This document shows positions 1 to 64,000 of a stretch of DNA of 64,000 nt, piece by piece. The stretch lies in IMG/VR virus record IMGVR_UViG_3300049811_000196, positions 1-64,000 of that record. One strand, written 5' to 3'. Both the position numbers and the translations under genes were made by a program. The notes under the pieces are model-generated. The model worked only from the letters and a program-made list of their open reading frames with translations, was not told the origin of the DNA and did no database searches. Source of the stretch: a virus (lineage: Duplodnaviria; Heunggongvirae; Uroviricota; Caudoviricetes). Positions within the stretch are counted from its first letter, which is position 1, and every line of letters starts with the position of its first letter.

Positions 1-2
1 GT

Positions 3-209
3 GTTCAATATTTACCTGATATTATAGACGGTATTTTAGAAATTGTTGTTAGACATTTAATGTCTAAAGCATCTGGATCGGATAAACACGATTATAGTTG
101 GAAGTCAATTGGGGGTAAGGGTCTCGGTAATTTGTTTGGTGAAGTCATTAAAGATTCTAACATTTCTGAAATGATAAGAAATAAAATATGTAATTACGTA
201 CACGAGTAA
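3..209 (+). CDS. 3' end of upstream CDS (partial, frame 3)
   Basis: Open frame from window edge to TAA at 207-209. Confidence 0.35.
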   Translation, partial: VQYLPDIIDGILEIVVRHLMSKASGSDKHDYSWKSIGGKGLGNLFGEVIKDSNISEMIRNKICNYVHE

Positions 210-212
210 ATT

Positions 213-1178
213 ATGAAAAATAAAGAACAAATAATATTAGAAAAAAAGATCTTAAATGAAGATTGGATTGAGAACACATTAATGATTGCGGGATTTGTTC
301 CAATTCTTGGTGAGATAGCGGACATTGCTTTGATTATTTATTATTTAACCGTAAAGAAGGAACCATTATATGCGGTTATAATGTTGATCGCATTAATACC
401 AACCGTCGGTGATTTTATAGCAAAACCATTTATTAAGTTATTAAAAGGAAGTAAGGTTGTTTTAAAAAATAGTGATGATTTGGTTAAGTTTTTAAATACC
501 AATCCTAAAGCCAAAAAAATGTATGGTGATTTAGCTAAACATTTAGACAACCCAACACTAACAAAGGCAATTAATCAAACAGAAGAAATACCTAAAATCG
601 GTAAAACTGTTGCAAATGCGTTACGTGAAGGTGTTAATAAACATAAAGGAATATTTGCGAAAGTATTTGAAAAACCATTGGGTGTTACAAATGCAATTAA
701 AAAAGAATTTGGTGCTAACGCAAAAAGACCAATTAGTGCTGGGATAAAAAACTACTTTAAAACCCAAAGATTATCAAAGTACGTAGCCTCTAAAGGATAT
801 GCTCCCAAAAACTGGTTATCTAATTGGTATAATGTTGTATATAAAGCCAGAGGTGACAGAAGAAAATATATAAAAAGTTTTATTGTTGCAAATAATTTAT
901 TGGATTATTTTAATTTACCAAGCATCGAATCTTTTTGGGATAAATTTGAAAAGGACGAGAATTTTAGAGACGAATTAGCTCAAAATGAAAAATTTTCCGA
1001 CATGGTTAAAAATTCAACAGATGAACAAGATCTCGCAAATATTGAGGGTAATCAACAAGGTGGTTCTAATGAGAGTGGTGAAGATGGTGGTAATGACGGT
1101 TTGGGTACAATGATGATGGGGGGTATGGGAACAAAAATGGGTATAGAACTTTTGAAAAGATTAGCACAATTTACTTAG
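213..1178 (+). CDS. hypothetical protein, hydrophobic N-terminus, Gly-rich acidic C-terminus
   Basis: 321-aa ORF. Ends TAG then immediately TAA. Confidence 0.45.
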   Translation: MKNKEQIILEKKILNEDWIENTLMIAGFVPILGEIADIALIIYYLTVKKEPLYAVIMLIALIPTVGDFIAKPFIKLLKGSKVVLKNSDDLVKFLNTNPKAKKMYGDLAKHLDNPTLTKAINQTEEIPKIGKTVANALREGVNKHKGIFAKVFEKPLGVTNAIKKEFGANAKRPISAGIKNYFKTQRLSKYVASKGYAPKNWLSNWYNVVYKARGDRRKYIKSFIVANNLLDYFNLPSIESFWDKFEKDENFRDELAQNEKFSDMVKNSTDEQDLANIEGNQQGGSNESGEDGGNDGLGTMMMGGMGTKMGIELLKRLAQFT

Positions 1179-1341
1179 TAATGTGATATTTATAAAAGTA
1201 TATTGAGAGTTTATTGGTGTGGTTACCAATAAATGATAAACGAAAAAAAACGAAAGGGGGTATTCTCAAATCTCGACAAGGAACTCGTAAGAGTTCCTTT
1301 GTTGTTTATTTAAAATACGATATTTATTAATAAATAAATGT

Positions 1342-4065
1342 ATGGCTACCGTAAATTTTACTTTAATACCTTATTCTGACCCAGATATTATTTCTCCATT
1401 TAGAGGTGGAGAAAACTGGCACGACCAGTTTCCCAGAGTGGATCTTCCGACAGAAGGTGCTCCTGGAAATCCAGATTCGCTAGATGCGTATCATAGATCT
1501 TGGTTTACTTGGGCAATGTTAGAAAGTTCCCAAGGGGTTTATACGCTTGGAAGAATGGATCAAGAGATACGCAGATGTATTGATAGAAGACAAAGATTTA
1601 GCTTTAGCATAATGACGCTTTATCCGGGTGATACTACAAATGTTAGTCCCTCTGCTGAAGGAGTTCAAATGAGCTATCCTTTATATGTACATAATTTAAT
1701 GCAATCCGAACCTACTTATAGACCTTGGAATGCTTTAGCTATTGATTGGGGGGGATCGACCAGATGGTGGGTTCCCAATTATAATAGTACTAACTACAGA
1801 AATAGATTTAGAGCATTAAACCAACATATTGCTAATTGGTTAGAAACTTCTACATATAACGGGGTTAGGTATAGAGATGTAATTGGGTATATAACAATTG
1901 GTGGAGTAGGGACTTGGCAAGAAGGTCACCACCATCCTTTTGCAACAAATTTAAGTGCTACACCAGGTAGTCCGGGAGCTTGGCCAAATACAGGAATGGT
2001 CCCATTATATAATTCTCTAAAAGATATTGTGGATATGCATTTAGAAGTATATCCAAATTATTGGCTCATTGCTGAAATGGGTTTATTTGATGCCAGAGGA
2101 TACCAAAATACGTGGTTACCACCCGAATTGGCGTCATATATATTCTCAATATCAAATAACAAAGGTAAAATAGGGTGGAGAAGAGATAATTGGAGTAGTT
2201 TCGATTATTCTTGGGGTCTTTCTAACAACAATAGATTTTCACTTAATGGAGTACAAGGGTCTGAACTTATATTAAACAGATGGAGAGAAGCTCCGGTGGG
2301 GGGAGAACCATTCGGTGCTAATACTGTAGAATACTCTAACGTTTCAAATTTACTTAATGAAGTTAACCTTTACCATGCAAGTATGGTAGGAAACGGAAAT
2401 TTTGGATTGGGGTCATTACCTGATGCACTTAAAAACAATTTTAGAGCAGCGGCAAAAAGAATGGGTTATCGATTACAGATAACTAACGCAACTTATGATG
2501 ATATCGTATCTCAGGGTTCTCCAATGTCTGTTTCTCTTACATGGAGGAACGTAGGTATTGCACCAGTTTATGAAGACTGGGTTGTTACTTATGAAATAAG
2601 AAACAAATCAAATCAACTAGTTTACTCTTCTCCCTCCAGCCACAATTTAAAACTTTGGTATCCGGGAGAAAATGTATCCCAAGTCGTAAACGACACAATA
2701 CAAATACCTACCAACATACCTACAGGATTATATGATGTAAACTTAATTATAAAAGATCCGACCGGATATAGAAATCCTTTACCGCTCGCAATAAGAAATC
2801 GTCAAGCTGATGGATCATATAGATTGTTTACTGATGTAACAATTGTTTCGTCATCAACACCAACTACAACTATAAGACCAACATCAACACCATCACCTAC
2901 GCTAACAAGCACCCCAACACCAACATCAACACCGATTTCAACATCTGTGGGAATTAGTACATTATTTAATAATACTAATGGAAATAGTGAAACAAAAAAT
3001 GATAATAATGCAATAACATTAGGTGTTAAATTTAGGACAAATGTTGATGGTGTTATCAAAAAAATAAGATATTGGAAAACAATAAACGATAATTCAATTA
3101 AAATTGGTGCCATTTTTAATGAAAATGGATCGATTTTGAGTGAGGTTAGTTTCAATAATGAAACTCAAAGTGGGTGGCAAGAAGCAACTTTTACAAGTCC
3201 AATTAATATTAGGGCAAATACTGTATATATTGCCGCTTATCATTCACCATCAGGTAATTACACATCTACGTTGAATTATTTTAATAATGAAATTAATAGT
3301 GGGAATTTAACCGCATTAAGTGTCGGCAACGGTTTGTATGTTTACAGTAGTGGGTTGTTATTTCCAACAAATACATACCAATCATCTAACTATTGGGTAG
3401 ATGTGGTATTTGATACCGTTTCAGTAACTAACACACCAGTACCAACATCTACACCAGTACCAACTGCAACAAGAACTCCATTACCAACATCTACACCAGT
3501 ACCTACTGCAACAAGAACTCCGTTACCAACATCTACACCAGTACCGACCGCAACCAACACACCAGTACCAACTGCAACCAGTACACCAGTACCAACAGGT
3601 ACACCAGTAAACACAGAAATTATGGTAACACAAACAGTTTTTGCGGGAAATAATAATTTGGTTTTAAATAATCAACCAAGTACAACAGTATCATTAGGAA
3701 ACACTAATAGATATGTAACAATAATGGAATTAGATAAATTCCAAACATTTAAATTAGTTGCGAACGTTATGGTTGCTAGTGTATCCGCAAATAATCCAAG
3801 AATATGGGTACAATATTCAAAAGACAATGGAACAACATGGTCTAATTTATCAAGTACAGATAATTTCATTTCATTAAGAACTGTTGGTGTATTTGATACT
3901 CCGTGGATCGATATCGTTGATTTGGCAAAAGGAAAAGTTTTAGTTAGAGTTGCACAATCTGGCGGTAATGGAACTGCGGATCCCGCACTAGGTAATGTTT
4001 ATATACACTATAAACAAACACTTGTGGATAGTAATATTGAATATGGTACAAATACAGATATTTAA
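1342..4065 (+). CDS. large secreted/structural protein: glycoside-hydrolase-like N-domain, DUF4082-like domain, Pro/Thr-rich linkers
   Basis: 907 aa. Segment ITLGVKFRTNVDGVIKKIRYWK...NYTSTLNYF resembles DUF4082. Three 42-nt tandem repeats encode PTSTPVPTATRTPL. Confidence 0.5.
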   Translation: MATVNFTLIPYSDPDIISPFRGGENWHDQFPRVDLPTEGAPGNPDSLDAYHRSWFTWAMLESSQGVYTLGRMDQEIRRCIDRRQRFSFSIMTLYPGDTTNVSPSAEGVQMSYPLYVHNLMQSEPTYRPWNALAIDWGGSTRWWVPNYNSTNYRNRFRALNQHIANWLETSTYNGVRYRDVIGYITIGGVGTWQEGHHHPFATNLSATPGSPGAWPNTGMVPLYNSLKDIVDMHLEVYPNYWLIAEMGLFDARGYQNTWLPPELASYIFSISNNKGKIGWRRDNWSSFDYSWGLSNNNRFSLNGVQGSELILNRWREAPVGGEPFGANTVEYSNVSNLLNEVNLYHASMVGNGNFGLGSLPDALKNNFRAAAKRMGYRLQITNATYDDIVSQGSPMSVSLTWRNVGIAPVYEDWVVTYEIRNKSNQLVYSSPSSHNLKLWYPGENVSQVVNDTIQIPTNIPTGLYDVNLIIKDPTGYRNPLPLAIRNRQADGSYRLFTDVTIVSSSTPTTTIRPTSTPSPTLTSTPTPTSTPISTSVGISTLFNNTNGNSETKNDNNAITLGVKFRTNVDGVIKKIRYWKTINDNSIKIGAIFNENGSILSEVSFNNETQSGWQEATFTSPINIRANTVYIAAYHSPSGNYTSTLNYFNNEINSGNLTALSVGNGLYVYSSGLLFPTNTYQSSNYWVDVVFDTVSVTNTPVPTSTPVPTATRTPLPTSTPVPTATRTPLPTSTPVPTATNTPVPTATSTPVPTGTPVNTEIMVTQTVFAGNNNLVLNNQPSTTVSLGNTNRYVTIMELDKFQTFKLVANVMVASVSANNPRIWVQYSKDNGTTWSNLSSTDNFISLRTVGVFDTPWIDIVDLAKGKVLVRVAQSGGNGTADPALGNVYIHYKQTLVDSNIEYGTNTDI
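3442..3567 (+). repeat. 3 x 42-nt in-frame tandem repeat encoding PT-rich linker
   Basis: ccaacatctacaccagtacc(a/t)actgcaacaagaactcc(a/g)tta repeated. The antisense ORFs over it are artefacts. Confidence 0.8.
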
Positions 4066-4079
4066 AAAAAACAAATAAT

Positions 4080-4376
4080 ATGAAAAAAGGAAAAATCACA
4101 TTAGAAGAAACAATAAAAAAAATCAAGAAACTTAACAAGTCATTAAGTGAACAAAATTTTTTCGGAGATGACGATTTCGGAGGAGAAGAATTATCCAATG
4201 ACGATGAATCGTTTGATCATAGATCCGATGATGATGCCGAACAAATATTTATGAGTGCCATGGATAAAATTCGGGAAATTAGAGGATCTGATTACTCTGA
4301 AGATGTGTACCATAAATGGGTTGAAAGTTATTTCTTTAAAAGGAATGGACCAGATGAAGATATGGGTCCAATGTAA
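4080..4376 (+). CDS. small acidic hypothetical protein
   Basis: 98-aa ORF followed by a terminator hairpin. Confidence 0.4.
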   Translation: MKKGKITLEETIKKIKKLNKSLSEQNFFGDDDFGGEELSNDDESFDHRSDDDAEQIFMSAMDKIREIRGSDYSEDVYHKWVESYFFKRNGPDEDMGPM

Positions 4377-4386
4377 AATAAAAAAA

Positions 4387-4411
4387 CCTCAGAAATTTCT
4401 GAGGTTTTTTT
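4387..4411 (+). terminator. rho-independent terminator
   Basis: cctcagaaatttctgagg followed by a T-run. Confidence 0.7.
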
Positions 4412-5040
4412 GTGGAGGTGTTGGGTTTCGACTTTTTTGGACTATCTCATCATCTTTTCAGATGTCGGACGCTCTTGATGGTTTTACGATAGAAGCGTCT
4501 ATCACCCATTAGTCTCTGCACCTTTTTCTTCCTACGAAACTTGGCTCAGGATTGTCTAAAATTAGATTTTCCCTGAATTCATCCGATTTTTCAATCAATA
4601 TTTCTATTGAAAGGGGCTCGATTTAACCCAAGTCTTGTCCGTTAACCAATAAATGGACTACACGTTTATTACAACATTGTTTCTCAATGTTCCGAAATAT
4701 TAGGTTTGATATTTGTGAGAACCCCACCTACAAACAACTTGGTCTCAGAATTATTTTAAACGAGCTCTGACCTGTCACTCGTATAACGGACTTCTGTTCC
4801 TGGGTTATATGTCCTAATCGACCCGAAGTAGAGCCCAACTTGGTTAGGCTACTACGTTAGAAGTTGCAAGAATACCTGCAGCTTCCATATTTGCGTAAAC
4901 GTTGCCGTTTGTTTTTACCATCGTAGTTTTAAGTCATAGATGATGTCTGACTACGTGCCCATTTATCAATCAAACGTCAATCAATTCCAGTCACCCCCAT
5001 TATGTCAAATAACTTATATATTAAATATAGAAAAAATTCC

Positions 5041-5718
5041 CTAAATAACAAATAATGGTAAAAACTTTTGATATTTGGCTTCAAAAAATAATTTATTTTT
5101 TTCCCACTTCTTATCTGTTGCACCAATTGATTTATGGATAACCATTATTTTGGTGGTAACACCTATTTTAACACCTTGTCTAAAATTAAGTACACAAAAA
5201 GGTACATCATAAAAATGAAACCCCTCAAATTCCTCATCAAATCTTTCTTTAATTCTATTTTTATCGACAGCAAAAAACAACCCATCGACCATAACAACTT
5301 CTTTTAGATTATCTCCAAAAGTATCTGAGTAAGCACTTAACCATGTTTTATCTCCTTGTTGGTGTTTAACCTGACCATACATTGTTTGTCTGTTCTGCCA
5401 CCACATACCATTGAGTAATTGTGTTGTTCCCGCCAATCCGATAATCCCATATTCAGGATTATTTCTGAATAATCTATTTAATTTTTTAGTTACGTCTTGG
5501 GTTTCTATAAATAAGTCGTCGTGCATGTACACAACAAGATCGTTTTTACTCTCATCTAATCCTTTGTTATAGAGTTGTGGTAATGAGTACTCACCATTAT
5601 TTTCATATACTAAAATCTCAGTATCGGGATGATTAAACCGTTCAGTAACATGTTTTATATAATCATCATCCCTTTTCCTTGTTGAAATAACAACACTAAA
5701 TGCATTACTCATATTCAA
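5041..5718 (-). CDS. putative glycosyltransferase-like protein
   Basis: 225 aa. Weak GT-like segment VYMHDDLF. Overlaps the next gene by 14 nt. Confidence 0.35.
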   Translation of the reverse strand: MNMSNAFSVVISTRKRDDDYIKHVTERFNHPDTEILVYENNGEYSLPQLYNKGLDESKNDLVVYMHDDLFIETQDVTKKLNRLFRNNPEYGIIGLAGTTQLLNGMWWQNRQTMYGQVKHQQGDKTWLSAYSDTFGDNLKEVVMVDGLFFAVDKNRIKERFDEEFEGFHFYDVPFCVLNFRQGVKIGVTTKIMVIHKSIGATDKKWEKNKLFFEAKYQKFLPLFVI

Positions 5719-6448
5719 CTATATTAACTTTTAAATCACCGTTTATCTCCTCTAAATCTAAGATAATTGGTTTATTGATCGGTTCATATCTTTCGGTGCA
5801 AATTGACGCATTTACATATGTGATGTCATTATTTTGTTTGACACCATATCCATCATGGATGTGACCAAAAACATGAATTTTGGGTTTTATTTCATTCACT
5901 CTAAAATGCAATAGTTTACACCCAACATGTCCTCCCATCGGAGCAAAATCTAAATGACCGAATGGAGGTCCATGTGTTATTAAAATATCGGTATTGTTTG
6001 GAATGTTGTTCCATTTCTCCTCGATCTCATTACCATTTCTTGGGAGATTAAATGCCCAATTATAGAATTCGGGTTGCCACGGACTTCCATATATCAAAAT
6101 CGGTCTCGATATTTCAGGATGGTTTATAATTATTTGATTATCAAATAAATACGTTACCTTTGACTGTGATAAATTTTCTTCATGTAATAAATGTCTTAAC
6201 CAATCAAACTCTTCTTTATGATTTGGTAAATACATTTGTTCGAACGCAAAATCATGATTTCCTGCAATGAATATTTTCTGATCAAATCCTTCAATCGATT
6301 TAAACCATTGAATGAATTCGGTTATTTCACCCCTTCTTCCTCGATTTGTGGCATCACCAGAATGTAGTAATACATTACCTTTGGGTAAGTTATATAACAT
6401 TTGGTTATGTAATGAGTGTGTATCGGAAATCAAAACAATCCTAATCAT
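5705..6448 (-). CDS. calcineurin-like metallophosphoesterase
   Basis: Motifs ISDTH, GDATNRG, GNHD and GHIH. Confidence 0.75.
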   Translation of the reverse strand: MIRIVLISDTHSLHNQMLYNLPKGNVLLHSGDATNRGRRGEITEFIQWFKSIEGFDQKIFIAGNHDFAFEQMYLPNHKEEFDWLRHLLHEENLSQSKVTYLFDNQIIINHPEISRPILIYGSPWQPEFYNWAFNLPRNGNEIEEKWNNIPNNTDILITHGPPFGHLDFAPMGGHVGCKLLHFRVNEIKPKIHVFGHIHDGYGVKQNNDITYVNASICTERYEPINKPIILDLEEINGDLKVNIVEYE

Positions 6449-6497
6449 GTTATATAATATAACAAAAAATAAACGTAAATAAAAAATATTTAATAAT

Positions 6498-7967
6498 ATG
6501 GAGTTACATAAATTGTTGTTAGAGGAAACTGATGAGGACGTTGTATTAAACGCCCTTAAAGAGTTAATTAAGAATAGTGAGTGGGATGGTAAAGTCTATT
6601 TAGTTGGTGGTGCGGTTAGAGATGAAATAATGGGTAAGAAACCCAAGGATTTAGATTTTGTAGTAAATGGAGATCTCAATGCGGGGATTGATTTTTCTAT
6701 ATGGTTAGCAGAAAAACTTGGGAACCATAAGAAAGGTAGTAATCCCGTAGTATATCCAAGGTTTGGTACATCAAAACTTTCTCTTACAAACAATAATAAA
6801 GGTTTACCTGAAATTGAATTGGAATTTGTTGCTCCGAGAAGAGAAGAGTATGATGGTAAATCAAGAAAACCGAATGTTAGTGGTGGTGATTTAAAAGCGG
6901 AGGTCGAGAGGCGGGATCTAACAATTAATTCATTATTAAAAAATATTTCAAATAATGAAGTTTTGGATTTAAGTGGTTATGGGGTAAAAGATATTGAAAA
7001 CGGTATTATAAGAACTACTTCGGATCCTGATGTTATATTCAAGGAAGATCCTCTCAGGATGTTGAGAGCGGTCAGATTTGCGGTAAAATATGATTTTAAA
7101 TTCAGTACGGAGGTACTAAAGGGGATTAAAAAAAATGCTCATTTAATTAATAATATATCCTCTGAAAGAATTGCGGATGAATTAAACAAAATATTATTAT
7201 CACCAGATCCAAAGAAGGGTATACGATTATTAAAAGTAACTGATTTATTAAAATACGTTATTGAGGAATTTAATGATGCCATTGGTATGAAACAAAACCA
7301 GCACCATAAGGATGACGTTTTTATGCACACAATGGATGTTCTTTCAAAAACTCCTCCAGAGTTGAAAACAAGACTTATGGCGTTATTTCATGACATCGGT
7401 AAAGTTTTAACCAAAACCGTAACTCCAGAAGGGTCGGTTCATTTCTATAATCATGAGGAAGAAGGTGCGAAAATGGTTGAAACCATAATGAGAAGATTGA
7501 AATATCCAAATGAGTTAACCAAATCCGTGGTTTCTGGAGTTAGACATCACATGAGATTAAAACATGGTGGTGATGAAGGAAATGTTTCAGATAAGTCGTT
7601 AAGAAAATTTGTTGCGGCTGTGGGAGAAAATTTGGAAAATATACTGGATCTAATTCATGCGGATAACATATCACATTCAGAACATTCCTCAATGCCTAAT
7701 CAGATATCTAACATTAAAAAAAAGTTAGATACTTTGAATATGCAGTTGGATAAAAATAAACCGAAATTACCAATAAACGGTAATGATTTAATCGCAATCG
7801 GATTTAAACAGGGTCCAGAAATTAAAATTGCATTAAACGCTGTTGAAGAAGCATATTACGATGATCCAAATTTGGATAGAGAAACGGCAATAAACATTGC
7901 GAGATCAACTAAAGTCGATAAAGAGATAAATGAAATAAAAAATTTCATTTCTCGTATGATGGATTAG
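6498..7967 (+). CDS. cca: CCA-adding tRNA nucleotidyltransferase with HD domain
   Basis: LVGGAVRDEIMG...DLDFVV matches the Pol-beta head of CCA enzymes. HD motifs HHKDDVFMHT and LFHDIGK. Confidence 0.85.
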   Translation: MELHKLLLEETDEDVVLNALKELIKNSEWDGKVYLVGGAVRDEIMGKKPKDLDFVVNGDLNAGIDFSIWLAEKLGNHKKGSNPVVYPRFGTSKLSLTNNNKGLPEIELEFVAPRREEYDGKSRKPNVSGGDLKAEVERRDLTINSLLKNISNNEVLDLSGYGVKDIENGIIRTTSDPDVIFKEDPLRMLRAVRFAVKYDFKFSTEVLKGIKKNAHLINNISSERIADELNKILLSPDPKKGIRLLKVTDLLKYVIEEFNDAIGMKQNQHHKDDVFMHTMDVLSKTPPELKTRLMALFHDIGKVLTKTVTPEGSVHFYNHEEEGAKMVETIMRRLKYPNELTKSVVSGVRHHMRLKHGGDEGNVSDKSLRKFVAAVGENLENILDLIHADNISHSEHSSMPNQISNIKKKLDTLNMQLDKNKPKLPINGNDLIAIGFKQGPEIKIALNAVEEAYYDDPNLDRETAINIARSTKVDKEINEIKNFISRMMD

Positions 7968-9001
7968 GTGTCAAGAGCACTCAATGATTTCTTAACGTCT
8001 TGAGATACACTAAGATTTTTTCTCGCATTAATTAATGCCTTCATGGTTTTTGGTCCCACAATACCATCCACTTTCAATTTATTCTTTGCTTGAAAATCTT
8101 TTACCGCTTTTTGTGTTTGTGGTCCGAAAATTCCGTCTTGATTTAAACCAAGCTGGGCTTGTATTCCAACAATTGCTTGGGAATTTCTCGCACCTAAATA
8201 AAGATACCCTTTACCTCCTAAAATTTCTTCTTCAGATTTTGCTACACGTAATTTTGGTTTGGGTTTATTTATTGTGTCACTCAACTTTTCCGCTTGTCTA
8301 ACCTCATCATCGGTAACATCATACATTGATCTATATTCATCCCATTTCCAACCTTTATGTCCTCCGGCTGTTATAACACCATCCCTCACACTACCATATG
8401 TTTTAGCGATCGTTCCAATTCTATCACCACCATTAATATTTTCACCATCATTAGTTGACTGAGTGGGTTGTTGTGATTGTGTTGTTGTATTAGATGATGG
8501 AGTACCGAGTTTAAACGTTTTTTTATCGTAAGCTCCGTTTACTTTATTCAACACAACAGGAACACCGATTTTTTTTAAATGAGAAACCGTGTCTTCAAGA
8601 TTTTTTTGATCATACGACATGTTAAATTGAAATTCATTTTTTATCTCATTTTCAACCGATGAGTTATATAATGATTTTAATGCCGCATTAACTTTATTAT
8701 ATAGATCAATATTAGTAATAGATTGTATTCCGTTAAAAAATTCTGAATTATCTGTACCTAAACCTTCACCAGAACTATGTATTCGATCAGCAATTTTACC
8801 CTCTGCGGTATTTTTTATCTTAACTTTTTCGGGATCAACTATCGGTGCTGGGTTATATTTATACCTATTTTGTCCTTCCCATCCTGGTGATGGATCGACT
8901 TCGTTTATATGTTGTTCATTCAATGTTTTACCAACCTTATAATTCATCATTGAAATAATCCTGCGATGAGCTTCGTTTGCATCCAATATTTTTCTTTTCA
9001 T
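7964..9001 (-). CDS. protein with two C-terminal peptidoglycan-binding (PG_binding_1-like) repeats, putative cell-wall hydrolase
   Basis: LGLNQDGIFGPQTQKAVKDFQ and LKVDGIVGPKTMKAL. Confidence 0.55.
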   Translation of the reverse strand: MKRKILDANEAHRRIISMMNYKVGKTLNEQHINEVDPSPGWEGQNRYKYNPAPIVDPEKVKIKNTAEGKIADRIHSSGEGLGTDNSEFFNGIQSITNIDLYNKVNAALKSLYNSSVENEIKNEFQFNMSYDQKNLEDTVSHLKKIGVPVVLNKVNGAYDKKTFKLGTPSSNTTTQSQQPTQSTNDGENINGGDRIGTIAKTYGSVRDGVITAGGHKGWKWDEYRSMYDVTDDEVRQAEKLSDTINKPKPKLRVAKSEEEILGGKGYLYLGARNSQAIVGIQAQLGLNQDGIFGPQTQKAVKDFQAKNKLKVDGIVGPKTMKALINARKNLSVSQDVKKSLSALDT

Positions 9002-9117
9002 AATCTAATAATATTCTATAAATATATAAAAATGGGTTAATTTTCATTAACCCATTGGGGCAGAGGTCAATTTCCCCCACCGCTCCACCACCTAATTTTT
9101 AAAACTAGGAAAATCTT

Positions 9118-9570
9118 TTAAATAACTCTACCAGCTCCGTAAAACCTGTTTTTGTACGAACCATAATTTAAATTACTGAATGTAACTCCATACTTGGAAC
9201 TTGAATGAACAAACCAACCATCTCCAAGATATACACCCACATGCCAAGTGGATGAATTCTTTGATCTAAAGAAAACGAGATCATTATAATTCAGTTCTTC
9301 TTTGGTTATTCTCTTGGAATTTGCATACTGTTCTCTTGCGGTTCTCGGTAATTTGGTGTCGAATACGGTATTCATTAATTTACCCGTAAATGCGCTACAG
9401 TCAATTCCCCTTTTAGTTTCTCCACCATACTTATATGGGGTTCTCCACCACTCATTGATGAAATTCATCAATTCAGTTTTTTTTGGGTTGTCCTCATAAA
9501 ATATGATTTGTCCAAAGGATGTTGTCGTTACAACAACCGAAATGATTAGTGTTAAAAATAGTTTTTTCAT
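9118..9570 (-). CDS. NlpC/P60 family peptidase with signal peptide
   Basis: Signal-like N-terminus. Catalytic Cys in GIDCSAFT and His in WHVGVYLGDGWFVHS. Confidence 0.75.
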   Translation of the reverse strand: MKKLFLTLIISVVVTTTSFGQIIFYEDNPKKTELMNFINEWWRTPYKYGGETKRGIDCSAFTGKLMNTVFDTKLPRTAREQYANSKRITKEELNYNDLVFFRSKNSSTWHVGVYLGDGWFVHSSSKYGVTFSNLNYGSYKNRFYGAGRVI

Positions 9571-9583
9571 ATTTTTAAATATG

Positions 9584-10063
9584 TTATTGTTTGTCTTTAT
9601 TCATGTCTTCGTACTTTTTATTAAAGTAATCTGCCATGTTACTACCCATTTGATTTTGCATTAAAAGAATGTCATTACTTTTTTCAACTTGCATAGTGGA
9701 AATTCTTTTAATTGAGGAAATTTCTTTGGAGAGATCTTTAATTGCTTCGGTGTTTTCATTGACACTGGATAAAATGTTATTCTGTGTCTTCTCCATCTCA
9801 TAAAACCTGTCCATGAGGAAATATCCCATTCCTTTGACAGAATCGACATTTGAATTGATAATGGAAACAGTATCAGATGTCCTTTTAATGACCTCTGAAT
9901 TGACTTTAAACTCGCTTGGAGTACCGAAAATCGACTTGAAAATGAAGTAAATAATAAGACCTGCTGTACCTACAAAAATAAGATACTCACCTAATCTACT
10001 TGAAAAGGTGAGAAACGAAGATTTTTTATTTGTATCGGGGATCGGGGGTGTTAACTCATCCAT
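9584..10063 (-). CDS. membrane protein (one TM), possible holin/spanin-like lysis partner
   Basis: TM segment LIFVGTAGLIIYFIF. Adjacent to the peptidase. Confidence 0.4.
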   Translation of the reverse strand: MDELTPPIPDTNKKSSFLTFSSRLGEYLIFVGTAGLIIYFIFKSIFGTPSEFKVNSEVIKRTSDTVSIINSNVDSVKGMGYFLMDRFYEMEKTQNNILSSVNENTEAIKDLSKEISSIKRISTMQVEKSNDILLMQNQMGSNMADYFNKKYEDMNKDKQ

Positions 10064-11180
10064 ATATCGTTTTTATTAAAATATAATAAAAACCCCCGTA
10101 AAAAAAAAGTAAAAACCCTGAGATTACAAGTTTTTTTGGTTGACTTTAGGAACATTATTTGTTCTTTCCTTATCCACCCCCTTTTGAAGGGTATCAACCA
10201 GTGACGGTTAATTAGATTAACCACTCCTTAAGTCGTTAGTTACTCTCACGATACTCATTGCTCTTCGAGGATGCCTCCCCGATTAACCCTTGCGAGGTTA
10301 GAGAACTTTCTTGTAAATCATATTGGGATTGGGTCCCTTTATGGCTACGAACAACTCGTAACTATGTAGTCACCTTTCACCAACGACTGACAGACACTTT
10401 TCCATTGTGTTTAAATTTTCAATTTTTCAGGAAAAGAAAAGTTTAAATTTATGGTTTGTGGATTGTGAAGGTCGTGGTCTGTCATATGGCTTTCTTATCT
10501 TTTGAACAAGAAAATACCAAACAACCCTCTGAGGTATCCCTACCTCCATGTTTTTGGATTTCTTCATTATCAGACCTTTGGTAAGGTCTAATAAAGGATA
10601 ACAACAGCACCACCTGTACGAAATCTTATCTTCCCAACAGGATAAATCCTATTGGCTTAGATTTTAAGAACCCCATTACATTGAATAACGCAATAATGAA
10701 GTTGGATGACGACATTTTTTGCATGTATTCTACGAGTTACTCTTATTGGTGTTCCCACCTCAACCAAACGACCCACATCGCTTGGTCATCACATCCTTTC
10801 GCTACGGAGTTACCCTCACTACTCCGGACATAATGATGTCTCGACCGTATACTCGAGCTCGGTTACCCAAGCCGCAACTGATTAGAAACCTAAATCAAGT
10901 CACTTTATACCACTTTCATGGTTTATTTTTAATCTACCTTTCGGTAGATCACCACCTTACGGTGGATGGACTATATACAGCCCAATATTTTTTGTCAAAG
11001 AACTTTATCCGTTTCCGAATTAGAATGTAAAAGTACATAAAAAATCCGAAACAAGAAATATTTTTTAATTTTTAGTTATCCACACGTTATCAACAGTAGT
11101 GATAAATACTTTCGTTTTTCCAAAAAGAAACCCCCCAACAATTGTTGGGGGGATTTTCCTTTTATGACAAGAAAGAAAAT

Positions 11181-13043
11181 TTACTTTTTGGTTTGCTCTT
11201 CCTGAGCCGAATTGTCTTTTACAAGCCTCAGTAACTCCAACCCAATCAAACCATCAAGGGCGTTTGAACCACCGTTTTCTTTACCACCACTATTGATGAG
11301 GATTTCAGGGATAATCTTCACTCCATTCTTACCAATTTCTTGGGTGATCATGAACTTAGCGTAGTTGTCACCACCCATGGCAGCCGCTTGTTTCTTGTAC
11401 GCTTCGGCGGTTGCGTTACCAATACTTTCAATTTTCACCGCCTCTGCTTTACCAACCTGTTCGGTTTGGAAGGCTTCCGCGGTTGCTCTCAGTTTGGTAG
11501 CTTCGGCATCAGCCTTAGCACTCAATTCGATTGATTTGGCCCTACCTTCCGTTTCTTTAACGGTTGCTTCGGCTTTCCTTTCAGCGATGATAACCGATTG
11601 TTGAGCGGATACGATCTCACCCTGCATATCTGCCAAGGATTTCTCACTTTCATAAGATTGCCTTGTCTTTTGAGCCTCCCTTTGACGTTCAAAAGTTTTC
11701 TGTTCTTCCTGAGCGATTTTACGGTTGGTCAGGGTTTGCATCAATTCCGTTGGGGGAACGATGTCACCGATAAGGGTATCGACAGCGTGTACGTTATAGT
11801 CTTTTAGAACGTCAGATATCCTTGATTTGGCTGCGTCCTGACGTTCTTTACGTGTTTCCAAGAACGCGATGACATCGGAATCCTGAGCTGAGTTTCTGAA
11901 GTAGTTACCGATTGTTGGTTCAAGTACTTGGGACACCAAGTTCTGAATATTACCAAATCGAGCAATCACCTTCGGTCCTTCGGTTGCGGGAATATGGATG
12001 ATTTGTGAAACGTCAAGATTGAACGTAAATCCGTCTTTTGACCTTACCGTAATTGTATTAAGGTTTTTGTCAAGATTATGTGATTCCGTTCTTGCGTTTG
12101 CCCAATTCAATACGAGGTTAGTTGTTGGTACAACCTGTATTTTAGTTGTGTACGGGTTAATGGGGTATTTACCCGGATCCAACGGAGTTTCCCACACACC
12201 CTTTTGACCCACTTTAACAATGTTACCGTGTTTGAAATCTGAACCCGTAACATCAGTACCATCTTCACCAACATATGATACAACAACGCCAACGTTACCG
12301 ATGGGGATTTCTGTCATATCAACGATTTCAATCGTTACCGTCCAAGGATTTAAACTATATGTACCCGCTTGGATATATTGTGTCTGTAAACCCTTTTGTC
12401 CCCCAGCATCCAAGAATTTATCAAATTCCTGAAAGTTATTGTGACCATCAACGGGTTTACCAGCAATTGAATTTTGTGGTAGAGGTTCACCGTCCTGTGT
12501 GGTAATGACACCGACTTTACCGTCTTCAATTGTGGTTAAGTTAGTTAAAAAGACATCAAACAAAAGTTTATTGATACGATAAACACCGGGGTTCAAATAT
12601 TTTGTTTGTTTACCCTTTTGTCCACCGTTATTAATGAACAAACGACCATTTTGAAAATCATCACAAACAACACCCCTTGCCAAAATTCGACCCGTTGGTA
12701 AACTAACACCATCTTTGGCAACAACCAAACCAATTTTGTTATTGGGAATACTGACAAATGGTTCTTCTTTGATTTCATATTGCCAAACCCAAAATCCCCA
12801 ATATAAACCCGGTGATAGGGGATCGACCTGAAAACCAGCTTCACCATTTAAGGCAACAATTCGACCTTCGGGCAACTCTTTGTTTTTACCAAAAAGAACG
12901 AATTTTTTGGTTACCAAACCGATTTTATCTTCGGGGATGATAACCATACCAAAAAGAACCCTTAGTACCCATTTATAAAAAACGACACTAAGAACGGGTA
13001 TGAGAACCCACCAATAAGATAATAGCAAACCAACGATGTCCAT
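11181..13043 (-). CDS. SPFH/band-7 (flotillin-like) membrane protein
   Basis: N-terminal TM. C-terminal coiled-coil Ala/Glu/Lys-rich flotillin-type region. Confidence 0.65.
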   Translation of the reverse strand: MDIVGLLLSYWWVLIPVLSVVFYKWVLRVLFGMVIIPEDKIGLVTKKFVLFGKNKELPEGRIVALNGEAGFQVDPLSPGLYWGFWVWQYEIKEEPFVSIPNNKIGLVVAKDGVSLPTGRILARGVVCDDFQNGRLFINNGGQKGKQTKYLNPGVYRINKLLFDVFLTNLTTIEDGKVGVITTQDGEPLPQNSIAGKPVDGHNNFQEFDKFLDAGGQKGLQTQYIQAGTYSLNPWTVTIEIVDMTEIPIGNVGVVVSYVGEDGTDVTGSDFKHGNIVKVGQKGVWETPLDPGKYPINPYTTKIQVVPTTNLVLNWANARTESHNLDKNLNTITVRSKDGFTFNLDVSQIIHIPATEGPKVIARFGNIQNLVSQVLEPTIGNYFRNSAQDSDVIAFLETRKERQDAAKSRISDVLKDYNVHAVDTLIGDIVPPTELMQTLTNRKIAQEEQKTFERQREAQKTRQSYESEKSLADMQGEIVSAQQSVIIAERKAEATVKETEGRAKSIELSAKADAEATKLRATAEAFQTEQVGKAEAVKIESIGNATAEAYKKQAAAMGGDNYAKFMITQEIGKNGVKIIPEILINSGGKENGGSNALDGLIGLELLRLVKDNSAQEEQTKK

Positions 13044-13128
13044 GATTTTGTTTTTTTAATTGATTAAAATAAATGAAAATTTAAACAGTTTCGAAGATAC
13101 GAATATTTTTTAAAATACCAAAAAATTT

Positions 13129-13329
13129 TTAACTTTTTTTAGATTTTTTTTTCTTGGGGGTTTCGGGTACTTCTTGGGGTTCTTTTTTGAAAGAACTTTT
13201 CCATTCCGATTTTGGGATAAACATCCAATATCCGGTTTCAACTTTTTGGTCAGCGTCGGTATCGGACACCCTGATGATATCACCAATAACGCTGTACTTA
13301 CCGTCTTTAATTGCTTTAATACATTTCAT
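13129..13329 (-). CDS. small lysine-rich hypothetical protein
   Basis: 66-aa ORF. Confidence 0.3.
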   Translation of the reverse strand: MKCIKAIKDGKYSVIGDIIRVSDTDADQKVETGYWMFIPKSEWKSSFKKEPQEVPETPKKKKSKKS

Positions 13330-13396
13330 AAAAAGGATTTATAAAATAAATGATAACACATTTTTTTCATAAAAAAAAGGAAGAGTTTCCTCTTCC

Positions 13397-13858
13397 TTAT
13401 AATCTCACTAAATGATTAGCCGCACATTGGGTCATTGCTCCATTGTGTTTATACCTCACATGGTAACCCATTCCTTCAACCATTCCTATCGCTTGTCTTA
13501 ACACCCTATTAGATTTAAATCTAATATCGGGGTTTAGATCAATATCGATATATTTTGGTTTTGGTAAACCATTATGTACAAGATAATCCGCGATTTCAAT
13601 TGACATCCACACTTCATTTAAAAGTCTGGTGTTCATGTCATATTCGATTTTGGTTTTTTGTCTTTTACATAAGACATGAGATCCCTTACCCTTTCTGTGA
13701 AGAGCAATAACAAAACCATATACAGTTTTTTCATTACTGTAGTTTTGTGAATCACCACCAATTAATATTTCTACATCATCATGTTTGTCGATATAATCTT
13801 TTATATAATCGACAAGATTTGTTATTGGTTTCCCAAATAACGTTGTGAAGTTTTCCAT
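13397..13858 (-). CDS. DUF458/YkuK-like (RNase H-fold) protein
   Basis: ILIGGDSQ...YGFVIALH pattern. Confidence 0.4.
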   Translation of the reverse strand: MENFTTLFGKPITNLVDYIKDYIDKHDDVEILIGGDSQNYSNEKTVYGFVIALHRKGKGSHVLCKRQKTKIEYDMNTRLLNEVWMSIEIADYLVHNGLPKPKYIDIDLNPDIRFKSNRVLRQAIGMVEGMGYHVRYKHNGAMTQCAANHLVRL

Positions 13859-13897
13859 TTGAACCTCCTTTTTACATAATTATCACAATTTGACCAG

Positions 13898-13982
13898 CGG
13901 AGGATGATGGGATCGAACCATCGCGGCTATTACGCCCTAACACGTTAGCAATGTGTCCCCTTCACCACTTGGGTAATCCTCC
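13898..13982 (-). tRNA. tRNA-Ser (anticodon GCT), class II
   Basis: Acceptor GGAGGAT/ATCCTCC. T-arm GATGG-TTCGATC-CCATC. Loop TTGCTAA. Long variable arm. Confidence 0.8.
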
Positions 13983-14552
13983 ATTTTATTTACGGGAAAT
14001 TATTTTTCTTTATAGTGGTTTATTGCTATCATTATCCATGATACAATAATATCAACAACCGCCAATACTGGTGCCAGAATTAGTACCATAATGGTCTCAA
14101 GACCGGGACTTGTACCCGTAACCCCATCCGTTGATGTTTTACTGTATCTTGTAGTTATTCTCCAAAGACAATAAACGACACAAAAAATATGAAATATCCA
14201 ATACATAAAAAAAATATAAGTAATTTTTATTGATCATTCTATTAAATTCACAATTTTTTAGCACTCTCCGAGATCTTCGATTTCGATATTCTCAAACTTA
14301 ACGATCTCCTTTGAGCAGAATTTAATCGGTGTCATCACAACATCAAATGAAACATCATCATCACCATGACACCCTTTAAAAACAACTAAACCTCTTTTTA
14401 TTTCATTAGTTGGGGATGCTCTATACTTTTTGCAAAGAATAACTGGAGATGTTTGTTTTTTTGATTTAATAAATTTGATGTAGGTGAGTATGGAAAATAT
14501 TGTGAATAACAATAATGATACTATATAAAACATTTTCGTTTAAACATAAATA

Positions 14553-14771
14553 TCACTTCTTCAAAGTTATTTCACACCTTGATGAATTCCATTCGTATGT
14601 AAGTATTTTGGATTTTCTCGCAATTGCGGTTTTTAATACACCATTAAAATCATCGTAAACGATAACCTTCTTCTTATCCTTCACCTCTTTTTCTAACTCA
14701 CGTACCATTTCATCTGTGATTTCAACTTTTGATACTTCATCGGAAGCGTAATGATAATCATAATGTCCCAT
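14553..14771 (-). CDS. small hypothetical protein
   Basis: 72-aa ORF. Confidence 0.3.
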   Translation of the reverse strand: MGHYDYHYASDEVSKVEITDEMVRELEKEVKDKKKVIVYDDFNGVLKTAIARKSKILTYEWNSSRCEITLKK

Positions 14772-14952
14772 AAAAAAATTATTTATTTTTTTCTTCCTGA
14801 TAAATCTATTTCAACAATTTCACCATCTTCGGTTTTGAAAAGTTTGGCGGAATGATCCCTACACATTTCTTTCTCGTTCTTTGTTAATTCCTTCAAAGAG
14901 GATAATAATTTATATCCGGGAAATATTCCGAGATATGTTAACAAATATTTTT

Positions 14953-15029
14953 TTTTCATAAAATATTTTTTGTAGTCGGGACAGGATTCGAACCTATGCC
15001 AGGACGGGGCCCGCCGCTACCCTTGCTCT
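14953..15029 (-). pseudogene. tRNA-like gene with non-foldable anticodon arm
   Basis: Good acceptor (AGTTGGG/CCCGACT), D-arm and T-arm. The 27-nt anticodon region (GGGTAGCGGCGGGCCCC) gives no 5-7-5 arm. Confidence 0.4.
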
Positions 15030-15047
15030 ATCCACTAAGCTACCCAA

Positions 15048-15248
15048 CTATTTTTTATTGTAATACCAACCACTTTCAATCTCCTCTCTAAGTTTACCCT
15101 TTTTATCGTAATATTCCTTTGTGGAATTATCTAACGTTTGCCACTCAATAATTTTTTCCACAAGTTCATTCATTGTATCCCCATATAACACCAATTCCCT
15201 ATCCTCAGTTAAATGTTTGATTTCTAATTTCAATCTTGGTTTTTTCAT
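15048..15248 (-). CDS. small hypothetical protein
   Basis: 66-aa ORF. Confidence 0.3.
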   Translation of the reverse strand: MKKPRLKLEIKHLTEDRELVLYGDTMNELVEKIIEWQTLDNSTKEYYDKKGKLREEIESGWYYNKK

Positions 15249-15251
15249 AAC

Positions 15252-15406
15252 ATAGATTTTGCGATCAAGGACAGGAATCGAACCTGCACGGATTTAAAGA
15301 AATAATCTCCAACTACTCACGTTTGTAGTTTGTCCACCGAGTTCCCCCACTCTATACGTTTCTTCAAGGGTACTTACAGCGCGTCTACCAGTTTCGCCAC
15401 TCGACC
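15252..15406 (-). other. interrupted class-II tRNA-like gene (Leu/Tyr-type D-arm), ~155 nt
   Basis: 5' part GGTCGAG-TG-GCGAAACTGGTAGACGC matches the tRNA-Leu acceptor and D-arm. 3' part GCAGG-TTCGATT-CCTGT then CTTGATC pairs 7/7 with the 5' acceptor. About 65 extra nt lie between. Confidence 0.45.
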
Positions 15407-15670
15407 ATAATTGTAAAAAAATAACTAGGTCAGGAATTTCACCTGAGGCTAACTCACGTTAGCGGACCCGCATTTACTGACGGAACATATCTTTCAGGGA
15501 TCTCACACTTAAGTATTTACCCTACGTATCTCCGGATTTCATGCGGCACTACCACATCTACTGTCTCCCAGTTATTTGTGTGAATATCCCCTGAGCCACA
15601 TCAAGTATCTGTTTCGTTTCTTGCGTAGTTTAAAGGAATTAGTAACAGACTTACCTACTCAGATTTTATT

Positions 15671-15710
15671 CACAAAGGTTTCAATGTTTAACACATTTCA
15701 ATCAAAGAAC
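15671..15710. repeat. ~40-nt repeat, copy 1
   Basis: cacaaaggtttcaatgtttaac(a/c)(c/t)atttcaat(c/a)aaag shared with copy 2. Confidence 0.7.
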
Positions 15711-16276
15711 TATTTTAACCATTTTTTAATTGCTTTATTGCTAACACCGTATTTTCTACCTGTTGCGGAATATCCATTTTGAGATACTTCAGACATTAAG
15801 GTGTCAATATTAGGTCTTTCAACTTTTCTTTTTGACATGTAATTACATGTTTTACATTTTTTACCCCACTTTGATTTTTCACAACCACAATCTTCACATA
15901 GATATTTTTTGGGTTCTTTAATCATTATCCATCTATCTTTTTTTTCATCAAATTCCGAAATTTTATCTTTTATTTTTTCAAAAAATAGATCCGGCGAATG
16001 GTGTTCTCTATGACAATTTGAACAAAAAACATCACATTTTTCAAATTCTTCCAATATAAGTTTCATTGAAGTGTTGCTCAATGTTCTTTGATCTAATTGA
16101 AATTTTTTTGTTTTTGGATCTCGATGGTGAAAATCAAATGCCGCCAAATTTTTATCATATCCGCATTTTTGACATTTTCCTCCTCTTAATAAAATAAGAT
16201 GATACTTTCTTTTAAGTGATCTCATTACTTGGTAATCGTAGGTATTTCTTTGGATTTTCATACCAATAAATACCAA
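15710..16276 (-). CDS. HNH homing endonuclease with C-terminal HTH
   Basis: CQKCGY...FDFHHRDPKTK...CSNCHREHH. C-terminal GRKYGVSNKAIKKW. Confidence 0.8.
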   Translation of the reverse strand: MVFIGMKIQRNTYDYQVMRSLKRKYHLILLRGGKCQKCGYDKNLAAFDFHHRDPKTKKFQLDQRTLSNTSMKLILEEFEKCDVFCSNCHREHHSPDLFFEKIKDKISEFDEKKDRWIMIKEPKKYLCEDCGCEKSKWGKKCKTCNYMSKRKVERPNIDTLMSEVSQNGYSATGRKYGVSNKAIKKWLK

Positions 16277-16312
16277 GTAATTATGAAAACTTACATAATC
16301 TTATGTTTATTG

Positions 16313-16386
16313 TGGACCGAGAGGGACTCGAACCCCCGACTTACGCGTTATGAGCGCGTCGCGCTAACCAACTGCACCATCGGTCC
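16313..16386 (-). tRNA. tRNA-Met (CAT)
   Basis: Acceptor GGACCGA/TCGGTCC. Anticodon arm ACGCG-CTCATAA-CGCGT. Confidence 0.85.
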
Positions 16387-16711
16387 AGTAAATTACTCCT
16401 TATTCTAAAACCCTTTTATTTCGGAGTTAACCTGCTATCTTAATGAGTATTTCGAGGGTTCAGGTTAATAACAACTACCACCTTCTAGATAGGGTATGAT
16501 ATGGTTGTAGTAGTTTCAGTCAATCAACCATCGTCCCTCTATGTTTTTTACCATACACCAACCTAAACTACTCACATCTTAGACTGTGAGATGAGGTAAC
16601 GTTAACGGAATGCCTTCCGTGCAGGGATTTCATGTGTTTATCTGACTTCTCTTTCGAGTTCAGCCCCCGTGTTTAATCAACTCTCATTTGTTCAGTATTA
16701 ATCAGTAGTTG

Positions 16712-17257
16712 TTAGTTATTTTCATCCAAATTAAATGTGATTTTTGTGTACATTAATTCCAAATTATGTTGGATGGTATAGTTTTCAATATTGTATTGGC
16801 ACCTATCACAATTCCATAATGAAAAACGCAAACCCTTTCTGAATTCTATTTCATCATTGAGTTTGATCAATTGTATATAACATTCCAAAGGATTTGGAAG
16901 ATATTTTTTTTCCAACATTTTATTGTGTTCCAAATATTTCCTCCATTTATCATCATTACCATCATCAGGACCGTCGTGATTTACCGAATATGTTGTGGAA
17001 GAAAACCAATCTTCATTCAATCGTTTATTTTCCAAACTTTCTTCTTCGGTGACCTCAATTACTCTATTCGATTTCAACAAATCTGTTGATAACGTTGGCA
17101 GATAATGATTAACAATGTATTCCCCAACAAAATATCCGAGTTGGTAATCCATTGTAAGATTATCCAAATACTTTTGAGTTCTCTCGATACATTCCTGTTT
17201 GTATTCGGGAGTATCCATTCTCTCCAAAAGTTTTTTAAATGATTTTGATCTACTCAT
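16712..17257 (-). CDS. hypothetical protein
   Basis: 181-aa ORF. Confidence 0.4.
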   Translation of the reverse strand: MSRSKSFKKLLERMDTPEYKQECIERTQKYLDNLTMDYQLGYFVGEYIVNHYLPTLSTDLLKSNRVIEVTEEESLENKRLNEDWFSSTTYSVNHDGPDDGNDDKWRKYLEHNKMLEKKYLPNPLECYIQLIKLNDEIEFRKGLRFSLWNCDRCQYNIENYTIQHNLELMYTKITFNLDENN

Positions 17258-17300
17258 AACACAACAAATTTAATGATATTTTTTAATATCCAAAAAAATT

Positions 17301-17340
17301 TCTTCACAGAGGGGATCGAACCCTCACGTTACCTTCAACT
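17301..17340 (-). pseudogene. tRNA 3'-half fragment
   Basis: GAGGG-TTCGATC-CCCTC then TGTGAAG. No complementary 5' acceptor (CTTCACA) within 400 nt. Confidence 0.4.
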
Positions 17341-17633
17341 CTTATTTCGTCTGATAGTTCGACGATACGATTCGTTATGTTTTGCAACACATAACTCATT
17401 TGGTAACCATGTGTCTACCCATTCCGCCATATGAAAAAATCCTAGGAATTTAAATATTGAAATAGTTAGACATTGAAGATACTAGGATTACTCCGTATGA
17501 AGACCGAGATAGAAACAGCATAAATAACCGTAACTAATTCCCAATCCCAGTACACCCTGTCAATTCAGGATTAGTATCTTTATGTGAGCGAGTACTTCGT
17601 ACTAAGCTCTTTAAACCGCTTGACAGACGGTAC

Positions 17634-17673
17634 TCACAAAGGTTTCAATGTTTAACCTATTTCAATAAAAGAG
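17634..17673. repeat. ~40-nt repeat, copy 2
   Basis: Directly 3' of tRNA 17672-17744 on the minus strand. Confidence 0.7.
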
Positions 17674-17744
17674 CGAGGAACAAGGTTCAAACTTGTGACC
17701 CTCACGTTGGTAACGTGATGCTCTATCAACTGAGCTACCCTCGC
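17672..17744 (-). tRNA. tRNA with anticodon ACC (Gly-reading), unusual A34
   Basis: Canonical cloverleaf. Acceptor GCGAGGG/TCCTCGC. Anticodon arm TCACG-TTACCAA-CGTGA. T-loop TTTGAAC. Confidence 0.6.
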
Positions 17745-17967
17745 GTGTCACCCATCTGTGTTTCGGATGGGCTAGATTTTACCAACGTTTTTTCGTATTG
17801 AAAAAACGACTTAACGGTCTTACCCGATTGAAAAAAGTCAAACTACGTGGAGACTCTGTTACCTGTCTTTAACCCTACGAAACCGGCGTTAAGGATGTCC
17901 GGTTTAATACCCGCAACTTTGTTTAAAAAGTATGTTGCCAAACTTTACGGTAACACATAACCGACGG

Positions 17968-18040
17968 AGCCTCCGGTCGGATTCAAACCAACGACATTCG
18001 CATTACAAGTGCGACGCTCTATCAACTGAGCTACGGAGGC
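17968..18040 (-). tRNA. tRNA-Thr (TGT)
   Basis: Acceptor GCCTCCG/CGGAGGC. Anticodon arm TCGCA-CTTGTAA-TGCGA. Confidence 0.85.
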
Positions 18041-18096
18041 ATGGAGGGGGACACGTTATTTATCCGTTTAAGGGACTCCCCCAGACCCATTGAGAG

Positions 18097-18170
18097 AGAG
18101 AGAGACGAGATTCGAACTCGCGACTTTCGACTTGGAAGGACGACGCTCTGACCAACTGAGCTACTCTCTC
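18097..18170 (-). tRNA. tRNA-Gly (TCC)
   Basis: Acceptor GAGAGAG/CTCTCTC. Loop CTTCCAA. One mismatch in the anticodon stem. Confidence 0.75.
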
Positions 18171-18182
18171 TAAAAATCATTA

Positions 18183-18527
18183 TTATAACTTATCGATCTT
18201 CACATCAATCTTTTCAATCTTTTTCTCGTCATCACCCAAAACCAAATTGATTGACCTTTCGTGACCCTTTAATGCTTCTTCATGTGATGTATATCTTTCT
18301 TGATAACCATCATGTTTTCCACCAAAAATCATGGTTTCCCATAATACAGGATCTCCTTCACCACTAAAACGATGATCAATAACCAAAAAAACCGTTGAGA
18401 TCATAACATCACCTATCGTATCCTGTTTTGTTACCCTCGAATTAGTATCACCATACACCTCAGCCAAATCTTCAATAGAAATGGGAAATGGTTTTTTGTT
18501 CTCATCCAATGCATAAAACGTACTCAT
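18183..18527 (-). CDS. hypothetical protein
   Basis: 114-aa ORF. Confidence 0.4.
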   Translation of the reverse strand: MSTFYALDENKKPFPISIEDLAEVYGDTNSRVTKQDTIGDVMISTVFLVIDHRFSGEGDPVLWETMIFGGKHDGYQERYTSHEEALKGHERSINLVLGDDEKKIEKIDVKIDKL

Positions 18528-18542
18528 AAATTTTGTTTTTTG

Positions 18543-18618
18543 TAGTCCCCATCAGATTTGAACTGATGACCTATTGCTTGTAAAACAATTGCTCTAAACC
18601 AAACTGAGCTAGAGGACT
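18543..18618 (-). tRNA. tRNA-Val (TAC)
   Basis: Acceptor AGTCCTC/GGGGACT. Anticodon arm ATTGT-TTTACAA-GCAAT. Confidence 0.85.
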
Positions 18619-18958
18619 AAATGTATTTTAAAAATGACCAAAACTTTCTTTTTTTCAAGTAATCAAAATCCGCATCGTTTTCATGTGCCTCTTTTTCAAA
18701 AGATATGTTTCTATATGCTTTACTTGGTGTTATAATCATTCTAATTAAAAATTCAATAAGATACCAAACATAAAATGGTATAACCAACATTTCAAGTTGT
18801 TGCCTCATGTGAATTTTTTCATGATTAATTGTTTGGTTTAATCTCTCCTTACTTACACGATCAGAAAATGATTTCTTTATGAATATAAATGGAAATAATG
18901 CAATACCAATAACATTTTTACCAAAAATCCATTTATCAATAATCTTAACAATACTCAT
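18617..18958 (-). CDS. hypothetical membrane protein
   Basis: 113-aa ORF with hydrophobic segments. Confidence 0.35.
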   Translation of the reverse strand: MSIVKIIDKWIFGKNVIGIALFPFIFIKKSFSDRVSKERLNQTINHEKIHMRQQLEMLVIPFYVWYLIEFLIRMIITPSKAYRNISFEKEAHENDADFDYLKKRKFWSFLKYI

Positions 18959-19159
18959 AATAGTTTTTTTTTAAAAAATTTTTGTATATAAGACATTATC
19001 TCACCATACCTCAGTACTCGGCTATATACGGTCTTTTAGCGTCCTGTTTCCCTTGGCATCTCCCCCAATCAAGATAACCGTTCCTAGAGCTTGTATGGGG
19101 TAATGTTTGTAGGTTATGCTTCACAACATAACATTCTTATATACAATATTTCAATTTTG

Positions 19160-19242
19160 TAGAAGAGGAGAGATTTGAACTCCCGAATTCCGAAGAAAAA
19201 TGTTTTACAGACATTCTGCTTTGACCGCTTGCATACTCTTCT
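19160..19242 (-). tRNA. tRNA-Tyr (GTA), class II
   Basis: Acceptor AGAAGAG/CTCTTCT. Anticodon arm AATGT-CTGTAAA-ACATT. Long variable arm. Confidence 0.85.
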
Positions 19243-19394
19243 ATTTATCCATAATAAAATAAAATCGATCAAACAAAAATAAGAAATACCGAAAGGTCTT
19301 CGTCTCTTCTAGCTGGCCCACTATGTCCGACTCAAACGGAAATGCTAGCAACCCGATCCAGCTCGTCCTAAATTTAGGATTTCGGTATTTCTAT

Positions 19395-19486
19395 GATACT
19401 GCCTTGGACTCGAACCAAGAGTCAGGGTAAAGGAAGTACTTTTAATCGGAACACTACTTTGTAAACAAGAGTAGCCTGTCCAGTAC
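19395..19486 (-). pseudogene. tRNA-like element (~91 nt), non-canonical
   Basis: T-arm CTTGG-TTCGAGT-CCAAG. Acceptor pairs 6/7. Stem CTACT/AGTAG encloses an 11-nt loop containing TTTACAA. No standard D-arm. Confidence 0.3.
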
Positions 19487-19582
19487 TTTCCTACGCCCCG
19501 TCGCTGTCTCCACCAGCGGCCAGTATTTTTCGAACAGAACGCGTATTCTGAACGTTACCATTTGCAAAAAATTGAAAATGTG

Positions 19583-19654
19583 CGTCTCCGATAGGACTCA
19601 AACCTATAACCTCAACCTTAACAGGGTTTTGCTCTATCATTGAGCTACGGAGAC
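19583..19654 (-). tRNA. tRNA-Asn (GTT)
   Basis: Acceptor GTCTCCG/CGGAGAC. Loop CTGTTAA. Confidence 0.8.
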
Positions 19655-19663
19655 AATTTAATA

Positions 19664-19891
19664 TTATTTCAATTCTTTAACTTCAACAATATCATACCCA
19701 TCAAATTCACCATCAACAAATTCAAAACTAATATCAATGTTTTTAGATCTTAAACATTGATTAACCAAATCAATGATTTCAAAATGATTTGTGTCATGAT
19801 AAATTTTAAAAGTATCCATTTTTTGAAATTTAAATGATAAAAAATATAATACTTGTGGGAGTTGAACCCCAAAGATCGATGCACCGATCAC
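19664..19891 (-). CDS. small hypothetical protein
   Basis: 75-aa ORF. Confidence 0.3.
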   Translation of the reverse strand: MIGASIFGVQLPQVLYFLSFKFQKMDTFKIYHDTNHFEIIDLVNQCLRSKNIDISFEFVDGEFDGYDIVEVKELK

Positions 19892-19925
19892 CCTCCTGTA
19901 CGTCCGTCCAACCGAACTTACGAAG
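19851..19925 (-). pseudogene. degenerate tRNA-like element
   Basis: GGGG-TTCAACT-CCC T-arm-like segment and D-arm-like GTTCGGTTGGACGGAC. No consistent cloverleaf. Confidence 0.25.
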
Positions 19926-20085
19926 TAATATGTAAATCAATAGGGGAATATTGCAAATATCCTAGTACAGGTACTCCTATTGAAGTTTTTGGTACCCCTA
20001 ATCAGACTCGAACTGATAACGTTTCAATGTGTTCCACGGATTCTAACTCCGCAAGCTTTTCCAATTTGCTCATAGGGGTATTAAA

Positions 20086-20769
20086 CTATTTGATCCACTT
20101 TCTAATCGCGTTGTCACTAACACCAAATTTTCTTCCAACCGCACAATATCCAATTTCATTTACCATTTGAATTAAATTTTCTTTTAGTGGTCTATCAATT
20201 TTTCTATTTGATTTTGAATAACATTCAAAACACTTTTTACTTCTTCTTTTAATTATTTTTCCACAACTACACAAATTATTAATTTTTTCTTGTCTTTTAT
20301 TGTTAATAATTTTCTCACTATTTGAACTTATGATTGTTTTTTTAGTGCTATGATTATGTGTTAATGAATGACAATTAGGACATAGGATTTGTAAATTTTC
20401 TATTTTGTTATTAAACCTATTCCCATCTATGTGATGTAATTCTAATGGTATTTTTTGTCCTAACCATTCTGTTAAATTACATAATTCACATGAATCTTTT
20501 TTTACTCCATCCTCAATCAATTTTTTTCTTAGTCTTGATGATGGGATTATTATATCATTATTCGAATAATATAAAGAAGGTTTGCGATTTTTACCTGATT
20601 TTTTTCCTCTAAGTCCTCTATTACCGATATATGTTATATTTAATTTTTTTAAATAATTTTCTAACGTTATCGGTTTACATTGAAATACTTTACAAATACT
20701 TGATTTAGATTCATTATTATTAATCATTTCAATAATTAAATCTTTTTTTTCTAATATATCATTTCTCAT
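20086..20769 (-). CDS. HNH homing endonuclease with C-terminal HTH
   Basis: LELHHIDGNRFNNKIENLQILCPNCHSLTH. C-terminal GRKFGVSDNAIRKWIK. Confidence 0.8.
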   Translation of the reverse strand: MRNDILEKKDLIIEMINNNESKSSICKVFQCKPITLENYLKKLNITYIGNRGLRGKKSGKNRKPSLYYSNNDIIIPSSRLRKKLIEDGVKKDSCELCNLTEWLGQKIPLELHHIDGNRFNNKIENLQILCPNCHSLTHNHSTKKTIISSNSEKIINNKRQEKINNLCSCGKIIKRRSKKCFECYSKSNRKIDRPLKENLIQMVNEIGYCAVGRKFGVSDNAIRKWIK

Positions 20770-20821
20770 ATTAATGAGATATGAAATACTCTCTGAAAAG
20801 TAAAGTCGAACTTAATTTTTG

Positions 20822-20894
20822 TTAGGGTGGTCAGGCTCGAACTGACGGCCTCATCTTCCCAAAAGATGAAATCTACCAACTGATATACACCCTA
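20822..20894 (-). tRNA. tRNA-Pro (TGG)
   Basis: Acceptor TAGGGTG/CACCCTA. Anticodon arm CATCT-TTTGGGA-AGATG. Confidence 0.85.
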
Positions 20895-20953
20895 ATTTTA
20901 ACCGCGTTAAAAAGGTATCGGTTTCTGAACTAAGTTACCGAAAAACGTTCGCG

Positions 20954-30618: not shown

Positions 30619-32007
30619 TTAGTTCAACTTATCGTAAACCATGTCGGCAATTTTTTCATAAAATGATTGATCATGGAGAACTTTTTTAAGTGAATCCGCC
30701 AAAATCATTTCTTTGGTCATTGATGTGTCCTTTGTTTTTGACAGACCAACCTGAACAAGATATGATTTGATGCAGACAATAAAGTGTTCAGCCTTTATTG
30801 TTTTGTCTCCACGAATAACCATGTTACTTTTCACGTTCTCGATGATTTCCGCCATGAACGCCGGAGCGATCTTACTGTTTTCAATCAAGTTGTAAACAGG
30901 GTTGAAATCTCCTTCGAGTTCAATTCCTTCACAGAAATGATCGATATATTTCTTCGCGGTAGATGAATTCAAATACCCGAGAGAAATAATTGAACCGATA
31001 CGTTTACCACGAAGGAAGGTGGGTTCAATCAACTCAATGTGGTTGGTTGTGAACAGAGCGATTACGTTCATGTTCTTCGTATCTCCACCGTCAAGAGTAT
31101 TCAGGATGTCCTGAAGAGCACTATCCCTTTCACCCCTTGTTACCTGATCGATGTCTTCAACAAAAACGATAATACCATTACCATTTTTATCCAACATTTT
31201 AGACATACGAAGAGTATCTGCCAAAAGTGACGGAGTTTTCAGGTAGATAAATGACCAACCATTTTGAATGGCTTCCTTCGCCAATTTAAACGCCAACAAT
31301 GTTTTACCCGTACCATAGGGTCCTTCGAGAATACATCCAAATTTCAATGGAATGTTATTTTCGATACACTTTTGAGGATAGTTAATCCTTGCCTTTAATG
31401 GACTAAGAGCATATTCGGTCTCATCAGACAAAATCATGACTTCTTTATCAATGTTGGAGAGGTCAAGAATTTCGGGTTGACCGTTATTGATTTTTGAATT
31501 GATTTCAAACGCTTGGTATTTGTATACCGAATCGGTATTCAAAAGTTCCTTTGTGCGATCGATGATGTCATCAATAATGTGCTGATACTTAAATTGACAA
31601 GTTCCCCGTACAAGAAGAATTTTTTCATCATTAAAGTACCTGATGTCAATTTTTGCATCCTCACCCATTTCAGGTAATGCGATTTCACCATATGGAATTT
31701 TTTTACGAATACCATTAGCGAGAACAACCTCAACGGTTTCGATTGGTCTGTCTCCAGAGATCGATTTATTTTCTTTCACACTGGAGGCACCAATTTTTTC
31801 TTCGATAGCCCTGTGTAATTGGTAAATACCATCATTCAAAAAACAAGAAATCTTGTAATTGAAATTGGTCATTTTTTTAGCCTGCTCAAACTCGTTTTCC
31901 AAATACATTAATATTTGGTCATACGTTTTGTTGCTTTCAGCTAATTTCTTGAGTTCACTTTTCTTTTCCTGTTGCCAAGCTTTTTGGGCTTTTACTAATT
32001 CTTTCAT
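30619..32007 (-). CDS. AAA+ ATPase
   Basis: Walker A GPYGTGKT. Walker B IVFVEDIDQ. Confidence 0.65.
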   Translation of the reverse strand: MKELVKAQKAWQQEKKSELKKLAESNKTYDQILMYLENEFEQAKKMTNFNYKISCFLNDGIYQLHRAIEEKIGASSVKENKSISGDRPIETVEVVLANGIRKKIPYGEIALPEMGEDAKIDIRYFNDEKILLVRGTCQFKYQHIIDDIIDRTKELLNTDSVYKYQAFEINSKINNGQPEILDLSNIDKEVMILSDETEYALSPLKARINYPQKCIENNIPLKFGCILEGPYGTGKTLLAFKLAKEAIQNGWSFIYLKTPSLLADTLRMSKMLDKNGNGIIVFVEDIDQVTRGERDSALQDILNTLDGGDTKNMNVIALFTTNHIELIEPTFLRGKRIGSIISLGYLNSSTAKKYIDHFCEGIELEGDFNPVYNLIENSKIAPAFMAEIIENVKSNMVIRGDKTIKAEHFIVCIKSYLVQVGLSKTKDTSMTKEMILADSLKKVLHDQSFYEKIADMVYDKLN

Positions 32008-32243
32008 AATTTTTTAATTATGGTTTTACATTGTTGGTGAGAAAGTTCTAAACATCCAAAGGATATTCCAAAGTCTGTTCTTATCATTTTAAGGTCTTTA
32101 CCTAAATCAACCCTATCATATGATGATTTGTATGCCTCTTTGACATGTGAATAGAGAACCCTGTTATTTTTAAAAACAATTTCTTTTGTGGTTTCATCAT
32201 AATAGATGGGTAAACCTTCCTTAGAAAAATCTAACACAATCAT
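32004..32243 (-). CDS. small hypothetical protein
   Basis: 79-aa ORF whose start overlaps the upstream stop. Confidence 0.3.
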   Translation of the reverse strand: MIVLDFSKEGLPIYYDETTKEIVFKNNRVLYSHVKEAYKSSYDRVDLGKDLKMIRTDFGISFGCLELSHQQCKTIIKKL

Positions 32244-32358
32244 ATAACAATATCATTGATTTTATTACACATCAAAGGAAAGACATTATTGCGAATACAC
32301 AAAATATTTTTCTTGATTTTTTTAAAAAAAAAATATAAAAGTAAATATGTTTTACTTG

Positions 32359-32442
32359 TCCCATTGGTCAGATTCGAACTGACGATGTTTATTTCAGATC
32401 TCATGAGAATCTTGTCTTCGACCAACTTGACAACACAATGGG
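32359..32442 (-). tRNA. tRNA (CAT) with extended variable arm
   Basis: Acceptor CCCATTG/CAATGGG. Anticodon arm AGATT-CTCATGA-GATCT. Confidence 0.65.
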
Positions 32443-32506
32443 AAAAATGGGGTCCGATATCCGCGTTTCCATCTCACTCGGACCAACATGAGCTTCCGAC
32501 GGGTTG

Positions 32507-32583
32507 TGTGTACAACGAGATTCGAACTCGCACCTAACTAGATCCACAATCTAGCCCCGAAGACCAATACGGGTTCTGTACAC
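32507..32583 (-). tRNA. tRNA-His (GTG)
   Basis: Acceptor GTGTACA/TGTACAC. Anticodon arm CTAGA-TTGTGGA-TCTAG. Confidence 0.8.
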
Positions 32584-32591
32584 CATGTAAG

Positions 32592-32662
32592 AGGTAGTTG
32601 AGAGGATCGAACTCCCGTAGTGGGATTTGCAGTCCCATACCTAACCACTCGGTCAAACTACC
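32592..32662 (-). tRNA. tRNA-Cys (GCA)
   Basis: Acceptor GGTAGTT/AACTACC. Anticodon arm TGGGA-CTGCAAA-TCCCA. Confidence 0.85.
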
Positions 32663-32814
32663 ATATTCTTTAATTCTTTCAAAGAAACTAATACACTCTC
32701 AAGCCATTCAATAATATCAGGACAAGAAAACTCATTCTGTTTGTAATTGAATAACTCTTCTTCGGTAATACGTATCTGTTCATCTAATGTAATGAAGATA
32801 TACCTCCTTTTTGA

Positions 32815-33189
32815 TTAATTCTCTTTGTTAACAATCCATCTCAACATTAATTTTGAATCCATGTGTGAATGGAAATCAGCATCGCCCATGTCATCAACCG
32901 GTACTTCAAAATAAATGGTTTCATCGTTTAACATGGTTAAATAATATGCCATTTTTTTTCTGATGTGTGTTAATGTTGCCTTTGGATTTTCTTTAAGTAA
33001 TCCTTTTTTAATTTCGTTTAAAGTCATCATAGTATTTGTTTTATAATTAGTTATTAATAGAGGAATATATGGTGAATATATTTTTGATGGATGCATTAGA
33101 GCATCGATAACCTCTTTATATGTTATGTGGTTTTTCATAGTATCTGTTTTTTTGATTTTCAACCGCGTCAATAAACCATTTCGGTGCAT
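32815..33189 (-). CDS. hypothetical protein
   Basis: 124-aa ORF overlapping 33116..33490 by 74 nt. Confidence 0.3.
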   Translation of the reverse strand: MHRNGLLTRLKIKKTDTMKNHITYKEVIDALMHPSKIYSPYIPLLITNYKTNTMMTLNEIKKGLLKENPKATLTHIRKKMAYYLTMLNDETIYFEVPVDDMGDADFHSHMDSKLMLRWIVNKEN

Positions 33190-33490
33190 TTATTTCTTCA
33201 CAAATTTTTTCAAATTCTATTTTTGGTAAAATTCCTTTTGCTCTATCTTCAGCATACATTTTAATATGAAGATTTATAGAACTTTTTGTTTTCATCAATG
33301 ATTGATATATGTTTGGATGTCTGGTGGGTTTTAATACCCTCTTACCTCGACTATCGACATTATAAAATAACGTTACTCCATCAATACCATTTCTATCAAA
33401 AACAACTTCTTCAAAAGGTTTACCATCGAAATTAAACTTCTTTCTTAACGAGAAATACCATTTAATCTGTTCAAGAACTTCTTTTTTCAT
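33116..33490 (-). CDS. hypothetical protein
   Basis: 124-aa ORF. Confidence 0.3.
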   Translation of the reverse strand: MKKEVLEQIKWYFSLRKKFNFDGKPFEEVVFDRNGIDGVTLFYNVDSRGKRVLKPTRHPNIYQSLMKTKSSINLHIKMYAEDRAKGILPKIEFEKICEEINAPKWFIDAVENQKNRYYEKPHNI

Positions 33491-33491
33491 G

Positions 33492-33564
33492 ATCCCCCAT
33501 TTGGATTCGAACCAAAACGATCAGACTCAAATTCTGATATGCTAGCCAGTTACATCATAGGGGA
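33492..33564 (-). tRNA. tRNA-Gln (TTG)
   Basis: Acceptor TCCCCTA/TGGGGGA. Anticodon arm TCAGA-ATTTGAG-TCTGA. Confidence 0.85.
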
Positions 33565-33570
33565 ATGTAG

Positions 33571-33642
33571 TACCCTCGAAGAGATTCAAACTCCTGCTTT
33601 CCGGTCCGTAGCCGGAGGTTCTATTCACTAAACTACGAGGGC
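33571..33642 (-). tRNA. tRNA-Arg (ACG)
   Basis: Acceptor GCCCTCG/CGAGGGT. Anticodon arm TCCGG-CTACGGA-CCGGA. Confidence 0.85.
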
Positions 33643-33649
33643 AAGTAGA

Positions 33650-33934
33650 CTACCACGATATTTTAACATATTCACGGAGCCTGCTTTGTTTTTTTTCAAT
33701 TGTGATGTTTTTGTTCATCCATTGTTTCCTGTTTTTGGAAACCAATTTCCAAGATGGATGTCTAATTTCATTTTTTTTGAATGTACTACCATAAAACTTT
33801 TTTTTGGTATTACACCCCTTGTTAAATGAACACCGATCACATTTGATTTTTCCTTTTCTGTTTAAACTTATTTTATAAAGTTTGGAAAACAGATTTCGAT
33901 TTGTTGTTTCTTTTAATTCCTGTTTGTTTTTCAT
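33650..33934 (-). CDS. small basic Cys-containing protein
   Basis: CDRCSFNKGCN. Confidence 0.3.
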   Translation of the reverse strand: MKNKQELKETTNRNLFSKLYKISLNRKGKIKCDRCSFNKGCNTKKKFYGSTFKKNEIRHPSWKLVSKNRKQWMNKNITIEKKQSRLREYVKISW

Positions 33935-33977
33935 TCTTGTAACTTTTGTTACAAGAGGTCATAGATTTTTTTCATGT

Positions 33978-34466
33978 TTATTGATTTAAAAGGTTTATGA
34001 TATTTTCTTTAACTCCTTTCGATTTTATTCCCAATCCATATGGTGACCAAATGAAATTATCCAATAGAAATTGTTCCATGTCCAAGTCATCAACAGCGAC
34101 CCAATTTGTTATTCCCAAATGAGTGTTTTCTTCCAGAAATGTTTTAATTTCTTTTGATCTTATCTTTTCAAGATTTAATCCTCCCCTAAAAGATGGTGTA
34201 AATCCAATAGGTCTTTTTTTAATTCCCCTATTAATAAACATATCACCCATTTCATTTAAAGAACAATGAAATCTCCAATCAGACGATATAACGATTTCAC
34301 AATCTGTCGCATCTATGATTTCATTTAATACCGCAATTGCGTCTTCATCAAAAGGATCAAAAGTTGCGTCAATATGAGACGGATTTGTTTTTCTAACTTC
34401 AAACCGTAATCCCCATTGTTCTTCCAAACATATGACGCCATCATGATCTAAAAATAATACTTTCAT
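33978..34466 (-). CDS. HAD-superfamily phosphatase-like protein (polynucleotide 3'-phosphatase-like)
   Basis: Motif I VLFLDHDGVI. Motif IV VAVDDLD. Confidence 0.45.
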   Translation of the reverse strand: MKVLFLDHDGVICLEEQWGLRFEVRKTNPSHIDATFDPFDEDAIAVLNEIIDATDCEIVISSDWRFHCSLNEMGDMFINRGIKKRPIGFTPSFRGGLNLEKIRSKEIKTFLEENTHLGITNWVAVDDLDMEQFLLDNFIWSPYGLGIKSKGVKENIINLLNQ

Positions 34467-34469
34467 AAA

Positions 34470-35105
34470 TTAATTATTTAATGTGCTGGGATAATAAAGC
34501 AACGTCGGATTTTTCTTCTGAATATCCAATTCAGGATATTTCTTTTTGAATTCCATTACGTCAAATCTTTCTGTAATTAAATGTACCCCATTTTTTGTTG
34601 GGATTACAGTTAAAATCTTATTCCCTTCCGGTCTGCAATTATTGTTGATATATGTAGATACTTCTTCAATAATGTTTTCATCTTTTGTGTCGATATCAAC
34701 AATCCATCTTTTTTCCGTTGTTTTTATTTGACCAACAACGGTATCGAATAACCCTTGCTGACGAATAACCCCATTTTTTATTCTTTCCGCCAATACCACC
34801 ATCATATCCAATGAAACATCTTTATGATTTTGTTTTTGAATATGGATATATGCTCTGGCGGAAAAGAATTCACATAACTTAACGATTTCATCATATCTTT
34901 TTTCAAGATATTCAATGGATTCAATCGTATATGTTTTTATCGTTCTGACAGATTGATGATTATCTCTTTCACCTTCTGGTTGATCTTTTTTTCTCTTAAA
35001 AACATATAACATATAGAAATCACCTTCGTCCTCAAAATTCAATAATGGTTTGATTAAATCAATATTGTTTATGATTTCCATTGAGTTTTTCTGTTGTGTT
35101 TCCAT
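34470..35105 (-). CDS. hypothetical protein
   Basis: 211-aa ORF. Confidence 0.4.
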   Translation of the reverse strand: METQQKNSMEIINNIDLIKPLLNFEDEGDFYMLYVFKRKKDQPEGERDNHQSVRTIKTYTIESIEYLEKRYDEIVKLCEFFSARAYIHIQKQNHKDVSLDMMVVLAERIKNGVIRQQGLFDTVVGQIKTTEKRWIVDIDTKDENIIEEVSTYINNNCRPEGNKILTVIPTKNGVHLITERFDVMEFKKKYPELDIQKKNPTLLYYPSTLNN

Positions 35106-35296
35106 GTTTTATATGATCTCATTTTAAATTTGTAAATATATTTTTTAGAGGGTTTTGATCCCGCATGTTTTCTTGGAAAATAGTATCCACCTTTTTCGAA
35201 ATAAAGATCGTAAAATTCTTCGTTGGTGAAAAACTTATATTCCCTTCTGTCTGTGGTTATTTTGGCAACCTTACCATTTTTCTTTTGTGGTTTCAT
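35069..35296 (-). CDS. small basic hypothetical protein
   Basis: 75-aa ORF. Confidence 0.3.
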   Translation of the reverse strand: MKPQKKNGKVAKITTDRREYKFFTNEEFYDLYFEKGGYYFPRKHAGSKPSKKYIYKFKMRSYKTWKHNRKTQWKS

Positions 35297-35354
35297 TTTG
35301 CTTTGATTTTATTCAAAGCATGTCATATTTCTTTTTCATTTTTAATTATTTTGG

Positions 35355-35425
35355 CACGAGCATCCGAATTCGAATCGAAACCTTGACTTTTGGAGAGTCG
35401 TATGCTACCGTTACACTATGCTCGT
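35355..35425 (-). tRNA. tRNA-Trp (CCA)
   Basis: Acceptor ACGAGCA/TGCTCGT. Loop CTCCAAA. T-arm TTCGA-TTCGAAT-TCGGA. Confidence 0.7.
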
Positions 35426-35454
35426 GTGTGTTTATTTAATTTAAAAGTTTAAAG

Positions 35455-35544
35455 TGGGGGCGACAGGATTCGAACCTGCGATCGAGAACATTATCTCTCT
35501 AGATTAAAAGTCTAGTACATTGGGCCAACTATGCGAACGCCCCC
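35455..35544 (-). tRNA. tRNA-Lys (TTT) with long extra arm
   Basis: Acceptor GGGGGCG/CGCCCCC. Anticodon arm CTAGA-CTTTTAA-TCTAG. 15-nt variable hairpin GAGA-TAATGT-TCTC. Confidence 0.7.
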
Positions 35545-35600
35545 ATTTTCCGTTTGTCTGATTTGTCACTTTCCATATTCTTTATTTTTTAAGATTTAAT

Positions 35601-36017
35601 TCAGAGAGAAACCTGAATTTTATTTTTTTCAAACCATTCTTCAAGTGTGAATACGTTGTATTCAATTCCCTGAATATCATATTTGTCAAAAGAATACCCC
35701 ATGAATTCAACTTGTTCAAAAAATGTTTCTCCAATTGTTTTATGTTCTTTCCAATCTTTATCCTTGAAATATTCCAATACATCAAAGACAAATTTCTCTT
35801 TGCTTTCATATTCAAATGGAATAACAACATCAGATGAATATGTGTATCCATCACCGATTGTATGACATAAGATTAGTTTCATTTTATACTGTTTTAGTTG
35901 TAAATGATGCGGTCTATTACGGATTCGAACCGAAATTACTGCATAGACAGTGCAGCGTGGTACCATTACACTAATAGACCATTTATTGTTTTTTAAAAAT
36001 TTTTGGCGGATTTTCAC
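35601..36017 (-). CDS. hypothetical protein
   Basis: 138-aa ORF. The alternative-frame ORF 35582..35854 is less likely. Confidence 0.35.
   Translation of the reverse strand: MKIRQKFLKNNKWSISVMVPRCTVYAVISVRIRNRPHHLQLKQYKMKLILCHTIGDGYTYSSDVVIPFEYESKEKFVFDVLEYFKDKDWKEHKTIGETFFEQVEFMGYSFDKYDIQGIEYNVFTLEEWFEKNKIQVSL
35910..35980 (-). tRNA. tRNA-Asp (GTC)
   Basis: Acceptor GGTCTAT/ATAGACC. Anticodon arm CTGCA-CTGTCTA-TGCAG. Confidence 0.8.
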
Positions 36018-36930
36018 CGTAACTTCTTATCCATTTTCTAATTGCGTTATCACTAACGCCATATTTTTTTCCAGTACCAACATACCCCAATTCTTTAATT
36101 TCTTTAATAAGAATTTCAAGTGATGGTCTAAAGACCTTTCTTTGTTTTAATTTTGCACATGTGCAGCAAATCCGATCTTTTGATTTAATTATGTTTCCAC
36201 AAGGACAAAAATATGTTTTACGAATTCTTTGTTTTTTTTCTTTTTTACTAAAAATACCAAACGAATAATTTTCTTTTTTATCGGCAGAATTTAAAATTTT
36301 TTCCAATTCAAAAAGAAAAGTGTTTAAATTTTTTTTAACCTCACTTTCTGTAACCCTAACAACAACCCACCCATTTTCTTTTAGGTGTTTATCTTTTTTT
36401 TCATCTTGATTTTTTCTTTCCTCAAGTTGATGTTGTGATCCGTCTATTTCTACCGCAACTTTTTCATTTAAAAAAGCAAAATCAATAAAAAAGGGGAATA
36501 CCGACCATTCTCTTTCAATTCTATATTTTTCACCCCAATTCTCCAATGTTATCTTATCTAAAAATAATCTTTCAGGGTATGATAGATTTTTTTTCCTCCA
36601 TGCTGTTTGTTCGGGATTATTTTTCATGAACAACAAACGCTTTTCTCTCAATTTTTGCTTACTTTCTTCAGTATGTTTAAATGGGTATTTTATAATAGAT
36701 ACCCTGCGAGCATCAGATTGGTTTCTTATCTTATCTGCTAATAGTTTTCTTATTGTTTCAGAGTGAATTTTAAATTTTTTCCTTAGATCATTAATAGAAA
36801 ATAATTGATTCACATACAAATCAATTATTTCGTTTTTAACTGAATTAAGATGTTTACATGCTTTTTCGTGAGATAACATTTGTTTACCCTTTAATTTAAA
36901 CTCTTTTTTACATATTGAACACTTTTGCAT
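35983..36930 (-). CDS. DUF559/Vsr-like (PD-(D/E)XK) homing endonuclease with Zn-ribbon and C-terminal HTH
   Basis: FIDFAFLNEKVAVEIDGSQH...GWVVVRV. CPCGN...CCTCAK. GTGKKYGVSDNAIRKWI. Confidence 0.7.
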   Translation of the reverse strand: MQKCSICKKEFKLKGKQMLSHEKACKHLNSVKNEIIDLYVNQLFSINDLRKKFKIHSETIRKLLADKIRNQSDARRVSIIKYPFKHTEESKQKLREKRLLFMKNNPEQTAWRKKNLSYPERLFLDKITLENWGEKYRIEREWSVFPFFIDFAFLNEKVAVEIDGSQHQLEERKNQDEKKDKHLKENGWVVVRVTESEVKKNLNTFLFELEKILNSADKKENYSFGIFSKKEKKQRIRKTYFCPCGNIIKSKDRICCTCAKLKQRKVFRPSLEILIKEIKELGYVGTGKKYGVSDNAIRKWIRSYGENPPKIFKKQ

Positions 36931-36992
36931 TTGAAGTATTTATAATAAATACTTCGAACCGTCATCAAGTCATATAACTCAATAAAAAATAG

Positions 36993-37064
36993 TATCCCTA
37001 CACAGAGTTGAACTGAGATCTTAACATTGAAAATGTTACGTGCGAACCGTTACACCATAGGGAC
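36993..37064 (-). tRNA. tRNA-Glu (TTC)
   Basis: Acceptor GTCCCTA/TAGGGAT. Anticodon arm TAACA-TTTTCAA-TGTTA. Confidence 0.8.
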
Positions 37065-37075
37065 ATTAAAACATG

Positions 37076-37147
37076 TGGTAAGAGGCGGGATCGAACCGCC
37101 GACCAGATCATCTTCAGTGATCCACTCTACCGCTGAGTTACCTTACC
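37076..37147 (-). tRNA. tRNA-Phe (GAA)
   Basis: Acceptor GGTAAGG/TCTTACC. Anticodon arm GATCA-CTGAAGA-TGATC. Confidence 0.85.
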
Positions 37148-37161
37148 ATATTATTTTTTTG

Positions 37162-37242
37162 TTGGCACGGAGGGATTTGAACCCACGTTTTCAACACCGC
37201 TACAAGTTCTCCATCTTATCAGGATGGGCTGAGTACGTGCCA
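37162..37242 (-). pseudogene. tRNA-Ile (GAT)-like gene without canonical D-arm
   Basis: Perfect anticodon arm CCATC-CTGATAA-GATGG and acceptor TGGCACG/CGTGCCA. Only 8 nt between acceptor and anticodon stem. 24 nt between anticodon arm and T-arm. Confidence 0.4.
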
Positions 37243-37276
37243 ATCTCCATTATGTCAAAGAACCAAAGTTCAAAAG

Positions 37277-37350
37277 TGGACACGGTGGGATTCGAACCCT
37301 ACGATAAGCCACTGGGTGGGGCCGGCAACCAACCACCGCATCGTGCCCAA
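37277..37350 (-). pseudogene. degenerate tRNA-like element
   Basis: Acceptor TGGGCAC/GTGTCCA and GGG-TTCGAAT-CCC. Other arms do not fold. Confidence 0.3.
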
Positions 37351-37419
37351 AATAATTTCGTGTCTGTAGAACCTATATATTTCTACACTTAGAGTTCTAA
37401 TGTAGGTTAGAACAACGTG

Positions 37420-37494
37420 TGGACCGAGTGGGTATCGAACCCACCTCACTCTCCTTGCAAGGGAGAATCGCCAATCCGTGGTACATGTCAGCCC
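37420..37494 (-). tRNA. tRNA-Ala (TGC)
   Basis: Acceptor GGGCTGA/TCGGTCC, including G-U pairs. Anticodon arm TCTCC-CTTGCAA-GGAGA. Weak D-arm. Confidence 0.65.
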
Positions 37495-37506
37495 AAAAAC
37501 AAAAAA

Positions 37507-37535
37507 CCTCGGAATTTTTTGTTCCGAGGTTTGTT
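37507..37535. terminator. rho-independent terminator hairpin
   Basis: cctcggaa tttttt gttccgagg followed by T's. Confidence 0.6.
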
Positions 37536-37798
37536 TTACTTAAAGATCTATGTTTTCTTAAATCTTTTCTGTATAAACAGTTCGGAACAAGGCAATATCA
37601 TCCTGCTTCGCCCATTCACAACGAATAATAAATGACATTTTATGTTGGTACTGTTTCATTTGAAAAATTTAAGTTTTATTTCTTTTACAAAGATATATAT
37701 AAATATTGTAAAAACAAACAAAATTCAAAAAATATTTTTTTTGTGTGGATCATTCCGGGATCGAACCGGAGACATGGACATTTATAATTATAAAATTG

Positions 37799-37870
37799 TG
37801 ATTCCAGTGGGATTCGAACCCACGTAAATACTTTTAGAGAGTACTGTTTTAACCACTAAACTATGGAATC
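37799..37870 (-). tRNA. putative amber-reading tRNA, anticodon CTA
   Basis: GATTCCA-TA-GTTT-AGTGGTTA-AAAC-A-GTACT-CTCTAAA-AGTAT-TTAC-GTGGG-TTCGAAT-CCCAC-TGGAATC-A. All arms canonical, U33, A37. Confidence 0.7.
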
Positions 37871-38572
37871 GAGTTTTTTAAATGCTTTTACCCATTTTCT
37901 GATTGAATTATCTGAAACACCGTATTTTTTTCCGGTACCAACATAACCTAAAACTTCAATATCATGTAATAAAGTCATATAATCTGGTCGAGGTACTTTT
38001 CTAAGGTGTTTGTTTTTATTAATGTGATGGTGAGCATCAAGTATTTTGGGTTCTTTCTTATTTTTTTTGTTTTTAATGTTTTTTCCGCAATGAGTTTCTA
38101 AAGTGGCATTACAATTTGGGCATAAAAATCTTAAGTTATTTAATCTATTATCATCATTAACGCCGTTTATATGATCTAAAATTAATGATATTTTTTTACC
38201 GTTCCATATTCCAATATTAGAACATAAAACACATTTATACTCCAATACGTTTTCTTTTATTATGCGTTTTTTTAAAGATGTCCTATCGTATGTTGAATTT
38301 TCAACTAACATGTCCAACATTGGTGTTTTATAACCATTGTTAGGATATTTCCGAAGAAAAGAACTATGATTTAAAAAATGGGATACATCAAATCCATTAT
38401 CCATAATCAATTTTTTAATTTTTTTATAATTACTTCCATTAATGTTCCAACCCAATTGAATCATTACATCTTTATAAGTTTCACTGTTTTTAATAATTTG
38501 CAATAAATTGTCCATATATGATAAATATGGACATATAATCAAAAAGGTTCGATGGTTCGAAAAAAAAAACAA
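37856..38572 (-). CDS. HNH homing endonuclease with C-terminal HTH
   Basis: DHINGVNDDNRLNNLRFLCPNCNATLETHC. C-terminal GTGKKYGVSDNSIRKWV. The 3' end overlaps the tRNA(CTA) 5' end by 15 nt. Confidence 0.8.
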   Translation of the reverse strand: MFFFSNHRTFLIICPYLSYMDNLLQIIKNSETYKDVMIQLGWNINGSNYKKIKKLIMDNGFDVSHFLNHSSFLRKYPNNGYKTPMLDMLVENSTYDRTSLKKRIIKENVLEYKCVLCSNIGIWNGKKISLILDHINGVNDDNRLNNLRFLCPNCNATLETHCGKNIKNKKNKKEPKILDAHHHINKNKHLRKVPRPDYMTLLHDIEVLGYVGTGKKYGVSDNSIRKWVKAFKKLDSIV

Positions 38573-38585
38573 TTTTTCAAAGAAC

Positions 38586-38609
38586 TAAAAAATTAGTGGT
38601 ATTTTCATA
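38586..38609 (-). terminator. hairpin plus T-run on minus strand
   Basis: ttagtggtat tttc ataccactaa, with a T-run downstream on the minus strand. Confidence 0.45.
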
Positions 38610-38789
38610 CCACTAATGATCCATTTGTGTAGTTTTACGACGTATCCAACTTTCGTCGAGGGTCTCAGTCACTATACTACACTCACCCTGTTACTTAGCC
38701 AAATCGTTCCCCATCCGGTGAACTGTCCACATCAGCCTATCATAGGTTTTAAGGACACCTGTGTTGGAGTTCCGATGCGAAGATAAGAA

Positions 38790-39149
38790 TTATTCAGAAT
38801 ATTCCAAATTTTTCATTATCTCATATTCCTCCTTGGATGTTTTCTTCTTGGGTTTCCATCCTCTTTCAATACGTTCTTTATTGATGATTTTTTTGTTTTT
38901 CCTTTCAATAAAGTAATTGATTAATTCCGTAGAACATTCTTTGTGGATTTTTTCGATTTGATCGAAAATCTCCGCCTTTTGTTTTTCGGTAAGAGGGTTT
39001 TTTTGTCTGTTATGTATTGCTGTCCAATACTCACGACTTCCTCTTTTTAATCCATAACAAGGATCTAAAAGTTTATGGATTTGATTTGAGAATTTCGATT
39101 TGATCATCATCGTTGGGTTATGTGATGATTTTTTTTGTGAATTTTTCAT
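38790..39149 (-). CDS. hypothetical basic protein
   Basis: 119-aa ORF. Confidence 0.4.
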   Translation of the reverse strand: MKNSQKKSSHNPTMMIKSKFSNQIHKLLDPCYGLKRGSREYWTAIHNRQKNPLTEKQKAEIFDQIEKIHKECSTELINYFIERKNKKIINKERIERGWKPKKKTSKEEYEIMKNLEYSE

Positions 39150-39234
39150 TTTTGTTTTTTTTAATTTAAGTTTATTTGTTTTCTAATTTTCAGTAAACAA
39201 AACTTAAGTCGGTCCTCGTATCTACTTCATGTTT

Positions 39235-39534
39235 TTAGTTTTTAAATAATAATGAAAGTTTATTGGTGAATTTCTTGGTTTCTTTTGTTTCAATAAAAGA
39301 AATGGATGTAAGTTGATTTCCTAGATCCGGTTCATAGAATTCGGACACAGGAATTCCTTCCATGTACAATTTAATCAATAAGTTTTGTAAATCTCGCTCA
39401 GAATTTATGGAAAGAGAAATAAGGTAATTATTATTCCATTTTTTGGCATCATCGGGATGATCTAAAAAAAACTGAGCGATTGCATGTCCCGTTTGTGCCG
39501 CCTGTGCTCCCAAGGGTAAATCTCCCCTTGTCAC
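39235..39534 (-). CDS. hypothetical protein
   Basis: 99-aa ORF. Confidence 0.35.
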   Translation of the reverse strand: MTRGDLPLGAQAAQTGHAIAQFFLDHPDDAKKWNNNYLISLSINSERDLQNLLIKLYMEGIPVSEFYEPDLGNQLTSISFIETKETKKFTNKLSLLFKN

Positions 39535-39643
39535 AGTAATTAATCTTGTAATCTACATATTTTTCATACCACAAATATACACCTTTTTTTATTAAAACAA
39601 AATATTTTTTATAATTTTTTTATTTCCGTTTTTTTCCTTATAA

Positions 39644-39853
39644 TTATTCGTATCCATCGTCGTTATCGTCGTCCTCATCTCTATGAGGGTTATGTTTCCC
39701 AATTAGCCACCCCAAATGGTTGTATATTTTACCGGGTTTTTTTAAATTTTTAGCTTTCTTTTTGGCTTGTTCAGGTGTTTCAAAAAAGAAATCATAATTA
39801 CCCCATACGTTATTATTCCAATCGGAAAATCTAAGTTTTACTTTTTTATTCAT
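39644..39853 (-). CDS. small hypothetical protein
   Basis: 69-aa ORF with acidic tail. Confidence 0.3.
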   Translation of the reverse strand: MNKKVKLRFSDWNNNVWGNYDFFFETPEQAKKKAKNLKKPGKIYNHLGWLIGKHNPHRDEDDDNDDGYE

Positions 39854-39854
39854 T

Positions 39855-40907
39855 TTAAAAATAATTTAACCATTTGGTCTTAGCCATTTTAGTGTACTTA
39901 TATAATAAGTATTGATTTACTAAGTTATTTACAAATGGAAATCTATACGTCCATAATAATTTTCTGTAAATATCTTCCGAATCTGTTGGTTCAGCGGCGT
40001 ATGCACATCCAATCCAAGGTATTTCTTTTGAACCAACTAATGGTACTCCTTGTGAAACTAAATCTGCGGCAACAATATTAAAGGTTTCGGAAAAAGAAAC
40101 TTGTAATCCCATATCCATTTGTGAACATATATTAATGAATTCATCTCGTTGTGCCCAACCATGATTTACCAATAAGTGACCACTTTCATCTATATGACCA
40201 AATATTGATGTTAGGTTTTTTAAAACATTATCACCTCTTTGTTCTACTCTTCCAGTATTGATGTGAAATCTTAATTTTTTTCCTATTTTATTTGCAAATT
40301 TTATTGCGGCAATAGCTTGAAGAACTTGATTTTTTAATGGTCTAATGGCCCCAAAACAAGATACATCCACATATTCTTTTGATTTATCAAATTTCTTAAA
40401 TTTATATTTCTGAGGATAATAGTTTGGTAAAAATATTATTCTTCTTTGTTGTGTATCATAATCCCACCCCATTTTTAATCCCGCAAACATCCTTATTTCT
40501 TCTAATGTTCTCTCTGAATTTGCTGCAATGACAACGTTATCGAATGGAAGATAATCCCCAATCCAATCAAACGCAATTCCTTCATTTGATAAAAATGGGA
40601 CTTCACTATGTAACCTAATTATCCATTGTACATCAGGGTGTAATCTCATTAAAACATCAAATTTAGTTGGGACTACCCATAGAGCTTCAATAACAACATG
40701 TGTTGGTCTATATAACGTGACTTCCCTATCTATAGAATTATTATCAACCACAACCACTACTTTGGCATCTCTGTGGTTTTCATTCATCATATCAGAAACA
40801 TAATTTGCGGAATTATATAATCCTGTAGATAGGCTTAATTTAGAATGTAAAATGGTGTCATAATCTTGTCTTCTTCTCAGAATAAAAAGAGTTCTTGTGT
40901 CACGCAT
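39855..40907 (-). CDS. hypothetical protein (possible glycosyltransferase-like fold)
   Basis: 350-aa ORF without diagnostic motif. Confidence 0.35.
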   Translation of the reverse strand: MRDTRTLFILRRRQDYDTILHSKLSLSTGLYNSANYVSDMMNENHRDAKVVVVVDNNSIDREVTLYRPTHVVIEALWVVPTKFDVLMRLHPDVQWIIRLHSEVPFLSNEGIAFDWIGDYLPFDNVVIAANSERTLEEIRMFAGLKMGWDYDTQQRRIIFLPNYYPQKYKFKKFDKSKEYVDVSCFGAIRPLKNQVLQAIAAIKFANKIGKKLRFHINTGRVEQRGDNVLKNLTSIFGHIDESGHLLVNHGWAQRDEFINICSQMDMGLQVSFSETFNIVAADLVSQGVPLVGSKEIPWIGCAYAAEPTDSEDIYRKLLWTYRFPFVNNLVNQYLLYKYTKMAKTKWLNYF

Positions 40908-41037
40908 ATATTATTAATATTGTTTTAATTATAAATAATCAACATATTGAATAAAGACGAAAAAATAAGTTATTTTTTTGTTGGTTTTTTATATATATGT
41001 ATATACACATCACTTTTGATTTGAAATATGTATTATT

Positions 41038-41409
41038 ATGAATAAAGTGATTTCATTGACATGGTATATCGAACCTCCCATAGACTTTGAACACAAACAA
41101 TATATTTTACTTGCTTACTTACACACCGTGGATGGTTCTTTTATGCAAAAAAAATTATCACCACATTTTCTTTATTTGGAAAAAGTATTAAACGAACTAA
41201 ATTCCTTCAATAAATCGTTTGATGATATGTCAAGATCCTTGGATAAGAACAAGTATATTTTCTTTGCAAATGATCATAAAATAGATAATGGTGGGGAAAA
41301 ACTACTATATGAAATAAAGGACATTATCGATTTTTCAATACCACAAATAGAGACGAGGATTGATTTTGGTCGTTCAATACTTAAAAAGTATAGTCAAATC
41401 CTGTTTTAA
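41038..41409 (+). CDS. hypothetical protein
   Basis: 123-aa ORF. Confidence 0.4.
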   Translation: MNKVISLTWYIEPPIDFEHKQYILLAYLHTVDGSFMQKKLSPHFLYLEKVLNELNSFNKSFDDMSRSLDKNKYIFFANDHKIDNGGEKLLYEIKDIIDFSIPQIETRIDFGRSILKKYSQILF

Positions 41410-41441
41410 TTGATATTTATATAGAGATAAAATGAAATCTT

Positions 41442-41690
41442 ATGGGTAATTTTTTTAAAATATTTAATGACGATAACAATATAAATGAAAAGGCAATAAT
41501 TGGTTTTATTTCATTTGCGGTTATGATAGGATTTGCAGTAATGGATATAATTGCCGCCTATAAAGGGAAGTCGTTGCTGGTTAATGAATTTATATTCAAT
41601 TCCTTCCTGATAATAACCCTCGGTTCTTTGGGTATTGCATCGATTGATAAGTACATCAATAAAAATTCTGAAACATCAGATAGCGAATAA
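41442..41690 (+). CDS. small membrane protein (2 TM)
   Basis: Hydrophobic segments. Terminator follows. Confidence 0.4.
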   Translation: MGNFFKIFNDDNNINEKAIIGFISFAVMIGFAVMDIIAAYKGKSLLVNEFIFNSFLIITLGSLGIASIDKYINKNSETSDSE

Positions 41691-41695
41691 AAAGA

Positions 41696-41719
41696 AACCC
41701 TCTGTAGAAACAGAGGGTT
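41696..41719 (+). terminator. rho-independent terminator
   Basis: aaccctctgtagaaacagagggtttt. Confidence 0.6.
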
Positions 41720-41765
41720 TTCAATAAATGAAATCATGTTATGGATATACCAATAGTATATCCTT

Positions 41766-42107
41766 TTATTTTTTATTTGTCAATAGATTTTTGATTTTTA
41801 CTATTTTATCACAAAATTCATAATCCTCGATTTTTTCAAAATGGGGCATTAAATCTCTCATTAAAATTTCGTGATCGTTTCTTTCAAAAATAAATTCGGT
41901 ATCCCATTCGAACCCTTGAATTTTTGCATAAACAACCAAATTTAATTTTTTCTTTCTTTTTAAATCTAAAAACCCATTAAACGTTTCGACTATTGTTCTA
42001 TAAATCAAATCCTTATTTTCTTCATAAAAATGAGGAAAATTTTCATAGTCGTTCTCTAAAACCAATTCTTTGAAACATACTTTCTTTTTCGTTTTGACTG
42101 CAATCAT
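41766..42107 (-). CDS. hypothetical protein
   Basis: 113-aa ORF. Confidence 0.4.
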   Translation of the reverse strand: MIAVKTKKKVCFKELVLENDYENFPHFYEENKDLIYRTIVETFNGFLDLKRKKKLNLVVYAKIQGFEWDTEFIFERNDHEILMRDLMPHFEKIEDYEFCDKIVKIKNLLTNKK

Positions 42108-42300
42108 AGTTTACGGATTTAAAATAAAAATATAGGGGCTAATTTAAGTCAAAAACTTTGCCAAAATTTAATAAAAAACCCCAACAGGTCGTCGGGGTCT
42201 TATGGTCTTTGTGATTTCAACGTCACATAAAAAAAACGAAAAGGTTATCGACAAAGAAAACCTATGAGTATAATAAATATCACAAAAAAGACAAAAAGTA

Positions 42301-43515
42301 TTATTTTAACTTTTTTGTGGATATATTTTTGTTCGTTTCATTAACGATGTGATACCACTCCCAATTCACGATTGAGTTTTCATTCATTTGTGCCAAATCA
42401 TACAATTTTGATACTTTTCTAATCATTTTTTCACCTACAAAGTTAAAGAACTTTTCGTAAAAATTAAAAAATTTTTTATAATTTTTAAGTTTATCTAATT
42501 TTTTATGTAAATCATTGTAAATCCGTTTTTTATTCGGACTCATTCCCATAAGTACGTCAAGGAAACTAGTTATATTTTCGACAATTGAGTTGTGAGCGTT
42601 ATTATAATAATTAATATAGATAACATCCAATATTTGTTCAATCATTTCATCTTCTGTCTTTCCTTCATATTCTACTCCATTCTCCGCAAAAATTTTTGTG
42701 ATTTTATCAATGTCTTTTTTTAATTCATTTTTAAAATTATTTAAAGAGAAATTTTTAAGTTCTAAAAGAGTTTTAAAAATGTCGTTATTGGTTAAAAACT
42801 CGCTGAAATCTTTTTTCTTTATTTTATTGGTGTGTAATTCATACCCAATTTCTGTTGGTCTTGTGACCCATTCTATGGAATGTGCAAAATATATTAAATG
42901 TAAAAACTTATCAATTGGCCATATCCCAAAAGAAATTTTTTGTAATGCACTATATGAGGACATACTATATATCCCAACCTTTTTTTTCTTAACGTCATGG
43001 TATTTATGAGACAGCTCATGTGATAATCCCCTCGAAATTTCTTGTTTCTTTTCTAATAACTTATCGATAATAAAATCCATTTCCGCATTAATGGGTGCGG
43101 CAATTCTAAAACGAAGATCGGTTTCATTGTTTAAAATATCATGATCATAATGTAATGATTTATTATGTTTAATTGGATCGTAAGGGGTTTGAAGATTCTG
43201 GATTGCATAATTTAATATTTCAATTTTATTTGGGTCAACTTTTGGGTGATATATGATGGATAGAGTAAAATCAACCGAATTAATATTAAAATTCCCGATT
43301 TGATCTTTTAATTCGATATTGAAATTAATGGTAATTCCATTATTATCTTGTTGTGTATGATAATTTTGACTTTTTAAATCATTTAAAAACTGGTCCGTTA
43401 TCTTATCCGCAACATTAAAAATATTATTGGGTATTCCTAAAGCCTCATTTAGTTGGAAATTTATGATCCTCTTCAACTGAGATTCCTTTATTGATATTTT
43501 TTTCATATATATCAA
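42301..43515 (-). CDS. hypothetical protein
   Basis: 404-aa ORF. Confidence 0.45.
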   Translation of the reverse strand: MIYMKKISIKESQLKRIINFQLNEALGIPNNIFNVADKITDQFLNDLKSQNYHTQQDNNGITINFNIELKDQIGNFNINSVDFTLSIIYHPKVDPNKIEILNYAIQNLQTPYDPIKHNKSLHYDHDILNNETDLRFRIAAPINAEMDFIIDKLLEKKQEISRGLSHELSHKYHDVKKKKVGIYSMSSYSALQKISFGIWPIDKFLHLIYFAHSIEWVTRPTEIGYELHTNKIKKKDFSEFLTNNDIFKTLLELKNFSLNNFKNELKKDIDKITKIFAENGVEYEGKTEDEMIEQILDVIYINYYNNAHNSIVENITSFLDVLMGMSPNKKRIYNDLHKKLDKLKNYKKFFNFYEKFFNFVGEKMIRKVSKLYDLAQMNENSIVNWEWYHIVNETNKNISTKKLK

Positions 43516-43525
43516 TAAATACCAA

Positions 43526-44683
43526 TCATTTTACTCTTTTATTCTTTTTTGTGATTAATGGTGTCTCATCTTTAATTTTAAACACATATTCAAGACTTGG
43601 TTTAATTTCTCCCATTAGAATTTGTTCGCTAATGAAATCTTCACATATGTTTTGAATTATCCGTTTTATCGGTCTTGCACCATATTCCTCTTGTTTATTG
43701 AGTTCAAAAATTCGGGTAATTACTGATTTATCAAATGTGATGTTATAGTCTTTCTCAGATAATCTATTATTCAATTTTTCAATCTCTTTGTCAATAATCG
43801 TTTTAAGTGTTTCTTCATTTAATGGATTGAATAGAATGATGTCATCAATTCTATTCAAAAATTCAGGATTAAACTGTTGTTTTAATGATTTTTCGATTAT
43901 TGATTTTCTTACTTCATATTTTTGATTTTCACTTGATGTCGTTGAAAACCCGATACCATTACCAAACTCGGAGACTTTTTTTGCACCCACATTTGATGTC
44001 ATTATAATAATGGTGTTGGTGAAATTTACCTTCCTGCCGAAAGAATCCGTCAAATGACCCTCATCTAAAATCTGTAATAAAATGTTATAAACATCTTTAT
44101 GAGCTTTTTCAATTTCATCAAAAAGAATGACTGAAAATGGATTGTTTTTAACTTTTTCAGTTAATTGCCCACCTTCTTCATGACCAACATATCCGGGAGG
44201 AGATCCAATTAATTTAGCAACGTTATGTTTTTCCATGTATTCGCTCATATCGACACGAATAATTTTATCCGGATCCCCAAAAAGTAATTCCGCCAAGGAT
44301 TTTGCTAAATACGTATTATGTGACAAAATTCCTGAAGTGTAATATCTATGGTTTGAATTTTCCGTTAATTCAAAATCATACATTGTTTCGCTTCGATTCA
44401 AATTCAAAATATGTTCAACCGATTCAAGACCAGTTTCGGTATAAATTAAATCACCGACATGTAAATCTTTAACAAATACTTCCTCCATGTTGTTATTAAA
44501 AACAATATGGGTGTCAGCACATTGCAAAACATAATTATTGGTTTTCAACTCCCAAACCTCATATGGTACTGTTTCATGTAACGCCTCAACATTTACAAAT
44601 CCATTGTCTGTTAATATTTCGTAATCACTTAAATTAAATGTCTTCGTTATTTTTCTTTCAATAGTCTCAGATAAAATTTCCAT
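43526..44683 (-). CDS. ClpC/ClpB-like AAA+ ATPase, C-terminal fragment (C-intein plus D2 domain remainder)
   Basis: After ...GILSHN comes TYLAKSLAELLFG...IRVDMSEYMEKHNVAKLIGSPPGYVGHEEGGQLTE...ILFDEIEKAH...MTSNVG, the Clp D2 sensor and Walker B region. Confidence 0.8.
   Translation of the reverse strand: MEILSETIERKITKTFNLSDYEILTDNGFVNVEALHETVPYEVWELKTNNYVLQCADTHIVFNNNMEEVFVKDLHVGDLIYTETGLESVEHILNLNRSETMYDFELTENSNHRYYTSGILSHNTYLAKSLAELLFGDPDKIIRVDMSEYMEKHNVAKLIGSPPGYVGHEEGGQLTEKVKNNPFSVILFDEIEKAHKDVYNILLQILDEGHLTDSFGRKVNFTNTIIIMTSNVGAKKVSEFGNGIGFSTTSSENQKYEVRKSIIEKSLKQQFNPEFLNRIDDIILFNPLNEETLKTIIDKEIEKLNNRLSEKDYNITFDKSVITRIFELNKQEEYGARPIKRIIQNICEDFISEQILMGEIKPSLEYVFKIKDETPLITKKNKRVK
44315..44683 (-). 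mobile_element. C-terminal part (123 aa) of a split mini-intein
   Basis: Block B-like CADTHIV. Block F MYDFELTENSNHRYYTSG. Block G ILSHN followed by extein Thr. Confidence 0.7.
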
Positions 44684-44703
44684 ATTTTTGTTTTAAATTT
44701 TAA

Positions 44704-45963
44704 TTACGAATTTAAGAAAATAATACAATTTTCTAACACTTTTTCTGGTGATTTTCTATAATCATTATCCCAAATAGTAAGAACTTGAAATCCTAAATTA
44801 TTAGCCGCTTCTATTTTTAATTTATCTTTTTCCCAAATTTGCTTTGCTGTTAAGGTTTTTCTAAATGGATGAGGAAAATCGTCTTCTACATATGTACGGG
44901 GATTTGCGTGGTACATATCACCATTATACTCAATAATTTTCATTTTTTTTAAATCGGTATAGTCATATAAATAAAAACTTGTATCAGTCTTGATTTTATA
45001 TTCTTCATTTTTTGTGGCAAACATTATGTTAATATGATGATTTATGTCTTCTAACTTTAAAATATCATAAAATAATTTTTGAGAAGATATCGAATAACCA
45101 AAACGCATATTTCCGTTTTGTGTTAAAGACTTATTCCATTTTATTTGTCTTTCACTAAATCTCCTCCTACCCTCTTCTTCACCATACTTTTCAATACAAA
45201 TATCGAGCGTAAATGTTTTTTGTCGTTGACTTACTTTGAGAACCGATTGTTCGTAAGTGTATCCTTGTTTTTCCCAATATTCTGTTCGAGTTGTTGATGA
45301 ACTAAAATATTTTTCAGGATTAAGTCCGCGTTTTAAAATATAATTTTCTGAATTTAATTTTTGAATTTTAGAAATATTAAGTTTTGCTTCTTGTTCGTTA
45401 TAACCACGTTTCAACCAATATTGAATTGAAAAATGTGATTTTGATGATAGGAAATCCATGATCTCTTTTTCACTCATACCTTTTTCACGCATATCATCCT
45501 TAGATAAAGATTTTCTATTCACAACTAATTTAGAAGATTTTTGTTGTTGTTTACTTATTTCTTGTTTCGCCCGCATCTCATCATACCCCTTAATAGTCCA
45601 ATATTCAACACACAACCTATTCCTTTTTTTTATTTCGATGTTTCTTTTACTGAGTATAGATTTAGCAGTACCCTCAGACCATCCACGTTCTAACCAGTAA
45701 TTGATATTACCATACTTTTTGGTTTTGAATTTATAGTTTTTTCTCAACCAATGAATTAATAAAGAAAATGACACCTCACCTTCATCATTGATTAACTTAG
45801 TATATAATCTATCATATTCCTCACAAAAACATTCATTACCTAAATTTTTATCAATTGTAATAATATGTGAAACAAATTCGTTGAATGTTGAAAAATAGTT
45901 TTTAGCGTCTATTTTTTTCTTTAAAAATTTTAAAACCACGATGATCTTACGTACTGTTGTCAT
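44704..45963 (-). CDS. free-standing DUF559/Vsr-like (PD-(D/E)XK) endonuclease with N-terminal DNA-binding repeats
   Basis: Four repeats of xYWLxRGYxExEAK type. C-terminal KIIEYNGDMYHA...GFQVLTIWDNDY. Confidence 0.65.
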   Translation of the reverse strand: MTTVRKIIVVLKFLKKKIDAKNYFSTFNEFVSHIITIDKNLGNECFCEEYDRLYTKLINDEGEVSFSLLIHWLRKNYKFKTKKYGNINYWLERGWSEGTAKSILSKRNIEIKKRNRLCVEYWTIKGYDEMRAKQEISKQQQKSSKLVVNRKSLSKDDMREKGMSEKEIMDFLSSKSHFSIQYWLKRGYNEQEAKLNISKIQKLNSENYILKRGLNPEKYFSSSTTRTEYWEKQGYTYEQSVLKVSQRQKTFTLDICIEKYGEEEGRRRFSERQIKWNKSLTQNGNMRFGYSISSQKLFYDILKLEDINHHINIMFATKNEEYKIKTDTSFYLYDYTDLKKMKIIEYNGDMYHANPRTYVEDDFPHPFRKTLTAKQIWEKDKLKIEAANNLGFQVLTIWDNDYRKSPEKVLENCIIFLNS

Positions 45964-45984
45964 TCGAAGACCAATTCGTTTATT

Positions 45985-47340
45985 TTATTTGGATTTACTG
46001 GTTTCGGACAGTATGTTATTTATAAATACTTCAATACTAACAGAAAACTCTTTGCCGGTAGATTTTTCTCTTAATGTTATATTAGAGTTTTTTGTAATAC
46101 ATTTACCCACCCCTGTTGATCCTAAAAATATAAAACTACCGATAGGTTTATTCCCATCTTTAATTCCAACCCTGTTTCTCCTAATCGCTTTAGCAATTAG
46201 AGAAATTGCTCCATCTTGTCCAATTACTTTTTTTGACAGAATTGTTTCAATTTTTAACAATTTTTCACTTTCTTTTGAATCCAGTTTAGATACGGGAACA
46301 CCAGTTATTTGGGTAATGATGTTATAAACATCCTCAATGGTTATAGGTGTTTTATTATTTTTTTGTTTTTCTTCCCATTTTTTCTTTTCCTCATCGAGCT
46401 TGAGAAGAATTTTTCTTTCGTCGTCTCTCAACTTTGCTGCCTGTTCATAATTTTGATTTTTGACAACTTGGAGTTTTTTCTCTTTTATCTCGTCAGATTC
46501 TTTTCTTAATTTTTCAATATGTTCTGGAATTCTGCTCGAAACTTTCTTTTCAGATCCGAGTTCATCCAAAATATCAATGGCTTTATCAGGAAATTGTCTA
46601 TCGGTTATGTACTTATGACATAACTTAACAATGGTTTCAATAACCTCATTTTCATAAGTGACTTTATGGAAAGTCTCGTATGATTTTTTGAGATTTTTTA
46701 AAATATCAATGGTTTCATTTACGGTTGGTTCTTTTAATATGATTTTTTGGAACCTTCTAACCAAGGCTCCGTCCTTTTCTATATGTTTTTTAAATTCGTC
46801 AAACGTTGTTGCACCAATACATTGTATTTCACCCCTTGCCAATGCTGGTTTTAGGATATTTGCGGCATCCATAGACCCACTCGCATTACCAGCACCAACC
46901 ATTGTGTGTAATTCGTCAATAAATACAATAACATTCGGAGCTTCCTGTAATTCATTTAAAATAGCCTTTATTCTTTCTTCAAATTGTCCCCTATATTTTG
47001 TTCCCGCAACAATAGATGTTAAATCGAGGGACACTATTCTCTTGTCCAATAAGTTATTGGGACATTCCCCCTTGTGTATCATTAAAGCCAGCTTCTCAAC
47101 CAATGCGGATTTACCAACACCCGCATCACCAACAATAACGACATTGTTTTTTTTCTTCCTTGATAATATTTGTGCAATCCTTTTTACTTCACCATCTCGA
47201 CCAATTACAGGGTCTATCTTACCTTCTTCCGCTAATTTTATTAAATCTCTCGAAAAATTATCAAGTATCGGTGTGTTGGAACCCTTCTTAATTTTTTTAG
47301 GATTTAATGTTTGACCTTCTTCATAAAATTCTACAGACAT
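45985..47340 (-). CDS. ClpC/ClpB-like AAA+ ATPase, N-terminal fragment (D1, UVR-like middle region, start of D2) plus 38-aa N-intein
   Basis: GDAGVGKS. CIGATTFDEFKKHIEKDGALVRRFQKI. NYEQAAKLRDDERKIL. VIGQDGAISLIAKAIRRNRVGIKDGNKPIGSFIFLGSTGVGK, then CITKNS... in place of the Walker A Thr. Confidence 0.8.
   Translation of the reverse strand: MSVEFYEEGQTLNPKKIKKGSNTPILDNFSRDLIKLAEEGKIDPVIGRDGEVKRIAQILSRKKKNNVVIVGDAGVGKSALVEKLALMIHKGECPNNLLDKRIVSLDLTSIVAGTKYRGQFEERIKAILNELQEAPNVIVFIDELHTMVGAGNASGSMDAANILKPALARGEIQCIGATTFDEFKKHIEKDGALVRRFQKIILKEPTVNETIDILKNLKKSYETFHKVTYENEVIETIVKLCHKYITDRQFPDKAIDILDELGSEKKVSSRIPEHIEKLRKESDEIKEKKLQVVKNQNYEQAAKLRDDERKILLKLDEEKKKWEEKQKNNKTPITIEDVYNIITQITGVPVSKLDSKESEKLLKIETILSKKVIGQDGAISLIAKAIRRNRVGIKDGNKPIGSFIFLGSTGVGKCITKNSNITLREKSTGKEFSVSIEVFINNILSETSKSK
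45988..46101 (-). mobile_element. N-terminal part (38 aa) of a split mini-intein inserted at GVGK|T of the D2 Walker A
   Basis: Cys1 replaces the P-loop Thr. The ORF stops after ...NILSETSKSK. The downstream fragment restarts MEILSETIERK, so ILSET is duplicated. Confidence 0.7.
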
Positions 47341-47492
47341 TGGATATTAGTTTTATAAAACAAATATAACATAAATCACACTAAAAAAAAAGAAAGACAT
47401 CTTGACATAAATTTTTTAAAACGAATGACAAAATATCATATTAATATCGTTTTGCACATTATTTGATTACTGTACTGTAAAATTTAATTACT

Positions 47493-47873
47493 ATGTATAC
47501 ATTACAGAAATCTCCGTTCAAAAACCTTTTAGATGGGTTCTTTAATGATTTTGATTATTTGGTAGATGCCAACTATCAATTACAAACAAAAACAATAAAC
47601 AACGAAAATGAATTCCTTATTGGTATTTCTGTGCCGGGATTGAAAAAGGATGATGTGAAAGTTTCTTTGGATAATAAAATATTATATGTTGAATACTCTC
47701 CTCCGGAAACAAAAAAGGAATTTAATTTTACTTCCGCATTTAAAAAATCTTTCTATATTCCTGATGATGTTGATGAAACATCGATTTCGGGAACAATAGA
47801 AGATGGTATTTTAAAGATATCCCTACCAAAAACAAAAAAGAAACCCTCCCAAAGATTGATTACGGTCAATTAA
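47493..47873 (+). CDS. small heat-shock protein (Hsp20/alpha-crystallin family)
   Basis: C-terminal SGTIEDGILKISLPK resembles the Hsp20 GVLTVTVPK motif. Confidence 0.7.
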   Translation: MYTLQKSPFKNLLDGFFNDFDYLVDANYQLQTKTINNENEFLIGISVPGLKKDDVKVSLDNKILYVEYSPPETKKEFNFTSAFKKSFYIPDDVDETSISGTIEDGILKISLPKTKKKPSQRLITVN

Positions 47874-47878
47874 CAAAA

Positions 47879-47900
47879 ACCCCTCATTTTGAGGGGTTTT
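47879..47900 (+). terminator. rho-independent terminator
   Basis: cccctcattttgagggg followed by a T-run. Confidence 0.65.
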
Positions 47901-47940
47901 AATTTTTATTTATTTTAATTATATTCTTATAAAAAAGAAT

Positions 47941-48183
47941 ATGGGAATATTATCAGAAAAAATCGAAGGAAAAACAATTTCAGTATCTATTCAATCTTCA
48001 AATCTAAAATTAGCCACTTATGATACCGAAAGTAAGTTATTAGAAATTCAGTTCAATAATGGTGGTATTTATCAATATGAAAATGTTCCTTGGGAGGTTT
48101 TCACCAAATTTAGAATGGCAGAATCTCAGGGAAAATTTTTTAATCAACATATTGGTAAAGTGTATAAATACAAAAAGATATAA
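47941..48183 (+). CDS. KTSC-domain protein
   Basis: YDTESKLLEIQFNNGGIYQYENVPWEVFTKF...SQGKFFN. Confidence 0.6.
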   Translation: MGILSEKIEGKTISVSIQSSNLKLATYDTESKLLEIQFNNGGIYQYENVPWEVFTKFRMAESQGKFFNQHIGKVYKYKKI

Positions 48184-48938
48184 TGAGTTTGTATGAAGAG
48201 TTAATAGAGTATTCCAAAAACGATGAAGAGATTGTAAAAACCTTTCATCCAAAAAGTGAACTCTGTCCAGACATATTCAATTCACAAAATGGTTCATTCA
48301 TATTGAAACCAGATATCAGAAAAAAATTGATTGAAATTTCCGATCATTTTATGGAAACTCTTGGTGTCGAATTCTTCATACATGATATACATTTAACGGG
48401 ATCATTATCTAATTATAATTGGTCGAAATACTCAGATGTTGATTTGCATATTGTTATTGATTTTGAAAATACTAATTACAACCATTCCTTTCTAAAAGAA
48501 TTTTTTGATGCAAAAAAGGAAGTATGGAATAAAAATCACAACGTAAAAATTAAAAATTTTGATGTTGAGGTATACATTCAGGATAATAATGAAAAACATA
48601 TATCATCGGGGGTTTTCTCGGTATTAAACAATAAATGGTTAATAGAACCCAAAAAAGAAACTCCAAATATTGATGATAGAAAAATTCTTGATAAAGGTGA
48701 GGAATACGCAAAAAAAATAGATAAGATGGTGTCTTTATCTAAAAAGAAAGACATGACAGAAGAAATTTCTTTATTAAGAAAGAAGATAAAATCGTTTAGA
48801 CAAAGTGGGTTAGAGAGCGGGGGAGAACACTCATACGAAAACTTAGTTTTTAAGTTATTGAGAAGAAATGGATATATTAAAAAACTATTTGACCTCAGAA
48901 TTAAGTTGATTGATAAAAAATTATCTTTGAAACAATAA
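48183..48938 (+). CDS. Pol-beta-superfamily nucleotidyltransferase
   Basis: HLTGSLSNYNWSKYSDVDLHIVID (GS...DxD). Start overlaps the KTSC stop. Confidence 0.55.
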   Translation: MSLYEELIEYSKNDEEIVKTFHPKSELCPDIFNSQNGSFILKPDIRKKLIEISDHFMETLGVEFFIHDIHLTGSLSNYNWSKYSDVDLHIVIDFENTNYNHSFLKEFFDAKKEVWNKNHNVKIKNFDVEVYIQDNNEKHISSGVFSVLNNKWLIEPKKETPNIDDRKILDKGEEYAKKIDKMVSLSKKKDMTEEISLLRKKIKSFRQSGLESGGEHSYENLVFKLLRRNGYIKKLFDLRIKLIDKKLSLKQ

Positions 48939-49008
48939 ATATCCATAATTTTTTTATGGATATGGTTGTATTTATTATATAAGAATAAGTTTAATTAATA
49001 ACCACAAA

Positions 49009-50007
49009 ATGGCAGATTTAAAACCAGTCGGTAGCGAAAAATTAAGTTCAGATGAAAAATTAAAAAGAATTCTAGAACTTACCTATTACAAACAAGGAAA
49101 CAATAAACCATCAAATGATGCTGAATACATAAAAGAATCTAAGAATGGTGGTGTTTATGCTATTGTTAAAGAAAAGGGTAGTTATTATGTAAAAAGAGGG
49201 TTAAACGAAAACACTCTAGATTACATTGGTGGTCTTTTCATGAAAAATAAAAACAGATTTTCATCATATGGAGAAGCGTTAAAGCGTCTTGAATATATCA
49301 AAGGTCAAGAAGAGATGGAGTTAAATGAGGCGACAAAGTATGTTTTGAAAACAAAACAAAAAACTAATGAGGTTCCTCTTCCCGACCCAACAATGGATCA
49401 ACCAGTCCCCGAACCATCGTTAGGAGACGTTCCTCCGGTAGATGGTTCTGAAACCCCGTCTATGGATGATCCTTCCGCAGATCCTAGTATGTCTACGGAT
49501 GCATCTGCAGAAGGTGGTGAACAAAAACGTTCTGATTATATGGCTGAAATCCAAAAGTATGCCGGTAAATTAGGACAGGAATTGAGGGATCAGAAAGAAA
49601 GAATGGAGAGTGACGATATTAAGTATGTTTTAAACATGATTATATCTGCGGTTGATTTGGATAAATTAGATCCAGAAGATTTAGAAGAAATAGCAGATAA
49701 GTTTGATATGGGAGAAGACGAAGAAGAAGGATCAATGGATGATGTACCATCACCTGACGCATCTTCAGAGGAACCTTCAGGGGAAGAAGAGGAAGATTTA
49801 GGTGAAGTATCAACTCCGATGTCTGATTTGGAGGAATTTATTGATGAACCAATGGATATTGATATGGATGAGATTGATTTCGGTAAATACGCAATCGGTG
49901 AAGAATCTGAAGAAGAGGATGATACCGTTGAGTTGGATTTGGATGAAATAAAAAACGAGATAAACAACAACATAAATCAAACCTTAAGCAAATATTTTAG
50001 ACAATAA
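49009..50007 (+). CDS. acidic hypothetical protein (possible internal head protein)
   Basis: 332 aa with a Glu/Asp/Ser-rich C-terminal half. Confidence 0.4.
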   Translation: MADLKPVGSEKLSSDEKLKRILELTYYKQGNNKPSNDAEYIKESKNGGVYAIVKEKGSYYVKRGLNENTLDYIGGLFMKNKNRFSSYGEALKRLEYIKGQEEMELNEATKYVLKTKQKTNEVPLPDPTMDQPVPEPSLGDVPPVDGSETPSMDDPSADPSMSTDASAEGGEQKRSDYMAEIQKYAGKLGQELRDQKERMESDDIKYVLNMIISAVDLDKLDPEDLEEIADKFDMGEDEEEGSMDDVPSPDASSEEPSGEEEEDLGEVSTPMSDLEEFIDEPMDIDMDEIDFGKYAIGEESEEEDDTVELDLDEIKNEINNNINQTLSKYFRQ

Positions 50008-50408
50008 TGGTTTTAATCTATATTAATGAGATAGGTTCTGATTATAAAGGTCAAAAACAGTATGAATTTATATTTAGTAAATCTACAGACCTTGATATGG
50101 AAGAATGGTTTACCATACCAGCATCGTCATCATTAGAACCGAAGTCTCCCCGTATTGAATATATAGATTTAATTGGATTATTGAAGGATACCGATGTTGT
50201 TTTGGAATTAATTCAAAATTCTGACTATTTCGGTATTATTGATGCAGTGGATGGTGTTGTATCTTTGGGGTGGGAACCATTTGACTATAATTCCGAAAAC
50301 AAGAGATTATGGTTTAAATTCGGGGAAACCGTGGAGTCCGTAACTAAAAAACTTAAACAGAGGAATTATATCCTACAAAACCAAGAAATTAAATTAGGTA
50401 ATATATGA
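50007..50408 (+). CDS. hypothetical protein
   Basis: 133 aa, translationally coupled. Confidence 0.4.
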   Translation: MVLIYINEIGSDYKGQKQYEFIFSKSTDLDMEEWFTIPASSSLEPKSPRIEYIDLIGLLKDTDVVLELIQNSDYFGIIDAVDGVVSLGWEPFDYNSENKRLWFKFGETVESVTKKLKQRNYILQNQEIKLGNI

Positions 50409-51190
50409 AACGTAATGAAATTATAAATAAATTGGTAAATGAGGGACTTTCTGAGAAGACCCTTTCAAGGTTTTCTGATAGACAGATTAACGAACTTTCA
50501 AAAAGATTTTTTGGTGAGGGTACTGTTATGATATCCAAAAAAAGTCCTACCTTTAAGTCTGATGTCGATACGGCAAAAAAAGAAAACAAAACAATTGAAA
50601 CATACGAACAAGAGAAGAAAAAATCAAAAAAAGAAGAAGTGAAGGAAGATGGGTGGGATTCTAGGTCCGTTTCAAAACAATTTAAAAAAATTAATACATC
50701 AAAAAAGAGAAATGTACCAAAAGGTGATAATGTTTCTTTTACAGATGATGATAAAGTTACGGACGACTTTTATAAAAAGTTAAATAAATCAACATATAAC
50801 TCAAAAACAAAAACTTTGGAGCCAACTGAAAGTGTAAAAGAGGTGAAAGAATGGGTTGAAAATGTTGTAGAAAATAACTATCATCCATTTACATCAAAAA
50901 ACGAAATCATGGATTTAATTAAAACCAAATTAAATGAAGTTTCATCTCAGGTATCTCATGGACCGAATGTGAAAAAAGGTCATAATGACATACCTGAATT
51001 TATGACATACGATTCAATTAAAAAATCTAAAAGTATGAATTCTCCAAAACCGTCTCCATCAACAAAACCCGGTCCTGGCGTTGCTCCGTCACCAGTTAGA
51101 ACACCGTCTAAACCAAGTATTAGACCAAAACCAGATAATCCGTTTTCACCAAAACCGGGTGAAAAAAGTAAACCAAAGGCGATAAGATGA
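50405..51190 (+). CDS. lysine-rich protein with Pro-rich C-terminal tail
   Basis: 261 aa. PKPSPSTKPGPGVAPSPVRTPSKPSIRPKP. Confidence 0.4.
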   Translation: MKRNEIINKLVNEGLSEKTLSRFSDRQINELSKRFFGEGTVMISKKSPTFKSDVDTAKKENKTIETYEQEKKKSKKEEVKEDGWDSRSVSKQFKKINTSKKRNVPKGDNVSFTDDDKVTDDFYKKLNKSTYNSKTKTLEPTESVKEVKEWVENVVENNYHPFTSKNEIMDLIKTKLNEVSSQVSHGPNVKKGHNDIPEFMTYDSIKKSKSMNSPKPSPSTKPGPGVAPSPVRTPSKPSIRPKPDNPFSPKPGEKSKPKAIR

Positions 51191-52545
51191 AATTAACAAA
51201 AAAAGATTTAATCCATATTGTTGAAACAAAATTGAACGAAATGCCGATGGATTTCGATAGTCCAGATCGTCCTGATCAAGAAATTCAAAATAAATTAAGT
51301 ACGGGTGATACCCCACTTAAGAAGGTCCCATTACCAAAAACAGGTCAAGAACCAAACAAGAATTTTCAAGAATTACTTGCATCAGAAAGATATAAACAAG
51401 TAATACAAAAAGTTAGACAATTTACGGGAAATAACCAACCCATTAGAGGTGTGCAGGGAATGATGCCTTTAATGCAAGAAATGATGATTGCTCATAATAC
51501 TATCGTTCAATTAGAAAGAGAACACAGAAGAGAATTGGAGCAATTAGCGATTGAGGTAGTAATGAAAGAAATGGGTATTCCGGAAGGGGCGATTGAATTT
51601 GACGCGAAAATTGTTGGTATGGATGAAATTACGGGAGAAGATTTTAACCACGATCAGGATGATGAAAATCCGGAAGCTCCAGATATTGATGCCCCCGAAA
51701 TTGAAATTGAACAAAGACTATTTAATCAACTTGAAACACTTAATGTCGAAAAAGCAAAACGTAGATTAATTAATAACCTTATTCAAGGGGCATCAAAAAG
51801 GGGACATTATATGTTTCAATTAGTTCCCGAAAGAATACAACAAATAACCGGAAGTGATCAGTTGTTCGATTTATATGGAATTATGATGTCGGTTAACGAT
51901 CTCATGTATTGGCAACTATCTGATGAAACAGTTAATGGTTCATTACAGAATTCAATTGCAGGTAAAGAACAAGCTGAGGGTCCGGATGAAGAAGGCGGAC
52001 CTGGTAAGGTATTTGCTAGAGGTATTAATTTCCCTGTATTGGTTCACGAATTAATTAAGGGAACAATGGAGTTGATGGCATTACAAGGAAAAGCCGAAGA
52101 TGATTGGGAAGATATTGAAGAAAGTGAAGATACCTTGGAAAAAGAATTGTGGGATTTAAGATTGGGTCCAGCAATCTGGGATAGATTTAGATCTAAATTT
52201 CCTGATGAAATTTTTACTGATGAAAATAAAATTCATTTACAAAACTATTTAATTAGTGCAATTTTCAAACTTCCTGCTAGAAAATTTTTAGTTTTTATGA
52301 GGGAAGTGTTGGGAAATACCAATAAAGGTGAGGAATTAATGAATGAATTGATGGATGGTATTAATCAAGCATTTCAAGATAATGAATATGATGAAGCCAT
52401 GCAACAGTTTGATATGGACTTAGATGACGCCAATGAAACCACAACAGATGATGACATGATGGATTTCTTAAAGGATTTGGGGATTGAGGGTATTAAAGAC
52501 GATGATGAAACAACTGACGATGATGACGAAATAAAACTCGATTAA
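51187..52545 (+). CDS. hypothetical protein, acidic C-terminus (not a recognisable small terminase)
   Basis: 452 aa. ATGA overlap with the upstream gene. Terminator follows. Confidence 0.4.
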   Translation: MKLTKKDLIHIVETKLNEMPMDFDSPDRPDQEIQNKLSTGDTPLKKVPLPKTGQEPNKNFQELLASERYKQVIQKVRQFTGNNQPIRGVQGMMPLMQEMMIAHNTIVQLEREHRRELEQLAIEVVMKEMGIPEGAIEFDAKIVGMDEITGEDFNHDQDDENPEAPDIDAPEIEIEQRLFNQLETLNVEKAKRRLINNLIQGASKRGHYMFQLVPERIQQITGSDQLFDLYGIMMSVNDLMYWQLSDETVNGSLQNSIAGKEQAEGPDEEGGPGKVFARGINFPVLVHELIKGTMELMALQGKAEDDWEDIEESEDTLEKELWDLRLGPAIWDRFRSKFPDEIFTDENKIHLQNYLISAIFKLPARKFLVFMREVLGNTNKGEELMNELMDGINQAFQDNEYDEAMQQFDMDLDDANETTTDDDMMDFLKDLGIEGIKDDDETTDDDDEIKLD

Positions 52546-52567
52546 TACATTTAAAAAAGGATTAAAA

Positions 52568-52594
52568 GGAGGTCATTAATGACCTCCTTTTTTA
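52568..52594 (+). terminator. rho-independent terminator
   Basis: aggaggtcattaatgacctcc followed by a T-run. Confidence 0.7.
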
Positions 52595-52636
52595 TTTATA
52601 TAGGTTTTAAAGTCATTTTTCTCTATTTATGATAAT

Positions 52637-54415
52637 ATGAATAGGAAAATTGAACAGTTAAAAGAGTATGCAAAAATCATCAAAGACACACCATATGCTT
52701 TAAAAACATATCTCCAAACATATGATAATACTCAAAGAAAATATGTTCCCTTGGATTTATTTGAAGATCAAATTCAATTAATCGAAGATTATGAAACCTA
52801 TAATGAAAACATTACAAGAAAATATAGACAAGCGGGTGTAACAACAGTTACAGCAGCTTGGGTTTCTAAGGTTCTGCAAACAGCAAAGGAAGAAAAACCT
52901 GAAAGAGTACTGATTGTTGCCAATAAACGCGATACCGCGATTGAAATGGCGAATAAAATAAGAAACTTTCTTGAGCAATGGCCAGAGTGGATTAATGTTG
53001 GATTTGATCCCGGAAAAAATTCTGAAAGTAGATTTAGGTTAAATAATGGATGTGAGGTTAAAGCGGTAGGTACGTCTGCGGATGCTCTTCGTGGTTATAC
53101 CCCCACTATTCTTATATTAGATGAAGCGGCATATATTGAAGCCGGAGAAGATTTCTGGGCGGCATCTATGGCGTCACTTTCAACTGGTGGTAAAATTATT
53201 CTCATATCAACTCCACAAGGATTTGACCCAATATATTACGCAATATATGATCAAGCGTTAAGGGGATTAAATGATTTTCATATTACAGATCTACGTTGGT
53301 TTAAAGACCCAAGATATAATAAAGATTTAAGGTGGGTTAAGTGTAGTGATATTGTTCATTATATGTTAAACAGAGAACAATATAACGATGATGAAGTCAC
53401 ATTTTGGGATTTTGACTTAAAAAACTATCAACAATATTTGGAAGAAGGGTATAAACCATATTCAAGTTGGTTTGAATCCATGTCCAAAAAATTCAAATAC
53501 GATAAACGTAAAATAGCTCAGGAACTTGAGGCAGATTTCCTCGGATCTGGAGATGGTGTTATCCCAAGTGATTTCCAAGATAATATTGCAAAAAATATGA
53601 TTAGAGTTCCCATTGAAAAATATATGCAAGGAACTGTTTGGCAATGGAAAGAACCAGTTGCTGGTCATAGATATATAATGGGGGTTGACGTAAGTAGAGG
53701 AGATAGTGAGGATTTCTCAGCCATTAATATAATCGATTTTGATGATCGGGAACAGGTCTTAGAATACATTGGTAAAATACCCCCCGATGATTTAGCAGCT
53801 ATTGCATATAAATGGGGAATACTATATGGGAACGCATTTATAGTTACTGATATTACAGGAGGTATGGGCATTGCTACTTCAAGAAAATTACAAGAATTGA
53901 ATTATAAAAATTTATTCATAGACGGTATCAATACACAAAACATTTGGGAATATAATAAAAAAATTATGGAGAAAATTCCCGGAATAAATTTTAATAACAA
54001 AAGAACACAAATAATCGCATCATTTGAAGAACATGTTAGAAAAGGATTTGCTATAAGGTCTGCTAGATTATTAAATGAGTTAAGTACGTTTGTTTACATA
54101 AACGGAAGACCCGATCACATGAAGGGTTCACATGACGACGCAATTATGAGTATATCGATGGCTATTTATGCCGGAGACATCTCTTTTAATCAATTGGAGA
54201 GAGCATCATCACAAAATAAAGCCATTTTGGATTCTTGGGCTTTATCTGAAAGAACATATGAACCAAACAAAAGTTTCTATTCGTATGGAACAAGTTTAGA
54301 TCCAATCGGGTCGATGTTCGCGGGAAATAATCGATTAATTAACGACGTTACCCCATATGATAACCCAAAAGAGGCTTATCAGAAGTATTCTTGGCTATTT
54401 AAAAAACCGAAATAA
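52637..54415 (+). CDS. terminase large subunit (T4 gp17-like)
   Basis: 592 aa. ATPase segment ILILDEAAYIE. Nuclease-like C-terminal MGVDVSRGDSEDFSAI...HDDAIMSISMAIYA. Immediately upstream of portal. Confidence 0.8.
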   Translation: MNRKIEQLKEYAKIIKDTPYALKTYLQTYDNTQRKYVPLDLFEDQIQLIEDYETYNENITRKYRQAGVTTVTAAWVSKVLQTAKEEKPERVLIVANKRDTAIEMANKIRNFLEQWPEWINVGFDPGKNSESRFRLNNGCEVKAVGTSADALRGYTPTILILDEAAYIEAGEDFWAASMASLSTGGKIILISTPQGFDPIYYAIYDQALRGLNDFHITDLRWFKDPRYNKDLRWVKCSDIVHYMLNREQYNDDEVTFWDFDLKNYQQYLEEGYKPYSSWFESMSKKFKYDKRKIAQELEADFLGSGDGVIPSDFQDNIAKNMIRVPIEKYMQGTVWQWKEPVAGHRYIMGVDVSRGDSEDFSAINIIDFDDREQVLEYIGKIPPDDLAAIAYKWGILYGNAFIVTDITGGMGIATSRKLQELNYKNLFIDGINTQNIWEYNKKIMEKIPGINFNNKRTQIIASFEEHVRKGFAIRSARLLNELSTFVYINGRPDHMKGSHDDAIMSISMAIYAGDISFNQLERASSQNKAILDSWALSERTYEPNKSFYSYGTSLDPIGSMFAGNNRLINDVTPYDNPKEAYQKYSWLFKKPK

Positions 54416-54448
54416 TATTTTATATTAATAAAAAAACTATTTATATAC

Positions 54449-57433
54449 ATGGCTGATAAAAATTTAACAGTATTTCAAAGGTTAACTAAAATGTTTGGTT
54501 TTCCTGGTGAAGTTAAACAGGAAAAACAATCACCTAGATTTGAATTTAACAAAGATCAAATACTAAAAACAGATAGCATAGAAGATTATGAAAAAGCTCG
54601 TCTTCAAGCGCAGCAAACACAATACATTGTAGATAAGTGGGCAAAATTAGATCAATCTTTATATAATCAATCTGTATATTATGAACCAAACAGATTGGCG
54701 GCATATTATGATTACGAATCTATGGAGATGTGTATTTTGGGGGACACAAAAATAGCAACTCCTGATGGTTTTGTAACCATTAAAGAATTAGCAGATAGGG
54801 GGAGAGATTATGAATTTATAACATATGCATATGATCATAATCTTAAAAAAGTAGTTCCTGCTATAGCTAGAAATGCCCATTATACGAGAGATGACATGAC
54901 CTATAAGATTACTTTCGATGATGGTTCTCACATTATTGCGACAGAAACCCATAGATTTTTAAAAAGAGATGGTGTTTTTGAAGAACTACGAAATTTAAAG
55001 GTTGGTGACTCAATGATGCCGTTTTATAGAAAATCATTCTATAATAATCAAAATTATAATTGGGTCTATGTATGTAATTCAAAAGAAGGACATAACGGAT
55101 GGGTTCCTGAACATAATTTAATTGCGGAATGGTATTTTAAGAAGAAAATAAATAAAGAAGAAGAGGTTCACCATATTGATTTTAATGGTAAAAATAATCT
55201 ACCATCTAATTTGTTGATAATGGATAGATCTGAACACCGATCTTTTCACGCAAAGATAAATAATGAAAAATTATGGTCAAATCCAAAGTATAGATTATTA
55301 ATGTCGGAAGTCGCAAAAAGAAAGGGTAAATATAATTGGAATGGTAAGAGGAAGGGTAAAAATAATCCTTCGTACATCGATATTTCATTTAATGAAATTA
55401 TCGAGGTTTCAAAAATACATAGAACTCAAGAAAAAACTGCAAAACATTTAGGAGTGTCTGTTGCAAAACTACAAGATGAACTAAAATTAAATGGTTTTAA
55501 AAATTGGGATTTATTTTTGGATGTTTACGGTATTAAAAAATTAATTCCACAAACGGAAAATAGAGAATCAATAAATTTTAAACATGTTCCTTGGGATTTA
55601 ATTATTGAATCTGCTAAAAAATATAAATCAATACGCAAAACATCTGATTTTATTGGTATAAGTAGATCTAAATTAATGTCATCATTAAGAATGAACGGTT
55701 ATAAACGATGGGACACTTTTTTAGATGCATATGGAATAGAAAAGTCGAAAATAGGTAGAGATATAAAACATGATAAAATAACCATTAATCATAAAATAGT
55801 ATCTATCGAACCATATGGAGTATTCCCCGTTTATGATTTGACTGTTCCAGGGTATAAAAATTTCGCAACAGACACTATTTTTTCCCATAATACCCCCGAA
55901 ATATCCGCAGCTTTGGATATATACGCAGAAGAATCTACTGCGGTATCTGAAAAGGGGGAGATATTGACAATATTTTCTGAATCGGATAGGATTAAAGAGA
56001 TTTTAACGGATTTGTTTGTTAACAAATTAGACATAAATACAAATCTACAGATGTGGGCTAGGGGTATGTGTAAATACGGGGATAATTTTGTTTATTTAAA
56101 AATAGATCCGAAAGAAGGTATCGTTGGATGTCAACAACTTCCAAATATTGAAATAGAGAGGTGGGAAGGAACTGGAACAAAAACACCAACTCAAAATGAT
56201 ATCAAGTCTCCGGTTAGAGAATTGAGATTTAAATGGAATAATAAGGATTTGGAATTTCAGTCTTGGGAAATCGGTCATTTTAGACTTTTAGGTGACGATA
56301 GAAAACTTCCATATGGTACGTCAATGTTGGATAAAGTTAGAAGAATTTGGAAACAACTTCTTTTAGCTGAGGATGCTATGTTGATTTACAGAACCAGTAG
56401 AGCACCTGAACGTAGGGTCTTTAAAGTATTTGTTGGTAACATGGACGATAAAGATATTGAACCCTATATACAACGTATTGCCAATAAGTTTAAGAGAGAT
56501 CCTATTGCTGACCCAAAAAACGGTCAAGTTGATATGAGATATAATCAAATGGCTGTTGATCAGGATTACTTTATACCCGTAAGAGATCCGTCACAAACCA
56601 ATCCGATTGAAACTTTACCGGGTGCTCAGAACTTGGGAGAAATTGCGGACATAGAATATATTCAGAAAAAATTATTAACTGGATTAAGAATACCTAAAGC
56701 GTTTCTTGGATTTGAAGAAGTTGTGGGTGATGGTAAATCTTTGGCTTTAATGGATATCAGATTTGCGAGAACCATTAATAGAATACAAAAATCATTAATT
56801 CAAGAATTAAATAAGATTGCATTAATGCATCTTTATTTATTGGGTTTAGAAGATGAACTAGACAATTTTTCGTTATCCTTAACTAACCCATCCGCACAAT
56901 CCGATCTATTAAGAATAGAACAATGGAAAGAAAAAATTGCGTTATATAAAGACGCAACATCAGATCAATCCCAATTAGGTATTTTACCTGTTTCCCATAC
57001 TTGGGCAAAAAAGAATATTTTAGGAATGAGTGATGCTGAAGTTATTCTTGATTTACAACAACAAAGATTGGAAAGAGCAATGGGATTTGAGTTAACAAAT
57101 ACCCAAAACGTGATTAAAAGATCTGGTGTATTTGATGAGGTCGATTCGAGGTATGGTATACCAGAAGAAGAAAGAAAGAAATTAGAGGCTCAAAACTTAA
57201 ACGCCGATAACGATATGAACCCCGGCGGTGGATTAGATATGGGTGGCGGAGCACCACCTCCTCCGGCAGAGGGTGGAGGAGGAGAACCCCCCCTAAGTGA
57301 ATCCTTAAAAAAACATAAATTATTTACCTTAACCGAAGGAACAAACTTAGAAGACTTGTTTGATATGGAAAAGGCTCAACAGAATATTTATGAAATAGAA
57401 AACAAGATAAATAATATTTTAAATGATAAATAA
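54449..57433 (+). CDS. portal vertex protein (T4 gp20-like) containing an intein
   Basis: 994-aa ORF. Extein about 607 aa. Contains a Hint domain with HNH (see intein feature). Confidence 0.8.
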   Translation: MADKNLTVFQRLTKMFGFPGEVKQEKQSPRFEFNKDQILKTDSIEDYEKARLQAQQTQYIVDKWAKLDQSLYNQSVYYEPNRLAAYYDYESMEMCILGDTKIATPDGFVTIKELADRGRDYEFITYAYDHNLKKVVPAIARNAHYTRDDMTYKITFDDGSHIIATETHRFLKRDGVFEELRNLKVGDSMMPFYRKSFYNNQNYNWVYVCNSKEGHNGWVPEHNLIAEWYFKKKINKEEEVHHIDFNGKNNLPSNLLIMDRSEHRSFHAKINNEKLWSNPKYRLLMSEVAKRKGKYNWNGKRKGKNNPSYIDISFNEIIEVSKIHRTQEKTAKHLGVSVAKLQDELKLNGFKNWDLFLDVYGIKKLIPQTENRESINFKHVPWDLIIESAKKYKSIRKTSDFIGISRSKLMSSLRMNGYKRWDTFLDAYGIEKSKIGRDIKHDKITINHKIVSIEPYGVFPVYDLTVPGYKNFATDTIFSHNTPEISAALDIYAEESTAVSEKGEILTIFSESDRIKEILTDLFVNKLDINTNLQMWARGMCKYGDNFVYLKIDPKEGIVGCQQLPNIEIERWEGTGTKTPTQNDIKSPVRELRFKWNNKDLEFQSWEIGHFRLLGDDRKLPYGTSMLDKVRRIWKQLLLAEDAMLIYRTSRAPERRVFKVFVGNMDDKDIEPYIQRIANKFKRDPIADPKNGQVDMRYNQMAVDQDYFIPVRDPSQTNPIETLPGAQNLGEIADIEYIQKKLLTGLRIPKAFLGFEEVVGDGKSLALMDIRFARTINRIQKSLIQELNKIALMHLYLLGLEDELDNFSLSLTNPSAQSDLLRIEQWKEKIALYKDATSDQSQLGILPVSHTWAKKNILGMSDAEVILDLQQQRLERAMGFELTNTQNVIKRSGVFDEVDSRYGIPEEERKKLEAQNLNADNDMNPGGGLDMGGGAPPPPAEGGGGEPPLSESLKKHKLFTLTEGTNLEDLFDMEKAQQNIYEIENKINNILNDK
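54731..55891 (+). mobile_element. 387-aa intein with HNH endonuclease and two HTH modules
   Basis: Starts CILGDTKIATPDG (block A). TETHRF (block B). HNH EVHHIDFNGKNNLPSNLLIMDRSEHRSFH. HTH KTAKHLGVSVAKL and SDFIGISRSKL. Block F VYDLTVPGYKNFATD. Block G IFSHN followed by T. Confidence 0.8.
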
Positions 57434-58172
57434 CATGAATAAATTTGGTGAAATCAAAACAAAAATACTAACAAAATTATCCGAATCTTATTCCGAAAAA
57501 AATAAGAACGAAATAAAAGATATTTTGAATACGTTAAAAAGTAATAAACTCTTTGTGGAAACTTATCTTTTATATGAAGATATAGAAAACAAACATATCT
57601 CAAGTAAAGAAGTTGCAACACATTTTGTTGAGGAACTAGGTAAATCCTTAAAAGGAAGATCGAGCATTTTTAAACCACTTTACAAGAAGTTGAACGAAAA
57701 AATGAAAGATGTTCAACCGTCAAAAAATAAAATTTACGAGAATTTAGATGTTTTAATGGAGAACGATAACTTATTAAATATCGAAAAAAAGTATCAATCA
57801 AAATCAGAATTAATAAAATATTTAACAGAAGAAAAAAAACAAACCGAGACATACGGTTCGGTATTTACGGAAAATGAATCTCTTTTAGCGATTACGCTAG
57901 CCAATGATTTCAATTCATACTTCGAAAACGTATTGGGAGAAAATGAGAAAAAAGAATTACAGACCATTATTGAAATGAACGAAGAAACTATTGTTGAAAA
58001 CACGGAGAATTTAAAAAATGATATTCTTAAAAAAGTAAACTCTCTAATATTAGAATCTACCGATAAATCCTTAATAGATAAATTAAACGATGTAAAAAAA
58101 CAGGTCGAAAACTCAACCCCTTCTAAATACTCTTATTATAAATTAACCCAACTAAAAAATGGTCTTGATTAA
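57423..58172 (+). CDS. putative prohead core protein (gp67/gp68 region)
   Basis: 249 aa between portal and protease. Start overlaps the portal stop. Confidence 0.35.
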   Translation: MINNMNKFGEIKTKILTKLSESYSEKNKNEIKDILNTLKSNKLFVETYLLYEDIENKHISSKEVATHFVEELGKSLKGRSSIFKPLYKKLNEKMKDVQPSKNKIYENLDVLMENDNLLNIEKKYQSKSELIKYLTEEKKQTETYGSVFTENESLLAITLANDFNSYFENVLGENEKKELQTIIEMNEETIVENTENLKNDILKKVNSLILESTDKSLIDKLNDVKKQVENSTPSKYSYYKLTQLKNGLD

Positions 58173-58360
58173 TCAAGACCATTTTTAATTTTTTGAGAAT
58201 AGATAGCTTTCTGAATTTTCTCTCTTTTCCTGACGGATGGTTTTGTGTAAGTCTGTTTGTCTCTTAGAATTTGTAGTTGTCCAGACTTTAGAACTTTGTT
58301 TTTGTAGATCTTTAGCGCCGCCTCCAGATCCTTTTCTTTTTGTACGTGAATTTCTATCAT
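58169..58360 (-). CDS. small very basic protein on opposite strand
   Basis: 63-aa ORF, KREKIQKAIYSQKIK. Confidence 0.25.
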   Translation of the reverse strand: MIEIHVQKEKDLEAALKIYKNKVLKSGQLQILRDKQTYTKPSVRKREKIQKAIYSQKIKNGLD

Positions 58361-58464
58361 ATGTGTTATAATTATGTAACAAATTTATATATATCTTTTT
58401 TTATTCCAAAATTTTTTCATTATATTTTTAATATCACCATAAAAATTTTATAACATGAAAATTA

Positions 58465-58890
58465 ATGAAGACAGGAAAGTATATCCCTCTTGGAAATTAT
58501 AATAACATAAAAATTGGATTTGGTACAGTCGATTTTAAAGACCTTAAAACAATTTATTTAAAATTAAATTCATGGATAGAACCATCGAGTGATTGTGATG
58601 AGTTTAATCAGATAATTTCTAGAACAAGAAGAAAGATAAAGGAGATTGTGTATAAATTAGAACATCCCGATTTTAAACCACAAAGCATTGTTGATTTGGA
58701 TATCAGAACAAAAGGTATCAAACTAGATAAGAGATCATTCATGAATTTGGAGATTACTTTATATGTGGAAAATAAGTTTGACATAAAATCAAAGAACGTA
58801 AAATTAGATATCAAAAATCTTATTTACCAAATTATTGATGATGGTTTGTCGGATAAAACATTATTTAATTTTCACATATCTAAAAAATAG
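58465..58890 (+). CDS. putative prohead core protein
   Basis: 141 aa, same length as T4 gp68. Position only. Confidence 0.3.
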   Translation: MKTGKYIPLGNYNNIKIGFGTVDFKDLKTIYLKLNSWIEPSSDCDEFNQIISRTRRKIKEIVYKLEHPDFKPQSIVDLDIRTKGIKLDKRSFMNLEITLYVENKFDIKSKNVKLDIKNLIYQIIDDGLSDKTLFNFHISKK

Positions 58891-58924
58891 TCTCAAATCG
58901 AGGTATTTATGTATAAAATATTAA

Positions 58925-59611
58925 ATGAAAGTATTAGGTCCGAAAGATACTGGAGTTAAAGGAATACTCATCGAAAACGATGCTGGTCACATATCGCCAG
59001 AGGATAATAAAAAAATTATAAATGAGATGAAAAATATGGACTTTTCAGAAGATCTCATTTTATATGCTGTTTTACAAAAGTATGATACCCCAAATAAAAA
59101 TGGAAGGATATATCCCGAAAGTATTTTAAAAAGGGAAATGGAGAAATATCAATCCTTAATAAAAAAAGGAGGGGCGTTAAGCGAATTAAACCACCCAACC
59201 TCAAGTTTAATTGATTTAGATCGTGTATCACATTCCATATTGGAAACATGGTGGGACGGTAAAATATTAATGGGGAAAATTAAAATATTCACATCCCCCG
59301 GATGGAAGAAAATGGGTATAGTTTCAACAAAAGGAGATCAGGCGGCAATGTTACTAATGAATGGTGCAACTTTAGGAATTTCATCCAGAGGTGTGGGATC
59401 ATTGAAGGAAATGAAAGGACAAAATATTGTTCAGGATGATTTTGAACTCGTATGTTTTGATCTGGTGTCTTCACCATCTACTCCTGGGGCGTATGTATTT
59501 TCAGATCCATCAGAAAGAGAACAATATCAAGAATCGGTAAAAGAAGAGCCAGTTGTTAACGATAGAATGAAAAATTTAATGACAAAACTCGATTCTTTCT
59601 TAAAAAAATAA
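58925..59611 (+). CDS. prohead core protease (T4 gp21-like)
   Basis: LSELNHPTSS...ILETWWDGKILMGKIKIF...GISSRGVGSL aligns with gp21 ELNHP...DMWWKG...VSSRGLGSL. Confidence 0.8.
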   Translation: MKVLGPKDTGVKGILIENDAGHISPEDNKKIINEMKNMDFSEDLILYAVLQKYDTPNKNGRIYPESILKREMEKYQSLIKKGGALSELNHPTSSLIDLDRVSHSILETWWDGKILMGKIKIFTSPGWKKMGIVSTKGDQAAMLLMNGATLGISSRGVGSLKEMKGQNIVQDDFELVCFDLVSSPSTPGAYVFSDPSEREQYQESVKEEPVVNDRMKNLMTKLDSFLKK

Positions 59612-59624
59612 TTGCATTTATCTG

Positions 59625-59668
59625 TCATAGATAACCCCTCGTCATTATTTGATGGGGGGTTTTATTTT
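59625..59668 (+). terminator. imperfect hairpin plus T-run
   Basis: cccctcgtcattatttgatggggggtttt. Confidence 0.4.
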
Positions 59669-59754
59669 AATATTAAATTTTATTCGTATAAAAATATCAA
59701 AAAAAGGATTTTTTATAAAATAAAAGTATTTATAGTATAATAAAACAAATAAAA

Positions 59755-61029
59755 ATGAGTGAAAACATTTTAGAACAAGCATTGCTTCGTGTTGAAAAGC
59801 TCGAAGAGGCATTAAAGCAAAATGCAAAAGGTATACTTGGTTCAGTAATGAAACAAGAACTAAATGAATTGCTTAAAGAATCTATGGAAGAAGAGAACGA
59901 GGAAGAAACTCCGAGTTCTGAAGAAGAGGAAACAAAAGATGTGTCCGAACAACCAGCGGATGATGAAGAATCTGATGATGAAGAATCTGACGATACTGAA
60001 TCTGATGATACTGAAGACAGTACGGATGATAGTACAGACCTCGATAACGATAGTCTAGATAGTGATGACGATTCACTTGATGCTTCTGGTGATGAAGTTT
60101 CTTCTGGTGATGACGAATTTTCTTCTGGTGAAGATGAATTCTCTAGCGATGACGAATTTTCTTCTGGTGAAGATGAATTCTCTAGCGATGACGAATTTTC
60201 TTCTGAAGACGAAGATGATGTCATGGATATGACAGGAGCTTCCGATGATGAGGTATTAAAAGTCTTTAAAGCTATGAAACCAGAAGATGGAATTATAGTG
60301 AAAAAAGATGGTGAGGACATCGAACTAGATATGGAAGGAGATGAGTATATCATCAAGCTTGATGACGAAATGGACGATTCATCTGAAATGCCTTCTGAAA
60401 TGTCTGATGAGGAATTCTCTGAAGGTTCAGAATGGGGTGATGAAGAATTATCATCTTCTGATGACGAAGAACTTTATGAGGTTGAGCTCGAAGAAGAAGA
60501 TTCTGAAGAAGAACCAAAAAAAGGTAAAAAAATCGAAGCTTCCGAAGCGGCAAGAACAAAATGGAATCCTCATGGAGATAAAGGTGGTCAAAACAGAACT
60601 GGTTTAAAGAGTAAGAAAATGTTTAAGGCAGGTTCAGGATCTTTAAATGAAGAAGTTTCTAAGTTGAAAAAACAAAACAACGAATATAAAAAGGCGTTGG
60701 TTCTTTTCAAAGAGAAGCTAAACGAAGTCGCTGTTTTTAACGCTAGTCTCGCATATGCTACTAGATTATTCACAGAACATTCTACAACTAAAAAGGAGAA
60801 GCTTAACATTTTAAAGAGATTTGATAAGGCTTCTACTATGAATGAATCTAAGAATTTATATAACACAATAAAGACTGAATTGGAAACTAAAAAACCAGTG
60901 ACCGAAGCAGTTGTTGAAAAAATCTCTACCAATAAATCATCTTCTTCAAAAGAAGTTTTATCTGAAGCAAAAGCTTATGAAAGTCCTCAGTTAAAAAGAA
61001 TGAAGGATTTGATGAATAAAATAAAATAA
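59755..61029 (+). CDS. prohead scaffold protein (T4 gp22-like), highly acidic
   Basis: 424 aa. Long Asp/Glu/Ser repeats (DDEFSSGEDEFSS x3). Position between protease and capsid. Confidence 0.65.
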   Translation: MSENILEQALLRVEKLEEALKQNAKGILGSVMKQELNELLKESMEEENEEETPSSEEEETKDVSEQPADDEESDDEESDDTESDDTEDSTDDSTDLDNDSLDSDDDSLDASGDEVSSGDDEFSSGEDEFSSDDEFSSGEDEFSSDDEFSSEDEDDVMDMTGASDDEVLKVFKAMKPEDGIIVKKDGEDIELDMEGDEYIIKLDDEMDDSSEMPSEMSDEEFSEGSEWGDEELSSSDDEELYEVELEEEDSEEEPKKGKKIEASEAARTKWNPHGDKGGQNRTGLKSKKMFKAGSGSLNEEVSKLKKQNNEYKKALVLFKEKLNEVAVFNASLAYATRLFTEHSTTKKEKLNILKRFDKASTMNESKNLYNTIKTELETKKPVTEAVVEKISTNKSSSSKEVLSEAKAYESPQLKRMKDLMNKIK

Positions 61030-61053
61030 AATAAAACAAAAAAATAAAACAAA

Positions 61054-62775
61054 ATGGGAGCATTATTAGAATCAGGTATGGTTGGTAACATTGGCTTAAA
61101 GCACTTACGTGTTATCAAAGAAGATACCATTAAAAAATGGGATGAGTTAGGTTTCCTTGAGGGACTTGACGGTCATCAAAAAGATAACATTGCACAATTA
61201 TATGAGAACCAAGCCTCATATTTGATCAATGAAGCCGCAGTGGCTGACGCATCAGGTTCATTTGAAACTGTTGTGTTTCCAATCATTAGGAGAGTTTTCT
61301 CCAAATTATTGGCGAATGACATCGTATCTGTACAAGCCATGAACTTACCAATTGGTAAATTGTTCTACTTTGTACCTAAAATTCAGGACAGAAATGCGGG
61401 AGCTCACTGGTCACCATATGGTTATCCAAGTGTATCAACTAACCCAGCAGAAGGTTATACTGATGTAAGAAACCTTTATGATCGTTTCTATGAGCAATCA
61501 GATGATGCCGATCAAGGTCTTTTCGACTACTCAAAAGGTGATTATACCACAGTATCTTTAACAGGTACGTCACTTGTTACTTTCTCTAGTGGTGTTGAAA
61601 GTGCATTTACTGGTGCAACTGGTACATCATTAAGTTCTGTAATTCTTAAACTTACTGGTTTTTCAAAATTAGGTCAAGGAAAATTAGCTGGTCCTGACGG
61701 TAACGAAATGGATACAGAAGAATTCTTGGCTTCATTACAAGTAAGTTCTGCACAAGTACAGGGTGGAGCATCATTACCATTCAATGTGGTAACACAAAAA
61801 TATGGTAAAGGTATCGTAGCATACGGACAAAAATCCGCAGGTACTAATGGAAACTTATTCCAAGACATCTGTGATGAAGACGGTGTTATCTATTTAAATG
61901 TTGATTTAGAAAGTTACAATAGTGCATCAGGTTTTACTAGTTACACAGTTACTGGTTCAACATTAATTGGTACTGACTTCGTTGCAACATATCGTAGATA
62001 TGATACCTTAGAATTCGAAGATCAAATTGGTGAGGTTTCTTTCGATTTGGAATCTGTAACGGTTTCCGTAACTGAAAGAAAACTTAGAGCAACCTGGTCT
62101 CCTGAATTAGCTCAAGACGTTAGTGCATTCCACAACATCGATGCTGAGGCAGAATTAACAGCTCTTCTTTCTGAGCAAATCGCAGCAGAAGTTGACCGTG
62201 AAATTCTTCGTGACCTTAGAAAAGGTGCGGCATGGAAAGCTAAGTGGGATTACAACGAATGGAAGTATGGTAACGGTGGATCAGCATATGTTGGTTACAC
62301 TCAAAAAGACTGGAACCAAACGTTAATCACCAAGATTAACCAACTTTCAGCTCAAATCCATAAAACAACCTTGAGGGGTGGAGCTAACTGGATCGTTGTT
62401 TCTTCTGAAGTTTCAGCGGTATTCGATGACTTAGAGTATTTCCACGTATCAAACGCTCATCCTGAGCAAGATCAATACAACATGGGTATTGAGAAAATTG
62501 GTACTCTCGCTGGTAGATATCAAGTTTATCGTGACCCTTACTTCCCAGCAGGTAAGATTTTGATCGGACATAAAGGTAAATCATTGCTTGATGCTGGTTA
62601 TGTATACGCACCATATGTGCCATTACAATTAACCCCAACAATGTTCAATCCGTTCAACTTCACACCCATTAAGGGTATCATGACCCGATACGCTAAAAAG
62701 ATGGTTAACAACCGTTATTTCGCGGTTATCGATGTCAAAGGTATCGTAACATACGATTTGAATACCTTGAGATAA
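61054..62775 (+). CDS. major capsid protein (T4 gp23-like)
   Basis: C-terminal LLDAGYVYAPYVPLQLTPTMFNPFNFTPIKGIMTRYAKKMVNNRYFAVIDVKGI parallels gp23 DAGIYYAPYVALTPL...FKTRYG...YFRRVYVKGI. 573 aa. Confidence 0.9.
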   Translation: MGALLESGMVGNIGLKHLRVIKEDTIKKWDELGFLEGLDGHQKDNIAQLYENQASYLINEAAVADASGSFETVVFPIIRRVFSKLLANDIVSVQAMNLPIGKLFYFVPKIQDRNAGAHWSPYGYPSVSTNPAEGYTDVRNLYDRFYEQSDDADQGLFDYSKGDYTTVSLTGTSLVTFSSGVESAFTGATGTSLSSVILKLTGFSKLGQGKLAGPDGNEMDTEEFLASLQVSSAQVQGGASLPFNVVTQKYGKGIVAYGQKSAGTNGNLFQDICDEDGVIYLNVDLESYNSASGFTSYTVTGSTLIGTDFVATYRRYDTLEFEDQIGEVSFDLESVTVSVTERKLRATWSPELAQDVSAFHNIDAEAELTALLSEQIAAEVDREILRDLRKGAAWKAKWDYNEWKYGNGGSAYVGYTQKDWNQTLITKINQLSAQIHKTTLRGGANWIVVSSEVSAVFDDLEYFHVSNAHPEQDQYNMGIEKIGTLAGRYQVYRDPYFPAGKILIGHKGKSLLDAGYVYAPYVPLQLTPTMFNPFNFTPIKGIMTRYAKKMVNNRYFAVIDVKGIVTYDLNTLR

Positions 62776-62800
62776 TCTTTGATTATCTTTTAATAAAAAA

Positions 62801-62824
62801 CCCTGAGAATTCTCAGGGTTTTTT
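62801..62824. terminator. bidirectional rho-independent terminator
   Basis: A-run, ccctgagaattctcaggg, T-run. Covers the stop of the minus-strand endonuclease gene. Confidence 0.7.
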
Positions 62825-63862
62825 ATTTGTATAAATATATTTTAATAAACCACAGTCCCATATTTTTTCACACCCAATCAAATTAACCATTTCACTTTCC
62901 GACATATTTTCATTTAATAAATTTGGGTGCTTCTTAAGTAGATTTTTTTTTCTGAAATTAAATTTATGCATTCTTTTATTTCTACTTATTTTACCGTTAA
63001 CATACTTATAATCTGGTTTATTTATTGAACTCAGATTAAATCCAAGTTTAGTGTATAAGTTATTCTCATGATCTGGTGTCCATCTAATATCAGCAAAGCT
63101 AATCACATCTTTTTTTAAATTATTTTTCAAAAAATATTTAAACATTTTTGACGATAGACCAATACATCTATAATTAATATTTGTTGCATATCGTACCAGC
63201 TCCCAATGAGTGTTTTTGTCTAAAAATGACATAACACCAACAATGTTATCATCATAATAAGCCCCATAATTTATTGTTGTTGCGGGTGAACTACCTTGTA
63301 AATGATTTTTATTTAAAAAAATATCGGCAATGTCTTTATTTATTTTTTTTATTACAGTCAATCTACCGTATATTTTCGGCGAATAATTCTTTTTTATTAT
63401 ATGGAGTATTTTTATAATGCAAATTTCTTTATTATGTGTCCATTCATCTTCGAATATTTGATATAACTTAATTCCTCTTTCTTTAGCCAATTTATATTTG
63501 TTTAAATGATAATTTTTATCTTTTCCCATTTTTTCTGTGTGGTAATATAATCCATTATACTCAAATGCGATATTTAGATCCGGCACATATACATCCAATT
63601 CAACACCATTTAATTCTTTTTTACTATTATTAATAACGTTATACCCGTTTTTTTCAATAAGTTCAGTAATTTCAATTTGTGCCGATGATGTAAAGTTATT
63701 TTTTACATATTTTAAACTATTTTCGTATGTAATTTTTAATTTATCGGTTGTTTGATTTGACACAAACTTTGAACCTAAGTACTTAATCTTATAGTCCGTC
63801 AATGTTAACCCATGTTTCAATAAATGTTTATTATTAACGTATTTTAATTTTTCTCCACACAC
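62813..63862 (-). CDS. DUF559/Vsr-like (PD-(D/E)XK) putative homing endonuclease
   Basis: ELDVYVPDLNIAFEYNGLYYH...KLAKERGIKLYQIFEDEW. Confidence 0.6.
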   Translation of the reverse strand: MCGEKLKYVNNKHLLKHGLTLTDYKIKYLGSKFVSNQTTDKLKITYENSLKYVKNNFTSSAQIEITELIEKNGYNVINNSKKELNGVELDVYVPDLNIAFEYNGLYYHTEKMGKDKNYHLNKYKLAKERGIKLYQIFEDEWTHNKEICIIKILHIIKKNYSPKIYGRLTVIKKINKDIADIFLNKNHLQGSSPATTINYGAYYDDNIVGVMSFLDKNTHWELVRYATNINYRCIGLSSKMFKYFLKNNLKKDVISFADIRWTPDHENNLYTKLGFNLSSINKPDYKYVNGKISRNKRMHKFNFRKKNLLKKHPNLLNENMSESEMVNLIGCEKIWDCGLLKYIYTNKKP

Positions 63863-64000
63863 TTTACAAGTAACAAAATCATGTTTTAATTCTTTCTCTC
63901 TTTTCTGTTGAAGGATATGAACATTAAAATACTTCCCATATTTAGGATATTGTTCAATAAAATCCGTTACAGAACCGTGTTCTTTCTGAATATGTTTTGT

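What the first reader, a model, noticed from the sequence alone, without database searches (positions are those of the whole stretch)
10064..11180. 1.1-kb ORF-free island with elevated GC between lysis-like genes and the flotillin gene
No credible ORF. Base composition is visibly richer in G and C than the flanking AT-rich coding DNA. It contains tight hairpins such as agacctttggtaaggtct. It could be a large structured ncRNA or a decayed insertion. T4-type tRNA regions are known to encode stable RNAs of unknown function.
Basis: seen in the sequence. Interest (0 to 1): 0.55.

Follow-up and report, generated by a model that had tools for sequence, protein, structure and literature searches.

The report
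Full-length GOLLD RNA gene in phage
The "ORF-free island" is the gene for a GOLLD RNA, a known ~0.9-kb phage non-coding RNA that self-assembles into a hollow RNA cage; the unreported part is that it sits behind the same anti-termination signal (boxA) that bacteria use for ribosomal RNA.

Summary
The island at 10064-11180 is real: it is exactly the gap between an unannotated 159-aa ORF and an SPFH/flotillin-like gene. It has no credible ORF under any stop-codon reassignment, and its GC content is only mildly raised. It encodes, on the minus strand, a full-length GOLLD RNA. Rfam RF02032 matches 10529-10115 at 326 bits (gathering score 150, E 1e-92, model 1-416). The ~450 nt upstream (10983-10530), which Rfam does not model, is the GOLLD 5' "cap" domain. 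It is homologous to the cryo-EM-solved env-38 GOLLD and to 13 distinct viral-contig homologues. In that domain 97.5% of cells pair, and 57 of 113 pairs show compensatory changes. By homology the RNA most likely forms an env-38-type RNA-only nanocage; its biological function is unknown in the literature. One unexpected addition is a leader between promoter and RNA with a hairpin followed by GTTCTTTGA. I show this is the box found in Bacteroidota 16S rRNA leaders (46/103 exact, about 0.005 expected). It matches E. coli rrn boxA at 10 of 12 positions. The same box precedes phage tRNA and tmRNA genes. Verdict: a new member of a known family, with a plausibly new expression feature.

The parts
11131..11152 (.). 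Bidirectional intrinsic-terminator hairpin CCCCCCAACAATTGTTGGGGGG. It ends the upstream SPFH/flotillin-like gene and separates that gene from the GOLLD unit.
   Evidence: Terminator scan, 9-bp stem with 7 GC pairs and a T-run on the minus strand. Inverted repeat I7.
11028..11058 (-). Candidate promoter (inferred): TTTC(11058-11055)-N19-TACTTTTA(11035-11028). It lies at the position of the relatives' conserved TTGACA-N17-TAACTTTG, whose -10 part fits the Bacteroidota TAnnTTTG -7 motif.
   Evidence: Upstream regions of 14 homologues compared; sequence read. The window copy is a weak match and the transcription start is not shown.
11007..11020 (-). Leader hairpin AUUCG-GAAA-CGGAU, in a boxB-like position just 5' of boxA. 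It is homologous in position to UUCGGA-AACG-UCCGAA in relatives.
   Evidence: Sequence and the upstream comparison. The same order, hairpin then boxA, is seen in many Bacteroidota rRNA leaders.
10995..11003 (-). boxA-like element GTTCTTTGA (GUUCUUUGACAA in RNA), 11 nt 5' of the first GOLLD helix.
   Evidence: 8 copies in the window against 1.14 expected, 7 of them on the RNA-gene strand. Conserved upstream of GOLLD in 13 viral contigs and in LR745206.1. The exact 9-mer is in 46/103 Bacteroidota 16S leaders and 15/46 spacers, against 0.012/kb/strand background. It matches E. coli rrn boxA GCUCUUUAACAA at 10/12 positions (PMC2724277).
10968..10983 (-). GOLLD helix P1, GGGCU-GUAUAU-AGUCC. This is the first structured element of the RNA, and the env-38 cryo-EM construct starts 2 nt before the equivalent hairpin.
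   Evidence: Covariation GC/UA/AU/CG at the closing pair and CG/UA at the inner pair; alignment to env-38. It overlaps, and so argues against, the sigma-70-like -10 TATAGT.
10932..10965 (-). Two extra hairpins, CCACC-GUAA-GGUGG (10965-10952) and AUCUACC-GAAA-GGUAGAU (10949-10932). They are inserted between P1 and the next helix, are absent from env-38 and 12 homologues, and are shared in position with L015.
   Evidence: Alignment A1 columns 138-174. L015 has different sequences with the same pairing. This is the only indel of 10 nt or more against env-38.
10530..10983 (-). GOLLD 5' domain, the 'cap' domain of the nanocage. The Rfam model does not cover it.
   Evidence: nhmmer homology in 17 loci, E 1e-33 to 6e-47. 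113 pairs in 19 helices, 97.5% of cells paired against 37-43% when partners are slid, 57 pairs with double changes against 8-20, and 0/500 shuffles reach the observed value. 63% identity to the env-38 5' domain.
10572..10589 (-). It is a covarying helix of the 5' domain.
   Evidence: helix 18, columns 526-551.
10115..10529 (-). GOLLD 3' domain, the universally conserved half, including the pseudoknot helix.
   Evidence: Rfam RF02032, 326.1 bits, GA 150, E 1.1e-92, model 1-416/416, not truncated. Compensatory changes in relatives.
10385..10465 (-). A/U-rich variable linker inside the 3' domain. The equivalent loop is disordered and faces the cage interior in env-38. It carries no tRNA here.
   Evidence: Rfam alignment, unpaired model positions ~64-140. 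No tRNA called. Linker role from PMC12286853.
10096..10114 (-). U-rich tail after the last GOLLD hairpin (UUUUUACUUUUUUUUUACG). It may be a weak 3' end, and no canonical terminator lies before the next ORF's start codon at 10063.
   Evidence: Sequence. No minus-strand terminator was called in 10064-10115. In four relatives a tRNA-Met follows within about 0-15 nt instead.

Best explanation
The island is a stable-RNA transcription unit on the minus strand of a distant T4-like phage, and it encodes one full-length GOLLD RNA of about 890 nt (about 10985 to 10096).

Identity (shown). The 3' half is a textbook match to the Rfam GOLLD model. The 5' half is the env-38-type GOLLD 5' domain.

Assembly (inferred by homology). 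Every env-38 helix has a counterpart and there is no deletion of 10 nt or more. The RNA therefore most likely folds into separate 5' 'cap' and 3' 'ring' domains. It would then self-assemble, without protein, into a closed dihedral nanocage of the env-38 (14-mer) type, with the A/U-rich linker pointing inward.

Expression (inferred). Transcription starts from a weak Bacteroidota-like promoter about 40 nt upstream of the RNA. It runs through a leader holding a hairpin followed by GUUCUUUGACAA. This sequence is the rRNA-leader boxA of Bacteroidota-type hosts. The most likely role is to recruit NusB/NusE and the other Nus factors, as in rRNA operons. That would protect the long untranslated, highly structured transcript from Rho termination and pausing, and might assist co-transcriptional folding. 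No strong terminator follows, so read-through into the downstream lysis-like genes is possible.

Function. The biological role of GOLLD cages is not known in the literature.
For: Identity:
- RF02032 matches at 326.1 bits against a gathering score of 150, E 1e-92, full model, minus strand 10529-10115.
- A profile built from 14 full-length homologues matches window 11002-10096 once only.
- The 5' half is conserved in 17 viral-contig loci and in the 635-kb phage LR745206.1.
- RNAalifold finds 217 pairs, 113 with compensatory changes.
- Controls on the 5' domain alone: 97.5% paired against about 40% when partners are slid, 57 against 8-20 double-change pairs, 0/500 shuffles.
- MFE z-score is -5.96.

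Homology to the solved structure:
- The env-38 sequence (PMC12286853 Suppl. Table 4) matches the profile end to end at E 3e-105. Identity is 63% in the 5' domain and 62% in the 3' domain.
- The only large indel is a 36-nt window-specific insertion.
- Loops that form env-38 bridges are retained: the GAAA tetraloop at 10921-10910, the GGGAUA/AUCC loop pair at 10544-10533 and 10710-10701, and the CGCAA loop at 10297-10287 (contact list).

Context:
- The window has 27 tRNAs on the same strand, a T4-type Gp23/Gp20/terminase set and a CCA-adding enzyme.
- GOLLDs are described as phage/prophage RNAs near tRNA islands (PMC12286853).

Leader:
- The box is enriched 8 against 1.1 expected.
- It is conserved upstream of all homologous GOLLDs and of phage tmRNA and tRNA genes.
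- It is identical to the box in 46/103 Bacteroidota 16S leaders and 15/46 spacers.
- It matches E. coli rrn boxA at 10/12 positions, with the rrn-type order of hairpin then boxA (PMC2724277; PMC8632103).
Against: - No expression data were available. The promoter in the window is a weak match and the 5' and 3' ends are inferred.
- Cage formation and stoichiometry are extrapolated from a homologue about 62-70% identical. Oligomer number is known to change with small helix differences: 12-mer for S. agalactiae against 14-mer for env-38 (PMC12990946). The window RNA also has two extra 5' hairpins of unknown placement.
- One env-38 symmetric kissing loop (L21a) could not be shown to be palindromic here.
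- boxA function rests on sequence identity and position only. The box also occurs in front of some protein-coding ORFs.
- An unrelated GOLLD phage, Caulobacter Ccr34, has no such 9-mer within 4 kb. The leader is therefore not a general GOLLD feature.
Confidence: 0.9

Rival explanations
1. The island is a decayed insertion or a frameshifted pseudogene.
For: There is a 103-aa open frame on the plus strand (10719..11030). tblastn of it finds weak matches in homologous loci.
Against: Those matches are fragmentary and jump between frames. The frame is not kept open in homologues, where the longest runs are 33-149 codons in varying frames. Variable columns are spread evenly over codon positions: 39/76, 38/75 and 34/75. 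Substitutions instead follow base-pairing. The region has a full-length Rfam RNA match.
Confidence: 0.01
2. Only 10115-10529 is GOLLD, and the remaining ~450 nt (10530-10983) is an unrelated spacer or a second, separate RNA.
For: The Rfam model stops at 10529. The literature calls the GOLLD 5' region 'less conserved'.
Against: The 5' part is collinear with, and 63% identical to, residues ~1-420 of the single-chain env-38 GOLLD. It co-occurs with the 3' half at fixed spacing in all 13 distinct full-length homologues. No promoter or terminator lies between the halves.
Confidence: 0.03
3. GTTCTTTGA is not an antitermination boxA in the phage. It could be a phage-specific promoter element or an RNA-processing/5'-end-defining site that merely resembles, or was copied with, host stable-RNA leaders.
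For: The box lies only 0-20 nt from the mature 5' ends of tRNA, tmRNA and GOLLD. That spacing also fits a -10-type promoter or a cleavage signal. Some copies precede protein ORFs. In the window the box overlaps a TTGACA that the sigma-70 scan paired with TATAGT.
Against: In five relatives a good TAnnTTTG promoter lies 12-18 nt upstream of the box in front of tmRNA, so the box is transcribed there. The TATAGT partner lies inside covarying helix P1, which is part of the solved RNA. The identical 9-mer with similar flanks sits in the 16S leaders and 16S-23S spacers of Bacteroidota, the two canonical boxA locations.
Confidence: 0.3
4. The RNA is a GOLLD homologue that no longer assembles into a cage. 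It might be monomeric or form another oligomer, or it might act as a tRNA-linked precursor or scaffold.
For: It has two extra 5' hairpins and no adjacent or embedded tRNA, unlike several relatives. Stoichiometry is known to be plastic in this family.
Against: All helices and several bridge-forming loops are retained. Purifying selection on pairing is strong.
Confidence: 0.15

Closest known systems
GOLLD RNA, env-38 (Rfam RF02032; cryo-EM PDB 9MEE, Kretsch et al. 2025, PMC12286853)
   Same: Same family and same sub-class. The two are collinear over both domains, with a profile match of E 3e-105 and about 62-63% identity per domain. Both start at the same P1 hairpin. Both have the A/U-rich linker, the GAAA, GGGAUA/AUCC and CGCAA loops, and a phage/metagenomic origin near tRNA genes.
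   Different: The window RNA has two additional hairpins after P1 (10965-10932) and is about 890 nt against 833 nt. It lies next to lysis-like and SPFH genes rather than directly beside a tRNA-Met. Cage formation was not tested here.
Streptococcus agalactiae GOLLD (12-mer; PDB 9L0R) and other Lactobacillales prophage GOLLDs
   Same: Same Rfam family and the same conserved 3' domain.
   Different: Sag GOLLD lacks P9, P11a-c and P21b and forms a dodecamer (PMC12990946). The window RNA has no comparable deletion relative to env-38.
Caulobacter phage Ccr34 (phiCbK-like) GOLLD
   Same: A GOLLD in a large lytic phage, inside a tRNA/tmRNA cluster.
   Different: Ccr34 scores only 165 bits and carries tRNA-Gly embedded in the linker. 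It has no GTTCTTTGA-type box within 4 kb.
rRNA-operon nut-like antitermination leader (boxB-boxA-boxC; NusA/B/E/G, S4, SuhB)
   Same: A hairpin followed by a boxA-like 9-12-mer in the leader of a long, untranslated, highly structured RNA. The 9-mer is identical to the one in Bacteroidota 16S leaders and spacers, and it matches E. coli boxA at 10/12 positions.
   Different: It is located in a phage, in front of GOLLD, tRNA and tmRNA genes rather than rRNA. boxC was not identified, and factor binding and antitermination were not tested.
ROOL RNA (Rfam; phage/prophage nanocage RNA)
   Same: Same kind of genomic niche (phages, tRNA islands) and the same type of RNA-only cage (PMC12286853).
   Different: ROOL has an unrelated sequence and fold. 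No ROOL match appeared in the window at the gathering score, or in 9900-11400 at E up to 10.
Small stable RNAs of the phage T4 tRNA region (own knowledge)
   Same: Non-coding stable RNAs encoded alongside tRNA genes in a T4-type phage.
   Different: From my own knowledge, the T4 species are small, on the order of 100-150 nt. The RNA here is about 890 nt and belongs to GOLLD. No sequence comparison with the T4 RNAs was made.

Membership tests
GOLLD RNA (Rfam RF02032) | Covariance-model score at or above the curated gathering score, over the whole model | tested here: met
   326.1 bits against GA 150, E 1.1e-92, model 1-416/416, not truncated.
GOLLD RNA (Rfam RF02032) | Conserved 3'-domain helices, including the long-range pseudoknot-bracket helix, maintained by compensatory change | tested here: met
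   The Rfam alignment marks only 4 non-canonical pairs, none in the helix. The 102 predicted pairs of the 3' domain include many compensatory changes across the 14 sequences.
GOLLD RNA (Rfam RF02032) | A ~400-nt structured 5' domain contiguous with the 3' domain (P1-P13 of the published consensus) | tested here: met
   Homology to env-38 residues ~1-420. 19 helices and 113 pairs, 97.5% paired, 57 pairs with double changes, 0/500 shuffles.
GOLLD RNA (Rfam RF02032) | Total length around or above 800 nt, with an internal variable A/U-rich linker | tested here: met
   About 890 nt from P1 (10983) to the U-tail (10096). Linker at about 10465-10385.
GOLLD RNA (Rfam RF02032) | Encoded in a phage or prophage, typically near tRNA genes | tested here: met
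   T4-type Gp23, Gp20 and terminase. 27 tRNAs on the same strand, the nearest 2.9 kb away.
GOLLD RNA (Rfam RF02032) | RNA-only homo-oligomeric nanocage (14-mer for env-38) | not testable with these tools
   Only indirect support: all env-38 helices and several bridge loops are retained. Exact residue mapping was not possible because the env-38 text as read is 816 nt rather than 833 nt.
GOLLD RNA (Rfam RF02032) | Expression rising during phage lysis | not testable with these tools
   No transcript data. The gene lies directly upstream of lysis-like genes with no terminator between them, which is suggestive only.
rrn-type boxA antitermination leader | Sequence matches the boxA used in rRNA leaders and spacers of the host clade | tested here: met
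   Exact GTTCTTTGA in 46/103 Bacteroidota 16S leaders, plus 34 with one mismatch, and in 15/46 spacers. Background is 0.012/kb/strand. 10/12 match to E. coli GCUCUUUAACAA.
rrn-type boxA antitermination leader | Lies in the transcribed leader, downstream of the promoter and upstream of the structured RNA | tested here: inconclusive
   Clear in relatives, where the order is TTGACA-N17-TAACTTTG or TAtATTTG promoter, then box, then RNA. In the window the promoter match is weak and no transcription start is mapped.
rrn-type boxA antitermination leader | boxB-like hairpin 5' of boxA (rrn order) | tested here: met
   Hairpin 11020-11007, 3 nt upstream of the box, with a positional homologue in relatives. 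The literature notes that boxB is dispensable in rrn.
rrn-type boxA antitermination leader | boxC element 3' of boxA | not tested
   No consensus for the relevant hosts was at hand.
rrn-type boxA antitermination leader | Binds NusB-NusE and confers resistance to Rho-dependent termination | not testable with these tools
   Requires biochemistry or genetics.

The most novel reading that the evidence does not exclude
In this clade of large phages, probably infecting Bacteroidota, GOLLD is expressed as an 'honorary rRNA', and the phage tRNA and tmRNA genes are expressed the same way. Each unit carries the host's rRNA-operon boxA, often with a boxB-like hairpin. The phage would thereby borrow the Nus-factor antitermination/RNA-chaperone complex to make long, untranslated, elaborately folded RNAs. 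This would give the first mechanistic handle on how GOLLD cages are produced. It would also link GOLLD to the ribosome-biogenesis transcription machinery, including possible competition for NusB, S10 and S4. I found no paper linking GOLLD, or phage tRNA or tmRNA genes, to boxA in the held library.
Probability: 0.5. Interest if true: 0.6.

Novelty: new member of a known kind. Interest (0 to 1): 0.4.

Why it matters
As an annotation, this converts an unexplained 1.1-kb gap into a named RNA gene and its control region. It also extends the env-38-type, full-length GOLLD class to a distant T4-like phage with a 27-tRNA array. GOLLD is one of very few natural RNAs known to build a protein-free cage, yet its function is unknown. 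The set of 14 diverged full-length sequences gives covariation support for the 5' domain that Rfam does not model. That set could seed a full-length model. The boxA leader, if functional, is a testable clue. It predicts Nus-factor dependence of GOLLD, tRNA and tmRNA expression in these phages, and it points to Rho evasion and co-transcriptional chaperoning as requirements for making such RNAs.

Tried and rejected
1. Sigma-70 promoter TTGACA-17-TATAGT (10998-10970). Rejected as the GOLLD promoter because TATAGT lies inside helix P1, which covaries and is part of the solved env-38 RNA.

2. Coding alternatives. The plus-strand 103-aa ORF and stop-codon reassignment were both checked, prompted by a suppressor tRNA-CTA in the window. 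Neither gives a credible gene.

3. Flotillin-gene synteny as a source of empty-site comparators. 21 viral loci encode a 60-73% identical SPFH protein. None has GOLLD and none shares the other neighbouring genes, so they say nothing about insertion.

4. Deposited phages. There is only one weak DNA match, LR745206.1, an unannotated 635-kb phage. It does carry a full GOLLD with the same leader box.

5. Residue-by-residue mapping of the cryo-EM inter-subunit contacts. Abandoned because the env-38 sequence recovered from the PDF is 816 nt, not 833 nt. Only motif-level checks were made. The L21a palindromic kissing loop could not be confirmed.

6. Generality of the boxA leader. Caulobacter phage Ccr34 GOLLD has no such box.

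7. Literature. Weinberg 2009 (PMC4140389) and Morgado 2020 (PMC7549688) are not held. Exact-string searches for the box only turned up the Mycoplasma PCR primer GTTCTTTGAAAACTGAAT. From my own knowledge that primer targets the 16S-23S spacer, but the paper read does not say so.

8. Other Rfam families in 9900-11400 at E up to 10. Only sub-threshold noise appeared, clustered on the terminator hairpin.
Full report
OBSERVATION. The interval 10064-11180 is exactly the gap between two minus-strand ORFs, 9584..10063 (159 aa) and 11181..13043 (620 aa). The downstream neighbours are an unannotated 159-aa protein, an NlpC/P60 peptidase and a protein with a peptidoglycan-binding domain that matches endolysin PHROGs. 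The upstream neighbour is an SPFH/Band-7 (flotillin-like) protein. Inside the gap the longest ORF is 103 aa, on the plus strand. Re-reading TAG or TGA as sense raises the longest open stretch only to 122 or 116 codons. The GC claim is weak. The island is 0.368 GC against a window mean of 0.331 (sd 0.034), 14% of equal-sized windows are as rich, and the adjacent SPFH gene is richer at 0.418. The quoted hairpin is at 10572-10589.

WHAT IT IS. Rfam finds a complete GOLLD RNA (RF02032) on the minus strand at 10529-10115. The score is 326.1 bits against a gathering score of 150, E 1e-92, covering model positions 1-416 of 416. The Rfam model represents only the conserved 3' half of GOLLD. [quoted passage not shown] I therefore asked what the other ~650 nt of the island is.

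A scan of viral contigs with a conserved core motif returned 20 loci. By nhmmer, 17 of them are homologous to both 10095-10529 and 10530-10970. None is homologous to 10971-11180. Thirteen distinct full-length homologues are 64-69% identical to the window and were aligned as A1. A profile built from A1 matches the window once, at 11002-10096. The consensus fold has 217 pairs, 113 of them with compensatory double changes.

I then tested the 5' domain alone, which has 113 pairs in 19 helices. 97.5% of cells pair, against 37-43% when partners are slid by 1-3 columns. 57 pairs show double changes, against 8-20 when slid. None of 500 shuffles reaches the observed values. The whole 890-nt RNA folds with an MFE z-score of -5.96.

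Finally, I recovered the sequence of env-38, the GOLLD solved by cryo-EM, from Supplementary Table 4 of PMC12286853. It matches the profile end to end at E 3e-105. Identity to the window is 63% in the 5' domain and 62% in the 3' domain. The env-38 construct begins 2 nt before the hairpin equivalent to window 10983-10968. The only indel of 10 nt or more is a 36-nt window-specific insertion. In the multiple alignment this insertion is two extra hairpins at 10965-10932. L015 has hairpins at the same position with different sequence but the same pairing. The island is therefore one full-length, env-38-class GOLLD gene plus its control region.

RIVALS. The pseudogene or small-ORF reading fails. The 103-aa frame is not kept open in homologues, tblastn matches are short and shift frame, and variable columns show no third-position excess: 39/76, 38/75 and 34/75. 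The reading in which only the 3' half is GOLLD fails on collinearity with the single-chain env-38 RNA and on fixed co-occurrence of the two halves. The 21 viral loci that encode a related SPFH protein have no GOLLD. They also share no other neighbouring gene with the window, so they give no information about insertion or loss.

HOW IT MOST LIKELY WORKS. Shown elsewhere: env-38 GOLLD forms a closed D7 14-mer nanocage 380 Å across, without protein. The 5' domains form the caps, the 3' domains form the rings, and the disordered linker lies inside. Stoichiometry depends on helix content, and S. agalactiae GOLLD, which lacks P9, P11a-c and P21b, forms a 12-mer (PMC12990946).

Inferred here: the window RNA has a counterpart for every env-38 helix. 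It also retains the GAAA tetraloop (10921-10910), the complementary GGGAUA and AUCC loops (10544-10533 and 10710-10701) and the CGCAA loop (10297-10287), which correspond to inter-subunit bridges listed for env-38. An env-38-type cage is therefore the most likely product. The effect of the two extra 5' hairpins is unknown. I could not map contacts residue by residue, because the PDF-derived env-38 text is 816 nt rather than 833 nt. The biological function of GOLLD remains unknown. Published ideas include encapsulating or storing tRNAs and interacting with ribosomes, and expression is reported to rise at lysis. Here the gene sits immediately upstream of lysis-like genes with no predicted terminator in between. 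Co-transcription with them is possible but not shown.

THE LEADER. The sigma-70-like promoter found by the scan (TTGACA-17-TATAGT, 10998-10970) cannot be the GOLLD promoter. Its -10 lies within helix P1, which covaries (GC/UA/AU/CG at the closing pair) and is part of the solved RNA.

Comparing upstream regions shows that the relatives share a TTGACA-N17-TAACTTTG promoter, and TAACTTTG fits the Bacteroidota TAnnTTTG -7 motif. Downstream of it comes a hairpin and then an invariant GTTCTTTGA. The window has the same order: a weak promoter-like TTTC-N19-TACTTTTA (11058-11028), the hairpin AUUCG-GAAA-CGGAU (11020-11007), and GTTCTTTGA (11003-10995), with P1 following 11 nt later.

The 9-mer occurs 8 times in the window against 1.14 expected, and 0 of 100 shuffles reach that count. 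Seven copies are on the RNA-gene strand. They include sites abutting tRNA-Ile and about 115 nt upstream of tRNA-Leu, and a relaxed match lies 14 nt upstream of tRNA-Cys. In relatives the box sits between a TAtATTTG promoter and the 5' end of phage tmRNA genes in five loci (called by ARAGORN in L011), in front of tRNA-Gln in L010, and about 30 nt after a tRNA 3' end in LR745206.1.

From memory this resembled the rRNA-operon boxA, so I tested it directly. I fetched 120 Bacteroidota-type 16S 5' ends with their flanks.
- 46 of 103 usable leaders carry the exact 9-mer on the sense strand 47-262 nt upstream of 16S.
- 34 more carry it with one mismatch.
- 15 of 46 16S-23S spacers also carry it.
- The background is 10 hits in 403 kb counting both strands, which predicts about 0.005 per leader.
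- The flanking bases also agree: host GTTCTTTGAaaatattgaa against phage GTTCTTTGAaatattgaa.

E. coli rrn boxA is UGCUCUUUA followed by ACAAUUUA (PMC2724277), and the window's GUUCUUUGACAA matches GCUCUUUAACAA at 10 of 12 positions. rRNA leaders use the order boxB hairpin then boxA. The boxA-nucleated complex (NusA/B/E/G, S4, SuhB) suppresses Rho termination and acts as a co-transcriptional RNA chaperone (PMC8632103).

The best reading is that the phage places its long untranslated RNAs behind a host-type boxA. This rests on sequence and position only. A promoter or processing role for the box is not excluded, and I give that rival about 0.3. The feature is not general to GOLLD. Caulobacter phage Ccr34's GOLLD scores 165 bits, has tRNA-Gly embedded in its linker, and has no such 9-mer within 4 kb. 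I found no paper in the held library linking GOLLD or phage tRNA/tmRNA genes to boxA.

CONTEXT. The window comes from a distant T4-like myovirus. It has a Gp23 capsid protein, a Gp20 portal with an intein, and a T4-type terminase. The nearest cultured relatives by portal protein infect Microcystis, Flavobacterium and Rhodothermus, at 33-44% identity. A Bacteroidota host is plausible, given the promoter motif in relatives, the boxA identity and the Flavobacterium-phage relatives. It is not shown, because the same boxA core also occurs in the Mollicutes-like and Clostridia-labelled loci among the hits.

VERDICT. The RNA is a new member of the known GOLLD family, of the env-38 class, with two extra 5' hairpins. 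A specialist would not be surprised by a GOLLD in a tRNA-rich phage. The rRNA-type boxA leader shared with phage tRNA and tmRNA genes is the one element that may be new and is directly testable.

Noticed in passing
window 15702-15710, 21820-21828, 30323-30331, 32677-32686, 37255-37263, 38577-38585, 58789-58797 (all minus strand); 16083-16091 (plus strand): Further copies of the boxA-like GTTCTTTGA. Several follow terminator-like hairpins and precede tRNA genes (tRNA-Leu, tRNA-Cys, tRNA-Ile). This suggests the phage's tRNA array is split into several boxA-led transcription units. Some copies precede protein ORFs.
   Followed up: partly
L002:847, L005 (minus strand, box at 2900), L006 (minus strand, box at 1508), L011:6495-6896, L020:7865; L163:2268-2586: Relatives encode phage tmRNA genes with a TAtATTTG promoter, then GTTCTTTGA, then the GGGG... 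5' end. ARAGORN calls one at L011 6509-6896. Caulobacter phage Ccr34 has a permuted tmRNA about 500 nt from its GOLLD.
   Followed up: partly
window 4432-4635 (-): Group I intron match (RF00028, 79 bits, E 2e-18). The host gene was not identified.
   Followed up: no
window 37798-37870 (-): A tRNA with anticodon CTA, labelled tRNA-Pyl by ARAGORN, with an Rfam tRNA score of 73 bits. It is a likely amber-suppressor tRNA. TAG read-through did not create an ORF in the island, but the phage's own stop-codon usage was not examined.
   Followed up: partly
window 54449-57433 (+): The T4-like portal protein (Gp20) is interrupted by an intein (PF14890, residues ~109-481).
   Followed up: no
window 6498-7967 (+): A CCA-adding enzyme / poly(A) polymerase family protein with an HD domain is encoded about 2 kb from the GOLLD gene, on the opposite strand. 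This fits a phage that invests heavily in stable-RNA maturation.
   Followed up: no
window ~37264-37330 and 37161-37257, 37419-37494 (-): A tRNA-like 3' half (GGTTCGAATCCCACC...) lies just upstream of the boxA at 37255 and is not called by ARAGORN. The 97-nt 'tRNA-Ile' and the tRNA-Ala(tgc) that ARAGORN calls are absent from the Rfam gathering-threshold list. These may be intron-containing or mis-delimited tRNAs.
   Followed up: no
window 10044-10049 and 10092-10097: On the minus-strand RNA, GGGGGU (10097-10092) is complementary to ACCCCC (10049-10044). The two bracket the AUG (10063-10061) of the 159-aa ORF that follows GOLLD. This could be a structure around that gene's start site, or it could be chance.
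   Followed up: no
window 13397-13858 (-); L010:13203-13640; L018:13000-13440: An RNase H-like protein (PF04308) next to tRNA-Ser in the window has 31% identical homologues next to the tRNA arrays of two GOLLD-bearing relatives. It is the only neighbouring protein shared with them.
   Followed up: no
L002:2371-2444, L007:2394-2467, L011:8941-9014, L017:952-1026: In four relatives a tRNA-Met starts within about 0-15 nt of the GOLLD 3' end or overlaps its last bases. This implies co-transcription, with tRNA processing defining the GOLLD 3' end there. The window copy lacks this tRNA.
   Followed up: partly

What the first reader, a model, noticed from the sequence alone, without database searches (positions are those of the whole stretch)
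13898..37870. 24-kb tRNA island with endonuclease genes abutting tRNA genes
About 25 minus-strand tRNAs lie between four HNH and one DUF559 endonuclease genes. The 3' end of an endonuclease gene repeatedly sits within a few nt of a tRNA 5' end. 35983 starts 2 nt after tRNA-Asp. 29696 starts 16 nt after tRNA-Ser. 37856 overlaps tRNA(CTA) by 15 nt. 15710 and 20086 sit next to tRNA-like genes. The island also carries many broken or odd tRNA-like copies. This pattern fits endonucleases that home to or cleave near tRNA genes and drive duplication or decay of tRNA copies.
Basis: partly seen in the sequence, partly recalled or inferred. Interest (0 to 1): 0.7.

Follow-up and report, generated by a model that had tools for sequence, protein, structure and literature searches.

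The report
Homing endonucleases nested among phage tRNA genes
A large T4-like phage carries a cluster of about 28 tRNA genes colonised by five selfish DNA-cutting enzyme genes that end right at the start of a tRNA gene, an arrangement already known from phages T5 and T4.

Summary
There are 27 minus-strand tRNAs, plus one tRNA-Arg(UCU) split by a group I intron. Four HNH nucleases and one DUF559 nuclease lie among them. Four of the five ORFs end -15 to +16 nt from a tRNA 5' end.

Inside the window this abutment is not specific to endonucleases: ordinary small ORFs abut tRNAs just as tightly. The association shows up across genomes.

- Four enzymes share a C-terminal Zn-ribbon/HTH module. In IMG/VR, 77 of the 80 best loci with this module lie in tRNA arrays, against 7 of 36 control loci.
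- 18 of 49 such ORFs read into the next tRNA and stop there.
- The fifth enzyme type is followed by tRNA-Ser(UGA) in all five close relatives.
- Related arrays differ in which sites are occupied.
- ORF 20086-20769 is a full-length homologue of T5 F-TflIV, and T5's tRNA region looks the same.

T4 SegB explains the logic: homing into tRNA clusters, hairpins over start codons, and RNase P cutting the mRNA at its stop codon.

The odd tRNA-like copies are mixed. One is a spliceable intron-containing tRNA, five are tRNA-like RNAs, and one probable broken tRNA brackets an endonuclease plus an amber-suppressor tRNA.

Verdict: new members of a known kind, of moderate interest.

The parts
29592..37870 (-). 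Upstream half of the tRNA island. It holds 15 ARAGORN tRNAs, three endonuclease genes and small ORFs.
13897..21705 (-). Downstream half of the tRNA island. It holds 12 ARAGORN tRNAs, the intron-containing tRNA-Arg, three tRNA-like RNAs and two endonuclease genes.
37856..38515 (-). F-TflIV-like HNH endonuclease with the C-terminal Zn-ribbon/HTH module. ATG is at 38515. Its TAG stop lies at positions 13-15 of tRNA(CUA).
   Evidence: phrog_10822 at 3.5e-45; alignments; sequence
37798..37870 (-). Amber-suppressor-type tRNA(CUA). It is the best-scoring tRNA in the window (73.4 bits) and is overlapped by 15 nt by the endonuclease ORF.
38596..38622 (-). Probable 5' remnant (acceptor strand, U8A9, D-arm-like hairpin) of a tRNA broken by the endonuclease + tRNA(CUA) cassette. 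The same bases form an 11-bp terminator-like hairpin, so the reading is ambiguous.
   Evidence: (0.2% of shuffles)
37747..37779 (-). Orphan 3' tRNA remnant: a perfect 5-bp T stem, a TTCGATC loop and an acceptor strand ATGATCC that is complementary to 38616-38622.
35983..36930 (-). DUF559/Vsr-like (PD-(D/E)XK) nuclease head fused to the same C-terminal Zn-ribbon/HTH module. It stops 2 nt before tRNA-Asp.
   Evidence: Pfam DUF559 at 1.4e-13; PDB 3hrl at 1.2e-4
35909..35980 (-). tRNA-Asp(GUC), directly downstream of the DUF559 endonuclease.
29696..30253 (-). HNH_4 endonuclease with an N-terminal HTH. This is a different architecture from the other four. It stops 16 nt before tRNA-Ser(UGA).
29592..29679 (-). 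tRNA-Ser(UGA), the conserved downstream partner of this HNH_4 type in five of five close relatives.
20086..20769 (-). Full-length homologue of T5 F-TflIV (hegA): N-terminal HTH, HNH, Zn ribbon and C-terminal HTH. It stops 6 nt before tRNA-Leu(UAG).
19990..20079 (-). Class II tRNA-Leu(UAG). ARAGORN detects it but Rfam does not.
15710..16261 (-). HNH endonuclease of another subfamily (phrog_2255) carrying the same C-terminal module. No tRNA follows it directly.
20953..21330 (-). tRNA-Arg(UCU) gene interrupted between positions 34 and 35 by a 305-nt ORF-less group I intron (20993-21297). The exons are 21298-21330 and 20953-20992.
   Evidence: Rfam Intron_gpI 44.3 bits, E 6.6e-10; the spliced product is a canonical 73-nt tRNA; the same intron family sits in bacterial tRNA-Arg(UCU) genes
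19395..19526 (-). tRNA-like RNA with acceptor, D and T arms and a roughly 75-nt expanded anticodon arm.
   Evidence: (z -2.7)
17300..17437 (-). tRNA-like element with an insertion.
   Evidence: (tRNA model 19.8 bits)
15262..15409 (-). tRNA-like element with a Leu-type D arm and a T arm, carrying a roughly 75-nt insertion.
29225..29337 (-). tRNA-like element with a long anticodon arm and a 9-nt loop.
37270..37342 (-). Weak tRNA-like element with a canonical T loop.
38509..38533 (-). Hairpin holding the start codon of 37856-38515. Similar start-site hairpins lie at 30238-30296, 20753-20790, 16241-16274 and 36933-36955.
   Evidence: z -1.9 to -5.9
37504..37532 (.). Strong bidirectional intrinsic-terminator-like hairpin. 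Others on the minus strand lie at 21864-21895 and 13377-13398. A promoter-like site (11 of 12 matches) lies at 21795-21823, ahead of tRNA-Leu(UAA).

Best explanation
The island is a T5/T4-type phage tRNA gene cluster colonised by free-standing homing endonuclease genes.

Four of the five genes share one C-terminal Zn-ribbon plus helix-turn-helix DNA-binding module. They combine it with three different nuclease heads: two HNH subfamilies and one DUF559/Vsr-like PD-(D/E)XK head. The fifth is an HNH_4 enzyme with an N-terminal HTH.

Each gene fills an inter-tRNA spacer. It has a short leader whose hairpin holds the start codon. Its reading frame ends at, or runs into, the 5' end of the next tRNA.

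Inferred mechanism, by analogy with T4 SegB and T5 F-TflI/II/IV:
1. The genes are co-transcribed with the tRNAs.
2. Expression is kept low by start-site occlusion, and by RNase P cleavage at the tRNA 5' end, which cuts the mRNA at or before its stop codon.
3. During co-infection the enzyme cuts endonuclease-free tRNA clusters at or near tRNA genes.
4. Recombinational repair copies in the endonuclease gene together with its adjacent tRNA gene.

Shown here: the identity of the enzymes, the anatomy, the family-wide tRNA-array association, the variable occupancy of sites, and tRNA remnants next to two cassettes. Inferred: cleavage, co-transcription, RNase P effects and homing.
For: - Enzyme identity.
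- Shared C-terminal module.
- End-to-end homology of 20086-20769 to T5 F-TflIV.
- The T5 tRNA region has the same anatomy. Its hegC/F-TflI gene overlaps tRNA-Ser2 by 14 nt, small ORFs abut tRNAs, and tRNA-like stable RNAs are annotated.
- 271 IMG/VR relatives carry the module. 77 of the best 80 loci have tRNAs within 3 kb, nearly all on the same strand. The figure is 7 of 36 for relatives of a neighbouring island gene.
- 18 of 49 unique module-bearing ORFs overlap the next tRNA, against 12 of 217 control ORFs.
- 15 of those 18 stop at a TAG inside the tRNA. Five use U8-A9-G10 and two use the anticodon of tRNA-Leu(UAG).
- The HNH_4 type is followed by tRNA-Ser(UGA) in 5 of 5 close relatives.
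- Occupied and empty sites: L017 versus L052, and L001 versus L315. The endonuclease-adjacent tRNA is much more diverged than the flanks.
- HNH and Vsr-like heads occur on a near-identical binding module at the same site (L013 versus L010).
- The homologue in the cultured Leptolyngbya phage Lbo-JY46 sits in a tRNA array, with tRNA-Asp the next gene 95 nt downstream.
- Start-codon hairpins are present on all five genes.
- Known biology of SegB, and the processing idea for the F-Tfl enzymes: PMC2330249 and PMC13096335.
Against: - No cleavage site is known for any window enzyme.
- No close relative of this phage was found, so none of the window's own five sites has an empty-site comparator.
- Within the window, ordinary ORFs abut tRNAs as tightly as endonucleases do.
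- Orthologues at about 50% identity sit beside many different tRNA isotypes, so target specificity is unclear.
- Endonuclease-adjacent tRNAs do not have altered T loops more often than other tRNAs (20 of 26 versus 312 of 364, p 0.25).
- 15710-16261 is not followed by a tRNA.
Confidence: 0.75

Rival explanations
1. Passive accumulation. tRNA islands are dispensable, recombination-prone regions that tolerate any selfish or accessory ORF. The endonucleases do not recognise tRNA genes, and the abutment is only tight phage gene packing.
For: - Non-endonuclease ORFs abut tRNAs equally tightly in the window.
- In related loci, 40 of 217 control ORFs lie within -60 to +30 nt of a tRNA.
- There is no T-loop 'immunity' signature.
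- Orthologues lie next to many different isotypes.
Against: - The module-bearing family is almost confined to tRNA arrays, 77 of 80 loci against 7 of 36 controls.
- That holds even when the nuclease head is swapped.
- The HNH_4 type keeps tRNA-Ser(UGA) as its partner while its upstream neighbours change.
- The characterised relatives, T5 F-TflIV and the functional analogue T4 SegB, are site-specific enzymes of tRNA regions.
Confidence: 0.12
2. Domesticated role. The endonucleases are kept because they benefit the phage, for example by amplifying or reshuffling tRNA genes to escape tRNA-targeting host defences, as shown for T6 SegB.
For: - SegB drives amplification of a tRNA-Tyr segment, and the SegB family is tRNA-associated (PMC13096335).
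- The island also encodes RNA-repair-type and tRNA-maturation proteins (HAD_SAK_2, CCA-adding enzyme).
- One endonuclease is linked to an amber suppressor tRNA.
Against: - There are no tandem amplified segments or recently duplicated tRNAs in the window.
- The idea is compatible with, rather than an alternative to, selfish homing.
Confidence: 0.1
3. The endonucleases are intron-encoded. They would lie inside group I introns that split tRNA genes, so the 'odd tRNAs' would be exons.
For: - A real group I intron splits tRNA-Arg(UCU) in the same island.
- Bacterial tRNA introns sometimes carry HNH or PD-(D/E)XK endonuclease genes (PMC13011429).
- tRNA remnants bracket 37856-38515.
Against: - The tRNA-Arg intron holds no credible endonuclease ORF.
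- Sensitive Rfam scans of the regions around four of the five endonuclease genes find no intron core; the flanks of 35983-36930 were covered only by the less sensitive 28-kb scan, which also missed the real intron.
- There is no room for a ribozyme core between ORF ends and the next tRNA (gaps of -15 to +16 nt).
- Complete tRNAs flank the ORFs.
Confidence: 0.03

Closest known systems
[quoted passage not shown]
   Same: - 20086-20769 is a same-length homologue of F-TflIV (227 aa, 34% identity) with the same N-terminal HTH, HNH motif, Zn ribbon and C-terminal HTH.
- 37856-38515 is a more distant member.
- The T5 region shows the same mosaic of tRNAs, small ORFs that abut tRNAs, endonuclease ORFs overlapping a tRNA 5' end, and tRNA-like stable RNAs.
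   Different: - This is an unrelated T4-like (gp20-type portal) phage with no DNA similarity to T5.
- The window also has a DUF559/Vsr-like head and a second HNH subfamily on the same C-terminal module.
- One endonuclease is linked to a suppressor tRNA.
- The window's enzymes have not been assayed.
Phage T4/T6 SegB, a GIY-YIG homing endonuclease in the tRNA gene cluster
   Same: - It is a free-standing endonuclease gene inside a tRNA cluster.
- Its stop codon sits at the 5' end of the next tRNA, so RNase P processing cuts the mRNA there.
- A hairpin covers its start site.
- It cleaves inside tRNA genes of endonuclease-free relatives and co-converts the flanking tRNA genes.
- The family is widely associated with tRNAs, with no isotype preference (PMC2330249; PMC13096335).
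   Different: - The catalytic fold differs: GIY-YIG versus HNH or PD-(D/E)XK.
- The DNA-binding module differs: NUMOD3 versus Zn-ribbon/HTH.
- No sequence homology was seen.
- SegB's recognition of the T-loop motif was not mirrored here by altered T loops.
Modular phage homing endonucleases such as I-TevI, and nuclease genes at boundaries of genetic exchange between phages (PMC10448857)
   Same: - A nuclease head joined to a separate Zn-finger/HTH binding domain.
- Recombination breakpoints at the head/binding-domain junction. L010 and L013 share DNA only from the C-terminal module onward.
   Different: These genes are free-standing in tRNA spacers, not intron-encoded. Heads of two unrelated folds are exchanged on one binding module.
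Bacterial group I introns in tRNA-Arg(UCU) genes
   Same: - The same conserved core, and insertion in the anticodon loop.
- 83 of 120 bacterial core matches are called as intron-containing tRNA-Arg(tct), or as its ambiguous Ser(gct) call.
- They share 72-78% identity with the window's intron and exons over 117-214 nt, and up to 96% over shorter core stretches.
- Such introns are reported in Bacteroidota (PMC13011429).
   Different: Here the intron is in a phage-encoded tRNA and has no endonuclease ORF. The library search found no paper describing one in a phage tRNA gene.

Membership tests
F-TflIV (T5 hegA)-like HNH endonucleases | Full-length sequence homology to T5/BF23 F-TflIV | tested here: met
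   20086-20769: tblastn gives 99% coverage at 33-34% identity to T5/BF23 hegA, and BLASTP gives E 2e-39. 37856-38515: E 7e-18. Both match phrog_10822 over its full length.
F-TflIV (T5 hegA)-like HNH endonucleases | HNH catalytic motif | tested here: met
   The motif ELHHxDGN...N...LCPNCH aligns with that of F-TflIV. Pfam HNH/HNH_3 hits are weak and below the curated cut-off. The PHROG HNH families match strongly.
F-TflIV (T5 hegA)-like HNH endonucleases | C-terminal Zn ribbon plus helix-turn-helix | tested here: met
   CxC...CxxC followed by GxKYGVSDNAIRKW aligns with the F-TflIV C-terminus. The T5 record notes LuxR- and Fis-type HTH InterPro matches. No structure was predicted here.
F-TflIV (T5 hegA)-like HNH endonucleases | Site-specific DNA cleavage | not testable with these tools
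   This needs purified protein and substrate DNA.
Free-standing homing endonuclease gene | Presence/absence polymorphism at a fixed site between related genomes | tested here: inconclusive
   Met for family members in other phages: L017 versus L052, L001 versus L315, and L171-173 versus L175/176. For the window's own five sites no close relative exists.
Free-standing homing endonuclease gene | Not inside an intron or intein | tested here: met
   No intron core was found around the five ORFs. Four were covered by sensitive small-region scans, and 35983-36930 only by the less sensitive 28-kb scan. The ORFs are flanked by complete tRNAs.
Free-standing homing endonuclease gene | Cleaves the endonuclease-free allele and is copied in by repair | not testable with these tools
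   This needs cleavage and co-infection assays.
DUF559 / Vsr-like PD-(D/E)XK endonuclease | Match to Pfam PF04480 above its curated cut-off | tested here: met
   35983-36930 residues 134-211 score 51.1 bits against a cut-off of 20.6. PDB 3hrl, 'endonuclease-like protein', matches at E 1.2e-4.
SegB (GIY-YIG) family | GIY-YIG catalytic domain | tested here: not met
   No GIY-YIG family appears among the Pfam or PHROG hits of any of the five proteins. They work like SegB but are not members.
Group I intron in a tRNA anticodon loop | Match to Rfam RF00028 | tested here: inconclusive
   44.3 bits, below the gathering score of 50, but E 6.6e-10 with all of the model aligned and the canonical P7 strands AGACUA...UAGUC.
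Group I intron in a tRNA anticodon loop | Exons join into a canonical tRNA, with U before the 5' splice site and G as the last intron base | tested here: met
   Joining 21330-21298 to 20992-20953 gives a 73-nt cloverleaf tRNA-Arg(UCU). No other Arg(UCU) gene is present in the island.
Group I intron in a tRNA anticodon loop | Self-splicing | not testable with these tools
   This needs in vitro transcription with GTP.
Stop-codon-recoded (TAG-reassigned) phage | In-frame TAG codons inside long conserved genes | tested here: not met
   Only antisense or spurious frames contain internal TAGs flanked by at least 60 codons. TAG ends 6 of 41 long ORFs.

The most novel reading that the evidence does not exclude
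The mobile unit is an endonuclease-plus-tRNA cassette, not the endonuclease gene alone. The endonuclease gene lacks its own 3' end and is welded to the tRNA downstream. The pair then moves between phages as one piece, lands in or beside resident tRNA genes, and leaves remnants. On this reading phage tRNA arrays, and even an amber-suppressor tRNA, are assembled and spread as cargo of homing endonucleases. The conserved Zn-ribbon/HTH module would be a dedicated tRNA-gene-recognition domain that at least three nuclease heads have adopted.
Probability: 0.35. Interest if true: 0.55.

Novelty: new member of a known kind. Interest (0 to 1): 0.35.

Why it matters
The endonuclease/tRNA arrangement first described in coliphages T5 and T4 turns out to be a general feature of large uncultivated phages.
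- One DNA-binding module marks at least 271 such genes in IMG/VR, almost all of them inside tRNA arrays.
- That gives a ready-made panel for finding what these enzymes recognise in tRNA genes.
- It also allows a test of whether tRNA arrays grow by homing, and whether such enzymes help phages escape tRNA-targeting defences, as recently shown for SegB.

The window also holds two things that annotation pipelines would miss or mislabel. One is a phage tRNA-Arg(UCU) hidden by a group I intron. The other is a suppressor tRNA that ARAGORN labels 'Pyl'.

Tried and rejected
1. T-loop immunity. I tested whether endonuclease-adjacent tRNAs have mutated T loops, as a SegB-type target would predict. They do not: 20 of 26 canonical against 312 of 364, p 0.25.
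2. Flanking duplicates. In five checked loci the endonuclease lies between two tRNAs of the same isotype, and in a sixth (L036) both copies lie downstream. The copies are only 59-68% identical, no more than any two tRNAs.
3. Decayed copies. The window's tRNA-like elements score within the tRNA-versus-tRNA background against every window tRNA.
4. Binding-module tree versus tRNA isotype. The tree gives no clean partition. Orthologues at about 50% identity sit beside different isotypes.
5. Further group I introns. The other structured gaps (15249-15709, 16387-16711, 17258-17670, 17745-17965, 29268-29591, 38573-38789) gave none in small-region Rfam scans. The first 28-kb scan had missed the real intron because of speed filters.
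6. TAG recoding, suggested by tRNA(CUA), was rejected.
7. Close relatives of the window for empty-site comparison.
   - Megablast against phages found only a tRNA-Asn fragment.
   - The AAA-protein anchor gave three loci that share only two genes with the window.
   - An exact tRNA-Asp 26-mer gave nothing in metagenomes.
   - Relatives of ORF 34470-35105 are in unrelated contexts.
8. The 49-nt repeat (15660-15708 and 17624-17672) and the TTCTTTGA motif were not explained.
9. The 5' remnant at 38596-38622 first looked like a clean tRNA half. It is also an 11-bp terminator-like hairpin. I keep it only as 'probable' after a shuffle test.

Full report
**What is in the window**

ARAGORN finds 27 tRNA genes, all on the minus strand, between 13897 and 37870. 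Rfam's tRNA model confirms 23 of them above its gathering score. They cover all 20 amino acids and include a tRNA with anticodon CUA.

The island is split in two by a plus-strand block of structural-looking genes at 23262-29267. The rest of the window encodes a T4-type portal, a large terminase, a major head protein and a CCA-adding enzyme. This is therefore a large T4-like phage. It has no close DNA relative among deposited phages.

**The endonucleases**

| ORF | Type | Evidence |
|---|---|---|
| 29696-30253 | HNH_4 with an N-terminal HTH | |
| 35983-36930 | DUF559/Vsr-like |; PDB 3hrl, |
| 15710-16261 | HNH | PHROGs, |
| 20086-20769 | HNH | PHROGs, |
| 37856-38515 | HNH | PHROGs, |

Four of them (15710, 20086, 35983, 37856) share a C-terminal module. 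It is a CxxC...CxxC ribbon followed by RKVxRP...GYxxTGxKYGVSDNAIRKWxK. At the DNA level the four copies are only about 65-70% alike, so they are old paralogues and not recent duplicates.

**Checking the distances**

The stated distances are exact: +2 nt to tRNA-Asp, +16 nt to tRNA-Ser(UGA), a 15-nt overlap with tRNA(CUA), and +6 nt to the tRNA at 19990-20079. That last tRNA reads as a class II tRNA-Leu(UAG). ORF 15710 is the exception, with no tRNA-like element within 299 nt downstream.

Inside the window the abutment is not special to endonucleases. Every small ORF that precedes a tRNA ends -2 to +55 nt from it. The window alone therefore cannot separate 'tRNA-targeted' from 'tightly packed'.

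**Evidence from other genomes**

I searched IMG/VR with the shared C-terminal module and found 271 relatives.
- Of the 80 best loci, 77 carry tRNAs within 3 kb. Almost all are on the same strand, in arrays of up to 20.
- As a control I used relatives of a neighbouring island gene (34470-35105). These have a tRNA within 3 kb in 7 of 36 loci.
- Among 61 unique module-bearing ORFs, 49 have a downstream tRNA in the locus, and 18 of those 49 overlap it. Only 12 of 217 other ORFs do so.
- In 15 of the 18 overlaps the stop codon is a TAG inside the tRNA. Five use the conserved U8-A9-G10. Two use the anticodon of tRNA-Leu(UAG) itself.

The fifth enzyme type (29696-30253) behaves the same way. All five relatives at 63-68% identity are followed 1-5 nt later by tRNA-Ser(UGA), whatever lies upstream. 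Three of the 46% relatives abut tRNA-Thr at +0.

A homologue of the DUF559 enzyme in the cultured Leptolyngbya phage Lbo-JY46 also lies in a tRNA array. tRNA-Asp is the next gene, 95 nt downstream.

**Occupied and empty sites**

- *L013/L016/L017 versus L052/L056.* In L013/L016/L017 an HNH gene sits between tRNA-Arg(UCU) and tRNA-Leu(UAG). In the syntenic arrays L052 and L056 those two tRNAs are 7 and 63 nt apart, and the endonuclease sits after tRNA-Asp instead. The flanks are 87-95% identical. The tRNA next to the endonuclease is only about 70% identical or cannot be aligned. The adjacent tRNA therefore travels with the endonuclease gene.
- *L010 versus L013.* L010 carries a Vsr-like head and L013 an HNH head at the same site. 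Their DNA homology (93%) begins only at the C-terminal module.
- *L001 versus L315.* L001 is a 73% relative of the window's AAA protein. It carries a 748-nt segment that its relative L315 lacks. The segment consists of a 5' remnant of a tRNA-Ser-like gene, a leader, a different HNH gene and a complete tRNA-Ser(UGA).

**What is already known**

- ORF 20086-20769 aligns end to end with T5 F-TflIV (227 aa each, 34% identity, E 2e-39).
- The annotated T5 tRNA region has the same anatomy. tRNAs are interspersed with small ORFs. The hegC/F-TflI gene overlaps tRNA-Ser2 by 14 nt. Several 'tRNA-like stable RNAs' of unknown function are annotated.
- T4 SegB is a GIY-YIG enzyme in the tRNA cluster. It cuts at the 3' ends of tRNA genes in endonuclease-free relatives. 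A hairpin covers its start site. RNase P processing of the next tRNA cuts its mRNA between the last sense codon and the stop codon. The same control by transcript processing was proposed for the F-Tfl enzymes (PMC2330249).
- SegB homologues are widely associated with tRNAs and can amplify tRNA genes (PMC13096335).

The window fits this picture.
- All five start codons lie in or next to hairpins, with z scores from -1.9 to -5.9.
- Strong terminators at 37504-37532, 21864-21895 and 13377-13398 delimit long tRNA/ORF transcription units. A promoter-like site at 21795-21823 lies ahead of tRNA-Leu(UAA).

**The odd tRNA-like copies**

- *Intron-containing tRNA.* 20953-21330 is a tRNA-Arg(UCU) split between positions 34 and 35 by a 305-nt group I intron (Rfam 44.3 bits, E 6.6e-10). 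The joined exons form a canonical tRNA. The same intron core occurs in many bacterial tRNA-Arg(UCU) genes, including those of Bacteroidota (PMC13011429).
- *tRNA-like RNAs.* Five elements keep acceptor and T arms but have expanded middles. They resemble the T5 tRNA-like stable RNAs. They are not decayed copies of neighbouring tRNAs.
- *A probable broken tRNA.* A perfect T-arm/acceptor fragment at 37747-37779 lies 18 nt after tRNA(CUA). Its acceptor strand is fully complementary to GGATCAT at 38616-38622. That 7-mer is followed by U8-A9 and a D-arm-like hairpin, just upstream of the endonuclease leader. The combination appears in 0.2% of shuffles. The same bases also form a terminator-like hairpin, so I rate the split tRNA as probable, not certain.

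**Verdict**

The interpretation, endonucleases that home into tRNA clusters, is supported by homology and comparative evidence but not by any cleavage data. The claim that they drive duplication or decay of tRNAs has only limited support. The system is a new set of members of a known kind.

Three points are less familiar:
- how widespread the shared binding module is;
- its use by unrelated nuclease folds at the same site;
- the evidence that the endonuclease and the adjacent tRNA move as one cassette.

Noticed in passing
window 20953-21330 (-): tRNA-Arg(UCU) is interrupted by a 305-nt ORF-less group I intron. Default ARAGORN and the 28-kb Rfam scan both missed it. The same intron family is common in bacterial tRNA-Arg(UCU) genes (83 of 120 core matches). 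A library search found no paper describing such an intron in a phage tRNA gene.
   Followed up: yes
window 37798-37870 (-): tRNA with anticodon CUA (ARAGORN calls it 'Pyl') is the best-scoring tRNA in the window. The genome shows no sign of TAG recoding, and TAG ends 6 of 41 long ORFs, three of them endonuclease genes. The closest relatives of the adjacent endonuclease (L078/L080/L081) also have a tRNA(CUA) next door, on the opposite strand.
   Followed up: partly
window 54449-57433 (+): The T4-type portal gene (gp20) carries an intein (Intein_splicing, residues 109-481) that contains an HNH endonuclease domain. This is a second, unrelated class of mobile element in the same phage.
   Followed up: partly
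window 15262-15409, 17300-17437, 19395-19526, 29225-29337, 37270-37342 (-): tRNA-like RNAs that keep acceptor and T arms but have 40-75-nt expansions in the anticodon-arm region. They resemble the T5 'tRNA-like stable RNAs'. Their function is unknown.
   Followed up: partly
window 15660-15708 and 17624-17672: A 49-nt repeat, 86% identical, follows the stop of endonuclease 15710 in one copy and the 3' end of tRNA-Gly(ACC) in the other. Each copy leads into about 250 nt of GC-richer, structured-looking sequence and then a tRNA-like element. There is no Rfam match.
   Followed up: partly
window 33978-34466, 22294-22839, 22832-23185, 13397-13858, 6498-7967: RNA-related accessory genes lie in and around the island: a HAD domain of 'Swiss Army Knife' RNA repair proteins, a class II aminoacyl-tRNA-synthetase-like fragment, a YspA/SLOG protein, an RNaseH-like PF04308 protein and a CCA-adding enzyme.
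   Followed up: no
window 35454-35544 (-): tRNA-Lys(UUU) is 91 nt long with a long variable arm, which is unusual for a class I tRNA. Three tRNAs with anticodon CAU are also present (16312, 30450, 32358).
   Followed up: no
L013 and L016, tRNA-Leu(UAG) at 3163-3236 and 1260-1333: The endonuclease ORF reads 36 nt into the tRNA gene and uses the tRNA's own anticodon TAG as its stop codon. In five other loci the stop is the conserved U8-A9-G10.
   Followed up: yes
L010 vs L013; L012/L019 vs L022: At one and the same tRNA site, related phages carry either an HNH head or a DUF559/Vsr-like head on a near-identical C-terminal binding module. For L010 versus L013, DNA homology starts at the domain junction.
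   Followed up: yes
L002 10001-11376: The closest IMG/VR relative of the AAA gene (82% identity, 251-kb contig) is full of frameshifts. This looks like an error-prone assembly rather than recoding. No tRNAs were detected in its 21 kb.
   Followed up: partly
window 38545-38565 (-) and L078 ~2465-2490: A shared motif, TCGAACCnTCGAAC(C)TTTT, lies upstream of the start-codon hairpin of 37856-38515 and of its closest relative. It may be a regulatory or promoter element.
   Followed up: no
L190 and L193 (IMG/VR): A group I intron core related to the window's is preceded by what looks like coding sequence and followed by a tRNA-like 3' end. Other phage tRNA genes may therefore carry group I introns.
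   Followed up: partly

Follow-up and report, generated by a model that had tools for sequence, protein, structure and literature searches.

A tRNA-like element in a phage tRNA array

The DNA analyzed here (the window) is a stretch of 64,000 nucleotides, positions 1 to 64,000 of IMG/VR record IMGVR_UViG_3300049811_000196, from a virus of the class Caudoviricetes. With a GC content of 33%, the window looks like part of a huge phage, and its nearest database relatives are uncultured phages of 0.6-0.7 Mb. ARAGORN identifies 27 tRNAs in the window, one of them a CUA suppressor; they lie from 13.9 to 37.9 kb, and every one is encoded on the minus strand. The window also has a GOLLD RNA and a group I intron (4432..4635), and its tRNA region contains three HNH genes and encodes an RNA-repair-type HAD domain.

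Within this region, the minus strand specifies a tRNA-like element of 145 nt at 15406..15262, read directly from the sequence. An earlier note had described a class II tRNA-like gene with extra sequence at 15252-15406. Such a gene is indeed present; it ends at 15262, and positions 15252-15261 are trailer. Specifically, the 5′ acceptor strand GGUCGAG (15406..15400) pairs at 7/7 positions with the 3′ acceptor strand CUUGAUC (15269..15263), as the note had counted. Two of the pairs are G-U, and pairing requires a 1-nt bulge that the note did not mention, an extra C (C15270) at the junction of the T stem and the 3′ acceptor strand. The discriminator is G15262, and the gene does not encode CCA. After the 5′ acceptor strand come U8, G9, and a D arm of Leu type (15399..15381; the D arm itself occupies 15397..15381), with stem GCG/CGC and a loop, AAACUGGUAGA, containing A14, G18, and G19. 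The T arm, GCAGG-UUCGAUU-CCUGU, lies at 15287..15271.

The element thus shares with class II tRNA-Leu a 7-bp acceptor, U8, a 3-bp D stem, an 11-nt loop of the form AAAYUGGUAGA, and the T arm. The GU preceding the T stem is as in the window's own tRNA-Leu(UAA) (21705..21616). The 5′ acceptor and D arm are textbook Leu-type, as the note had said. Among annotated phage genomes in INPHARED, the element yields only short matches to the frame of tRNA-Leu genes, and its middle is unmatched. Unlike tRNA-Leu, which has an anticodon arm with a 5-bp stem and a 7-nt loop and an expected D-to-T distance of ~35 nt, the element has D and T stems that lie 93 nt apart (15380..15288). As the note had also recognized, no canonical anticodon arm exists: no 5-bp stem closing a 7-nt loop with U33 and a purine at position 37 can be drawn anywhere in the element. 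The element exceeds a normal class II tRNA by ~55-60 nt, a little less than the ~65 nt previously given.

The GC content of the element is 47.6%, compared to 33% for the window and 28-30% for the flanking ORFs. No ORF of at least 40 amino acids covers the element. Minimum free energy z-scores of +1.1 and +0.8 indicate that the fold of the single sequence is not more stable than that of shuffled sequences, and a promoter and terminator scan returns chance-level results.

A conserved middle domain defines an RNA family

A 21-mer from the insert has one match in IMG/VR, located on a 388-kb contig (L067). A 20-mer has eight true matches in JGI metagenomes (L072, L074-L076, and L078-L081) together with two spurious GC-rich ones, and a gapped signature recovers two diverged members, L099 and L103, from IMG/VR. 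Among reference bacterial genomes, there is no exact match to the 20-mer, and 17/17 matches to the gapped signature are spurious GC-rich coding sequence. The family consists of 12 instances, representing 7 distinct sequences in at least six different frames. The frames differ in their acceptor stems, which are GGUCGAG/CUUGAUC in the window and AGAGAAG/CUUCUCU, AAUAGGA/UCCUAUU, AGUAGAA/UUCUACU, AGUUAGG/CCUGACU, and UGUUGUG/CACAACA elsewhere.

In place of the anticodon and variable arms, identity comparisons and a covariance model delineate a conserved 91-nt middle domain (15380..15290). The middle of L074 is identical to that of the window at 91/91 positions (100%), followed by L067 (96%) and L076 (92%); across four frame lineages, identity is 92-100%. 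Compared with the window, values are 75% for L099 and 77% for L103, and for these two most diverged members identity ranges from 70 to 77%. In contrast to this near-constant middle, the frames are only 53-67% identical, and their stems 33-67%. The covariance model, R1, scores the 12 instances at 131-176 bits, with the window copy at 163.6. All other sequences scored with R1 reach at most 48 bits and match the frame only; these are genuine tRNA-Leu genes (36-46 bits, including that of T4) and other long Leu-type units.

RNAfold and RNAalifold predict that the domain is laid out in the order D stem, helix A, hairpin B, hairpin C, 2 nt, and T arm. The proposed helix A (15380..15336), at the position of the anticodon arm, has the strands GCUG..AGUA-CCC and GGG-GAA-CU-CGGU separated by a variable, purine-rich loop of 15-21 nt. 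Hairpin B (15330..15311) consists of AACUAC and GUAGUU enclosing AAACGUGA, and its conserved 8-nt loop follows the pattern A(A/G)AC(G/A)(U/C)GA. The third hairpin, C, is a variable-arm-like segment, GGAGA-UUAUU-UCUUU-AAA-UCC (15310..15290), that can pair as GGAGA-loop-UCUUU or as GGA..UUA/UAA..UCC, alternatives that folding does not separate. The family signature is a Leu-type frame around GCUG..AGUACCC..GGGGGAA(A)CU..GGUGGAC..hairpin B..GGAGAUUANNUCUUUAAAUC, which the window copy fits. A candidate long-range helix drawn by eye, UUGAAGAAA/UUUCUUUAA, was set aside: it is mismatched in L076, its 5′ strand is replaced in L099 and L103, and it competes with hairpin C.

Within the proposed helix A, an invariant AGUA (15374..15371) lies opposite GAA (15344..15342). 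The loop E or sarcin-ricin bulged-G consensus consists of 5′-AGUA-3′ opposite 5′-GAA-3′ beside a C-G pair, and we take the helix A arrangement to be compatible with that motif.

Covariation supports the tRNA-like frame

Covariation was scored against a structure that we specified, using an alignment (A4) of the seven distinct sequences from which the window's extra C was removed for register only. Changes on both sides of a pair occur in 17/35 pairs overall. They affect 7/7 pairs of the acceptor stem, 2/3 pairs of the D stem (10-27 and 11-26), 4/5 pairs of the T stem, and 4/6 pairs of hairpin B. In hairpin B, AACUAC/GUAGUU is replaced by AACUAU/AUAGUU, AACUGU/ACAGUU, AUCUGU/ACAGAU, or AUCAC/GUGGU. 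The acceptor is closed 7/7 in all seven sequences. Paired cells amount to 98.4%, versus 86.6% in shuffles and 41-52% in slid registers, and the covariation score is matched by 0/500 shuffles. The frame and hairpin B also emerge independently from RNAalifold. The nucleotides of the tRNA elbow (U8, A14, G18, G19, U54-U55-C56, A58, and the G53-C61 pair, with UUCGA in the T loop) are invariant in A4. Judged by these sequence patterns, the tRNA-like frame is real, exceeds what chance provides, and is under selection.

The core behaves differently. Helix A and the core stems never vary, so covariation neither supports nor refutes them. Changes in hairpin C are confined to the loop (UUAUU, UUAUA, or UUAGG), apart from a C-to-U change at 15290 that is wobble compatible.

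The earlier note had raised the prospect of a decaying gene. For the family, decay conflicts with compensatory changes distributed over at least six frame lineages. The narrower version, in which the family is functional and the window copy is a decaying or impaired allele, is unlikely in our estimation. In its favor, the window copy is the least regular member, C15270 is missing from the other six distinct sequences, and two acceptor pairs are G-U while the acceptor stems of the other members are mostly Watson-Crick. Offsetting these irregularities, the middle of the window copy matches that of L074 perfectly, its R1 score falls within the family range, and pairing persists in all its helices. 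Folding could tolerate one bulged base at the 65/66 junction, and the extra C may have arisen as an error of assembly. Family members have either G or A as discriminator; A73 is not conserved.

One element in many genomic settings

The 12 copies lie in phage contigs that are unrelated to one another and share little beyond the element. BLAST comparison of the window with each homologous locus reveals similarity over only 114-137 nt, at the element, and for most other lineage pairs, similarity comprises the element and short flanks. L074 and L075 have as their sole shared region a 221-nt island with 99.5% identity. In L067/L072, L099, L103, and the window, the element belongs to a tRNA array or borders one. 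In L075, L076, L078, and L079, it is the only tRNA-like gene that ARAGORN analysis reveals in the few kilobases of contig examined, and the neighbors of these solitary copies are ordinary tailed-phage genes, including those for a tape-measure protein and methyltransferases. Of the ORFs flanking the window copy, one of 66 amino acids has relatives with no tRNA-like gene nearby, and no relatives of the other, of 181 amino acids, were found. The HNH gene next to the element that the earlier note pointed out (15710..16276) is genuine according to PHROGs (E=3e-22; there is no Pfam call), but neither an HNH nor any other endonuclease is a constant neighbor across the family.

Long Leu-type scaffolds extend beyond this family. 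A scan for GGTAGACGC and GGTTCGATTCC separated by N80-110 returns 66 phage loci, in ~25 of which the acceptor strands pair 7/7 over the long gap. L023, L025, and L029 have arrays of 5-11 units in which the acceptor (AGUCAGG/CCUGACU), the Leu-type D arm, and the T arm are the same throughout. The units are 69-157 nt long, their middles are unrelated, and ARAGORN intron calls on them are mutually inconsistent. In L099, a window-type middle resides in the scaffold of these arrays (AGTYAGG/CCTGACT), beside a unit with a different middle. The window itself harbors a second long Leu-type element of 136 nt (17436..17301), in which a GUUACC/GGUAAC helix encloses a middle with no exact match in IMG/VR, and a 93-nt frame (29320..29228); tRNA programs miss both. 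Separately, locus L008 contains an interrupted Leu-type tRNA in which ACGGACUU and AAAAUCCGU are divided by a 44-nt hairpin, at what we take to be the position of the cyanobacterial tRNA-Leu intron.

The 100% identity of middles embedded in diverged frames could reflect extreme constraint or cassette exchange via the D and T loops, perhaps aided by endonucleases; these are not mutually exclusive. Between unrelated phages, such identity could also stem from recent transfer rather than constraint. Taken to its limit, exchange would make the 91-nt middle a selfish or mobile cassette that moves by recombination at conserved D- and T-loop sequences from one Leu-type tRNA-like gene to another, possibly assisted by the homing endonucleases that tRNA regions contain, and that has no function for the phage. 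Perfectly identical middles in frames that are 60% identical, with sharp edges at the D and T stems, are what such a cassette would leave, and the L074/L075 island, the three HNH genes in the window's tRNA region, and the L099 middle in a frame that elsewhere holds unrelated middles all fit. We nonetheless regard a purely selfish cassette as quite unlikely. The compensatory changes in hairpin B and the loop-restricted variation in hairpin C point to selection on the RNA fold, and the surrounding frames keep perfect pairing, which argues that the whole RNA is maintained. Moreover, the sequence contains no terminal inverted repeats or target duplications, and no endonuclease is constantly adjacent. 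Mobility and function are, in any case, compatible with one another.

Evidence against a decoding tRNA

At its default threshold, ARAGORN makes no tRNA call at the element. The Rfam tRNA model RF00005 (E<=10) matches neither the window copy nor L074, L076, L081, or L103, and the sole weak Rfam match of the element is to tRNA-Sec (18.5 bits, E=1.5). The earlier note had suggested that the surplus could be a small intron. In its fullest form, the idea is that the element is an intron-containing or internally processed class II tRNA from which phage or host activity removes ~60 nt, leaving a decoding tRNA. We find this very unlikely, even though the Leu-type frame is intact, a neighboring tRNA in L067/L072 carries a ~60-nt insertion within an intact anticodon stem, and the window region encodes the RNA-repair-type HAD domain.

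With introns allowed (-i) and default stringency, ARAGORN again reports nothing at the element; at the lowered threshold -ps80, it proposes a Ser(GGA) tRNA that has a 61-nt intron, contains a mismatched stem, and lacks a variable stem. By brute force, we generated all internal deletions of 15-114 nt in the window copy and in that of L067 (~6,000 variants per copy, ~12,000 total) and submitted the products to ARAGORN. The resulting 87 (window) and 250 (L067) matches are spread over more than 12 mutually inconsistent anticodons, a scatter to be expected when a good frame meets any AT-rich hairpin. None of the deletions leads to a canonical tRNA that is consistent, which also speaks against a protein-spliced (BHB) intron. 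The commonest solution is again Ser(GGA), with the anticodon arm AGUAG-UUGGAGA-UUAUU. The AGUAG/UUAUU pairing does not hold in L076, L099, or L103, and the partner with which its 5′ strand covaries is AACUAC. This covariation of GUAGUU with AACUAC, together with the uncompensated changes of UUAUU to UUAUA or UUAGG, rules out the anticodon arm of the Ser(GGA) model.

Other features of the middle lead to the same conclusion. No 7-nt loop with U33 is closed by a covarying 5-bp stem; the loop of hairpin B has 8 nt and lacks U33. The whole D-to-T interval is conserved and displays no contrast between exon and intron. Since the conserved block spans the distance from the D stem to the T stem, its removal would leave no anticodon arm. 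Conversely, in an extended arm of ~12 pairs whose loop exceeds 15 nt, no anticodon can occupy the position that the ribosome requires. The CTGTAAG (GTA) that the earlier note had offered as an anticodon candidate is present, but it is not an anticodon loop: CUGUAAG becomes CUGACAG in L067 and CUGGUCAG in L099 and L103, so that the central TA reads AC and GTC, respectively, and no stem flanks it. The Rfam Intron_gpI model (E<=10) has no match over 14900-16400, and the insert is shorter than 100 nt and lacks a flanking anticodon stem; a group I intron would bring a P3-P9 catalytic core of at least ~200 nt into the anticodon loop. No splicing endonuclease or RtcB-type ligase is present among the screened ORFs. 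Of the possibilities raised in the earlier note, an expanded arm comes nearest, with the qualification that a conserved, structured domain replaces both the anticodon and the variable arms.

Finally, a miniature tmRNA-like or peptide-coding RNA is effectively refuted: the middle of the window copy does contain an open reading frame of 28 codons, GCU...UAA, beginning with Ala, and phage tmRNAs exist (e.g., the permuted tmRNA in L109) whose acceptor and T arm likewise enclose a long non-tRNA segment, but the reading frame does not survive a 1-nt deletion in L076, L078, and L079 or the indels of 4, 1, and 1 nt in L099 and L103, so the RNA is neither coding nor tmRNA-like, and, unlike tmRNA, the element has a full D arm, is only 145 nt long, exhibits no detectable conserved tag frame or pseudoknots, and is called by neither ARAGORN nor the Rfam tmRNA models.

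Comparison with known RNAs

The closest analog of the element, although not a demonstrated homolog, is T4 species 1 RNA (rnaC). The T4 small stable RNAs C and D lie at the end of a tRNA cluster, beside the homing endonuclease gene segB; the element similarly lies among phage tRNA genes and adjoins a homing endonuclease gene, HNH in this case. Both RNAs are ~140 nt (rnaC is 139 nt), have paired 5′ and 3′ ends, and combine a long irregular arm with a second hairpin. Both also possess a canonical T arm, which in rnaC is CCGGG-UUCGAAU-CCCGG. The fold of rnaC has a z-score of -4.6. In contrast to the element, rnaC lacks a Leu-type D arm and its acceptor pairing is imperfect. The R1 model gives rnaC a partial match of 14.7 bits, and there is no sequence or model similarity between the two. 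rnaC is an expressed, stable RNA, and the functions of RNAC and RNAD are stated to be unknown (PMC9697503, PMC3014915).

The tRNA-Leu(UAA) genes of cyanobacteria and plastids that carry group I introns resemble the element in being interrupted Leu-type tRNA genes. They differ in that the insert of the element, ~60-90 nt, has no group I core and no flanking anticodon stem. The tRNA shape is borrowed for processing, stability, or protein binding by the non-decoding RNAs MALAT1-mascRNA, the MHV68 TMERs, and bacterial YrlA. mascRNA and the TMERs belong to eukaryotic or viral pol III contexts, unlike the element. YrlA has the opposite topology: the ends of the RNA form the Ro-binding stem, and the tRNA-like module is internal. 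The Rfam mascRNA and YrlA (RF02553) models do not match the element. Neither this family nor the arrays turned up in the literature that we could search, which is incomplete.

A proposed tRNA-scaffolded RNA and its possible roles

The sequence comparisons indicate that the locus is a selected RNA gene whose top half resembles a tRNA and whose conserved core does not. The element retains the class II top half, including the 7-bp acceptor, the D arm with U8, A14, G18, and G19, and the T arm with UUCGA and G53-C61. It is neither a canonical tRNA nor the host of a group I intron, it is non-coding, and its occurrence extends beyond tRNA arrays: some copies belong to such arrays, and others are the lone tRNA-like gene of otherwise ordinary tailed phages. 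Our favored interpretation, which we hold with moderate confidence, is that the gene specifies a functional, tRNA-scaffolded non-coding RNA of ~145 nt that does not decode. The notion is that the tRNA-like top half probably enables host RNase P and the 3′-end and CCA enzymes to excise the RNA from a transcript and to stabilize it. The conserved domain would then be the effector, probably by binding a conserved host partner, most plausibly a factor involved in translation or in the handling of tRNA.

We speculate, tentatively and in the knowledge that so broad a scheme is rather unlikely, that the Leu-type tRNA scaffold is a general platform for the display and processing of exchangeable RNA cassettes, with the cassette in the window being a widely shared module. 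If so, the AGUA/GAA element on the extended arm might act as a decoy for, or hijack, factors that recognize tRNA anticodon arms or the ribosomal sarcin-ricin loop. Candidate targets could include PIN/VapC-type or other tRNA- or rRNA-cleaving defense nucleases and translational GTPases.

The “extra” stable RNAs of phage tRNA clusters, T4 RNAs C and D, have awaited an explanation for fifty years. The present findings imply that tRNA-shaped, non-decoding phage RNAs are not a T4 oddity. Rather, there exists a discrete family, not in Rfam and invisible to tRNA finders, that is common to huge phages and to small tailed phages with no other tRNA gene nearby. At present, annotation either overlooks such genes or would mislabel them as broken tRNAs or as tRNAs with introns. 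The family, together with the arrays in which the same scaffold carries different middles, suggests a modular strategy of tRNA-scaffolded RNAs. Such a strategy would open an old question to investigation, with a conserved domain that can be used directly as bait.

A second Leu-type element

The window contains a second long, unannotated Leu-type tRNA-like element of 136 nt (window 17301..17436, minus strand), in addition to the 145-nt tRNA-like gene that has homologues in other phage contigs (the family element). Its layout is UUUCAUA UG GCGG-AAUGGGUAGA-CAC ... GAGGG-UUCGAUC-CCCUC UGUGAAG A. The middle, 68 nt of unrelated sequence, is enclosed by the helix GUUACC/GGUAAC, and a search of IMG/VR with this middle returned zero exact matches. 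Neither ARAGORN nor Rfam detects the element. R1, the covariance model of the family element, assigns it 24.4 bits, derived from the frame only. Another tRNA-like frame, of 93 nt (window 29228..29320, minus strand; GAUAGGG ... GACGGG-UUCGAAU-CCUGUC CCUAUC A) receives no call from the tRNA programs.

Arrayed frames, minihelices, and interrupted tRNAs in other contigs

Frames with unrelated middles also occur as arrays in other phage contigs. Specifically, L023, L025, and L029 each carry 5–11 units built on a single common scaffold, consisting of the acceptor AGUCAGG/CCUGACU, a Leu-type D arm, and the T arm ACAGG-UUCGAWUCC-UGU. The units range from 69 to 157 nt, and most are undetected by ARAGORN. 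Arrays are likewise present in L027, L037, L040, L049, and L058.

Two contigs that carry the family element, L081 and L074, possess a 46-nt acceptor-plus-T-arm minihelix roughly 150 nt downstream of it (L081 502..547, plus strand; L074 15..60, minus strand; GGAGCAG ... UAGG-UUCGAAU-CCUUC CUGCUCC A; Rfam tRNA, 30.4 bits). Two possible readings of the minihelix are an attP-like tRNA fragment and a mini tRNA-like RNA. In two others, L067 and L072, the family element is preceded, at a distance of 8 nt, by a genuine tRNA (L067 8180..8313 and, equivalently, L072 8985..9118, minus strand; Rfam, 55.6 bits). This tRNA retains an intact anticodon stem, CCUGU/ACAGG, but its anticodon loop carries an insertion of about 60 nt, and ARAGORN makes no call. 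A tRNA-Leu(UAA)-like gene in L008 (3275..3403, minus strand), with a normal variable arm, carries a 44-nt hairpin between ACGGACUU and AAAAUCCGU, the site at which the group I intron of cyanobacteria and plastids is inserted.

Other RNAs and interspersed genes of the window

The window additionally encodes a GOLLD RNA (10115..10529, 326 bits), a group I intron (4432..4635, 79 bits), and a tRNA with the amber suppressor anticodon CUA (37798..37870), labelled 'Pyl' by ARAGORN, all on the minus strand. A tRNA(CUA) accompanies the family element in L103 as well. Several class I tRNAs of the window are unusually long, with expanded variable regions: Ile (37161..37257, 97 nt), Lys (35454..35544, 91 nt), and two Met tRNAs (32358..32442, 85 nt; 30450..30531, 82 nt), again on the minus strand. 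Interspersed among the tRNAs are minus-strand ORFs at 33978..34466, 22294..22839, 20086..20769, and 29696..30253. They include a HAD domain as in 'Swiss Army Knife' RNA-repair proteins, with E=3e-24, and a D/K/N-type class II aaRS fragment, with E=4e-6. Two additional HNH endonucleases are also among them.

A conserved non-coding element

Both Leu-type elements of the window are preceded by non-coding stretches of 234–303 nt (15407..15709 and 17437..17670, minus strand). Close to its 5' end, each stretch harbors the identical 22-mer TTAAACATTGAAACCTTTGTGA, which occurs only these two times in the window, and each ends in a T-run. In eight IMG/VR phage contigs (L107–L114), TTAAACATTGAAACCTTTGTGA constitutes the 5' end of a conserved non-coding element of approximately 400–470 nt, with conserved blocks CACAUAAAGAUAC, GGAGUAAUCCUAG, UUCCCUUGAGAAAGGAA, ACACAAAUGAGUUCUCA, and UAAUAAGAAAGAGGGU and zero matches in Rfam. 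In L110 and L113, this element adjoins a 127-nt tRNA-like frame, and in L109 it adjoins a phage-encoded permuted (two-piece) tmRNA (3463..3817, plus strand; ARAGORN tag GKVINMFGQPQLRAVA*; Rfam RF04321, 60.3 bits). The element marked by TTAAACATTGAAACCTTTGTGA may be a large phage RNA that is as yet undescribed.

Follow-up and report, generated by a model that had tools for sequence, protein, structure and literature searches.

In the crAss-like and Lak phages that use genetic code 15, suppressor tRNAs accompany the recoding of TAG in late genes (Borges et al. preprint 10.1101/2021.08.26.457843; Peters et al. PMC9523058). This recoding has been proposed to regulate expression (10.1101/2021.08.26.457843; PMC9523058), and a standard-code relative with an acquired suppressor tRNA has been put forward as a possible precursor of it (Borges et al. 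preprint 10.1101/2021.08.26.457843). The locus described here resembles these systems in having a phage tRNA(CUA) that would read an in-frame TAG in a host of standard code, and in its low GC content. It differs in that one small gene would be recoded in the DNA examined, with the stop located at codons 2-5 and the tRNA linked to its target, while TAG remains the normal stop for 9-16% of the genes and the late genes are not recoded.

The jumbo phage XacN1 uses the standard code and has a suppressor tRNA without an identified target (PMC5852040). The Stenotrophomonas siphophage Summit is likewise reported to have a suppressor tRNA, the standard code and no identified target (PMC9022506). Both phages are like the present one in having tRNA(CUA) within a large tRNA set, code-11 genes and an encoded peptidyl-tRNA hydrolase; the two reports give neither a target nor a link between tRNA and hydrolase, whereas a conserved candidate target codon is identified here.

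The prfB gene encoding RF2 has an early in-frame UGA that is passed by a +1 frameshift and senses its own product directly. Like the gene studied here (PTH2-L), it is termination-related and has an early in-frame stop whose fate decides its synthesis; the stop of PTH2-L is proposed to be read by a dedicated tRNA, and its feedback is hypothetical. ORFs of 2-5 codons ending in a stop are a classic source of peptidyl-tRNA drop-off, generating the substrate of Pth, and the bar minigenes of phage lambda are free-standing and toxic in Pth-deficient hosts. A similar mini-ORF is present here, but it is fused in frame to a Pth2-like gene.

We consider it probable (about 0.7) that the tRNA(CUA) described below is the functional UAG-decoding half of a phage-only module, whose other half is the amber-gated PTH2-L gene, and that it licenses the translation of that gene. 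The full-text literature, the coverage of which is incomplete, gave no publication that connects a suppressor tRNA or an in-frame amber codon to a Pth or Pth2 gene of a phage; the pairing seems to be without prior report, which is not proof of novelty.

The tRNA(CUA) gene and the genetic code of the window

The window (the whole 64,000-nt stretch that was analysed) belongs to a T4-like large phage. Its tRNA(CUA) gene and the principal protein genes found by Pfam are located as follows:

37799-37870, minus strand: tRNA(CUA), a canonical elongator-type cloverleaf with loop CUCUAAA, discriminator A73 and no encoded CCA (ARAGORN and Rfam RF00005)
61054-62775: gp23 capsid protein (Pfam)
54449-57433: gp20 portal protein with an intein (Pfam)
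52637-54415: large terminase, TerL (Pfam)
6498-7967: CCA-adding enzyme, ending in TAG (Pfam)

A split ClpB-like ATPase (Pfam) is also present, as are a GOLLD RNA and a group I intron at 4432-4635 (Rfam). No close relative of the phage was found among GenBank phages; IMG/VR contains hundreds of capsid relatives with 67-87% identity.

ARAGORN finds 27 tRNA genes in the window, all on the minus strand and located from 13.9 to 37.9 kb, and tRNA(CUA) is the first of this array along the direction of transcription. The program calls it at 37798-37870 (minus strand) with anticodon cta, and labels it 'Pyl' because of the anticodon alone. The Rfam tRNA model RF00005, which has a gathering threshold of 29 bits, matches the gene over its full length with 73.4 bits (E 3.6e-14) and zero non-canonical pairs, the top score among the 21 Rfam tRNA matches in the window. 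The first-pass annotation had described a canonical 72-nt cloverleaf with loop CUCUAAA at 37799-37870 and an amber-reading tRNA; ARAGORN and the covariance model bear out the fold, and the anticodon and its loop are those of a genuine amber-reading tRNA. That annotation gave no strand; the gene lies on the minus strand.

From its 5′ terminus the RNA reads GAUUCCA in the acceptor stem, UA, then GUUU AGUGGUUA AAAC in the D arm, A, the anticodon arm GUACU CUCUAAA AGUAU, the 4-nt variable region UUAC, the T arm GUGGG UUCGAAU CCCAC and finally UGGAAUC A. The D-loop comprises 8 nt with G18G19, and the tRNA is further canonical at U8, A14, U33, A37 and in its T-loop UUCGAAU. The anticodon CUA of an amber suppressor is thus held in a 7-nt loop, with U33 on one side and a purine at position 37 on the other.

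A tRNA-Pyl would have a small D-loop lacking G18G19, a single base separating its acceptor and D stems, a T-loop of non-canonical form, a 3-nt variable loop and a 6-bp anticodon stem. This identity is ruled out by G18G19 in the D-loop AGUGGUUA, the presence of U8-A9 and the T-loop UUCGAAU; the sole tRNA-Pyl-like trait is an optional A26-U44 pair. No isoacceptor match stands out among the 26 other tRNAs of the window and 145 tRNAs of relatives, the best being a Gln tRNA with 51/72 identities. From general U35-based recognition the inserted amino acid might be guessed to be Gln or Lys. An origin from tRNA-Arg(UCU) was considered, the T-arm and acceptor being shared with loci L049 and L052 and the loop differing by a one-base register shift; it was dropped because the search pattern itself had dictated the shared part, and because the anticodon stems are different. 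Exact-match searches of IMG/VR with the anticodon arm, the 5′ half, and the T-arm plus acceptor gave chance matches or none, and the T-arm pattern gave zero matches in genome contigs.

Theta ribozymes are HDV-like, self-cleaving and abut the 3′ end of phage tRNAs (PMC10879173). The scan of the region 3′ of tRNA(CUA) with the Rfam models, at E up to 10, gave no match to an HDV-like ribozyme. The downstream fold is not unusually stable (z -0.24), and another structured RNA at this place found no support either.

ORFs cover 0.84 of the window under code 11; when TAG is made a sense codon the coverage is 0.87, which is the same as the TGA control. TAG terminates 11 of the 75 ORFs, including the two at 213..1178 and 6498..7967 that had already been noted from the sequence, and these 11 genes have no backup tandem stops (median extension 17 codons). 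No real genes split by TAG were found in the window, and code 11 leaves the capsid, portal and terminase genes intact, in line with what had been stated of the structural genes at first pass. A TAG-recoded (code 15) genome is ruled out for the 64-kb window, since TAG is still a stop and there is no gain in coverage beyond the TGA control. Among the loci carrying PTH2-L (see below), TAG accounts for about 9% of stops without protective tandem stops. One of these carriers, L125, contains 21.7 kb of late genes at 95% coding density, with no in-frame TAG and no gain from TAG-sense translation.

These properties bear on a first alternative, in which tRNA(CUA) serves general or stage-specific readthrough, with recoded late or lysis genes lying beyond the window, or the sabotage of host termination; the Pth2-like gene would then be one of many targets, or a clean-up enzyme. 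The late-gene recoding of crAss-like and Lak phages provides a precedent (Borges et al.), a PTH2-L homologue in Lak-A2 has a same-strand tRNA(UUA) about 740 nt away, and the 64 kb visible are part of a probably much larger genome. However, a count of in-frame TAG codons in the late genes of the window (gp23, gp20 and TerL) and of L125 gave zero, and TAG stays a normal stop in the carriers, so that we regard this alternative as unlikely. Stage-specific readthrough and interference with host termination were the roles suggested in the first-pass annotation; as main roles they find no support in the late genes or in the unprotected TAG stops of the carriers.

PTH2-L and the stop codon of its leader

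The gene encoding PTH2-L lies upstream of tRNA(CUA) and on the same strand, with the following features:

39235..39567, minus strand: PTH2-L gene, encoding a divergent Pth2-family protein, 110 codons from the upstream ATG including the in-frame amber
39556..39567, minus strand: four-codon leader ATG AAA AAT ATG (MKNM), preceding the amber
39553..39555, minus strand: in-frame TAG, codon 5 of PTH2-L and proposed target of tRNA(CUA), followed by ATT (+4 base A)
38790..39149, minus strand: 119-aa ORF between PTH2-L and tRNA(CUA), kept only in a T4-like subset of carriers (21 loci)

The 119-aa ORF has no match in Pfam or PHROG. The ORF listing gave PTH2-L only from a GTG start at 39534 (39235-39534, minus strand), and the first-pass annotation missed the codon-5 TAG as a candidate target, 1.4 kb upstream of the tRNA and on the same strand.

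As a single sequence PTH2-L scores 20.4 bits against Pfam PTH2 (PF01981), which is under the 23-bit cut-off, while the profile of its family matches M. jannaschii Pth2 (PDB 2zv3) over the full length with E 4e-8. Using an AF2 model (pLDDT 75.6), the 11 best PDB matches in Foldseek are all Pth2 chains, with TM 0.65-0.71. PTH2-L belongs to the Pth2 peptidyl-tRNA hydrolase fold, as a divergent member. The catalytic residues of characterised Pth2 enzymes are a Lys and an Asp. The Lys, within the GKGK motif, is not conserved in PTH2-L: at its position the window has Ala, and the consensus has Tyr. The Asp is aligned with an invariant Glu (E68). PTH2-L resembles archaeal and eukaryotic Pth2 (PF01981; PDB 2zv3, 1xty, 1q7s) in profile, fold and a conserved GHA motif, and in having an acidic residue opposite the Asp; it differs in that the catalytic Lys is not conserved, in its own set of invariant residues (W33, N36, Y37, E68-P69-D70 and T76) and in being found in viruses only. 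A survey of 185,579 bacterial and archaeal species genomes gave no member of the family, and by this distribution it is exclusively viral.

The 5′ end of the gene reads ATG AAA AAT ATG TAG ATT ACA AGA TTA ATT ACT GTG (MKNM#ITRLITVTR), so that a UAG to be decoded lies in frame at codon 5, two residues ahead of the first beta-strand of the Pth2 fold. No other window ORF of 80 or more codons has a leader of the form ATG-(1-4 codons)-TAG. The design is near-universal among the homologues, comprising an ATG, one to three codons, a stop, I or V, and then x-(K/R)-L-V-T-V-T-R; an in-frame ATG is present 1-4 codons ahead of the stop in 55 of 61 distinct contexts. The leader stop and the anticodon of the neighbouring tRNA were tallied over these 61 distinct gene-start contexts:

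TAG stop with CUA anticodon: 47/61
TAA stop with UUA anticodon: 2/61
TGA stop with UCA anticodon: 1/61, the weakest case, with the tRNA on the opposite strand and 2.3-2.9 kb away
TAG stop, no tRNA found: 10/61
TGA stop, no tRNA found: 1/61 (L232), with the stop 35 codons upstream and probably not equivalent
Mismatched stop and anticodon: 0/61

Among the 10 TAG contexts with no tRNA in the fetched flanks, some loci are truncated and some hold tRNAs missed by ARAGORN. Within these contexts the leader stop is shown to co-vary with the neighbouring anticodon across phage lineages. From the stop to the conserved core there is no ATG, GTG or TTG in 55 of 59 contexts. The +4 base across 59 contexts is A in 37, G in 20, C in 2 and T in none, and is thus a purine in 57; classical work established a purine after the stop as a context that favours suppression.

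The same contexts can be set against a second alternative, in which the short TAG-ended ORF is an ordinary upstream leader acting by translational coupling or start-stop, PTH2-L starts independently, and the tRNA is nearby for unrelated reasons, such as membership of a translation-gene island. The mycobacteriophage homologues have a leader of just ATG TAG, and the GTG next to it is the annotated start; these phages may thus be able to do without suppression at this gene. ATT or ATA, which are rare start codons, stands next to the stop in 34 of the 61 contexts, but in 23 the codon at this place is a non-start codon (GTA, GTT, ACA, ACT, AGA or AAG). Nor would an ordinary leader explain why the stop tracks the anticodon, with TAA opposite UUA twice and TGA opposite UCA once, or why TAG is the leader stop in 57 of 61 contexts in genomes where it makes up about 9% of stops, a frequency at which chance is no explanation. 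We consider this alternative highly improbable.

In public protein records a Q is present at the position of the stop, solely as a result of gene calling under code 15; in the DNA the codon is a stop, and tRNA(CUA) is present in those genomes too. Current annotation consequently either truncates PTH2-L, by starting after the TAG, or mistranslates it, by reading Q.

Pairing with the tRNA among phages and its possible meaning

A profile-guided scan of IMG/VR gave 274 PTH2-L relatives, and the best 80 loci were examined for tRNAs. A same-strand tRNA(CUA) lies within about 2 kb in 62 of these best 80 (of 274), and a tRNA(UUA) in 2 of 80. Together with the window, L048, L055, L236 and L237 they make up 69 loci that were analysed with such a tRNA. 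In all 69 the CUA or UUA tRNA is on the same strand as PTH2-L, at a median distance of 782 nt, and its position is upstream in 36 and downstream in 33. After clustering the proteins at 90% identity the tRNA is present in 46 of 56 clusters; four more clusters derive from truncated loci, and at least two further clusters hold tRNA(CUA) genes overlooked by ARAGORN. In several PTH2-L loci the suppressor is the sole tRNA present, which argues against a chance neighbour in an island of translation genes.

The converse was found in 35 relatives located through a neighbouring 350-aa protein, which have tRNA arrays without a PTH2-L ORF. The CUA anticodon is absent from all of their 145 tRNAs. In the metagenome contig L048 a tRNA(CUA) with the T-arm and acceptor stem of that in the window adjoins a homologue of ORF 39235-39534 (minus strand). 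The pair is also present in cultured cluster C mycobacteriophages: in Mycobacterium phage IkeLoa (Bixzunavirus) a tRNA(cta) lies 250 nt after a gene annotated as 'peptidyl tRNA hydrolase', and the arrangement in Phabba is the same. The idea is therefore directly testable.

A search of IMG/VR with the consensus CUA anticodon arm gave 120 loci, 49 of which have PTH2-L within 4 kb, always on the same strand. Among the other 71, 21 have no PTH2-L despite adequate flanks and 50 are not judgeable, so that some 30% of consensus-type tRNA(CUA) loci with adequate flanks are without PTH2-L nearby. At one of these 21 loci, L244, the same amber leader precedes a canonical PTH2. The tRNA(CUA) of RAS14 and Phosso is located elsewhere and does not adjoin a PTH2-L gene. 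The tRNA may therefore have further roles, and these loci lend something to the alternative of general readthrough; that alternative leaves unexplained, however, why the stop lies at codons 2-5 of one family and why TAA takes its place precisely in the loci with a UUA anticodon. Beyond these two genes the neighbours are lineage-specific, and none of their proteins accompanies the pair throughout. Judged by its distribution, tRNA(CUA) with PTH2-L is a conserved, phage-only two-gene module.

The tRNA family was compared using 50 distinct orthologues with CUA or UUA anticodons, all of which have short variable loops. Pairing in the stems is maintained by 3-6 pair types at each position, with the exception of one invariant T-stem pair. 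The anticodon arm is strongly conserved, comprising G30-U31, CUCUAAA and A39-C40, and the loop CUCUAAA is kept in 38 of the 50. This is the pattern that would be expected of tRNAs selected for ribosomal stop decoding. The acceptor stems vary widely, and the discriminator is A in 30, U in 14, G in 5 and C in 1 (n = 50); no single synthetase identity is therefore indicated.

The most likely role of tRNA(CUA), from the arrangement and conservation of the two genes, would be to decode the amber of the neighbouring PTH2-L, and it appears to serve mainly this one deliberate TAG at the start of the gene. Ribosomes starting at the leader ATG would reach the UAG carrying only a tetrapeptide. Either RF1 would release the tetrapeptide, or tRNA(CUA), having been processed, CCA-tailed and charged by a host synthetase, would insert an amino acid and the hydrolase would be made. 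The early stop would thus sense how suppressor tRNA and release factor are balanced, much as the prfB UGA senses RF2. PTH2-L would most likely cleave an acyl or peptidyl ester at tRNA 3′ ends, its substrate being either peptidyl-tRNA generated at stop codons or the loaded suppressor itself. Discharge of the loaded suppressor would provide a negative feedback, keeping readthrough of ordinary TAG stops low. We infer the actual decoding, the enzyme substrate and the feedback.

Several observations are awkward for this model. A terminator-like hairpin and the HNH gene part the two partners in the window, the 11 ordinary window genes that end in TAG have no backup tandem stops, the catalytic Lys of PTH2-L is not conserved, and 10 TAG loci have no tRNA in their flanks.

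A third alternative assigns the pair to stop-codon-specific rescue or termination. The tRNA would take the chain off stalled stops and the hydrolase would free it from peptidyl-tRNA(CUA), in replacement of a limiting release factor, with the early amber tuning expression. A cognate suppressor normally continues elongation after peptide transfer, however, and no Pth enzyme is known to reach ribosome-bound peptidyl-tRNA with a long chain; the missing catalytic Lys of PTH2-L also counts against such a device. In its favour are the family of the partner protein, the phage tmRNAs in the same arrays (L048 and L057), the tolerance of TAG stops in the carriers, and L048, which encodes a canonical PTH2 alongside PTH2-L and so suggests a specialised job for the latter. 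On balance we give this third alternative only an outside chance. A module mimicking the specificity of RF1, restricted to CUA and UUA, was also considered; it is weakened by the TGA-UCA case and has no mechanism.

Amber decoding of PTH2-L could be part of a more elaborate arrangement, in which the module is a natural, portable translational logic gate or governor made up of the tRNA and the amber-gated Pth2 gene. In this private one-codon code, synthesis of the hydrolase would report on the level of suppressor tRNA relative to release factor, and the hydrolase would discharge the suppressor or stop-codon peptidyl-tRNAs. We advance this tentatively, as something short of an even chance. If true, the phage would have a self-regulating circuit of tRNA and protein such as has until now been built only synthetically, and this would explain the stop-reading tRNAs of standard-code jumbo phages and might seed full recoding.

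On the reading that tRNA(CUA) licenses PTH2-L, the recurrent suppressor tRNAs of standard-code phages for which no target was given would acquire a specific conserved target and a partner protein. At least 46 distinct phage lineages contain the pair, and dozens of large-phage lineages in which it is conserved otherwise follow the normal genetic code. It would be a natural example of tRNA-gated expression with a co-evolving codon and anticodon, and a plausible first step to full stop-codon reassignment. Suppression would be linked to peptidyl-tRNA hydrolysis, suggesting an unrecognised layer of phage control over translation termination.

The HNH gene between PTH2-L and the tRNA

Between PTH2-L and tRNA(CUA), and just downstream of the latter, the window contains an endonuclease gene and what are probably the remains of an older tRNA:

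38623..38700, minus strand: conserved leader of 78 nt, with 82% identity to L055 1593-1670, which directly precedes the tRNA(CUA) of L055
38610..38622, minus strand: probable 5′ remnant of an older tRNA (GGAUCAU UA GUGG), at a position that appears homologous to the start of the L055 tRNA
38592..38617, minus strand: terminator-like hairpin and T-run, between the PTH2-L and 119-aa genes and the HNH gene
37856..38572, minus strand: HNH homing-endonuclease ORF (phrog_10822, E 3e-45), between PTH2-L and tRNA(CUA)
37746..37785, minus strand: probable 3′ remnant of an older tRNA, T-arm and 3′ acceptor strand (..AUAAA UGUCC AUGUC UCCGG UUCGAUC CCGGA AUGAUCC A)

The last 15 nt of the HNH ORF overlap the 5′ end of tRNA(CUA), an overlap already reported at first pass, and its TAG stop forms positions 13-15 of the tRNA. 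The distance from PTH2-L to the tRNA is 1368 nt in the window, compared with 508-956 nt in close relatives that do not have the HNH gene; the longer spacing results from its insertion between the two. A group I intron carrying the HNH gene was rejected, there being no Intron_gpI match in 37350-39300 at E up to 10; the same model does detect the intron of the window at 4432-4635.

The 7-nt acceptor strand of the 5′ remnant is complementary to AUGAUCC of the 3′ remnant, and the latter is matched, in truncated form, by an Rfam family that runs antisense to tRNA (17.7 bits, E 0.07). Joining the remnants at all junctions rebuilt no normal tRNA, and the middle of the older tRNA has therefore been lost. 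The present tRNA(CUA) is more similar to the L048 type than to the tRNAs found in the closest PTH2-L relatives. From this arrangement it seems that an older tRNA gene at the site was broken up by an HNH cassette that brought its own tRNA(CUA).

The overlap with the HNH gene and the tRNA-like remnants on its flanks, together with the lack of clear kinship to any isoacceptor in the window or its relatives, could suggest that tRNA(CUA) derives from a sense tRNA by anticodon mutation and is neutral or in decay, or that it is the cargo or homing site of the endonuclease, in either case without a role in translation. The 50 orthologues already contradict this: they keep CUA or UUA and the anticodon arm while their stems co-vary. 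Since, in addition, the gene is the best-scoring tRNA of the window and most orthologous loci are without HNH, we attach next to no weight to this last alternative.

SegB of phage T4 is a free-standing homing endonuclease in a phage tRNA region. The window likewise has an endonuclease gene wedged into its tRNA region, with signs of allele replacement; the case for homing here consists of the tRNA remnants and the HNH-less relatives. A homologous HNH gene occupies the same intergenic slot in L161, in the opposite orientation.

Putative amber-gated genes and related features at other phage loci

In the arrangement that we term amber-gated, a short ATG leader runs into an in-frame TAG, proposed to be read by a neighbouring amber-reading tRNA(CUA), and the protein core follows. 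The loci compared with that of PTH2-L, the divergent peptidyl-tRNA hydrolase 2 (PTH2) protein of the window, contain the following features.

L244, 4557–4982 (+): canonical PTH2 gene (Pfam E = 3.5e-25), leader ATG AAA GAA TTG TAG GTT
L260, 5416–5790 (+): ORF of 122 aa starting ATG CGT TAG, directly 3′ of tRNA(CUA)
L289, TAG at 2603 (−): counterpart of the same ORF type, also starting ATG CGT TAG
L048, 5916–6368: canonical PTH2 gene, not amber-gated, beside the divergent PTH2-L
L048, 2829–3184: phage-encoded tmRNA
L057, 10306–10708: phage-encoded tmRNA
L238 (Prevotella phage Lak-A2, a TAG-recoded megaphage), 3189–3261 and 4001–4201: tRNA(UUA) and PTH2-L homologue

The leader of the canonical PTH2 in L244 is of the same kind as the amber leader of PTH2-L, and a tRNA(CUA) lies on the same strand 3.4 kb downstream. 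With both elements present, predicted amber gating is not confined to the divergent subfamily and extends to this canonical PTH2. The ORF of L260 and L289 is distinct from PTH2-L, its sole Pfam match being a weak one to 2OG-Fe(II) oxygenase, and may represent a second family of amber-gated tRNA(CUA) neighbours. In Lak-A2 the tRNA(UUA) is located ~740 nt upstream of the PTH2-L homologue on the same strand; a clear ATG-x-stop leader was not seen in the N-terminal region of the homologue. Both tmRNAs share an array with the tRNA(CUA)/PTH2-L pair.

Surroundings of the tRNA(CUA) gene

38623–38700 (−): leader of ~80 nt, 5′ of the (ancestral) tRNA(CUA) start; counterpart at about 1593–1665 of L055
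37746–37785 and 38610–38622 (−): pair of tRNA-like remnants whose acceptor strands are complementary

The leader is 82% identical between the window and L055, two phages that have diverged elsewhere, and conserves the stems GUGUAGU/ACUACAC and GACG/CGUC. No Rfam match to window positions 38623–38700 was found. The remnants bracket a cassette comprising the HNH homing-endonuclease ORF and tRNA(CUA), an arrangement suggesting that an older tRNA gene was replaced here by endonuclease-mediated insertion.

The tRNA array, an RNA-repair-type protein and a CCA-adding enzyme

13897–37494 (−): tRNA array covering all 20 amino acids
33978–34466 (−): protein of RNA-repair type with a HAD domain (HAD_SAK_2, E = 3e-24), within the array
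6498–7967 (+): CCA-adding enzyme gene, terminated by TAG

Over-long tRNAs occur in the array for Ile (97 nt), Lys (91 nt) and Met (85 and 82 nt), and some anticodons carry A34 (Gly-ACC, Ser-AGA and Arg-ACG). tRNA-Arg(UCU) is absent from the array and present in most relatives. In relatives L015–L017, the tRNAs predicted by ARAGORN as 'Leu' and 'Tyr' have a short variable arm, unusual for bacterial-type tRNA sets. Most phage tRNAs of the window, including tRNA(CUA), lack an encoded CCA. Many of the TAG-terminated genes are small ORFs lying between tRNAs.

Other RNAs, inteins and split genes

10115–10529 (−): full-length GOLLD RNA (Rfam RF02032, 326 bits)
4432–4635 (−): group I intron match (79 bits, exceeding the gathering score)
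54449–57433 (+): T4-type portal protein gp20 with an intein bearing an HNH_3 endonuclease domain
43526–47340 (−): ClpB-like ATPase as two ORFs
45985–47340 (−): first ClpB-like ORF, with AAA domain, lid and UVR motif
44704–45963 (−): separating ORF of 419 aa, with a weak DUF559 endonuclease match
43526–44683 (−): second ClpB-like ORF, with AAA_2 and D2-small domains

The distal end of the tRNA array lies ~3.4 kb away from the GOLLD RNA. The first ClpB-like ORF and the 419-aa insert share one frame, with a TAA between them.
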